A stretch of 32,000 nt of DNA. Origin: Candidatus Saccharimonadota bacterium. Lineage in GTDB: Bacteria; Patescibacteriota; Patescibacteriia; 2-12-FULL-60-25. Positions 1 to 32,000 of the stretch are shown in pieces. The DNA lies in assembly GCA_016699205.1 (NCBI GenBank), contig CP064964.1, positions 1 to 32,000 of the forward strand. The letters run 5' to 3'. Below the pieces are notes generated by a model, which was not told the origin of the DNA, made no database searches, and worked only from the letters and a program-made list of their open reading frames with translations. A program made the position numbers and the translations under genes. Every line of letters begins with the position of its first letter. Position 1 is the first letter of the stretch.

Positions 1-160
1 GTAAGGGCTCTTTTTTTATGTATTGAAATTTCAGCTTTTCGTCCTTGGGAAATCCCTGGACTCATCAGTGCCGATTGTATCGACAGAAGCTGGGGATGCG
101 GTAAGGCATTCCCATTGAAGTGATAACCCTGCTTACCCAGGGTGGCGATATCGTCGCCGG

Positions 161-901
161 TCAGTAGGCGAAGTCGTACCCCGGGTGCTCGTTGCCGAGC
201 ACGCGGGTGGCGACACGCCAGAGCGTCGTTGCGGCTCCGCAGTATCCGTCCGAGAAGCGCGAGGTGCGTCCGTAGACGAATGCGCGCTTCAGCGTCTGGA
301 AGTATGCTCCGAAGAACGCCTTCTCGCTGACGCCGTCGTTGTTCACCGTGTCGATGATCGAGCTCGCGGCCTTGTTGAGGTCGAAGAACTCGATCAGACT
401 CGTGCGGCCACCGTCGGTCGCGATTTTCCATCCGAGCGCAGTCCGTAGATCCGGAGCCGACTCGTAGTCGAAGTCGCCGTCGCAGTCGATGACCCCGATG
501 CTGGCGCCGTCCTTCTCGACGATGACCATGAGGGCCATGTCTGTCATGGCGACGCCCAGCCGCTTGGCCAAGCCTCGGTATCGGAGACCGCAGAGGTCGG
601 TCAGGAGCATCTGCTCCTGACCGAGCCTGGTCTTGCGATCGTTGCCGACGAGAACGCCGGTGACCTCGATGTCCTCGAGATTGAGGCGCTCGAGGTTGGC
701 GCGGATCACGTGCGGCGTCAGCGCGTCTGCCTCCCAGTAGAGGGAATGCGCCTCGGTCTCGAGGGCCTTGTAGTCGGGGTGCTTCTGAGCGTCCCCGAGG
801 TTGATGCCGTGCTCACGCGCGATCTGGTCGCGCATGGCGTACGCGCGATCGGATGCGATCTTGGCAGCCGACTGCTTCTCGAAGAACTTTTCGACGGTCA
901 T
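161..901 (-). CDS. hypothetical protein, 246 aa, extreme GC3 (compositional island); no family recognised
   Basis: ATG at 901-899 with AAGGAG (rc of 907-912) 5 nt upstream. The ORF-track start at 1021 lies in AT-rich promoter DNA and is rejected. Codons end almost entirely in C/G (GAC, TTC, CTC, ATC), supporting this frame. Stop TGA at 163-161. Confidence 0.7.
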   Translation of the reverse strand: MTVEKFFEKQSAAKIASDRAYAMRDQIAREHGINLGDAQKHPDYKALETEAHSLYWEADALTPHVIRANLERLNLEDIEVTGVLVGNDRKTRLGQEQMLLTDLCGLRYRGLAKRLGVAMTDMALMVIVEKDGASIGVIDCDGDFDYESAPDLRTALGWKIATDGGRTSLIEFFDLNKAASSIIDTVNNDGVSEKAFFGAYFQTLKRAFVYGRTSRFSDGYCGAATTLWRVATRVLGNEHPGYDFAY

Positions 902-979
902 GGCAACTCCTTGTAGTTGGTTGTTATGGAGCTTGTCATCCAGTGCTTTTGAGTACCAAATGCACTGAATTAACATCAG

Positions 980-1008
980 AATATAGCATAAAATATCGGT
1001 TTTGTCAA
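980..1008 (-). promoter_or_regulatory. sigma70-like promoter for the 161-901 gene
   Basis: On the minus strand: TTGACA (rc 1003-1008), 17-nt spacer, TATATT (rc 980-985). About 80 nt of leader follows, ending in AAGGAG. Confidence 0.45.
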
Positions 1009-1059
1009 GATTTCGTAGCATTATTTATTTTTCGCTACCAATCCGTGTATTATGCCGGA

Positions 1060-1434
1060 ATGCCATCAACTCATGCTACGTTTGTTCAATACGTTGCAGA
1101 AGATGTTTTGTCGGAATTGGAAGTGAAAACCAAGCGTATGTTTGGTGGGCACGGCTTTTATCATGCTGGCAAGATGTTTGGACTTGAAGCAAATGGAAAG
1201 ATCTATTTTAAAGTCGATGATGATACGAGACCGGATTACGAAGCGATGGAAAGCCAACCGTTTCAGTATTCGGCAAAAGATCGCAAAGCGGTAACGATGT
1301 CGTATTGGATGGTTCCGGAGGAAGTGTTGGAGGATCGCGAGAAATCCGTGGCTTGGGCGAGAAAGGCGATTGGTGTCGCCGAGAAGGCAAAAACAAAAAA
1401 GCCCCGACGCACCGCAGAGCGGGGCCAGGGCTAG
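1060..1434 (+). CDS. TfoX/Sxy N-terminal domain protein (124 aa)
   Basis: MPSTHATFVQYVAEDVL...KRMFGGHGFYHAGKMFGLEANGKIYFKVDD...SYWMVPEEVLED matches the TfoX_N pattern. ATG at 1060 is 6 nt after TATTAT (1048-1053). The upstream part of ORF 853-1434 is rejected. Confidence 0.75.
   Translation: MPSTHATFVQYVAEDVLSELEVKTKRMFGGHGFYHAGKMFGLEANGKIYFKVDDDTRPDYEAMESQPFQYSAKDRKAVTMSYWMVPEEVLEDREKSVAWARKAIGVAEKAKTKKPRRTAERGQG
1389..1425 (-). terminator. rho-independent terminator of the NUDIX gene, embedded in the tfoX-like 3' coding end
   Basis: Minus-strand reading is GCCCCG-loop-CGGGGC (1401-1406 / 1420-1425) followed by TTTTTTGTTTTT (rc of 1389-1400). Confidence 0.5.
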
Positions 1435-1436
1435 AG

Positions 1437-1961
1437 TCAGCGTTGCGCGCACCATGCCTTGTACATGGTCCAGGCTCCGAGCGCCTCAAAGGTCGTACGA
1501 CCCGAGAGGATGATCTCATTCCATTCGGAGATGTCGATCCAGTGATGCGTCAGACCATGCTCGCTCGTTTCGAGATCGGGTTTACCGGTGTCGATCGGAT
1601 CGTGGCAGGTGAAGACATGGTCGTAGGTGCAGCCGAGAACCCAGGCTTTGCCGACATACTCGACCGTTTCTGCTGCGTGGCCCGTTTCCTCACGCAGCTC
1701 GCGAATCGCAGCTTGTGCGTGGGTTTCTCCGGCGTTGAGCGTGCCTGCGGGGAATTCGACCAGACGCACATCGGCTCTGTGGCGATCCTGCTTGACGACG
1801 AGGAGCTTGCGGTCGCGTTCGCAGATGACGATAGCGCCATCGGGGCGTTCGCGTGCATAGTAGTCGATCTCGGAACCGTTGGGGAGGCGGACGCGATCGT
1901 GCAGGACACGAAAGAACGGATTTTGATGGATGATCTTACTAGAAAGAATTACGGATTTCAT
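1437..1961 (-). CDS. NUDIX hydrolase (ADP-ribose pyrophosphatase-like), 174 aa
   Basis: Nudix box GTLNAGETHAQAAIRELREETG. ATG at 1961-1959 with GGAGG 8 nt upstream. The long N-terminal extension of ORF 1437-2540 is rejected. GC is visibly higher than in neighbours. Confidence 0.85.
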   Translation of the reverse strand: MKSVILSSKIIHQNPFFRVLHDRVRLPNGSEIDYYARERPDGAIVICERDRKLLVVKQDRHRADVRLVEFPAGTLNAGETHAQAAIRELREETGHAAETVEYVGKAWVLGCTYDHVFTCHDPIDTGKPDLETSEHGLTHHWIDISEWNEIILSGRTTFEALGAWTMYKAWCAQR

Positions 1962-2030
1962 TCCAAAACCTCCGCGTCTGAAATTAGCAGGGTTTGGCCT
2001 AATCGGCAACGGTACTGATAGACTGTGCGC

Positions 2031-3017
2031 ATGAAGAAGATTTTGATGGTTTCCGGTCTCGCGTTGGCGCTTCTTGGGGCTGGATGTTCTACTGAGTCGC
2101 CTGCGTTTTTGGATCAAACCCAGTATGGCGTCAGTTTGACTCCCGAGGCTTTTGACGGAACTTCTTTTGAACGATTCATGGCGATGGTTCCGGAGGCTGG
2201 CGGCGTACTTAGCTGGGCAGGCGAGGGGACAGAGTTGGCGGCGGAGAAAAATGCTGGAGCGGTTGTGCTTGGTTTGGCGAGACAGAGAGCATGGTTCCCG
2301 GTGATTGTAACGGGTGCGAAAACATCGATCGTGAATGATGCCCAGAAACTCGCTGCGCTTCAGAAGACGCTTGTTGATTTTGCCAAACGTGAACAGCCGC
2401 CGTATCTCGCGATTGGAAATGAGATTAATTTTTCTTATCAGGGCGATAAAGAGCGTGATGCGATGGTGAATTTTTTTAAGGATACGTATCGCAAAGTGAA
2501 ACAGGTGAGTCCGCAGACGCGCGTATTTCCCATATTCCAACTTGAATGGATGAAAGGTTTGAAAGGAGGATTGTTTGGCGGAAAGGATGATGCGGCCTCC
2601 GCTGAATGGGATTTGCTCAACCGATTCCCGGATGCGGATCTTGTCGCGTTTACTTCTTATCCGAGTTTAGCGTTCAAGAGTCCGGCTGATGTACCGGCGG
2701 ATTATTATTCGGAAATCGCTAAACATACCAATAAGCGTGTTGCGTTTACAGAAATCGGTTGGTTTCGAGTGGGACCGCAAGCAGCTGGATGGGAGAGTTC
2801 GCCAGAGGAGCAGGCGGAGTTTGTGCGACGTGTGCCGGCATTGATTGAATCGGCCAATCCGATCTTTGTGATTTGGCCATTTCTTTTTGATCAAATGATC
2901 GGTCCGCCGTTTGAGCATATGGGTTTATTGCCGCCGACTTCATCGACAACGCCTGGTTGGGAAGCGTGGAAAGAGATCGCTGCGCCGAGCCTCGACAACT
3001 TGGACGAGCAACGGTAA
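2031..3017 (+). CDS. putative lipoprotein, TIM-barrel glycoside-hydrolase-like (clan GH-A style NE...E motifs)
   Basis: Signal peptide and lipobox-like [18 protein letters not shown]|C. AIGNEINF and FTEIGW resemble the acid/base and nucleophile Glu motifs of GH-A hydrolases. ATG at 2031 is preferred over GTG at 2025. Confidence 0.6.
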
Positions 3018-3053
3018 AGTTCAGCCAGCCTTCCGGGGCCGATTTTTCTGTCT

Positions 3054-4148
3054 ATGCAAGATAAAATAGTGATTCGCGGAGCACGCGAACATAACCTCAA
3101 AAACATTTCGTTGGAGCTGCCTCGCAACAAAATGATCGTGTTTACAGGCTTGTCCGGTTCCGGCAAGTCGTCCTTGGCTTTTGATACGATTTTTGCAGAA
3201 GGCCAGCGCCGATATGTGGAGTCGCTTTCATCGTATGCGCGACAATTTTTGGGACAGATGGATAAACCGGATGTGGATGAAATCGAGGGATTGAGCCCGG
3301 CGATTTCTATCGATCAAAAGGCGCACTCGGCCAACCCGCGCTCTACGGTCGCCACGATTACGGAGATTTACGACTATCTGCGTGTTTTGTATGCGCGTGT
3401 CGGTAAGCCGCATTGTCCTATTTGCCGCAAGCCGATCCGTAAGATGACCATTGATGAAATGGTTGATCGTGTTTTGAAGCGCACGGATGAAATTCATCGC
3501 ACAACGCCGGTTGGAGGAAAGGCTCCCAAGTTTACCAATGAGGTGACGGTGATGGCGCCAGTTGTTCGCGGACGCAAGGGTGAATATAGCCAGTTGATGC
3601 AGGATTTGTTTGAAGCCGGATTTATCGATGTACGCGTGAATGGCAAGATGTATAGCTTGCGCGATCGTATTCCGTTGTCACGTTACAAACAGCACAATAT
3701 TGAAGTGGTGATCGACCGCGTGCCGATTGCTTGGCCAGTAGAAGGAAATAAACAGTTACAGTCGCGTTTGAATGAAGCGATCGAGATGGCGATTGATCGA
3801 TCTGAAGATAACGTGATGGTTATTTTGGATGATGGATCGGAATTGCTCATGTCCGCACGTTTTTCTTGTCCGGATGACGGTTTTGCGTTTCCGGAGATCG
3901 AGCCGCGTTTGTTTTCGTTCAACTCGCCGTATGGCGCTTGTCCGACGTGTAATGGTTTAGGAACCAAGGATCTTTGGTCGGAGGAAACATGCGAGGCTTG
4001 TCACGGAAATCGTTTGCGAACGGAATCGTTGTTTGTTTGGTTGGGAGATAACAAGAATATCGTCGATGTTTCCGCGATGCCGATTACGGATGCGGCGGAT
4101 TTCTTTTTGGGACTGCCGATTAACAAAACGGAAGAAAAGATCGCCTAG
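3054..4148 (+). CDS. uvrA: excinuclease ABC subunit A, N-terminal fragment (364 aa)
   Basis: [67 protein letters not shown] (Walker A of module I). Zinc motifs HCPICRK and [10 protein letters not shown]...CEACHGNRL. Ends at TAG 4146-4148. Confidence 0.85.
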
Positions 4149-4154
4149 CCGATT

Positions 4155-5603
4155 ATGCGCGAGATTGTAGCGCGACTTTCTTTTTTGCTTGATGTTGGAC
4201 TTGAATATCTGACATTGAATAGAACGGCAGGAACATTGTCCGGTGGTGAAGCACAGCGCATTCGATTGGCTTCGCAAATCGGTTCGCGTCTTGTCGGTGC
4301 TTTGTATGTGCTCGATGAACCGACGATTGGATTGCATCAGCGCGATAACCAGCGATTGGTTGATACGCTGACGAAGCTTCGTGATATCGGAAATACGATT
4401 ATCGTTGTCGAACATGATGAAGATACGATTCGCGCTTCCGATTATTTGGTCGACATTGGTCCGGGGGCCGGAAAGCATGGTGGTCATATTGTTGCGGAGG
4501 GACCGATGCCAAAGGTTTTGCAGAATAAGGATAGCGTCACTTGTGCCTATTTGCGCGGCGACAAAGTGATCCCGATGCCAAATAAGCGTCGTGAGCCAGC
4601 CAAGGAACACATCACGATTCACGGAGCAACGGAAAATAATTTGAAAGACGTAACAGTGAAGATTCCGCTGCGTCGTTTTGTGTGTGTGACGGGAGTTTCA
4701 GGCTCGGGTAAGTCGACACTGACTATCGATGTTTTGTATCGCGAGTTAGCGCGCAAGCTGAATGGATCGACGGTGAAAGCGGGAAAGCATGGCGGTGTTG
4801 ATGGTATTGATTGGCTGGATAAGGTTGTTGACGTTGACCAGAGCGCGATCGGTCGTACGCCGCGTTCTAACCCGGCAACATATACAGGAATCTGGAATCA
4901 TGTTCGTGAGATTTTTACATTGACACCGGAAGCTCGTGTGCGCGGCTACAAGGTCGGACGATTCTCGTTTAACGTTCCTGGCGGTCGATGCGAACATTGT
5001 GAAGGAAATGGCCAACTCGCCATTGAGATGCACTTTTTGCCGACGGTGTATGTGCCTTGTGATATTTGTAAGGGACGACGTTTCAATCGTGAAACGCTTG
5101 AGGTGAAATACAAGGATAAGAATATTCACCAGATTCTCTCGATGACGGTTGAGGAAGGCGCGAAATTCTTCCGCGATGTTCCGCCGATTTATGATCGTTT
5201 GAAGATTATGGAGGAGGTTGGTTTGGCGTATATCACGCTTGGACAATCAGCGACGACATTGTCCGGTGGTGAGGCGCAGCGTATTAAATTATCGACGGAA
5301 CTCGCCAAGCGCGATACGGGAAAGACATTCTATTTGTTGGATGAGCCGACCACGGGTCTTCACTTTGAGGATATTCGAAAATTACTGGAGGTGTTACATC
5401 GTCTTGTGGCGCGTGGAAATACGGTGATGGTGATCGAGCACAACCTCGACGTGATCAAGAATGCGGATTGGATTATTGATATGGGACCGGAAGGCGGTGA
5501 TAAGGGAGGTAAAGTCATTGCGCAGGGAACGCCGGAGGATGTGGCCAAGTCGCCGAAGAGTTTTACGGGGAAGTATTTGAAGGAGGTTTTGAAAAAGAGA
5601 TGA
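4155..5603 (+). CDS. uvrA: excinuclease ABC subunit A, C-terminal fragment (482 aa)
   Basis: [17 protein letters not shown]...[11 protein letters not shown] (signature and Walker B of module I). [18 protein letters not shown]...[34 protein letters not shown] (module II). Confidence 0.85.
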
Positions 5604-6880
5604 TCCCAACCCAAATCAAAATCAAGAATGGCGAGTTGCCATCAAATCCGGGCGTTTACATCATGAAGAACGCCAAGGGAACGGTTTTGTATGTGGGAAA
5701 GGCGGTTTCACTTAAGCGTCGGGTGCAGCAGCATTTTGATCGACCGCATGGTCCGCAGATTCCGGAGATGACCAAGCAGGTTACGGAGATTGATTATATC
5801 GAAAAACCGACGGCGCTTGAGGCGCTTGTGCTTGAGGCGAACCTGATCAAGCATTTTTGGCCTAAGTACAACGTGATGCAGAAAGATAATAAGTCTTTCA
5901 TGTATTTGGGAATTACGGATGAGGATTTTCCGCGGCCGCTTCTTGTGCGCGGAACAGATCTCGATGATGAGACGGCAAAGAAATATAAAGTGGTGTTTGG
6001 ACCGTATACGTCGTCACGCTCGTTGAAGGCGGCGATGGATTTGGTACGCAAGGCTTTTCCGTGGTCGACTTGTATTCCAGGACAGAAGCGAGCGTGTTTT
6101 TATCATCATTTGAAATTGTGTCCGGGAGTTTGTGTTGATGCGGTTGATAAAAAAGTTTATCAGAAGACGATTCGGGATTTGATCCGCTTCTTTGAAGGTA
6201 AGAAGGAAGATATTTTGAAAGATTATAAGAAACAGATGACGAAGCTTGCGAAAGAAAAGAGATTCGAGGAGGCTGCGGAAATTCGTAATAAAGTCTATTT
6301 CCTCGAACACATTCAAGATGTGGCGGTATTGCGGCGAGATGATGAGCAAGTCGATCGCATCAAGCCGGGTGAGGGGATGGCGGTGAATTTGTTTGGACGT
6401 ATCGAGGGATATGATATTTCAAATATTTCTGGTACATCGCAAGTTGCCTCGATGGTCGTGTTTGAAAATGGCGCGCCTGCAAAAGCGGAATATCGAAAGT
6501 TTAAGATTAAATCAGTGGAAGGGCCGAATGATGTCGCATCGATGAGGGAGACGTTGATGCGTCGATTCAAGCATGACGAGTGGCGCATGCCGGATTTGAT
6601 TTTGATCGACGGGGGTTTGCCTCAGGTGCACGCCGCCGAAGAAGTGATGCATCATTTGAATATCCAGATACCGGTCGTCGGTATCGCCAAAGGAGCGCAA
6701 CGAAAGAGGAACGATATTATTTGTTCGCAAGTCTCAATCGAGCTATGCGAGTTGTGTCGTAAGTATGTCGATTTGTTGGCGCAGGTGAGGGATGAGGCGC
6801 ATCGATTTGCGATTACGTTCCATAAATCTGTCCGTAGCAGAGCCTTTTTAGGTAAAACAGGGAAACGAACTGGTAAATAG
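5600..6880 (+). CDS. uvrC: excinuclease ABC subunit C, short form (426 aa; no C-terminal HhH2 region seen)
   Basis: GIY-YIG N-terminus ([26 protein letters not shown]), UVR-like [16 protein letters not shown], endonuclease-domain [12 protein letters not shown] and [13 protein letters not shown] overlap with the uvrA stop. Confidence 0.88.
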
Positions 6881-6913
6881 GTTGGCTGGCGCTGGAGGGG
6901 TTGACAAGAATCA

Positions 6914-6941
6914 TTGAATTTGAGCCAAAAGAGCCTAAACT
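6914..6941 (+). promoter_or_regulatory. candidate promoter for the arginine kinase gene
   Basis: TTGAAT (6914-6919), 16-nt spacer, TAAACT (6936-6941) in the AT-rich flank just before GC rises. A TTGACA at 6901-6906 has no matching -10. Confidence 0.3.
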
Positions 6942-6981
6942 GTCAGGGCCCCATTTTTTGGGTTCTGAAAGGTTTTTACTC

Positions 6982-8070
6982 ATGCAGACACAGGCTCATC
7001 CCTCCAACGGTCACTCCTCTCCTATGTCCGATTCCCCGTCCCTCAACCCCCAGATGCTGATGCTGAAGCACCTCGCGGCGCTCGATCAGCGAACCCGCCA
7101 CGAGCTTCTCCAGAAGCGCACCTCGTCCAACTTCACGCTGGGCATGGCGGTCATCAGCGGCACGCTGAACCTCGACTCCGGAGTCGGCGCCTACGCCGGC
7201 GACGCCGAGGCGTACGACATGTTCGAGCCGTTCTTCGGCCCGCTCATCGCCGAGTATCACGGGTTCTCGGGGAACCACGTGACGGATTTCGACGTGACCA
7301 AGATCCCGACCGATCCGGTCGATCCGACGGGGGAGGCCATCGTCTCGACGCGCATCCGCGTGGGCCGCAACCTCAAGAACTACCCGCTCGCGCCGATGAT
7401 CTCCAAGGAGCAGCGCCTCGAGATCATGGAGCGCGCCGCGGCGACGTTCAAGGAGAAGTTCACGGGCGACCTCGCCGGCGACTTCTACCCGCTCGAGGGC
7501 ATGGACGAGAACGTCCGTCAGCAGCTCGTGAACGATCACTTCCTGTTCAAGCAGGGTGACCGCTTCCTCGAGGTCGTCGGTGCGAACCACGACTGGCCGT
7601 CCGGTCGCGGCATCTTCCACAACGCCGACAAGACGGCGCTCGTGTGGACCAACGAGGAGGACCAGTTCCGCATCATCTCGATGCAGAAGGGCGGAGACAT
7701 CCGCCAGGTCTTCGATCGTCTCGCCCGCATGGTGGCGATCCTGAACGATGCCCTGCCCTTTGCGTACCACGAGAAGTACGGCGCGATCACCTCGTGTCCG
7801 ACCAACCTCGGCACCGCGATGCGCGCGTCGGTCCACGTGAAGCTCCCGTTCGTGAGCGCACGTCCCGACTTCAAGCAGCTCGCCCAGGACCTCAAGCTCT
7901 CGATCCGTGGCATCCACGGCGAGCACTCCGAGTCCGAGGGCGGTGTCTACGACATCTCCAACAAGCGCCGCTTGGGCGTCTCGGAGGTCGAGGCCGTGCT
8001 CACGATGTACGAGGGTATCAAGCGCCTGCTCGAGATCGAGCGCGAGATGTCGGCCAAGGCGGCTGCCTAG
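6982..8070 (+). CDS. arginine kinase / phosphagen kinase, eukaryote-like two-domain type (ATP:guanidino phosphotransferase)
   Basis: LDSGVGAYAGDAEAYDMF, WPSGRGIFHNADKTALVWTNEEDQFRIISMQKGGD, active-site CPTNLGT, RGIHGEHSESEGGVYDISNKRRLG. The N-terminal helical domain is present. Start is uncertain (ATG 6982 or 7024; the ORF-track TTG at 6901 is rejected). Extreme GC3. Confidence 0.9.
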   Translation: MQTQAHPSNGHSSPMSDSPSLNPQMLMLKHLAALDQRTRHELLQKRTSSNFTLGMAVISGTLNLDSGVGAYAGDAEAYDMFEPFFGPLIAEYHGFSGNHVTDFDVTKIPTDPVDPTGEAIVSTRIRVGRNLKNYPLAPMISKEQRLEIMERAAATFKEKFTGDLAGDFYPLEGMDENVRQQLVNDHFLFKQGDRFLEVVGANHDWPSGRGIFHNADKTALVWTNEEDQFRIISMQKGGDIRQVFDRLARMVAILNDALPFAYHEKYGAITSCPTNLGTAMRASVHVKLPFVSARPDFKQLAQDLKLSIRGIHGEHSESEGGVYDISNKRRLGVSEVEAVLTMYEGIKRLLEIEREMSAKAAA

Positions 8071-8080
8071 ATCGCATGAG

Positions 8081-8142
8081 AGAGACCTTCCGGTCTCTGC
8101 CGAGCCCTTCCTGCGAAAGCGGGGAGGGCTCTTTCGTTTTTT
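8081..8142 (+). terminator. tandem-hairpin rho-independent terminator (copy 1 of a repeated terminator element)
   Basis: AGAGACC-TTCC-GGTCTCT (8081-8098). Then a 13-bp stem GAGCCCTTCCTGC-GAAA-GCGGGGAGGGCTC (8102-8131) with a GNRA loop, followed by TTTCGTTTTTT. G-U pairs occur only in the plus-strand reading. Confidence 0.75.
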
Positions 8143-8857
8143 AGAGACGTTCGTACAGAGCTTTGAAGATGTGTTTGATGAACTTTGCAAAAGCCGGGTT
8201 TTGAATTTCTAGAACTGATTCAGAATTGTAATCCAAAAAAAGCGTTGTATCGCCGTAGATGTAAGCGTTCACGTTGTGATCAAAGGGATCTTTTCCACCC
8301 AGAATTTTTACAGCTCGCTCAAGTTTAGGTGTGTATGTCGGTGCTAAAGCTGCATTCGTGATAACAAAATGCTCCGGCTTAATTTGTGCATCGGCTTTTA
8401 AGTATTTCTCGGTTAAATACTTTTTCCAATCAGATTTTGGGTTGCGTGAAGAGAAGCGGTAATAGATGTCGCCCTTCTTGAGGCTCGTGATAAATCGGTC
8501 TAAGGCATCTCTTACCGCAGGACGACCATGGTTGATTCGGATATCAGGACGGGTTGATTGGGTGGCTGACATGGATTCAAGTTCTGGCAGGATTTCTTGA
8601 AGCGTGCGAGTGCGTTGCTCGGTGATATTGCTCAATACACTTGGATCGCTAGCGACAAAGAGTTTGCGTTTACCTTTACGGGATTCTTGAAGAAGTCCCG
8701 CTGATACCAAAGAGGGGATGGCTTTATAGATATTTACGCGATGCAAGCCTGTGCGTCGGGAAATTTCCGCGATTGCGGCTGGGCCATCAGCTAACAAAGC
8801 GAGATAGATCTCGGCCTGTTCTTTGGGCAAACCGATCTCGATGAGTTTATTTAACAT
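8141..8857 (-). CDS. TrmB-family HTH transcriptional regulator (238 aa)
   Basis: MLNKLIEIGLPKEQAEIYLALLADGPAAIAEISRRTGLHRVNIYKAIPSLVSAGLL is a TrmB-type winged helix. ATG 8857 sits 7 nt after a perfect TTGACA-17-TATATT promoter, so this start is preferred over GTG 8878. Confidence 0.8.
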   Translation of the reverse strand: MLNKLIEIGLPKEQAEIYLALLADGPAAIAEISRRTGLHRVNIYKAIPSLVSAGLLQESRKGKRKLFVASDPSVLSNITEQRTRTLQEILPELESMSATQSTRPDIRINHGRPAVRDALDRFITSLKKGDIYYRFSSRNPKSDWKKYLTEKYLKADAQIKPEHFVITNAALAPTYTPKLERAVKILGGKDPFDHNVNAYIYGDTTLFLDYNSESVLEIQNPAFAKFIKHIFKALYERL

Positions 8858-8864
8858 AATTGTC

Positions 8865-8893
8865 AATATATATGACACTTTTTATTATGTCAA
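8865..8893 (-). promoter_or_regulatory. leaderless-type promoter of the trmB-like gene
   Basis: Minus strand: TTGACA (rc 8888-8893), 17 nt, TATATT (rc 8865-8870), 7 nt, ATG. Confidence 0.55.
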
Positions 8894-9030
8894 TTTTGCC
8901 AATGTTTATAGTATTAATAGGCGTATATTTATCTATAAACATGACACAAATGATCATTATTTATACATAAAATTAAGTATTTGCGTTAGGTTGTTGGTGC
9001 GAGCACATAACGTTCGCAAGGAGTATGAAC

Positions 9031-9444
9031 ATGATCCAGAATCTCATTGCTTTGCCTGTAGCGCGCGACTGGCGCGAACTGCTTTCTGTTTGCAAGTTTG
9101 CAGAGGTCGATCCGTACTTGGAGGCTCTCTGTTTGCGCGTAGCTACGGCGGCGGCTGCGAGTCAGGTCGGCTCGTATCGTTCGCGGGGAGTCATGACGCT
9201 CGCGGAAGTCGTCATCGAGATTCGCGCGAGTGGTTGGAACGCGGGAGGTATCCTGGAGCTGTTGGCCGTATGTTCTGTCGATGAGAATCTCTCGGAAGTC
9301 ATCGCGCCTGATTCTGTGTTCGAACACGCCGAGTATGGTCCGCTGATTCCGTATGTGACCAAGCGTCGTGGCCAGCGCGTGCTGGTTCTCGAGCCGCTTA
9401 CGGCGCAGATCTCGGATTCGATCCAGGTCTTGGTCATTCAGTAG
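9031..9444 (+). CDS. hypothetical protein (137 aa), no family recognised
   Basis: AAGGAG at 9018-9023 is 7 nt before ATG 9031; ATG 9025 is too close to the SD. Followed by two strong terminators. GC is moderately elevated. Confidence 0.6.
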   Translation: MIQNLIALPVARDWRELLSVCKFAEVDPYLEALCLRVATAAAASQVGSYRSRGVMTLAEVVIEIRASGWNAGGILELLAVCSVDENLSEVIAPDSVFEHAEYGPLIPYVTKRRGQRVLVLEPLTAQISDSIQVLVIQ

Positions 9445-9450
9445 GTTCTG

Positions 9451-9492
9451 CGAGCCCTTCCTGTGAAAGCGGGGAGGGCTTCTTTGTTTTTT
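9451..9492 (+). terminator. rho-independent terminator (copy 2 of the repeated terminator element)
   Basis: GAGCCCTTCCTGT-GAAA-GCGGGGAGGGCTT followed by CTTTGTTTTTTT. Near-identical to 8102-8142. Confidence 0.75.
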
Positions 9493-9499
9493 TAATTAA

Positions 9500-9530
9500 C
9501 AAAAACACCCCCGATGTCGGGGGTGTTTTT
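9500..9530. terminator. bidirectional terminator hairpin
   Basis: AAAAACACCCCCG-ATGT-CGGGGGTGTTTTT: a perfect stem flanked by an A-run and a T-run. Confidence 0.7.
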
Positions 9531-9549
9531 GTTTGGTGGCTTGGCGCTT

Positions 9550-9662
9550 AGGAATTGACACTCCGTAAATTCAAGATAATATTCCCTGCTTTGTTCGTCA
9601 AGCCTTCTCATGCGCGCCGGCGAGGGGGATTCGAACCCCTTCGTCATGGAGTGTCAATTCCT
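9550..9662. repeat. 15-bp perfect inverted repeat AGGAATTGACACTCC (9550-9564) / GGAGTGTCAATTCCT (9648-9662)
   Basis: Read directly. The arms are exact reverse complements separated by 83 bp. Each arm contains TTGACA pointing into the enclosed segment. Confidence 0.95.
9555..9582 (+). promoter_or_regulatory. candidate promoter inside the left inverted-repeat arm
   Basis: TTGACA (9555-9560), 16-nt spacer, TAATAT (9577-9582). Confidence 0.4.
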
Positions 9663-9687
9663 GACGAGCACCTCGCCACCGGCACGC
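9611..9687 (-). ncRNA. tRNA-like structured element, non-canonical (not a clean cloverleaf; strand uncertain)
   Basis: The minus strand reads ...AGGGG-TTCGAAT-CCCCC..., a canonical T-loop. Acceptor-like pairing GCCGGTG/CGCCGGC. A 9-bp hairpin TCGTCAGGA-ATTGACAC-TCC(A)TGACGA stands in place of the anticodon arm. There is no D-arm and no encoded CCA. Confidence 0.35.
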
Positions 9688-9751
9688 TTTATACTCCGTT
9701 CACTTTTTTGAAGGATTTGTCAAGGGTGGATATCGCGAAAAGACAAGTTTC

Positions 9752-9761
9752 GGGGGGGGGG
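9752..9761. repeat. homopolymeric G10 tract
   Basis: Ten consecutive G, immediately upstream of TGATATAAT. Confidence 0.95.
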
Positions 9762-9770
9762 TGATATAAT
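9762..9770 (+). promoter_or_regulatory. extended -10 promoter element (TGaTATAAT) for the 9780 gene
   Basis: TG-A-TATAAT at 9762-9770. ATG at 9780 is only 9 nt downstream, with no SD, giving a leaderless or near-leaderless mRNA. Confidence 0.55.
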
Positions 9771-9779
9771 GCGGCGTAT

Positions 9780-10241
9780 ATGAATGAAACGTTTACGCAA
9801 AAGGTTATTGTAGCGCTGCTTATTATTTTAGTGGCGTTATCGGGTGTGAGCATGTATGTCATGAATGCGCAGCTTAGATCCATAACGCAATTACTCCAGA
9901 CATCCTCTAGTTCAAGTTTGCAGCAAGCCTGTGTTACATCTGGCGGAGAATTACAAAATGGTACTTGTGTTTGTGAGAGAGATTACGTTCTTGAGAACGG
10001 CATGTGTATGGGTCAGGATGGAATGACGCAAAAGGAGTTGAATGAAGTGAAGATTGGGCAGGAGAAGTTGATGAAACAAACGGCTTGTTTGGACTCGGGT
10101 GGAAGTTTTACAAACGGAAGTTGTGATTGTGGAGATGAGTATACTCTTGAGAATGGGGAGTGTGTTGGAGCTATTGGTGGGACGAAAAAAGAAATCGAAG
10201 AAAGTAAGGTTAATCAGGAACGTTTGTTAAATAGTCGTTAA
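9780..10241 (+). CDS. membrane-anchored protein with two tandem 52-aa Cys-rich repeats (153 aa)
   Basis: N-terminal TM segment VIVALLIILVALSGVSMYV and a Ser-rich linker. Repeats at aa 50-101 and 102-153 share AC-x2-SGG-x3-NG-[ST]-C-x-C-x2-[DE]Y-x-LENG-x-C-x-G...KE-x2-E-x-K-x2-QE. Confidence 0.8.
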   Translation: MNETFTQKVIVALLIILVALSGVSMYVMNAQLRSITQLLQTSSSSSLQQACVTSGGELQNGTCVCERDYVLENGMCMGQDGMTQKELNEVKIGQEKLMKQTACLDSGGSFTNGSCDCGDEYTLENGECVGAIGGTKKEIEESKVNQERLLNSR

Positions 10242-10281
10242 GTGGGAAACAGAGTTACCCACATAGGAACGTAAAACGAAC

Positions 10282-10311
10282 AAAAAATGCGCTGTAACAA
10301 GCGCATTTTTT
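10282..10311 (+). terminator. rho-independent terminator (bidirectional shape)
   Basis: AAAAAATGCGCT-GTAACA-AGCGCATTTTTT. Confidence 0.8.
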
Positions 10312-10326
10312 AGTTGTTCACTAACT

Positions 10327-10355
10327 TTGACCAATGTTGCTTTGTGGCATAGAAT
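10327..10355 (+). promoter_or_regulatory. mraZ (dcw cluster) promoter
   Basis: TTGACC (10327-10332), 17-nt spacer, TAGAAT (10350-10355). Confidence 0.55.
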
Positions 10356-10378
10356 GGATTGCAGTGGGATGAAGTGGA
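10344..10378 (+). promoter_or_regulatory. MraZ-box array: four TGG-containing pentamers at exact 10-bp spacing
   Basis: GTGGC 10344, ATGGA 10354, GTGGG 10364, GTGGA 10374. They overlap the -10 and the start of the transcript. Confidence 0.5.
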
Positions 10379-10406
10379 AAATTCTCTTCACCCGCAATCC
10401 GTTCCT

Positions 10407-10838
10407 ATGTTCATCGGTGAGTATCATCACACGCTTGATGAAAAAGGCCGGATGAGTGTTCCGGTCAAGTTTCGTGCATCCCTGGCGGAAGGTGCCGTGG
10501 TTACACGCGGACTTGATCGATCGTTGTTCCTTTATCCCAAGAGCGAGTGGCAAACACTTGCCGAAAAGCTGGCGTCCTTGCCGTTTGGCCAGGCTGACAC
10601 CCGCGCTTTTGCCCGCTTAATGCTGGCTGGCGCGATGGAAGTCGAGGTCGACAAATCCGGACGCGTGCTTCTTCCGGAATACCTGCGTGAATACGCCGCC
10701 CTCGACAAGTCTGTCGTGGTCGCGGGTCTGTATAACCGTTTGGAAATTTGGGATGAGGCTACGTGGAAGGAGTACTCGGCTAAAACCGAGTCCGAGGGCA
10801 ATGCTATCGCCGAACGTCTTCAAAACCTCGGCGTATGA
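10407..10838 (+). CDS. mraZ: transcriptional regulator MraZ
   Basis: MFIGEYHHTLDEKGRMSVPVKFR... and a second SpoVT/AbrB-like half, VEVDKSGRVLLPEYLR. ATG 10407 is preferred over the ORF-track start at 10359. Confidence 0.9.
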   Translation: MFIGEYHHTLDEKGRMSVPVKFRASLAEGAVVTRGLDRSLFLYPKSEWQTLAEKLASLPFGQADTRAFARLMLAGAMEVEVDKSGRVLLPEYLREYAALDKSVVVAGLYNRLEIWDEATWKEYSAKTESEGNAIAERLQNLGV

Positions 10839-11728
10839 ACCAGACTGTCCACATTCCCGTGATGCTCGAGGAAACCATGCTTGGTCTCGAGGTACGGCCG
10901 GGCGGTATCTGGGTCGATGGTACGCTCGGCGGCGGTTCGCATACGCGGGCCCTGCTCGAACGCTCTGCTCCAGATGGCATCGTGTATTCATTCGACGTCG
11001 ATCCCAAGGCGCTGGAACGCGCCAAGGAATCGCTCAAGTCGTTTGGAGATCGATTCCAGCCGGTGGAAGCCAACTTTCGTCATCTCGACGATCGATTGGC
11101 GGAGCGCGGCGTCATGAGTGTTGATGGAATCCTGCTTGATCTCGGCGTCTCCTCCGACGAGATCGCAGATCCTTCCAAAGGACTTTCGTTCATGACAGAA
11201 GGTCCGCTCGATATGCGACTCGGTCCCAAGGCGAATGAAGACGGTCTCACGGCCGCCGACATCGTCAACACATGGAAGCCTAACGAGATCGAACAGCTGA
11301 TCAGAGAATTTGGAGAGGAGAAGTTTGCCAAGCGTATCGTCGACGCGATTGTGTCAGCGCGAAAATCGCATCGCATCACGCGCACGACGGAGCTGGCGGG
11401 AATCATCAAGCAGGCGGTACCGGCAGGGTATGAGCGCGGTCGGATTCATCCGGCTACGCGAACATTCCAAGCCTTACGCATCGCCGTGAATGATGAGATC
11501 GAGGCGCTTAAAGAAGCGATCGATGGAAGTCATCGGATACTCGCGGCAGGCGGAAGTCTCGCGATCATCTCCTTTCACTCGTTGGAAGACCGCATCGTTA
11601 AAACGGCTTTCAAGGACAAGGAACGCTGGGAACCGCTCACGAAGAGACCGCAGGAAGCAACAGAGGCAGAGATTAGTAAGAATCCAAGATCGCGCAGTGC
11701 AAAAGTTCGTGTCGCAAAAAAGAAATAA
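10835..11728 (+). CDS. rsmH: 16S rRNA (cytosine1402-N4)-methyltransferase RsmH
   Basis: HIPVMLEETMLGL...DGTLGGGSHTRALLE...DLGVSS...SFHSLEDRIVK. ATGA overlap with mraZ. Confidence 0.92.
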   Translation: MNQTVHIPVMLEETMLGLEVRPGGIWVDGTLGGGSHTRALLERSAPDGIVYSFDVDPKALERAKESLKSFGDRFQPVEANFRHLDDRLAERGVMSVDGILLDLGVSSDEIADPSKGLSFMTEGPLDMRLGPKANEDGLTAADIVNTWKPNEIEQLIREFGEEKFAKRIVDAIVSARKSHRITRTTELAGIIKQAVPAGYERGRIHPATRTFQALRIAVNDEIEALKEAIDGSHRILAAGGSLAIISFHSLEDRIVKTAFKDKERWEPLTKRPQEATEAEISKNPRSRSAKVRVAKKK

Positions 11729-11733
11729 AAAAC

Positions 11734-12099
11734 ATGGCCCGCTCAAACATCACCACGCTTAGACAACCGCATCTTGCGCTGGGTTTGTCATTGGCTCCTG
11801 GACGCAAACTTGAAAAAGCTGCTCGTAATGCTTGGGTTGGCGTTTTCCTCGTTTTGTCTTTTTTGACCATGGCTGTGCACGTGTATCAGATGAACAAGTC
11901 CGCAACGAAGGGTTATACGTTGCGTGAGCAGGAACAGCGTCTGGAGAAATTGAAAGCGACGGTTGCCCAGCTGGAAGATAATGCCGCAAAGAATCAGGCT
12001 TTGCGTACGATTGAGGAACGTGTGAAAGGATTGGGCTATGTCCCGGTCGATCGCATGGAATTTCTTGACGTGTCGCGAGGTTCTTACGCCGTGCGTTAG
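11734..12099 (+). CDS. FtsL-like cell division protein (single TM + coiled coil)
   Basis: Sits directly after rsmH. TM segment WVGVFLVLSFLTMAV followed by a heptad-rich segment REQEQRLEKLKATVAQLEDNAAKNQ. Confidence 0.6.
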   Translation: MARSNITTLRQPHLALGLSLAPGRKLEKAARNAWVGVFLVLSFLTMAVHVYQMNKSATKGYTLREQEQRLEKLKATVAQLEDNAAKNQALRTIEERVKGLGYVPVDRMEFLDVSRGSYAVR

Positions 12100-12178
12100 C
12101 GCCTCGAGCCGCGATTCCAAAAATCATTTGGAAGCGCAGCCCGGTGCGGTTCGCTTGTCCCCGTTGCCGGCTAAAAGT

Positions 12179-12215
12179 GATCCTCCCCACTCGCGTGCAG
12201 GGAGGATCTCTTGTT
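12179..12215 (+). terminator. terminator/attenuator-like hairpin after the ftsL-like gene
   Basis: GATCCTCCC-12 nt loop-GGGAGGATC (12179-12208) followed by TCTTGTTTG. Confidence 0.4.
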
Positions 12216-12230
12216 TGCTATACTTTTCCC

Positions 12231-12611
12231 ATGTCGATGCCCGTGGTTGGCTTGATCCGCTTGTTCCTGTCCGAAACGCTCGGAAGCCTGATTCGTTTTC
12301 CATTTTGGTGGTATACGGAGGGTTTGATGGAAGCAGCGCGCTGGTGTGCTCGAGGCCTTCACTATCGATGGGAAAGCGCGGGGCTGGTTGTCTGGATGCG
12401 TAACTTTTTTGTTCCGATGTATGGCCAGCATGATTTGGCTGGGCGATTGGTGAGCGTGGTGATGCGTTTTGTGGTGCTGATCGGCAGGTTAATTGGCTTG
12501 CTGGTCGAGGCGATCGGATATGGTCTTCTTTTATTTGTTTGGGTTTTGCTGCCGGCCGTGTCCTTGATCCTGCTTATTGATGCTTTGTTCCGTAATGTGA
12601 TTGGTAGCTGA
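12231..12611 (+). CDS. hypothetical small membrane protein (126 aa)
   Basis: ATG 12231. Hydrophobic C-terminal half LVVLIGRLIGLLVEAIGYGLLLFVWVLLPAVSLILLI. Its stop is 1 nt before the start of the Clp-like gene. Confidence 0.55.
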   Translation: MSMPVVGLIRLFLSETLGSLIRFPFWWYTEGLMEAARWCARGLHYRWESAGLVVWMRNFFVPMYGQHDLAGRLVSVVMRFVVLIGRLIGLLVEAIGYGLLLFVWVLLPAVSLILLIDALFRNVIGS

Positions 12612-12612
12612 T

Positions 12613-15315
12613 ATGGAACAATATACTCCGAGTCTTTGTCCGGTTTGCGGCGGCGATGCGCGTGCATCGGTTGGCTGCAAAGCTTGTCGTGGAGCTGGCG
12701 TGAGTTTATCGACGGAACGCGGGCAGTTGGTTTGGCTTGAAAAAGTCGATAGCGGAACTTTTGCCGTGCGAACGGCGCGACGGACTGCGCATGGAATTTT
12801 GCATGCGATTATCGGCATCGCGATTTTGGCTTGTTTTGTTTGGTTTGGAATCGGTATTTGGCAGGCTGGTGATGTGATGGCGCTGACTACGGTTGAATTT
12901 TGGTTTGGAGGCAGCTTGGCGCCGATCGGATTGTGGCTTGGATTGTTTTTGCTTTCATTTTTGGTTTTTCGTCTGCGCGTTTATAACGATACGGCCCGCA
13001 TTCTTCCGAATTGGGGAAAGCCAACTCACGCGACACGCGACACGCGACATGCTTCATTGGGCGACGCGAGAAGCGTGTCGCATGAGGCGAGAGAAGTTTC
13101 TCCGTATTTCACGGAAGCGGCATGGGAGCTTTTGCAGAGAGCGTATGATTTGTCGCAGAAGATTGGAAAGTCGGAGATTCGTGCCGTGCATCTTTTCGCG
13201 GCAGCTCTCGGAACAACGGCCGGCGGTATTTTTCTTACAAGACTTGGACTTGATTTTGATAAAATTCGCGATGGACTGGCGCAGCTTGTAAATGAAGGGC
13301 CGACTGGTGCGCCGCCTGCGTTGACCTTGGAAGCCAAGAGTGTGTTGTTAGAAGCGGCGGCTGATGCAGAGGCTTCTGGTAGAAAACATGTTGGTACGAT
13401 CGAGATTTTTTTGCGAGCCTTTGAAATCGACGCAAGAATTCAGAATGTGCTGGATGCAGCCGGTTATCCGCCGCGCCATGTACGTCATGTCGCGGAGTGG
13501 ATTGGTACGCAGGAGTCGCTTAAGGAAGAACATGATCGATTTGTAATGTTGGCCTCACTGAAGCCGGCTGGCGTGATGAATCGTGCAATGACAGCTCAGC
13601 AGACGCCTTATTTGGATCGATTTAGCGAGGATCTGACGCAACTGGCACGCCAAGGTTATGTTGCGCCTTTGGTTGGGCGTGAGCGCGAGATGCAGGAGTT
13701 GCTGCGTGGAATCGAGAGCGGTCGACGTTCGGTGGCTTTGGTTGGAGAAGCGGGGAGCGGTAAAGGTGCTTTGATCGATGGTTTGGCAAGAAGAATGGTG
13801 GAGGAGGATGTGCCGCCGGAATTATTTGATCGACGTCTGGTATCGATCCATGTGTCGCAGGTTTTGGCGGCAGGTGATCCATCTTTGGCTCCGCAGCGAT
13901 TGCTATCGATGTTGAATGAGGTCGCGATTTCCGGAAATATTATTTTGGTCATGCATGGCATCGAGGCTTTGGTTGGAGCGGGGAGCGGAAATATGGATTT
14001 AGCGGAAACGCTCGCATCGGAAATTGATAAGGGCTATTGCTTGGTGATCGCGACAACGACTCCGCAAGCTTGGACATCGTATTTGGAGCGTCGATCGTTG
14101 GGGCAGAAGCTGATCAAGGTAGAGGTGCCGGAGCTGGATCAGGATAATGCGATACGCGTGTTGATGGCGAAAGGCGGTTATGTGGAATATCAGAATAAGG
14201 TTTTCTTTACGTATGCGGCATTGGAGAAAGCCGTTTCTCTTGCCGGAAGATATTTGCGCGAGGTGAAGCTGCCTGAGTCAGCGTTGAATGTTTTGACCGA
14301 GTCGGCAGTGCTTGCAAGACGTGAGCGTGGTGAAGGAGCGATGGTTTCTGCGGAAGATGTGGCGCGGGTTATTCAGGATAAGGCGCATGTGCCGGTTGAG
14401 GCGGTGACGCGTGATGAAGGGGATAAGCTGCTTCAGCTTGAGGAACATTTACATACGCGCGTTGTCGGCCAAGAAGAGGCGGTGAAAGCTGTTTCACAGG
14501 CGATGCGTCGTGCGCGTGCGGATATGCGCTCCGGAAATCGTCCGATCGCGAACTTTTTGTTTCTTGGACCGACGGGTGTTGGAAAGACGGAACTCGCCAA
14601 AGCTTTGGCTGGTGAATATTTTGGTAGCGAGTCGATGATGATTCGACTGGACATGTCCGAGTATCAGACGCCTTCATCGATTGCGAGAATTATTGGCGAG
14701 CCGGGGGATAATCGGGGAGGATTGTTGACGGAAGCAGTGAGAAAGCAGCCGTTTTCTATTGTGTTGCTGGATGAATTGGAAAAAGCGCATCCGGATATCC
14801 TGACATTGTTTTTGCAGGTAATGGATGATGGGCGTTTGACGGATGGTGTTGGTCGTACGGTTGATTTTACGAATGTCGTCTTGATCGCTACTTCAAATGC
14901 TGGAACGGAATTCATTCAGACGGAGGTGCAGAACAAGACGCCAATCGAACGTATTAAGACGGCGCTTCTTGAGCGCGAGTTGAAAGGTATTTTTCGTCCA
15001 GAGTTTCTTAACCGTTTTGATGACGTGATTGTCTTTAAGCCGTTGACACTGGATGATGTAACGCAGATCGCTTGGCTGTTGTTGAATGGCGTGGGCAAGC
15101 GTTTGCAAGAAAAGGGTATTAACTTCCGTGCGGAAGATGGGGCTGTTGAAGAGCTTGCAAGAACAGGATTTGATCCGATTTTTGGAGCCAGACCATTGCG
15201 TCGTGTGATTCAAGAACGTGTAGAAAATCAATTGGCAGATTTACTTCTTCGCAATGCCGTGAAGCGCACGCAGACCGTTGTATTGAAAGCGGATGGGAGT
15301 TTGGGGGTTGAATAA
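12613..15315 (+). CDS. membrane-anchored Clp/Hsp100-family AAA+ ATPase with N-terminal zinc ribbon, Clp_N repeats, degenerate D1 and intact D2 (900 aa)
   Basis: CPVCGG...CKACRGAG, then two TM segments, then Clp_N-like repeats. D1 reads GEAGSGKGA with ILVMHGIE in the Walker B position. D2 reads GPTGVGKTELAKALA, VLLDELEKAHPD, GARPLRR. Confidence 0.85.
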   Translation: MEQYTPSLCPVCGGDARASVGCKACRGAGVSLSTERGQLVWLEKVDSGTFAVRTARRTAHGILHAIIGIAILACFVWFGIGIWQAGDVMALTTVEFWFGGSLAPIGLWLGLFLLSFLVFRLRVYNDTARILPNWGKPTHATRDTRHASLGDARSVSHEAREVSPYFTEAAWELLQRAYDLSQKIGKSEIRAVHLFAAALGTTAGGIFLTRLGLDFDKIRDGLAQLVNEGPTGAPPALTLEAKSVLLEAAADAEASGRKHVGTIEIFLRAFEIDARIQNVLDAAGYPPRHVRHVAEWIGTQESLKEEHDRFVMLASLKPAGVMNRAMTAQQTPYLDRFSEDLTQLARQGYVAPLVGREREMQELLRGIESGRRSVALVGEAGSGKGALIDGLARRMVEEDVPPELFDRRLVSIHVSQVLAAGDPSLAPQRLLSMLNEVAISGNIILVMHGIEALVGAGSGNMDLAETLASEIDKGYCLVIATTTPQAWTSYLERRSLGQKLIKVEVPELDQDNAIRVLMAKGGYVEYQNKVFFTYAALEKAVSLAGRYLREVKLPESALNVLTESAVLARRERGEGAMVSAEDVARVIQDKAHVPVEAVTRDEGDKLLQLEEHLHTRVVGQEEAVKAVSQAMRRARADMRSGNRPIANFLFLGPTGVGKTELAKALAGEYFGSESMMIRLDMSEYQTPSSIARIIGEPGDNRGGLLTEAVRKQPFSIVLLDELEKAHPDILTLFLQVMDDGRLTDGVGRTVDFTNVVLIATSNAGTEFIQTEVQNKTPIERIKTALLERELKGIFRPEFLNRFDDVIVFKPLTLDDVTQIAWLLLNGVGKRLQEKGINFRAEDGAVEELARTGFDPIFGARPLRRVIQERVENQLADLLLRNAVKRTQTVVLKADGSLGVE
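13028..13048 (+). repeat. heptanucleotide tandem repeat (ACGCGAC)x3 inside the Clp-like CDS
   Basis: Three perfect tandem copies, read directly. The unit length is not a multiple of 3. Confidence 0.9.
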
Positions 15316-15320
15316 AACAA

Positions 15321-15350
15321 ACACCCCGACCGCGTAAGCAATCAGGGGGT
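15321..15350 (-). terminator. imperfect terminator hairpin for the 15350-15874 gene
   Basis: Minus strand: ACCCCC...GGGGT stem with an internal GC-GTAA-GC, followed by GTTTGTTTTATT. Confidence 0.35.
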
Positions 15351-15874
15351 TAGTCAGAGTCGATGTTGATGCAGCCAGGTTTGAGTTGTTTGCGTGCCGC
15401 CTCATCGAGCAGGTGATCGGCTTCGCTGAAATTGTACCCGGTAAATGCACCGACAGCTCCGTATTCAACAAAGATGGAGAGATCCATTTCCGTCGGCGCC
15501 GTTACATGGATAATGATCGGCGTCCCTTTTGCAAAGTAACGCTCGATTTCCTGGAAAAGGGCATCAAGATCGCAGAATTCGTCGACGCCGACGATGAGCG
15601 TATTTACGATGACTCCGCGAATGTGCTCGTTGAGCTTTTCGTAGACGGTCGTATCGAGGCTGAGACCAGCGTAGGCTCGGTCTTTGCGGCCGGCATCAGA
15701 TCGGCGCAGCGTGTCTTCAACGCGTTTGTGTAGATGCGTTGCGACGGCGCGAGCGATAGCGAGACTGTTGGGGTAATAGAGCTGCACCACGAATCGCGGG
15801 TCGATTGGCGGGTGCACTCCCGAGCTTTTAGGGCCGCTCGGTGGCCGGACGGTCGAGCGATCGTCGTTGGCCAT
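15350..15874 (-). CDS. hypothetical protein (174 aa), elevated GC3, no family recognised
   Basis: ATG 15874 with GGAGG 6 nt upstream; the ORF-track start at 15919 is rejected. Inserted on the opposite strand between the Clp-like and GT4 genes. Confidence 0.65.
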   Translation of the reverse strand: MANDDRSTVRPPSGPKSSGVHPPIDPRFVVQLYYPNSLAIARAVATHLHKRVEDTLRRSDAGRKDRAYAGLSLDTTVYEKLNEHIRGVIVNTLIVGVDEFCDLDALFQEIERYFAKGTPIIIHVTAPTEMDLSIFVEYGAVGAFTGYNFSEADHLLDEAARKQLKPGCINIDSD

Positions 15875-15939
15875 AGTGACCTCCAGAAAAATTGCACCAC
15901 CCACGCATTTATTTGTCAATCGAGTTCTAACATGAAATC

Positions 15940-16953
15940 ATGCAGTTAATGAGCTTGGTTGAGCTGATTTTTATTGGATTTGGCTTTGGGGCGATTAGCC
16001 TCATTGCAACGTTTGTTGTTCGTTATTTTGCGCTGAAAATTGGTATCGTTGATCATCCAAAAGGAGGTAGAAAAATTCATGAGAGACCAATTGCTTTGTG
16101 GGGCGGGCTTGGGATCGCGGTTTCGATCATAGCTGGAGCGCTTTTCTTTCTGCCGCAGACCATGCCGATCTTTGGTTTTGTGGGCGGGATAGTAATTCTG
16201 TTAATCGGAGGAATGCTCGATGATAAATATGACTTGCACCCGCGATTACAAATTTTGTTTCCCATTGCTGCATCCATTCTTGTTGTCGTAACGGGAACCC
16301 GGATTACACATGTCACAAATTGGGCGGATGGAAGTGCCTTTTATCTACCATGGACAGCTTTGCCGACCATCGCTTGGATGTTGATCGTGACATATGCAAC
16401 AAAATTGATGGATGGCGTTGATGGATTGGTTACGGGTCAGGTCGTGATTGGGAGTTTTTTGATCGCGAGTTTGGCGACCGGAAAGTTTTTCCAACCGGAA
16501 GTGGCGTTGCTCGCGGTTATTGTCGGAGGTGCATATCTTGGTTTTTTGCCTTTCAATTTTCATCCGGCGAAACAATTTCTAGGTGAGTCGGGAAGTACGA
16601 TTGCGGGATTTTGTCTTGGATTTTTGTCGATTGTCGGAAGTGCTAAGTTGGCGACAGGTTTGATGGCGCTTGGTTTGCCATTGGTGGATGCGTCGCTGGT
16701 GATTACGGGACGCATGTTGCGCGGCGTATCGCCGTTTAGGGGAGATAAGACGCATTTGCATTTCAAACTGCTGGATGCGGGATTATCGCAGCGGCAAGTG
16801 GTGATGGTGATGTGGGGGCTTTCACTATTGTGCGGTTTGCTGGCATTATCGTTACAGACGCGTGGAAAAGTGGCAGTTTTTTTCTTTCTTGTCGTAGCAA
16901 CGGGAGGGCTTTCATTCATTGCGGGGAAATACGCGCGTAAATCATCGAACTAA
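15940..16953 (+). CDS. polyprenyl-phosphate N-acetylhexosamine-1-phosphate transferase, WecA/TagO-like (GT4, MraY family)
   Basis: IVDHPKGGRKIHERPIALWGGLGI, MLDDKYDL, KLMDGVDGLVTG, and multiple TM segments. Confidence 0.82.
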   Translation: MQLMSLVELIFIGFGFGAISLIATFVVRYFALKIGIVDHPKGGRKIHERPIALWGGLGIAVSIIAGALFFLPQTMPIFGFVGGIVILLIGGMLDDKYDLHPRLQILFPIAASILVVVTGTRITHVTNWADGSAFYLPWTALPTIAWMLIVTYATKLMDGVDGLVTGQVVIGSFLIASLATGKFFQPEVALLAVIVGGAYLGFLPFNFHPAKQFLGESGSTIAGFCLGFLSIVGSAKLATGLMALGLPLVDASLVITGRMLRGVSPFRGDKTHLHFKLLDAGLSQRQVVMVMWGLSLLCGLLALSLQTRGKVAVFFFLVVATGGLSFIAGKYARKSSN

Positions 16954-16958
16954 CCTAT

Positions 16959-17513
16959 ATGGGTTCATGGAGTTTTAATCTCTGGAAAGTGATCATCATC
17001 TTGTTTTGTATCGGGGCTTTTGTTGTATCGGTAATCGGTTTTTCTTTTAAAGATTTTTTTATCAATGCTCTGCAAGAGGGCCGTCATTTTGTAGAGAATG
17101 ATTATACGGTTTCGTATCGTTACAATGAGGAGGAGGGAAGCCGCTGGACGTTTTTGAAGAAGATCGAGCTTAACGGGATGGAATTGCGATATGAGACGGT
17201 TGATGATGAAACCGGGATTCAGCAGGGTTTGTCTGGGCGTTTATCGATGGCGGATGATGAAGGTTTGTTGTTCAAGATGCCCACGGAAGATATTCACGTG
17301 TTTTGGATGTATCGGATGAATTTTCCAATCGACATGATTTGGCTCCGGGATGGGGTTGTTGTTGAAATCGCGGCAGACATGCCACCGCCTTCGGAAACAG
17401 GAGGAATTCCCAAAGTTCATACGCCTGCAGAGTCGGCGGATATGGTTTTGGAGCTTACGGCTGGGGGAGCTAGGAGATATGGGTTGAGGGTGGGGGATAA
17501 GGTCGATTTTTAG
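16959..17513 (+). CDS. DUF192-domain protein with N-terminal TM anchor
   Basis: QQGLSGRLSMADDEGLLFKMP...HVFWMYRMNFPIDMIWL matches the DUF192 pattern. Confidence 0.7.
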   Translation: MGSWSFNLWKVIIILFCIGAFVVSVIGFSFKDFFINALQEGRHFVENDYTVSYRYNEEEGSRWTFLKKIELNGMELRYETVDDETGIQQGLSGRLSMADDEGLLFKMPTEDIHVFWMYRMNFPIDMIWLRDGVVVEIAADMPPPSETGGIPKVHTPAESADMVLELTAGGARRYGLRVGDKVDF

Positions 17514-17537
17514 CCAAAAAATGGTAAGTCCGATGGG

Positions 17538-17566
17538 TTGACAGGTTATCGAGACTCCGCTAAGCT
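17538..17566 (+). promoter_or_regulatory. candidate rplU promoter
   Basis: TTGACA (17538-17543), 17-nt spacer, TAAGCT (17561-17566). Confidence 0.35.
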
Positions 17567-17585
17567 ACGCCCATTCTCAAATACT

Positions 17586-17888
17586 ATGAATGCTGTAATC
17601 AAAGCCGGTGGCAAGCAGTATATCGTCAAAGAAGGCGATATCTTGAGCATCGAGAAGTTGGAAGCCCAGCCGGGTGAGACCGTTTCTTTTGAAGCGTTGC
17701 TTACTTTTGAGGGCGATAAAGTGAATGTCGGCACCCCGACGATTGCCGGCAAGGTTTCTGGCGAAGTTGTCGCTCATGGCCGCTCGCAGAAGATCAGTGT
17801 CGTGAAGTACAAGGCTAAGAGCCGCTACACGCGCCGCACCGGACACCGTCAGCATTTCACCAAGGTAAAGATCACAAAAATCGCCTAA
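17586..17888 (+). CDS. rplU: 50S ribosomal protein L21
   Basis: MNAVIKAGGKQYIVKEGDIL...VVKYKAKSRYTRRTGHRQHFTKVKI. ATG 17586 is preferred over the ORF-track start at 17538. Confidence 0.92.
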   Translation: MNAVIKAGGKQYIVKEGDILSIEKLEAQPGETVSFEALLTFEGDKVNVGTPTIAGKVSGEVVAHGRSQKISVVKYKAKSRYTRRTGHRQHFTKVKITKIA

Positions 17889-17899
17889 CGGCGATTTTT
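17876..17899. terminator. bidirectional terminator hairpin enclosing both the rplU and recR stop codons
   Basis: AAAAATCGCC-TAAC-GGCGATTTTT is a perfect 10-bp stem. rplU TAA is at 17886-17888 and recR TAG (rc) at 17885-17887. Confidence 0.7.
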
Positions 17900-18481
17900 T
17901 AGTGCATCGGAGAGGGTGTGGGCATCGGCGTATTCTAGGGCGGCGCCGGTTGGGAGGCCTCGGGCGAGGCGGGTTACTTTGATTTGAAGCGGTTCAAGCT
18001 GTTTTCCTATGTAGAGACATGTGACATCGCCTGGGACGTCGGCATCGAGGGCGAGAATGACTTCTGTGATCGTAGGTGTCGATTTGAGACGCGAGACAAG
18101 CTGGGTGATGGTGAGGGTATCTGGCGTGCGGCCTTCAATTGGATCGAGCGTGCCACCGAGGACATGATATCGACCTTTGAAGACGCCGGTCTCTTCTACG
18201 GATTGGACATCCGGTGAAGTAGCGACGACGCAGATAATGGATTGATCACGAGACGGATCGGAGCAAACGGAGCATGGGGAGCGATCTGACCATTGGCCGC
18301 AAGTCTCGCATGTGCGGATGCGGTCCGCGAGACTTTGGAGGGAGCGCGCAAAGCGTTCCACGACTTCTCGCGGCTGCGTTACGAGAAAGTAGGCATAACG
18401 CAAAGCCGCCCGGGGTCCGACACCGGGAAGGCTGTCGAACGCCGCGGCGGCGTTCTGGATTGGGTCAGGAAGCTGCGCCAT
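17885..18481 (-). CDS. recR: recombination protein RecR
   Basis: LPGVGPRAALRYAYFL, C4 zinc finger CETCGQ...CSVCSD, and a Toprim region ICVVATSPDVQSVEETGVFKGRYHVLGG. Confidence 0.92.
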   Translation of the reverse strand: MAQLPDPIQNAAAAFDSLPGVGPRAALRYAYFLVTQPREVVERFARSLQSLADRIRTCETCGQWSDRSPCSVCSDPSRDQSIICVVATSPDVQSVEETGVFKGRYHVLGGTLDPIEGRTPDTLTITQLVSRLKSTPTITEVILALDADVPGDVTCLYIGKQLEPLQIKVTRLARGLPTGAALEYADAHTLSDALKNRR

Positions 18482-18486
18482 CGGTT

Positions 18487-18795
18487 TTATTTCATGAGGT
18501 CGCCCATCTCGTTGGCCAAGTCGAGGCCGCCGGTTTCTTTGAGCTTCTTGGCCATGACGGTCTGAATCTTTTTGACGGCGTCGTTGGTGGCATCGCGGAG
18601 CAGCTCTTGGAGTTTCTCGCGATTATCCATGAGGGATGGGTCGATCGTGACATTCAGAACTTGCTGATTGCCGTTCATTTTTACCTTTACCTTGCCCCAA
18701 CCGGCTTCACCTTCTGCCGACTCTTTGCCGAGCATGTCCTGAATAACCTTGGCTTTATCTTTGAGATCCTTGAATTGTTTGAGTTTGGAGAACAT
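18487..18795 (-). CDS. ybaB: nucleoid-associated protein YbaB/EbfC
   Basis: About 100 aa, directly upstream of recR. GKVKVKMNGNQQVLNVTIDPSLM...LQELLRDATNDAVKK is a typical YbaB core. Confidence 0.85.
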   Translation of the reverse strand: MFSKLKQFKDLKDKAKVIQDMLGKESAEGEAGWGKVKVKMNGNQQVLNVTIDPSLMDNREKLQELLRDATNDAVKKIQTVMAKKLKETGGLDLANEMGDLMK

Positions 18796-18810
18796 AGGAG
18801 TTTGGATAGT

Positions 18811-20286
18811 TTAGAACGGAACGCCGGAGCCGACCATGGGGGAGCCTGGCGGGAGCTGTCCTCCGCTTGGGGCGGCGGCGAGCGGAGCGCCAGTTGGCGG
18901 CGGGGGGAGCGGAGCGCCGCCCATGTTGGCGCGTGAGAGGTTGCGGAAGCTGGCACGCGGACCGTCAAAGAAGAGTTTGACCAAGCCGGTCGGGCCATTA
19001 CGATGTTTGGCGATGTGAATTTCTGCGAGGTTCTGTTCTTCTGGAGAGATTTCTTCCGGGCGGTAGTTTTTGTCGGCGGCTTTACGGTAAATAAACATGA
19101 CGACGTCGGCGTCCTGCTCAATGGAGCCTGATTCACGCAAGTGGGCGAGACGCGGGATAGCTGGTTTCTGTAATTCTACGGAACGGGCGAGCTGAGACAG
19201 GGCGAGGACGGGAATATTTAATTCACGAGCAATGGTTTTGAGACCACGTGTGATTTCTGCAACTTCCTGCACGCGGTTGGAGTCGGCGGACTTGGAGCGG
19301 CTTTCCATGAGCTGCAAGTAGTCGATCACGAGCATACCAAGGCCGTGTTCCATCTGGAGTCGGCGGGCCTTGGTGCGGATTTCCATGATGTTGGCCGAGG
19401 CGGAGTCGTCGATAAAAATTGGCGCTTCGGAAAGAACGCCCAGAGCGTGGCCAATGCGTTCAAAGTCGCTGTGCTCGCCGCCTTCATTGAGTTTTCCGGT
19501 ACGCATACGGCCCAAATCGACGTTGGCCTCGGAACAGATCATACGATCGACAAGCTGTTCCTTGGACATTTCCAAAGAGAAGATGCCGACAGGAATGCGC
19601 GCTTTTGTGGCGGCTAAGCGGGCGATATCGAGAGCGAAAGCGGTTTTTCCACAAGAAGGACGCGCGGCCAAGATGACCAAGTCGCTTCTTTGCAGGCCGC
19701 CGAGGATGGCGTCCAGGTCGGTATAGCCGGTGGCGATGCCGCGGAGTTTGCCTTTCTCGCGGTGTAATTCATCGATGCGTTCAAAGGCGTCGGAGAGAAC
19801 GTCGCGGATCGGGGTAAAGGAACGTTTTAAGAATTTCTGCGAAACATTGAAAAGTTTGCTTTCGGCTTGGTCGAGCAAAACAGCAACGTCTTCCGCCTGA
19901 TCGTATCCGAGCGCGGTGATTTCTCCGGCGGCCTGAAGCAGGCGACGCATGGTCGCTTTCTTTTGGATGATTTCTCCGTAGTGAACGACGTGGCTGGCGG
20001 TTGGAACGGCGTTGGCGAGGCTGATGAGTTCTGCGCGGCCGCCAATCTGCTCGAGTTCACCCTTTTCCTGAAGACGGTTTCCGAGCGAGAGAAGATCGAT
20101 CGGATCGGACTTGCGGTACAGGTCGATCATCGCCTCGTAGATGCGGCGATGCTTGTCGTTATAAAAATCGTCCGGCTGCAACATGTCCGCCACCTTGATG
20201 ATGGCGTCTTTGTCGAGAAGCAGGGAGCCTAAAAATGACTGTTCCGCCTCCAGGTTTTGCGGGGTTAGTCGCTCAAGCTGGGACAT
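18811..20286 (-). CDS. dnaB: replicative DNA helicase DnaB with Pro/Gly/Ala-rich C-terminal tail
   Basis: [78 protein letters not shown]. Confidence 0.93.
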
Positions 20287-20318
20287 ATCGGGGTTACCTT
20301 ACGGCCTGCTCGACGTGT

Positions 20319-20372
20319 ACGCAAGATAAGAAAAAGTGCCGAGTATACTGGTGTTTTACGACGCAAGATAAG
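20319..20372. repeat. 12-nt perfect direct repeat ACGCAAGATAAG x2 (20319-20330, 20361-20372)
   Basis: Read directly; period is 42 bp. Lies in the divergent dnaB/permease intergenic region, bracketing a TATACT (minus-strand) -10 candidate at 20342-20347. Confidence 0.9.
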
Positions 20373-20398
20373 GGTTTAAAGGGAATCGGCAAAAATCA

Positions 20399-20406
20399 TG
20401 TATAAT
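20399..20406 (+). promoter_or_regulatory. -10 element (TGTATAAT) of the leaderless permease gene
   Basis: TATAAT at 20401-20406 is preceded by TG. ATG at 20415 is 8 nt downstream, with no SD. Confidence 0.45.
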
Positions 20407-20414
20407 ATCGATTA

Positions 20415-21557
20415 ATGAACAGTCGTGCTCGTTTTATATTGATGGCGGTGCTGACCATGGTCGGAACGATCATTGGCGCTGGAATTTTTGCGCTGCCTGC
20501 GGCCTTTGCGGCTGTTGGTTTTTGGCCGGGAACGGCGTTGTTTTGGATTTTGGCATTGGCGAGCGGTATTACGCATGTGTTGTTTGCCGGTTTGCTTCTG
20601 CATGAACGTCAACGCATGCGGTTGACGGGTTTGGTTGCGCGGCGTTTGGACCCGTTTTTTCATACAGTGGCCCAGATAACGTATCCGCTGCAGCTCATTG
20701 CCTCTATCTTTGCGTATGTCGTTCTAGGCGGAGAGTTTTTTTCTGTTTTAGCGCGTGCGGCAGGATTGAATATCCCGGTTGGTTTTTGGCAGATGGTTTT
20801 TTGGGTTGGCGGGGGAGTCACGATTCTTTTTGGATTGAAAGCCGTCGCCCGGATCAATACAATCGCGACAAGTGCAAAAATGGCAGCGTTGCTTTTGGCG
20901 GTCGTGATCGCTTGGCCTTTGGTTGATGCTGGTTTTGTTCGAGCGGGAAGCTGGGTAGGATGGTTTTTGCCTTTTGGTATTTTTCTTTACGCCCTTTCGG
21001 GATTGTCATCGGTGGGGGAGGCGGTTGAGATTGTTCGACGCAACAAAAAAGATGCATTTTGGGCCGTGGCGATCGGTTCCGGTGTGTCGGCACTGCTTTC
21101 TTGGTTGTTTGGCGTATCGATTTTCTTGGCGGCTCGCGGATATCCGCTGAGAACGATTCCCGATATTGTTTCTGTTTTGCCGAGCGGCTGGGCGCTTTTG
21201 ATTCCGTTCCTTGGGCTACTTTCTGTTATGACTGCCTATTTGAATATGGCAGAGGATTTGAAGGAGACATTGGACTTGGACTTCAAGTTGAATGCGAGGC
21301 AGGCAACTGCGATCGCGCTCGGTCTCCCGCTTTTAATGCTTTTGGTGTTCTCGCGGGATTTCTTGGGAACGATCGGGTTTATCGGATCGGTATTTGTCGG
21401 TTTGAACGGATTGATGGTGTGTGCGATGGCGTTTAAGGCGTATGAAAAAGAACGGCGCGCATCGACGCGGCTTCTGGGCTTATTTATTATCGTTTTGCTT
21501 ACGGGGACCTATCTCTTTGGTATGATTCAGCGTATTCTATTTCGTGAAACGCTATGA
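20415..21557 (+). CDS. amino acid permease-like transporter (multi-TM, APC/aromatic amino acid permease-like)
   Basis: N-terminal MVGTIIGAGIFALPAAFA motif and roughly 11 hydrophobic segments. Confidence 0.7.
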   Translation: MNSRARFILMAVLTMVGTIIGAGIFALPAAFAAVGFWPGTALFWILALASGITHVLFAGLLLHERQRMRLTGLVARRLDPFFHTVAQITYPLQLIASIFAYVVLGGEFFSVLARAAGLNIPVGFWQMVFWVGGGVTILFGLKAVARINTIATSAKMAALLLAVVIAWPLVDAGFVRAGSWVGWFLPFGIFLYALSGLSSVGEAVEIVRRNKKDAFWAVAIGSGVSALLSWLFGVSIFLAARGYPLRTIPDIVSVLPSGWALLIPFLGLLSVMTAYLNMAEDLKETLDLDFKLNARQATAIALGLPLLMLLVFSRDFLGTIGFIGSVFVGLNGLMVCAMAFKAYEKERRASTRLLGLFIIVLLTGTYLFGMIQRILFRETL

Positions 21558-22033
21558 ACAAACATATTTTGATGCGGTCATTGTTCTGGCTCATTCCGCG
21601 CCACATGGTTCTGACGGTATTGCTTTATTTTATTCCGTGGATCGAGTGGACGCCGTTACCGGACCTTTCTGTCGGCTTATCGTATGTTTACCATGTTAGT
21701 ATTACCTATCTTTTTGCGCGATGGACATTTGGGCGTCATGTGCCTCGTTGGATTGATGCGGCTGCCGTAAGCGCGGTGTTTATCGTGTTTGGGACTCTGC
21801 TCGAGATCGCGATTGTTGCGTGGAGAACGGGTGCAAATCTTAAAATCGTCGGCCTCAGCTATAACTGGCATAGCTTGGCGATTTTGGGCGTGTATATTTT
21901 GGCTGTTTTTGCCGCGGCTTGGCGCGTACGCCACAAGCAGAAAAAAGAGATTAACGAAGTTTTGCCAATCGAAGGACGTTCTTCAGTAACAACGCCACCG
22001 TCATCGGACCAACTCCCCCCGGCACAGGCGTAA
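21554..22033 (+). CDS. hypothetical membrane protein (159 aa)
   Basis: ATGA overlap with the permease stop; four hydrophobic segments. The 3' end overlaps the convergent folD by 83 nt. Confidence 0.5.
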   Translation: MNKHILMRSLFWLIPRHMVLTVLLYFIPWIEWTPLPDLSVGLSYVYHVSITYLFARWTFGRHVPRWIDAAAVSAVFIVFGTLLEIAIVAWRTGANLKIVGLSYNWHSLAILGVYILAVFAAAWRVRHKQKKEINEVLPIEGRSSVTTPPSSDQLPPAQA

Positions 22034-22751
22034 GCCAGCAATCGGTATTGCGGATGGATTCGATATCAAAGTCGCCGTAGGTTTTTCCATTTTCACGCGT
22101 TGTTCCAACATCGATCAAAACGGCGCCGTTCTTTAGGAGTGCGGCAGGAAGAAAAAGCGGACGTCCAATCGCCGAGATAACAAGCTCGGCTTCTTCCAAT
22201 AGCGTTTTGTTGATGTCGTCCGGGCGCATGATATCGACGGAGACGCCGCCAATCGTCAGGAGTTTTTCTAGCGGTTTGGCAAAGATGTCCGAGTTGGCGA
22301 TGATCACGCCTTGGCTGCCCGGAAGTTTAAGCGGCGTCTCATTGATCAAGAGCAAAATACCTTCATGTAAAGGTGAGACGAGATTTGGATTGTTGGGATG
22401 GAAGCCGTCCGCGTCTTTCTCGATGGCGATATGCTTGATTAAGGCATCGGTATCAAAGCCGGATGGGAGGGGGAGCTGGATGAGGATGCCGTCGACGGCA
22501 TCGTCGGCGTTCCAGGCGTCGATCAATGCCTCGAGTTCTAATTGGGTGGAGTCGATACCGCGCTGATCGACGATCACGTCTACGCCAGCTTCTTTGCCGG
22601 CCGTTTGTTTGAGATCGACGTAGAGGCGTGAAGCAGCGTCATCGCCGACGAGAAGCACATTTAAGCGTGGGTGCCGGCCAAAGGCAGACACTTCTTGCGC
22701 GATTTCTTGACGGATTTTGACCGCGAGAGCTTTGCCATCAATGAGATGCAT
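21951..22751 (-). CDS. folD: bifunctional methylenetetrahydrofolate dehydrogenase/cyclohydrolase FolD
   Basis: MHLIDGKALAVKIRQEI...VLLVGDDAASRLYV...DGILIQLPLP...DADGFHP...TPVPGGVGPMTVALLLKN. Confidence 0.92.
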   Translation of the reverse strand: MHLIDGKALAVKIRQEIAQEVSAFGRHPRLNVLLVGDDAASRLYVDLKQTAGKEAGVDVIVDQRGIDSTQLELEALIDAWNADDAVDGILIQLPLPSGFDTDALIKHIAIEKDADGFHPNNPNLVSPLHEGILLLINETPLKLPGSQGVIIANSDIFAKPLEKLLTIGGVSVDIMRPDDINKTLLEEAELVISAIGRPLFLPAALLKNGAVLIDVGTTRENGKTYGDFDIESIRNTDCWLTPVPGGVGPMTVALLLKNVLRLAKLR

Positions 22752-22770
22752 GGGGCGCAGAATAAACGAA

Positions 22771-22802
22771 ATTCCCCGCCTCGTCGAGTGGAGGCGGGGA
22801 AT
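22771..22802 (-). terminator. terminator hairpin downstream of the 22808-23293 gene
   Basis: ATTCCCCGCCTC-8 nt-GAGGCGGGGAAT is a perfect 12-bp stem. On the minus strand it is followed by TTTCGTTTATT. Confidence 0.65.
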
Positions 22803-22807
22803 GAGGG

Positions 22808-23293
22808 TCAGGGGGCTAGGGCCTTTGCGACCAAGGGTGCGAATCCGCCCTTTGGGGCGTGGATGATTGTGCCTTGGAGGGCGTGCATGGTGACGATGGA
22901 ACGGCGTCGTTTGGATCGGCGACAGCCGTAACTGCGAGACAAGACGTGGATGGTGTCGACCTGTGCCGGATCAAAGAGCCGGAACAGGGAGACGAGGCGT
23001 TGGTTGGGATCACGGTTCCACGTCGTCCAGCCGAGGAGATTCTCTTCTCGGTCGACGAGGTAGATCACCTCTTTGCGAACCATGATAGGACCGCATTGGC
23101 GCTTGATATCCGGCAGGAGGCTGAAGATGCTTGGGATTGTGCGCAGCAGAATCATGTGGTCGGCGTACCAGACTTGGTAGCTTTCTGCGATGGAGATCGC
23201 GCGATCGGTCGGGGCGCTCCAGTAGAACTCAAAGGCTTCGCGCTCAAGGAACGAGTAGCGTGCGCGAACCCGATGGTACGGGGGATGCGGCAT
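22808..23293 (-). CDS. hypothetical protein (161 aa), elevated GC3, no family recognised
   Basis: ATG 23293 with AAGGAGG 4 nt upstream, and its own terminator. Inserted between folD and uppS. Confidence 0.65.
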   Translation of the reverse strand: MPHPPYHRVRARYSFLEREAFEFYWSAPTDRAISIAESYQVWYADHMILLRTIPSIFSLLPDIKRQCGPIMVRKEVIYLVDREENLLGWTTWNRDPNQRLVSLFRLFDPAQVDTIHVLSRSYGCRRSKRRRSIVTMHALQGTIIHAPKGGFAPLVAKALAP

Positions 23294-23343
23294 GTTTCCT
23301 CCTTGGCGATTCTAGACTGACAGAATCGAGCTTGCGGGACAAG

Positions 23344-23372
23344 TTGACGAGTCGTTTTCTTTTGGCTATTCT
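23344..23372 (+). promoter_or_regulatory. leaderless-type uppS promoter
   Basis: TTGACG (23344-23349), 17 nt, TATTCT (23367-23372), 8 nt, ATG 23381. Confidence 0.5.
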
Positions 23373-23380
23373 TGGCCATT

Positions 23381-24079
23381 ATGTCCCAAACAGAACTGGC
23401 TGGTCCGAGACATCTTGCGATGATCATGGATGGCAATCGCCGATGGGCCAAGGAAAAGGGCTTGCCGAGCGTCGAGGGGCACCGTGCCGGGTACGAAACA
23501 ATGAAGAAAGTCGGGGATTGGTGCTTGGAACGAAGCGTCGAGATTTTGACGGTCTATGCATTCTCGACCGAGAACTGGAAGCGTAGTGAAACGGAAGTCG
23601 GATTTTTGATGACGCTGCTTGAGCACGCCCTCGACAAAGAGTTGGATTATTTTATTTCGCGTAAAATCAAGCTGCGGATTTTGGGACGCCGCGAGGGATT
23701 CAAACCGCGTATTCTTGAGTTGATCGACAAGGCGCAGGAAGCGACCAAAGATTTTGATGCAATGACGTTTGCGATCTGTTTGAACTATGGCGGACGCACG
23801 GAATTGGTTGATGCGGTGAAGGAAATCGTGGCGGAAGGCATGCAACCTGAAGCGATCGATGAATTATCGATTTCAAAACGTTTGTACTGGCCCAACATGC
23901 CTGATCCGGACATGATTGTGCGTACGAGTGGCGAGGAACGTTTGAGTGGATTCCTTTTGTGGCAGAGCGCGTATAGTGAGTTTTACTGGCTGAAAAAGAA
24001 TTGGCCCGCGATTGACGAGAAAGATATCGACGTGATCATCGAGGAATACAAGACGAGACAGAGACGGTACGGAAAATAA
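23381..24079 (+). CDS. uppS: undecaprenyl (isoprenyl) diphosphate synthase
   Basis: HLAMIMDGNRRWAKEKGLP...GHRAGYE...LTVYAFSTENWKRS...RTSGEERLSGFLLWQSAYSEFYW. Confidence 0.92.
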   Translation: MSQTELAGPRHLAMIMDGNRRWAKEKGLPSVEGHRAGYETMKKVGDWCLERSVEILTVYAFSTENWKRSETEVGFLMTLLEHALDKELDYFISRKIKLRILGRREGFKPRILELIDKAQEATKDFDAMTFAICLNYGGRTELVDAVKEIVAEGMQPEAIDELSISKRLYWPNMPDPDMIVRTSGEERLSGFLLWQSAYSEFYWLKKNWPAIDEKDIDVIIEEYKTRQRRYGK

Positions 24080-24087
24080 AAATGCGA

Positions 24088-24117
24088 AAGCCCCGCGCCA
24101 GATCGACGCGAGGCTTT
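24088..24117. terminator. terminator hairpin between uppS and the convergent small gene
   Basis: AAAGCCCCGCG-loop-CGCGAGGCTTT (one mismatch), followed by GTTT. Confidence 0.5.
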
Positions 24118-24120
24118 GTT

Positions 24121-24345
24121 TCAGAGAAAGATGACGAGAACGCTGGCTTTGCCGTCTTTGTCGATGAACTCCAGCTTGCCGTTGTTGCTCTTGTGTTCTT
24201 TTGCCAGCGTAAGAGCGAGATTGATCGCTCGACGCACGGTTTCGGCGGTGGAGGCGGAATCGATGAGCGCTCCGAGCTCTTCTATCTGTGCGATGACCTT
24301 TGGGGATGCTTCAATCTGCAAACGCTTCCGGGATTTCTCGGTCAT
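24121..24345 (-). CDS. small RHH-like (CopG/Arc-like) protein, 74 aa, paralog of the upstream gene
   Basis: MTEKSRKRLQIEASPKVIAQIEELGALIDSASTAETVRRAINLALTLAKEH shows a strand-helix-helix pattern. Its ATG shares the A of the upstream TGA (TGATG). Confidence 0.5.
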   Translation of the reverse strand: MTEKSRKRLQIEASPKVIAQIEELGALIDSASTAETVRRAINLALTLAKEHKSNNGKLEFIDKDGKASVLVIFL

Positions 24346-24659
24346 CACGAACCATCCTTGAAGATGCGTTCAGTGCGTTCGAAGATCTGGATCCCGAATA
24401 CTATGATGGGCGTTACGACCTCTAGATATTTCCCAGCTCGCCTCGCATTGAGTAGCCACTCGTAGACACGTAGTGCGTCTTCGATGAGCTGCGCGTTCGT
24501 CTCCTGTCCGCCAAGAGCGCGGATTTCGTCGAGACGCCTCTTTGCTTCTTCTGAGAAGTCGAGGCGGACTCGTACATACTTACGCGGCGGGGTTCGGTAC
24601 GTTTGATCCACGAGGCGGAGATGGTTGCGGCGAACGGGTGTTCGATTTTTGCGACGCAT
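24345..24659 (-). CDS. small RHH-like protein, 104 aa, basic N-terminus
   Basis: ATG 24659 with AGGAGG 4 nt upstream. YVRVRLDFSEEAKRRLDEIRALGGQETNAQLIEDALRVYEWLLNARRAG has the same pattern as the downstream gene. The ORF-track extension to 24914 is rejected. Confidence 0.5.
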   Translation of the reverse strand: MRRKNRTPVRRNHLRLVDQTYRTPPRKYVRVRLDFSEEAKRRLDEIRALGGQETNAQLIEDALRVYEWLLNARRAGKYLEVVTPIIVFGIQIFERTERIFKDGS

Positions 24660-24774
24660 TTTTCCTCCTGCGTTGTATTTGCTATCAAATTTTGTTCGCT
24701 TTGTCAACAGTGCTCGGTATCTCCCTTGACCCATCTTTTGGTTTGGATGCATGAGGTGTATTCTGAAATATCGT

Positions 24775-26412
24775 ATGCCAAAGCGACGCACATTTGTTTT
24801 CATTGCCGGAGGCGTTATGTCCGGTGTCGGTAAAGGAGTCGCGTCCGCATCGTTGGGCGCGATTTTAAAAGCCAGAGGGTTGAAGGTGATGGCGGTGAAG
24901 ATCGATCCGTACATTAATGTCGATGCGGGAACAATGAATCCTGTTGAACATGGCGAGGTCTTTGTGACGCGCGATGGCGATGAGACAGATCAGGATATTG
25001 GAAATTATGAACGCTTTCTTGATGAAGACATCTTGAAGGTGAATTACATGACAACGGGCCGAGTATATTTGTCGGTTATTCAGCGGGAACGTGCGCTCGG
25101 ATACGGTGGAAAGACGGTCGAAGTTGTGCCGCATGTGCCGCAGGAAGTTATTGGTCGAATTCAAGCTGCGGCCAAGCATCATGATGCGGATGTCACGATT
25201 ATCGAGATTGGCGGGACGGTGGGCGAGTACCAGAACGTTTTGTTTCTTGAAGCGGCGCGCATGATGCAGATTGCGACACCGAATGATGTTTTGGTTGGTT
25301 TGGTGAGCTATTTTCCAGTTCCAGGCGCATTAGGAGAGATGAAAACCAAGCCGACGCAATACGCGGTGCGTACGCTTAACTCTGCTGGTATTCAGCCGGA
25401 TTTCATCATCGGACGATCAACGCATCCGATCGATGAACCTCGCAAAAAGAAATTGGCGATTCAATGCTCTGTTGGACCTGATGATATTTTTAGCGCGCCT
25501 GATGTTAGGTCGGTTTATGAAGTGCCACAGGTTATGGAGCGAGAGGGGTTGGGCATGCAAGTTGTGAAGAAGCTGAAGCTGCGCGCCAAGAAGCCGGATT
25601 TGCGGTATTGGAAAAAATTGGTTGCGAGCATTGAGCAATCCCAGAAGCCGGTGCGTATCGGCATTGTGGGTAAGTATGCGGCGAGCGGGGAGTTTAATTT
25701 GAGCGATGCCTATATCTCCGTGCTTGAGTCGGTGAAGCATGCGGCATGGTCGATAGGACGGAAGCCGGAGATTGTTTGGTTGGATGCAGGGGATTTGGAA
25801 AATGGGAAGCGGAAAATCGAGGGGATTAAGCAGCTCAAGAAACTCGATGGAATTCTTGTTCCAGGCGGATTTGGGAGTCGTGGAGTCGAAGGAAAGATTT
25901 TTGCCGCGCAGTATGCACGTGAACATAAGATTCCGTATTTGGGATTGTGTTACGGGATGCAATTGGCTTGCGTCGAGTTTGCTCGACATGTGCTGCATCA
26001 TAAGGGTGCGAATACGACGGAGATCGATCCGCAGACGACGCACCCGGTTATCCATCTCATGAATGAGCAGGAGGAGAAGATGAAGAATAAGTCTTATGGC
26101 GGATCGATGCGTTTGGGATCTTATCTTTGTCGACTGAAGGCGGGATCGATGGCAAGGAAGCTTTATGGAGAGTCCGCGATCGAGGAGCGACATCGCCATC
26201 GATATGAGTTTAATTCGGATTATCGCAAATCATTTGAAGCAAAGGGAATGATGATTAGCGGAGAATCGCCGGACGGAACGCTTGCGGAGATTGTCGAATT
26301 GAAGAAGCATCCGTTTTTTATGGGGACGCAGGCGCATCCGGAATTCCTGTCGCGGCCGTTTAAGCCGCATCCGTTGTTTCTCGGGTTTGTGAAAGCGGCA
26401 AGTAAGAAATAA
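24775..26412 (+). CDS. pyrG: CTP synthase
   Basis: FVFIAGGVMSGVGKGVASASLG, DPYINVDAGTMNP, and the glutaminase domain GILVPGGFGSRGVEGKI...LGLCYGMQ...HRHRYEFN. Confidence 0.93.
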   Translation: MPKRRTFVFIAGGVMSGVGKGVASASLGAILKARGLKVMAVKIDPYINVDAGTMNPVEHGEVFVTRDGDETDQDIGNYERFLDEDILKVNYMTTGRVYLSVIQRERALGYGGKTVEVVPHVPQEVIGRIQAAAKHHDADVTIIEIGGTVGEYQNVLFLEAARMMQIATPNDVLVGLVSYFPVPGALGEMKTKPTQYAVRTLNSAGIQPDFIIGRSTHPIDEPRKKKLAIQCSVGPDDIFSAPDVRSVYEVPQVMEREGLGMQVVKKLKLRAKKPDLRYWKKLVASIEQSQKPVRIGIVGKYAASGEFNLSDAYISVLESVKHAAWSIGRKPEIVWLDAGDLENGKRKIEGIKQLKKLDGILVPGGFGSRGVEGKIFAAQYAREHKIPYLGLCYGMQLACVEFARHVLHHKGANTTEIDPQTTHPVIHLMNEQEEKMKNKSYGGSMRLGSYLCRLKAGSMARKLYGESAIEERHRHRYEFNSDYRKSFEAKGMMISGESPDGTLAEIVELKKHPFFMGTQAHPEFLSRPFKPHPLFLGFVKAASKK

Positions 26413-26444
26413 AAAAACTCCCCGACGAGCGGGGAGATTTTTTA
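26411..26444. terminator. bidirectional terminator between pyrG and rpmA
   Basis: AAAAAAA-CTCCCCG-ACGAG-CGGGGAG-ATTTTTTA. Confidence 0.75.
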
Positions 26445-26741
26445 TTTGGCTTCTGCTTTGGCTTCGGCCGGGATCACGTTGGCAAACTTGGCGAGTTTGA
26501 AGTGTCCGGTGTAGCGGCGCATGCGCTTGTTGGTAAATTTGACGATACCAGGAGCGGCGGCGAAAAGGGTGTCATCCTTGCCCTTCATAACGTTCAAGCC
26601 GGCGCGAATAACGCTGCCACGCTGGCGAACGATAATATTACCGGTTTTTACATATTCACCGGCGTACTTCTTAACACCCAGGCGCTGACCCTGGGAATCG
26701 CGGCCGTAACTTGTAGAACCGCCAGCCTTTTTATGTGCCAT
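26442..26741 (-). CDS. rpmA: 50S ribosomal protein L27
   Basis: [42 protein letters not shown]. Confidence 0.93.
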
Positions 26742-26788
26742 AAATCAAAATTGGGAGATGGGCGCTAGGTTACGCGAAGTCTGGTGAC

Positions 26789-26816
26789 TTGTCAAGCGGG
26801 TGATTATGCGTTAAAT
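26789..26816 (+). promoter_or_regulatory. candidate promoter of the nifU-like gene, overlapping a face-to-face rpmA -35
   Basis: TTGTCA (26789-26794), 16 nt, TTAAAT (26811-26816), 10 nt, ATG. The same palindromic CTTGTCAAG gives TTGACA-17-TAACCT on the minus strand. Confidence 0.35.
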
Positions 26817-26826
26817 TCTGCTTTAT

Positions 26827-27075
26827 ATGGGCAAAAATCGCGAGGAAATGAAGTCGGAGATCGAGGAGGTCTTGAATGTGGTGCGCGGCAGCCTTGCGAT
26901 GCATGGAGGCAATGTGGAGTTGATCGACGCGGATCCGGAGACGGGAAAAGTACAGGTTCGGTTCCAGGGGGCGTGTGTCGGATGCCCTATGTCGGAAATG
27001 ACGTTTAAAGCCGGTATTGAAGAGACCTTGCTTGAGATGCTTCCGGACGTAAAAGAGGTCGAGCAGGTCGTCTAA
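26827..27075 (+). CDS. NifU-like (Nfu C-terminal) Fe-S cluster domain protein
   Basis: VRGSLAMHGGNVELIDADPETGKVQVRFQGACVGCPMSEMTFKAGIE carries the CxxC motif. Confidence 0.8.
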   Translation: MGKNREEMKSEIEEVLNVVRGSLAMHGGNVELIDADPETGKVQVRFQGACVGCPMSEMTFKAGIEETLLEMLPDVKEVEQVV

Positions 27076-27083
27076 CCCTTGTC

Positions 27084-27461
27084 ATGACATTCAGCGCATG
27101 GCTCTTTTCCGCTAAACTTGCCTGGGGCAAGCCGTGGATGCGTTGGCTTTCCCTCGGAGCTATTGCGTTACCGATCTTGGTCGGAACGGCTTACATCTTG
27201 CAGGTGCTGCCATCGGCCCAGAGCCGCGGAAGTCTTGTTTACCATTATAATATTTATCTTGGTATCGATGACGTACGCACTTGGGTCTGGGCGCTTGTTC
27301 TGCCGATTGTCTGGCTTCTCTTTACGCTCGCCGATATTCTTGTCGCTTACGGAATGTACCGTACCGACTCGCATGTCTCGGCAGCTCTTGTTTCTTTTGC
27401 CCTCGCCTGGAGTCTTCCCTGGGCCGGTGCTCTTTTCTATCTTTCATTGTTTAACGTATGA
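27084..27461 (+). CDS. hypothetical membrane protein (125 aa)
   Basis: Four hydrophobic segments; ATGA overlap with the mraY start. Confidence 0.5.
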   Translation: MTFSAWLFSAKLAWGKPWMRWLSLGAIALPILVGTAYILQVLPSAQSRGSLVYHYNIYLGIDDVRTWVWALVLPIVWLLFTLADILVAYGMYRTDSHVSAALVSFALAWSLPWAGALFYLSLFNV

Positions 27462-28510
27462 TCGCTGATTTGATACAGGTTGCGCGTCCGCTCGGCATGA
27501 CGGCATTGGCATTTGCGATTTCCGCGATCGCGATGCCTGGCCTTATTCGCTTGCTCAAACATTTCAAGATGGGCAAGCAAATCCGCGACGCGGCATCGGC
27601 TCCTGTCATGGCTGCCAAGCACGCCGCAAAAGCCGGAACGCCGACCATGGGTGGAATCGTGATTTGGGCGACGGTTTTGTTGATCGTTTTTGCTTTTGCT
27701 TTTGGATGCAAGCTGTTTCCCGGAACATGGCTATGTGATGCGAACTTTCTTTCACGTGGACAAACTTGGTTGCCGCTTGGCTTGATGGCGTTAGCTGCGA
27801 TTGTCGGTTTGGTTGATGATTACCTTAATATTCGCCGACTAGGTGGTGGAAAAGGCGGCGGTTTGCGCATGCGCTATCGCATTTTGTCGTATGCGCTTGT
27901 GGCAGTGCTTGGAGCCTGGTGGTTTTACACGCGCTTGGGTTGGGATCAACTTCACGTTCCATTTGTCGGAACGTATGACATCGGTTTGTGGTATGTGCCG
28001 TTTTTTATCCTTGTTGTTGTATCGACCTCATTTTCTGTTAATGAAATTGATGGACTTGATGGATTGGCCGGGGGAACGTTGTTTGCGTCTTTTGGAGCCT
28101 ATGCCGTGATCGCTTGGTCTCAGGGTCGTTTTGATCTTGCGACCTTGTGTGCGGCTATTATCGGCGCGTTGATCGGATTCCTTTGGTTCAATATCAATCC
28201 GGCTGATGTGTTTATGGGCGATACGGGCGCGATGTCGCTTGGAACCGTGCTCGCTGTTGTTGCATTGATGACCAATCAGCCGCTGCTGCTGCTTGTGATT
28301 GGTTTGCCCTTTGTGATCGAGAGCTTGTCTGTGATCATTCAGATTACGAGCAAGAAATTGCGCGGTAAGAAAGTCTTTTTGTCGGCACCGATTCATCATC
28401 ACTTGGAAGCGATTGGATGGAGCGAGCCGAGAATCGTGATGCGTTTTTGGATGATTTCGTTTGTGCTGGCCGGACTTGGAATCGTGCTTGCGCTTATCGA
28501 TTCTATCTAA
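27458..28510 (+). CDS. mraY: phospho-N-acetylmuramoyl-pentapeptide transferase MraY
   Basis: GKQIRD...AKAGTPTMGGIVIW, LVDDYLNI, NEIDGLDGLAGG, MGDTGAMSLG, APIHHHLE. Confidence 0.92.
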   Translation: MIADLIQVARPLGMTALAFAISAIAMPGLIRLLKHFKMGKQIRDAASAPVMAAKHAAKAGTPTMGGIVIWATVLLIVFAFAFGCKLFPGTWLCDANFLSRGQTWLPLGLMALAAIVGLVDDYLNIRRLGGGKGGGLRMRYRILSYALVAVLGAWWFYTRLGWDQLHVPFVGTYDIGLWYVPFFILVVVSTSFSVNEIDGLDGLAGGTLFASFGAYAVIAWSQGRFDLATLCAAIIGALIGFLWFNINPADVFMGDTGAMSLGTVLAVVALMTNQPLLLLVIGLPFVIESLSVIIQITSKKLRGKKVFLSAPIHHHLEAIGWSEPRIVMRFWMISFVLAGLGIVLALIDSI

Positions 28511-28514
28511 AATC

Positions 28515-29633
28515 ATGAAGTACACGCTCCGACAACGCCTGCTCGCCCTCGACCCGGTTCTTGTCGGACTGGTTTTGGGTTTGACGGTGCTCGGGCTTGC
28601 GGTGCTTATGTCAGCGACGGGGCCTGTGGCGTTTCAGCGCTACGATGACTCGTTGTTTTTTGTGAAGCGCCAGATTCTTCAAGGCGTGCTTCCGGGAATG
28701 ACATTGTTCTTGCTGTTTGCCTTTATCGATTATCGTATTTGGAAGCGTTTGGCATTTCCGGCATTGGTTGCGTCATTTGGCTTACTGCTTTTGCCATATG
28801 TTCCCGGAATTGGTGTCGAGGTTGGAGGTTCGCATAGCTGGGCGACGATAGCCGGTTTGCGTTTTCAGCCGTCGGAAATCGTGAAATTTTCATTCCTGAT
28901 TTATTTGGCAGCGTGGTTTGCAGGGCGTACGCCGGAACGGATGCGCGATTGGCATGAGCTTGTGCCATTTGCCGGAGCGCTTGGCGGCGTTTGTCTGATG
29001 TTGGTAGCGCAGCCAGATACGGGAACGACGGCTGTTATCGCGGTGATGTCATTGTTCATGTATGTGTACTCCGGTGCTCCGATGGTTTGGTTTATCGGTA
29101 TGTCGGCTGCAGGCGCTGCAGTGATTACGATGTTGATCAAGCTTTCTCCTTATCGTGCAGCGCGTTTCATGACGTTTTTGCATCCGGAGCTGGATCCAAA
29201 AGGTATTGGCTATCATATCAACCAAGCTATTTTGGCGGTTGGCTCCGGGGGATTTCTTGGTTTGGGTTTTGGAAAGTCGCGTCAAAAATTTTTGTACCTG
29301 CCAGAAGTCGAGGCTGACTCGATCTTTGCCGTGATGGCTGAGGAGCTTGGATTCTTTCTTACATTGCTCGTGCTCATGCTATTTGTCGCTTTTGTGTGGC
29401 GATGTTTTGTGATCTCTCGTAAATCAAGAGATCGCTTTGGTTCCTTGCTTGCTGCCGGATTTGGATGTTGGATTGGGATACAGGCTTGGATGAATATCGC
29501 TTCCATGATCGGGCTTATGCCGATTACGGGTGTTACATTGCCATTTATTTCACATGGAGGTACTTCTTTAACGATTTTGCTTGCCGCTGCCGGGTTGGTT
29601 GCTGGGATTCCGCGTGCTGAACGTGAACTATAA
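28515..29633 (+). CDS. ftsW: SEDS-family peptidoglycan glycosyltransferase FtsW
   Basis: FQPSEIVKFSFLIYLAAW, LVAQPDTGT, LPEVEADSIFAVMAEELGF, GLMPITGVTLPFISHGGTS. Sits between mraY and murG. ATG 28515 is preferred over the ORF-track start at 28461. Confidence 0.9.
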   Translation: MKYTLRQRLLALDPVLVGLVLGLTVLGLAVLMSATGPVAFQRYDDSLFFVKRQILQGVLPGMTLFLLFAFIDYRIWKRLAFPALVASFGLLLLPYVPGIGVEVGGSHSWATIAGLRFQPSEIVKFSFLIYLAAWFAGRTPERMRDWHELVPFAGALGGVCLMLVAQPDTGTTAVIAVMSLFMYVYSGAPMVWFIGMSAAGAAVITMLIKLSPYRAARFMTFLHPELDPKGIGYHINQAILAVGSGGFLGLGFGKSRQKFLYLPEVEADSIFAVMAEELGFFLTLLVLMLFVAFVWRCFVISRKSRDRFGSLLAAGFGCWIGIQAWMNIASMIGLMPITGVTLPFISHGGTSLTILLAAAGLVAGIPRAEREL

Positions 29634-29635
29634 TT

Positions 29636-30742
29636 ATGAAAACGATTGCTTTTGCCGGAGGAGGAACGCTTGGACCTGTCACGCCGCTTTTGGCCGTGGC
29701 GAAGGCGATCAGGATTGCTTCGTCACGGACTCCTCGCAATGACACCTTCGAATTTGTCTGGTTTGGAACGCCGGATGGACCAGAGCGTGCGGTGGTTGAA
29801 GCGGAGGGAATGCGTTTTATCCCGATTACGGTTGCCAAGCTGCCGCGACATGTTGATATTCGGTTATTTACGTTCCCATTTGATTCGATGAAGGCACATC
29901 GTGAGGCAAAAGAGGCGCTTCAATCGATTAAGCCTTCTGTGGTGGTGACGGCTGGAGGGTTTACCGGCGTTCCGGTGGTGAGAGAAGCAGCGAAGCTCGG
30001 TATTCCGTGCGTGATGCATCAATTGGATGTTGTTCCGGGTTTGTCGAATCGTGCCGTGGCTAAATTATGCCAATCGATCACGACTTCATTTGAGTACGAT
30101 AAATTGCCTTTTGGAGTCGAATCAAAGCGGATTGCGACGCCTTCACGTTTTTTATCGGAAGTGATGCCGACGAAGCAAGAGGCGCGTCAGCATTTTGGTT
30201 TTGATGATACAAAGCCCGTGGTTTTGATTGTTGGCGGAGGGACGGGTGCATCGGCATTAAATCACGCGATTGATCATGAACTGGAAGGATGGTTGGGATT
30301 TGCTCAGGTTTTGCATGTCACAGGAAAAGGAAAGATGGAGTCCCGGAATAATCGCCAAGGATATGTTGTACGAGAGTTTTTAAATGCTGAAGAGATGAAG
30401 TATGCGTATGCCGCGGCTGATTTGGTGGTGACGCGCGCTGGCATTGGGGCTCTGTCAGAAGTTGCTGCTCTCTCTAAGCCTGCCGTTATTGTGCCGATTT
30501 CCGGGAATCAGCAGGAGGAGAATGCCAAGGCTTTTCATCGCGCCAAGGCTGGGTTGTATGTGAAACAGGATCAGGAGGATTTTTCCAGCATTCTTGTGAA
30601 GTTGGCAAAGCATATTTTGTCTGATGCGCGAGAACTTGAGCGCATGGGAAACGCAGCGCATGAATTTTTTGCTACGGATAATGGAACGGAGTTGGGAGAG
30701 TTGGTTCTCAAGATTGCTTCGCTGTCGGACTCCTCGCAATGA
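29636..30742 (+). CDS. murG: UDP-GlcNAc:lipid I N-acetylglucosaminyltransferase MurG
   Basis: AFAGGGTLGPVTPLLAVAKA, LIVGGGTGASALN, VVTRAGIGALSEVAALSKPAVIVPISGNQQEENA. Confidence 0.9.
   Translation: MKTIAFAGGGTLGPVTPLLAVAKAIRIASSRTPRNDTFEFVWFGTPDGPERAVVEAEGMRFIPITVAKLPRHVDIRLFTFPFDSMKAHREAKEALQSIKPSVVVTAGGFTGVPVVREAAKLGIPCVMHQLDVVPGLSNRAVAKLCQSITTSFEYDKLPFGVESKRIATPSRFLSEVMPTKQEARQHFGFDDTKPVVLIVGGGTGASALNHAIDHELEGWLGFAQVLHVTGKGKMESRNNRQGYVVREFLNAEEMKYAYAAADLVVTRAGIGALSEVAALSKPAVIVPISGNQQEENAKAFHRAKAGLYVKQDQEDFSSILVKLAKHILSDARELERMGNAAHEFFATDNGTELGELVLKIASLSDSSQ
29709..29744 (+). repeat. direct repeat copy 1 (19-nt perfect core CGGACTCCTCGCAATGACA at 29726-29744)
   Basis: Read directly. Preceded by TCAGGATTGCTTCG and a 3-nt spacer TCA. 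Confidence 0.95.
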
Positions 30743-30744
30743 CA
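30708..30744 (+). repeat. direct repeat copy 2 (19-nt perfect core at 30726-30744, contains the murG stop)
   Basis: Read directly. Preceded by TCAAGATTGCTTCG and a 4-nt spacer CTGT. The core is exactly 1000 bp from copy 1. Confidence 0.95.
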
Positions 30745-30751
30745 TATATAA

Positions 30752-30779
30752 ACGCCTCGCACGGAGTTGTGCGAGGCGT
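30752..30779. terminator. terminator hairpin between the convergent murG and the 30806-31210 gene
   Basis: ACGCCTCGCAC-GGAGTT-GTGCGAGGCGT is a perfect 11-bp stem. On the minus strand it is followed by TTTATATAT. Confidence 0.65.
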
Positions 30780-30805
30780 ACTAGTTAAGGAAGAGGATGG
30801 TGCGG

Positions 30806-31210
30806 CTACTCCGCCCACACGAGCGCGCTCTCGAGGTCCTGGAGCATGAGCTCGATTTTGTGCCATCCGCTGAGGGTGATGGTGGCCGTCTGGTAGCCGC
30901 TCCGGGGCCCCTTGCGCATCGGACCGCTCGCACCTTCGCGCTCGACGTGATCGGCGCAGGTGATGGGGACCTCGATCGTGAACAGCTGTGCTTTGTTGCG
31001 CGCGTGCTCTTTCTGCAGCTCGTTGATGAGCTTCAGGAGCTCGGGCTTGGAGCAATAGCCGAGCTCGCCGGTCCACAGGTGGTCGCCCTGCTGTCCGAGG
31101 TTGGCAGTCAGCGAGGCGATGTAGAGGCCGTTGTCGGAGCGATGGAACGACATCTCGCGGATGCGGCCGTCGGGCAGATTTTGGGAGAAGGCGCGAATCA
31201 GTGTCAGCAT
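30806..31210 (-). CDS. hypothetical protein (134 aa), extreme GC3 (compositional island); no family recognised
   Basis: ATG 31210; GGAG 8 nt upstream; stop TAG at 30808-30806. By hand count 117 of 134 codons end in G/C. Confidence 0.7.
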   Translation of the reverse strand: MLTLIRAFSQNLPDGRIREMSFHRSDNGLYIASLTANLGQQGDHLWTGELGYCSKPELLKLINELQKEHARNKAQLFTIEVPITCADHVEREGASGPMRKGPRSGYQTATITLSGWHKIELMLQDLESALVWAE

Positions 31211-31299
31211 CGAGAAGTCTCCGGTTGAATGAGCTGATGTAGCGAATCAGGGATTGGTCATTTTGTCAACCGTGGGTTAGTATACTCGTTAATTGAATT

Positions 31300-32000
31300 A
31301 TGGAGATACAGGCTTTTAAGAAGCGGTTTGATCCGGTTTTGGAGCAGTTGCTCAAGAAAATCTTAGGTTCTTATCAAGGTCTGACAAAGGATGTCTTTAT
31401 CAGAGAGACGATCGATTATAGCCGCGAGCTTTTAATGGCTGGCGGCAAACGCGTTCGACCTTATATGGCATGGCTTACCTATAAGGCTTCTGGTGGACGC
31501 GATGATAAGCGTGTGCTTGAAGTTTTTGCCGGGCTAGAATTGTTTCACGCTTTTGCGCTTGTCCATGATGACATCATGGACCATGGAACCGAACGACATG
31601 GCATCAAAACGGCGCATCAGCACATTGCTTCACGTTTGAAGCAACTGAAACGCCATGGCGACCATAAGCATTTCGGGGAGGCTCAAGCGATTTTAATTGG
31701 CGATTTGCTTTTTGCCTGGTCGGTTGGTCAGGTGGCAGGTACAAAGGGTTGGCCGGCATTCCAGATGATGATCGATGAGGTGATGGTTGGGCAGATGATC
31801 GATGTTGATGTGATGACGAGACGCTCTGTTGATGATGCATTGCTGGCGGATAAGATGCGTTTGAAAACGGCGAGCTATACGTTTGTCAGACCCATGCAGG
31901 TTGGTGCTGCGATTGCCGGAGCGAATGGAAAGACAGCGCGCTTTTGTGAAGCATACGGGCTGCCTCTCGGTACGGCATTTCAGATCCAGGATGATTTGCT
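31300..32000 (+). CDS. polyprenyl diphosphate synthase (FPP/GGPP synthase family), 5' partial, runs off the window
   Basis: Absent from the ORF track because there is no stop in the window. ATG 31300 is 13 nt after TATACT (31281-31286). Translation gives MEIQAFKKRFDPVLEQ...GGKRVRPYM...FALVHDDIMD...MRLKTASYTF...FQIQDDL (both DDxxD motifs). Confidence 0.88.
   Translation, partial: MEIQAFKKRFDPVLEQLLKKILGSYQGLTKDVFIRETIDYSRELLMAGGKRVRPYMAWLTYKASGGRDDKRVLEVFAGLELFHAFALVHDDIMDHGTERHGIKTAHQHIASRLKQLKRHGDHKHFGEAQAILIGDLLFAWSVGQVAGTKGWPAFQMMIDEVMVGQMIDVDVMTRRSVDDALLADKMRLKTASYTFVRPMQVGAAIAGANGKTARFCEAYGLPLGTAFQIQDDL

Follow-up and report, generated by a model that had tools for sequence, protein, structure and literature searches.

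Why do single genes in this stretch of DNA carry far more G- and C-ending codons than the genes around them, and does this make them foreign? The window (the whole stretch analysed, 32,000 nucleotides) comes from a genome of about 1.08 Mb of Candidatus Uhrbacteria (Patescibacteria/CPR). The initial annotation had singled out seven of its genes, three with extreme and four with intermediate third-position GC content (GC3), and had read them as foreign; its observation as a whole was partly confirmed and its interpretation partly supported. The three extreme genes are outliers in GC3, Nc and codon usage (z values are strand-matched):

161..901, minus strand: hyp246, a 246-aa protein whose family is almost confined to CPR/Uhrbacteria contigs; GC3 0.87, Nc 34, z = 3.4.
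6982..8070, plus strand: arginine (phosphagen) kinase, eukaryote-type, two-domain, complete; GC3 0.91, Nc 30, z = 6.6.
30806..31210, minus strand: hyp134, 134 aa long, from a very small Uhrbacteria family; GC3 0.87, Nc 36, z = 3.5.

Clustering of RSCU values (k=3) yielded one cluster containing exactly these three genes. The anomaly is restricted to synonymous sites, since GC1 (0.61-0.62) and GC2 (0.40-0.42) are ordinary. The jumps in GC reported at the start and stop codons were also recovered, the genes standing at 0.63-0.64, their upstream flanks at 0.38-0.45 and their downstream flanks at 0.50-0.55. The GC content given for the backbone (about 47%) did not hold, as the window measures 51.6%.

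The four intermediate genes do not form a class:

1437..1961, minus strand: NUDIX hydrolase, GC3 0.67, native composition; the sister genome has an orthologue at this site.
9031..9444, plus strand: hyp139, mild outlier; orthologue after TrmB in the related lineage L007.
15350..15874, minus strand: hyp174, native composition; lineages L001 and L007 have fast-evolving orthologues at this site.
22808..23293, minus strand: hyp161, GC3 0.73 (z = 1.7); strong Shine-Dalgarno (SD) sequence and terminator; no family found.

The window genome shows a strong replication-strand asymmetry, with a backbone GC3 of about 0.54 on the plus strand and 0.59 on the minus strand. This explains NUDIX (z = 1.0), 15350-15874 (GC3 0.63, z = 0.6) and 22808-23293, all three on the minus strand, where backbone genes range from 0.44 to 0.67 and unremarkable ones (DnaB, YbaB) already stand at 0.65-0.67. 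The three cluster by RSCU with DnaB, RecR, YbaB and FolD. NUDIX and 15350-15874 have orthologues, were inherited vertically and show synonymous divergence in the ordinary range. Only 9031-9444 is mildly unusual (GC3 0.66, z = 2.2, G/(G+A) 0.83).

The choice that the outliers make between C- and G-ending codons in each codon box tracks the window backbone (r = 0.97 on the plus strand, 0.85 on the minus strand) and is more weakly related to that of high-GC Uhrbacteria (r = 0.79 and 0.26); like native genes, the outliers avoid CGG and GGG. On the native bias axis of the plus strand, C/(C+T) varies from 0.19 to 0.60 while G/(G+A) is flat. The outliers also raise G/(G+A), to 0.81-0.96, so they do not merely extend the trend seen in ribosomal-protein genes. 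The GC3 of rplU and rpmA is only about 0.6; selection on the three genes would have to be stronger than on ribosomal proteins.

Consensus promoters, SD sequences and strong terminators are conventionally linked to strong expression, and the following signals surround the outliers:

907..912, minus strand: Shine-Dalgarno AAGGAG, 6 nt before the hyp246 ATG (dG -8.1).
980..1008, minus strand: promoter-like TTGACA-17-TATATT with upstream TG, putatively driving hyp246.
6943..6968, plus strand: hairpin in the conserved 5′ leader just before the kinase start.
8101..8142, plus strand: strong hairpin terminator 3′ of the kinase, a copy of a 42-nt direct repeat.
9451..9492, plus strand: second copy of the 42-nt terminator repeat, after hyp139, 90% identical.
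30752..30779, minus strand: hairpin terminator after hyp134, with 11 pairs (8 G-C).
31219..31269, minus strand: conserved hyp134 upstream region (TTGACA box at 31264-31269, GGAG at 31219-31222).

The annotation had regarded strong SD sequences as typical of the flagged genes, and an anti-SD dG of -6.6 or below was indeed found in 6 of the 7, whereas 1-2 of the 29 backbone genes reach it (Fisher test, p of about 1e-4 or less). The sole flagged gene without a good SD is the arginine kinase, which counts against selection for expression. The near-consensus promoter described upstream of 161-901 is there (11/12 consensus, joint best in the window with that before TrmB). Of the hairpin terminators ascribed to all seven genes, strong ones lie 3′ of five. 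Signals of the strong-expression type are thus combined in hyp246 (11/12 promoter and SD), and occur as a conserved SD in hyp134 and as strong terminators.

Only one of the seven genes had been credited with a family. The gene at 6982-8070 nevertheless belongs to the ATP:guanidino phosphotransferases (PF00217, E = 2.8e-69; PF02807, E = 3e-13), with the CPTNLGT and NEEDQ motifs intact; NCBI annotates it from a start at 7024 (348 aa, QQR60851.1). Among solved structures, the sea-anemone arginine kinase 4rf6 is its nearest relative, with bacterial McsB far more distant, and its ancestry is ultimately foreign and eukaryote-like. The gene lies at the same uvrC-to-mraZ site in three lineages (the window, L001 and L007), with protein identities to the window of 96% (L001) and 72% (L007). 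Its GC3 is 0.91 in the window, 0.91 in L001 and 0.78 in L007, where backbones stand at 0.48-0.53. The leader and its TTGACA box are kept in L001 and L007; the leader hairpin matched no Rfam family. The kinase-to-mraZ interval varies among strains, and the two copies of the 42-nt repeat flank the TrmB-hyp139 block within the window.

Hyp134 has a predicted beta4-alpha-beta4-alpha fold (model pLDDT 87) with a weak match to PUR-alpha (prob 0.97, TM 0.36). An orthologue at the same site, beside murG, is 74% identical and has a GC3 of 0.94, so that the gene is present in two lineages; the variable neighbouring gene hyp141 was found only in L008. The kinase was thus in place before the split of the three sampled lineages, and hyp134 before that of two.

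The synonymous sites of both genes have changed slowly. Against the sister genome, dS is 0.16 for the kinase and 0.29 for hyp134, compared with 0.5-1.07 for ordinary genes; these sites are 2-8 times slower than the heavily diverged backbone and resemble ribosomal-protein genes, low values being also found for rplU (0.18), rpmA (0.10), YbaB (0.23) and MraZ (0.10). Low dS does not reflect recency, because the kinase has the same dN as ClpC (0.023 for both) and the dN of hyp134 is high (0.147). Strong/weak discordances per synonymous site amount to 0.054 in the kinase and 0.12 in hyp134, against 0.21-0.36 in ordinary genes (deficits with p = 5.5e-19 and p = 3e-4, respectively). Furthermore, polarised changes in the kinase over both lineages comprise 6 GC-to-AT and 3 AT-to-GC, against 73 GC-to-AT in ClpC, a rate per GC site about 8-fold lower (p = 2e-11). 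There is no net GC-to-AT flux in these genes. With the intermediates due to strand and GC-to-AT changes not in excess, the proposed stages of amelioration are unsupported.

Of the three outliers, 161-901 alone resembles an insertion in its behaviour; it is the one gene for which the suggested search for empty sites was successful. Its surroundings form a unit:

1..1043, no strand assigned: hyp246 cassette (terminator, gene, SD, promoter) between tRNA-Ser(GGA) and tfoX.

The tRNA lies just beyond the left window edge (L001 copy at 3472-3559). In the sister genome the cassette is absent and tRNA-Ser(GGA) is 52 nt from tfoX, where the window carries about 1.04 kb; BLAST similarity restarts at 1044. 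Contig L017 carries the cassette, with an identical tRNA 3′ end adjoining the hyp246 terminator. Hyp246 is a mobile or losable one-gene cassette beside tRNA-Ser. The search for homologues returned 35, with the conserved motifs IRANL, LSDLCGLRY, ATDGGR, TSRFGDGYCGAAT and LWRVATREL; the protein had no Pfam match, and its structure model (pLDDT 96) no neighbour in PDB or BFVD. In most mid-GC genomes examined the GC3 of the family exceeds that of its neighbours (0.83 against about 0.6 in L014, 0.85 against about 0.55 in L015, 0.82 against about 0.5 in L021 and 0.77 against about 0.6 in L019). Synonymous sites are near-saturated in the pairs compared (window with L014, L015 and L016, and L014 with L015).

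The best reading of these data, in which we place about half of our confidence, is that the three are resident accessory genes whose G/C-ending codons are maintained by selection, probably for expression or mRNA stability. Selection on synonymous sites of the coding region would keep three monocistronic accessory genes (the arginine kinase, the CPR-restricted 246-aa protein and the 134-aa protein with PUR-like topology) at about 90% G/C at third positions, and its purpose would likely be high or robust expression through translation efficiency, mRNA stability or both. They would be residents and not recent arrivals, some of them anciently acquired; the kinase family would have entered bacteria long ago from a eukaryote-like source. 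We infer expression as the selective force. Against this reading stand the empty site of hyp246 in the sister genome and the same families in L016 and L010, which lie near backbone GC3.

The annotation had instead proposed that single genes were gained repeatedly and fairly recently from a high-GC donor or a few such donors, perhaps a host, with composition as a passive and progressively ameliorating signature. The foreign element of this proposal survives in part, in the dialect common to the outliers, the eukaryote-like kinase and the hyp246 cassette missing from the sister genome at a tRNA flank, a classic integration site; its recency, decay and amelioration do not. We consider it improbable overall, and for the kinase and hyp134 it is already contradicted, since both predate the lineage splits undecayed, with synonymous sites that are slower, not faster, and S>W changes not in excess. 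Variable neighbours (hyp141, the kinase-to-mraZ interval) speak for it, but neither an integrase nor an att-like repeat was found, strand accounts for three of the four intermediates, and native GC1 and GC2 with flanks that are not GC-rich leave no donor flanking DNA visible. As to the donor, high-GC Uhrbacteria carry native-looking hyp246 homologues (backbone GC3 0.77 in L020, 0.81-0.90 in L018), so an intra-phylum donor is possible, but the L020 dialect differs (AAA 0.53, GAA 0.55, CGG 0.32). No non-CPR high-GC homologue of hyp134 or hyp246 occurred among 5.8 billion proteins; homologues checkable by context or title are CPR-like, mostly Uhrbacteria, with the exception of two partial matches in MAGs titled Gammaproteobacteria and Bdellovibrionales.

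It is similarly doubtful that the outliers are relics of a GC-richer ancestor (GC3 0.8) whose backbone drifted AT-ward while a few constrained genes kept the old codons. Related Uhrbacteria backbones do reach 0.77-0.9, L020 shares with the outliers the preference for CTC over CTG, and the low dS of the outliers would fit. Yet ribosomal-protein genes, whose dS is low too, are only at about 0.6, the outliers are biased more extremely than the L020 backbone and have other preferences at Lys, Glu, Gln and Arg codons, and the hyp246 cassette is an indel and not a conserved core gene. GC-biased gene conversion, in which biased repair raises GC at recombination hot spots, is less probable still: all three outliers adjoin strain-variable segments, but the enrichment is restricted to third positions and does not extend past the start and stop codons, intergenic flanks are AT-richer upstream (0.38-0.45) and unremarkable downstream, and the variable neighbours are GC-poor (GC3 of 0.44 for TrmB and 0.40 for hyp153). 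Finally, although the source is probably a metagenome-assembled genome, a chimera of mis-joined GC-rich fragments from other organisms found no supporting evidence and can practically be dismissed, as the same junctions turn up in assemblies made independently (JGI, Logan and NCBI): six of the sister species show them base for base, and L007 and L008/L009 have them as well. For hyp246, Logan contig L017, from the window's own species, matches at 98.4% identity along a 1.5-kb segment that covers NUDIX, tfoX, hyp246 and the tRNA.

In the model of Lawrence and Ochman, horizontally transferred genes and islands reportedly show an atypical composition that ameliorates. The outliers share the atypical third positions, and one cassette adjoins a tRNA gene with an empty site in a relative; unlike such islands, they show native GC1, GC2 and flanks, with no mobility genes or att repeats found, and two of the three have long been resident, change slowly at synonymous sites and show no net flux from GC to AT. 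Under translational selection as described by Sharp and Li, highly expressed genes are said to combine strong codon bias with reduced synonymous rates. The outliers resemble these in low Nc (30-36), in dS down to the ribosomal-protein level, in preferring C over T, as do native rplU, MraW and NifU, and, for some, in strong promoter, SD and terminator signals. They differ in a bias much stronger than that of the window's ribosomal-protein genes and in favouring G over A at Lys, Glu and Gln codons, a preference absent from the native trend.

Eukaryotic-type arginine kinases are known from bacteria such as Desulfotalea psychrophila, Myxococcus xanthus, Sulfurovum and Moritella, with a distribution highly skewed toward Proteobacteria (PMC11492440). 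As in the window kinase, an N-terminal and a catalytic phosphagen-kinase domain occur together and the CPTNLGT cysteine motif is intact; a patchy distribution attributed to horizontal transfer is also shared. The literature searched held no link between arginine kinase and CPR; here the host has a Patescibacteria genome of about 1 Mb, and the gene, which encodes a predicted arginine kinase, is syntenic across Uhrbacteria lineages with an extreme and conserved GC3. McsB of Firmicutes, which is associated with ClpC, shares the catalytic-domain superfamily, and each of the three lineages has a ClpC homologue on the kinase strand, about 4.5 kb downstream of the kinase, with neither mcsA nor ctsR near the window gene. 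In contrast to McsB, however, the window kinase has an N-terminal small-substrate domain, and its matches to arginine kinases have E values of 1e-98 to 1e-220, those to McsB 1e-20 to 1e-23.

Per-gene codon statistics bear out the claim of the initial annotation that three genes of the window are extreme in third-position G/C content (GC3), and atypical composition is limited to these three. They are listed here with the four genes that had been called intermediate; z is the strand-matched GC3 deviation.

161-901, - strand: hyp246, outlier; GC3 0.87, Nc 34, z 3.4
6982-8070, + strand: kinase, outlier; GC3 0.91, Nc 30, A3 0.01, T3 0.07, z 6.6
30806-31210, - strand: hyp134, outlier; GC3 0.87, Nc 36, z 3.5
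1437-1961, - strand: NUDIX gene, "intermediate"; z 1.0
9031-9444, + strand: hyp139, "intermediate"; z 2.2
15350-15874, - strand: hyp174, "intermediate"; z 0.6
22808-23293, - strand: hyp161, "intermediate"; z 1.7

GC1 (0.61-0.62) and GC2 (0.40-0.42) of the outliers are ordinary, and GC does jump at their starts and stops, as had been noticed (0.63-0.64 inside, compared with 0.38-0.45 upstream and 0.50-0.55 downstream). Since the first two codon positions are ordinary and the flanks GC-poorer, the anomaly is limited to synonymous positions within the coding frames. Among 37 candidate genes, Pfam scans identified a housekeeping backbone comprising TfoX, NUDIX, UvrA, UvrC, TrmB, MraZ, MraW, ClpC, a family-4 glycosyltransferase, DUF192, L21, RecR, YbaB, DnaB, an amino-acid permease, FolD, UppS, PyrG, L27, NifU, MraY, FtsW and MurG. 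This backbone had been put at ~47% GC; the window computes to 51.6%.

GC skew is positive over the entire window and strand asymmetry is very strong. Genes on the + strand are G3/T3-rich (C3 ~0.14, G3 ~0.35, T3 ~0.32, mean GC3 0.54) and those on the - strand C3-rich (C3 ~0.45, mean GC3 0.59, with DnaB and YbaB up to 0.65-0.67), and this asymmetry dominates codon usage as its first principal axis, which accounts for 43% of the variance. Genes clustered hierarchically by relative synonymous codon usage (RSCU, k=3) fell into a + strand backbone that includes 9031-9444, a - strand backbone with NUDIX, 15350-15874 and 22808-23293, and a third cluster containing the three outliers and nothing else. 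The outliers therefore separate as proposed, but the four intermediate genes fall among the backbone of their own strand. The intermediate class is for the most part an artefact of strand, and half of the supposed GC3 gradient is replication-strand asymmetry. Two of its members, NUDIX and 15350-15874, have same-site orthologues of matching composition.

All three outliers favour CTC over CTG, CGC, GGC and, with the exception of hyp134, which has few Pro codons, CCG over CCC; GAG, AAG and CAG reach 89-96%, and CGG, AGG and GGG are avoided. They are extreme on both axes of third-position choice, with C/(C+T) of 0.88-0.90 and G/(G+A) of 0.81-0.96, as compared with 0.19-0.60 (highest in rplU, NifU and MraW) and 0.53-0.73 in native + strand genes, and are hence discrete, not the tail of a native codon trend. 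Comparison with ribosomal-protein genes (rplU and rpmA only) shows that the preference for C over T is common to both groups but that for G over A is not. An explanation through the passive signature of a high-GC donor is, in our view, unlikely. The overall RSCU of the outliers is fitted better by high-GC Uhrbacteria (L020, a locus of 58% GC, and L018) than by the window backbone. Both contigs were nonetheless rejected as a simple donor match because Lys, Glu, Gln and Arg codons differ (L020 uses AAA at 0.53, GAA at 0.55 and CGG at 0.32) and C-vs-G choices fit worse: within codon boxes, the choice made by the outliers correlates with the window backbone at r = 0.97 (+ strand) and 0.85 (- strand), and with L020 at r = 0.79. 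GC1 and GC2 were not discriminating as a donor test, L020 having similar values. In another relative, a 56% GC Patescibacteria contig (L016), the gene for ribosomal protein S15 (5194-5454) has a GC3 of 0.84 compared with 0.62-0.69 in most neighbours, which points to a rise of GC3 with expression in some relatives at least.

Synonymous divergence of the window from the sister genome (discordance is strong/weak discordance per synonymous site)
Gene; dS; discordance
Ordinary genes; 0.5-1.07; 0.21-0.36 (NUDIX 0.28, 15350-15874 0.35)
Kinase; 0.16; 0.054
hyp134; 0.29; 0.12
rplU; 0.18; 0.10
rpmA; 0.10; 0.065
YbaB; 0.23; 0.098
MraZ; 0.10; 0.073

Discordance in the kinase and hyp134 is 2-8 times below that of the backbone. 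Both still evolve more slowly after correction for composition, with an excess identity at fourfold sites of 0.73 and 0.61, respectively, compared with 0.36-0.45 in ordinary genes. The low dS is not a sign of recency, since the dN of the kinase (0.023) equals that of ClpC and the dN of hyp134 is high (0.147). When synonymous changes were polarised with the more distant relative L007 as outgroup, summing both lineages, the kinase showed 6 GC-to-AT and 3 AT-to-GC changes and ClpC 73 GC-to-AT changes, that is, a per-GC-site GC-to-AT rate ~8-fold lower in the kinase (p = 2e-11). Between the window and L007, dS is at least 1.5 for most genes, so that backbone synonymous sites are near saturation across this split, and across it the GC3 of the kinase has been kept at 0.78-0.91. 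A neutral GC-rich insert in a ~50%-GC synonymous background would be expected to shed GC no more slowly than the backbone turns over, and the opposite is seen. To the possibility that the outliers are relics of a GC-richer ancestor we give the same low standing as to donor signatures. The successive stages of amelioration invoked by the initial annotation find no counterpart in these data, as there is no GC-to-AT excess in the kinase and discordance in the kinase and hyp134 lies below the backbone. Its reading of recent acquisition fares no better: set against relatives, two of the three outliers prove long-resident, with constrained synonymous sites. The compositional mosaic is hence narrower and older than proposed, and what the outliers show is an unusual, conserved codon regime.

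Biased gene conversion is a still poorer candidate for the origin of this regime. The sister species is represented by six loci (L001-L006: a 1,018,534-bp JGI contig and five further assemblies from JGI and Logan), which share every base of the kinase and of its 800-nt flanks and so show no strain polymorphism in this stretch. An assembly chimera has a negligible probability, given that the kinase and hyp134 arrangements recur in independent assemblies of relatives and that L017, a Logan contig of the window's own species, carries NUDIX-tfoX-hyp246 in a 1.5-kb stretch of 98.4% identity. Elsewhere in the window, an in-frame TAG at 4146-4148 (between 3054-4148 and 4155-5603; …EKIA*PIMREI) interrupts UvrA where the sister genome has GAG (…EKIAEPIMREI); in strain L002, UvrA is split at another point. 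The case is either one of a true nonsense mutation or pseudogene, or one of an assembly error.

By its domains, motifs and scores, 6982-8070 is predicted to encode a full phosphagen kinase of the arginine-kinase type. The catalytic C-terminal domain PF00217 is matched at E = 2.8e-69 over profile positions 2-202 of 203, and the N-terminal helical domain PF02807, which sets it apart from McsB, at E = 3e-13, above the curated cut-off. The translation carries CPTNLGT (the reactive-cysteine motif C-P-x-N-L-G-T) and NEEDQ (the acidic NEED catalytic stretch), and both align with the best solved relative, the sea-anemone two-domain arginine kinase 4rf6 (375 bits per domain). Scores are 306-375 bits per domain against arginine kinases (~330 for arthropod ones), ~230 against creatine kinases and 75-86 against bacterial McsB, which places the protein nearer to arginine kinases than to creatine, glycocyamine or lombricine kinases or McsB. 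A member of its cluster, QQR60851.1, is titled "arginine kinase [Candidatus Uhrbacteria bacterium]" and lies on a 1,082,254-bp contig that also encodes a protein 100% identical to hyp134; the window hence belongs to a Patescibacteria (CPR) genome of ~1.08 Mb. The sister species has the gene at the same uvrC-mraZ site (96% protein identity, GC3 0.91), as does L007 (72% identity, GC3 0.78 compared with 0.48 in its backbone), where TrmB and an orthologue of hyp139 follow. In the window, the TrmB-hyp139 block is flanked by 42-nt hairpin terminators (8101-8142 and 9451-9492) that are 90% identical; in the sister genome, an unrelated 241-aa gene takes the place of the block. The kinase-to-mraZ interval is a strain-variable hot spot. 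On two other CPR-like contigs, GC3-rich orphans (0.73, 0.80 and 0.88) lie directly downstream of an arginine kinase (L010 7295-8071 and 8663-9439; L012 7364-8026), and the two highest-GC3 ones share a marginal similarity (E = 0.027, WDNR motif). A link between hyp246 and the kinase through these neighbours was rejected, as they are not hyp246 homologues.

The hyp134 orthologue of the sister species is 74% identical, lies beside murG as in the window and has a GC3 of 0.94. The family is tiny: of 1.8 billion cluster representatives, six are full-length members. The beta4-alpha-beta4-alpha topology of its predicted model (pLDDT 87) fits the PUR/Whirly-like pattern of two beta-beta-beta-beta-alpha repeats in one domain, and the best Foldseek match, human PUR-alpha, is weak (prob 0.97, TM 0.36, rmsd ~10, E = 7e-3). 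Between the orthologue and murG, the sister locus L008 has an extra 141-aa gene (6390-6815, GC3 0.78), absent from the window, a further GC3-rich singleton of variable presence. Next to hyp134, a polyprenyl synthase gene on the + strand begins at 31300 and runs off the window (31300-32000); downstream of it in the sister genome (L008 950-5909) come genes for phytoene synthase, a phytoene-desaturase-like oxidase, UbiA and a carotenoid-synthesis protein, which make up a cluster of the carotenoid type in a CPR genome of ~1 Mb.

Contrary to the kinase and hyp134, which are present at the same sites in the sister species, hyp246 is absent there, so that the empty site expected under insertion exists for this gene alone. 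Similarity to the sister genome starts at 1044, just before tfoX; there, 52 nt separate the end of tRNA-Ser(GGA) from tfoX, and in L017 an identical tRNA-Ser 3′ end abuts the hyp246 terminator. This delimits a cassette of ~1.04 kb (terminator, hyp246, Shine-Dalgarno (SD) and near-consensus promoter) that is present or absent between tRNA and tfoX. No other outlier has a tRNA-Ser flank, and hyp246 is the sole real insertion-like case of the three. Pfam scans detected no integrase or transposase domain in the window genes, and no att-like repeat was found at the cassette or in the window. Viral origin of hyp246 and hyp134 was rejected, as scanning IMG/VR with both family profiles recovered no relatives. 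We detected 35 members of the hyp246 family, with strongly conserved motifs; the contigs checked are CPR-like or titled Uhrbacteria or Patescibacteria, except for two partial matches in MAGs titled Gammaproteobacteria and Bdellovibrionales. The protein has no Pfam match and its AlphaFold model (pLDDT 96, pTM 0.90) no Foldseek neighbour in PDB or BFVD; this almost CPR-only family may thus have an undescribed fold, confidently predicted and lacking a solved or viral structural neighbour. Its homologues lie in unrelated contexts and are mostly GC3-elevated.

hyp246 homologues on other CPR/Uhrbacteria contigs
Contig; GC3; local backbone
L014; 0.83; ~0.6
L015; 0.85; ~0.55
L021; 0.82; 46-50% GC, homologue inside a 6.5 kb GC-rich island
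L019; 0.77; ~0.6
L016; 0.63; native
L020; 0.80; 0.77, compositionally native
L018; 0.90; 0.81-0.90, compositionally native

The island of L021 (Uhrbacteria; about 6500-13000, 55-67% GC) contains duplicated small cysteine-rich genes, with CCCWDDGYCGDCHR… occurring twice. Since homologues look native in the GC-rich L020 and L018, transfer within the phylum from GC-richer Uhrbacteria is plausible for the family; the closest distinct homologue, only 70% identical and with nearly saturated synonymous sites, counts against it.

The flagged genes also differ in their signals. As had been claimed, they carry strong SD sequences (anti-SD dG <= -6.6 in 6/7, compared with 1-2/29 backbone genes, p ~1e-4 or lower); a hairpin terminator had been assigned to each, and strong ones follow five of the seven. 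Over ~100 genes of related loci, SD strength correlates weakly with GC3 (rho = -0.21). Most backbone genes lack an SD, and SD-led genes are mainly lineage-specific singletons. Several backbone genes have -10-like boxes (TATAAT, TAAATT, GATATAAT, TAGAAT) just 3-9 nt 5′ of the start (for example 20393-20414, 26805-26826, 9758-9779 and 10337-10358), a placement that suggests widespread leaderless or SD-independent initiation in the backbone. The 5′ leader of the kinase (window 6900-6981; L001 9920-10000; L007 about 1040-1119) is kept in three lineages and may be regulatory. It comprises a TTGACA box, a hairpin at 6943-6968 that only the window and L001 share, and, 9 nt upstream of the ATG, GAAAGG. 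A search of the window, this leader included, against Rfam at gathering thresholds recovered no structured RNA.

The account that we favour, at about an even chance of being right, is that the synonymous sites of three accessory genes of mixed origins would be actively held G/C-rich, most likely by selection for expression level or mRNA stability. The kinase family would be an ancient eukaryote-like acquisition, hyp134 a lineage-restricted family and hyp246 a tRNA-side cassette. Our results show active holding at G/C for the kinase and hyp134; for hyp246 we infer it from the behaviour of its family. Selection for expression is suggested by synonymous conservation like that of ribosomal-protein genes together with strong promoter, SD and terminator signals, although the bias of ribosomal-protein genes, which is just mild, and the extra G-over-A component sit uneasily with it. 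A bolder version, which we regard as improbable, is that Uhrbacteria maintain a small expression class of accessory genes, "GC3-locked", with a codon composition selected for mRNAs of unusual stability or preferential translation, extreme GC3 marking a functional regulon and not ancestry. Such a class could serve, for example, a particular life-cycle or host-attached state, with the arginine-kinase phosphagen buffer as one member, a store of high-energy phosphate for a metabolically poor cell of ultra-small size.

Arginine kinases have been found in bacteria before and are described as highly skewed to Proteobacteria (PMC11492440). No paper in the library searched connects CPR with arginine kinase or with GC3 codon bias, and by this search a CPR arginine kinase is undescribed until now. 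In Candidatus Uhrbacteria we find a complete candidate of the animal type that keeps its genomic position, and other CPR-like contigs carry homologues. If a cell with a genome of ~1 Mb, probably dependent on a host, had a phosphagen system, this would be relevant to how such cells buffer energy. For genome scans our results call for caution, as extreme third-position GC in single genes had been read as recent foreign DNA. What the kinase and hyp134 display is a reduced synonymous substitution rate, as for translationally selected genes.
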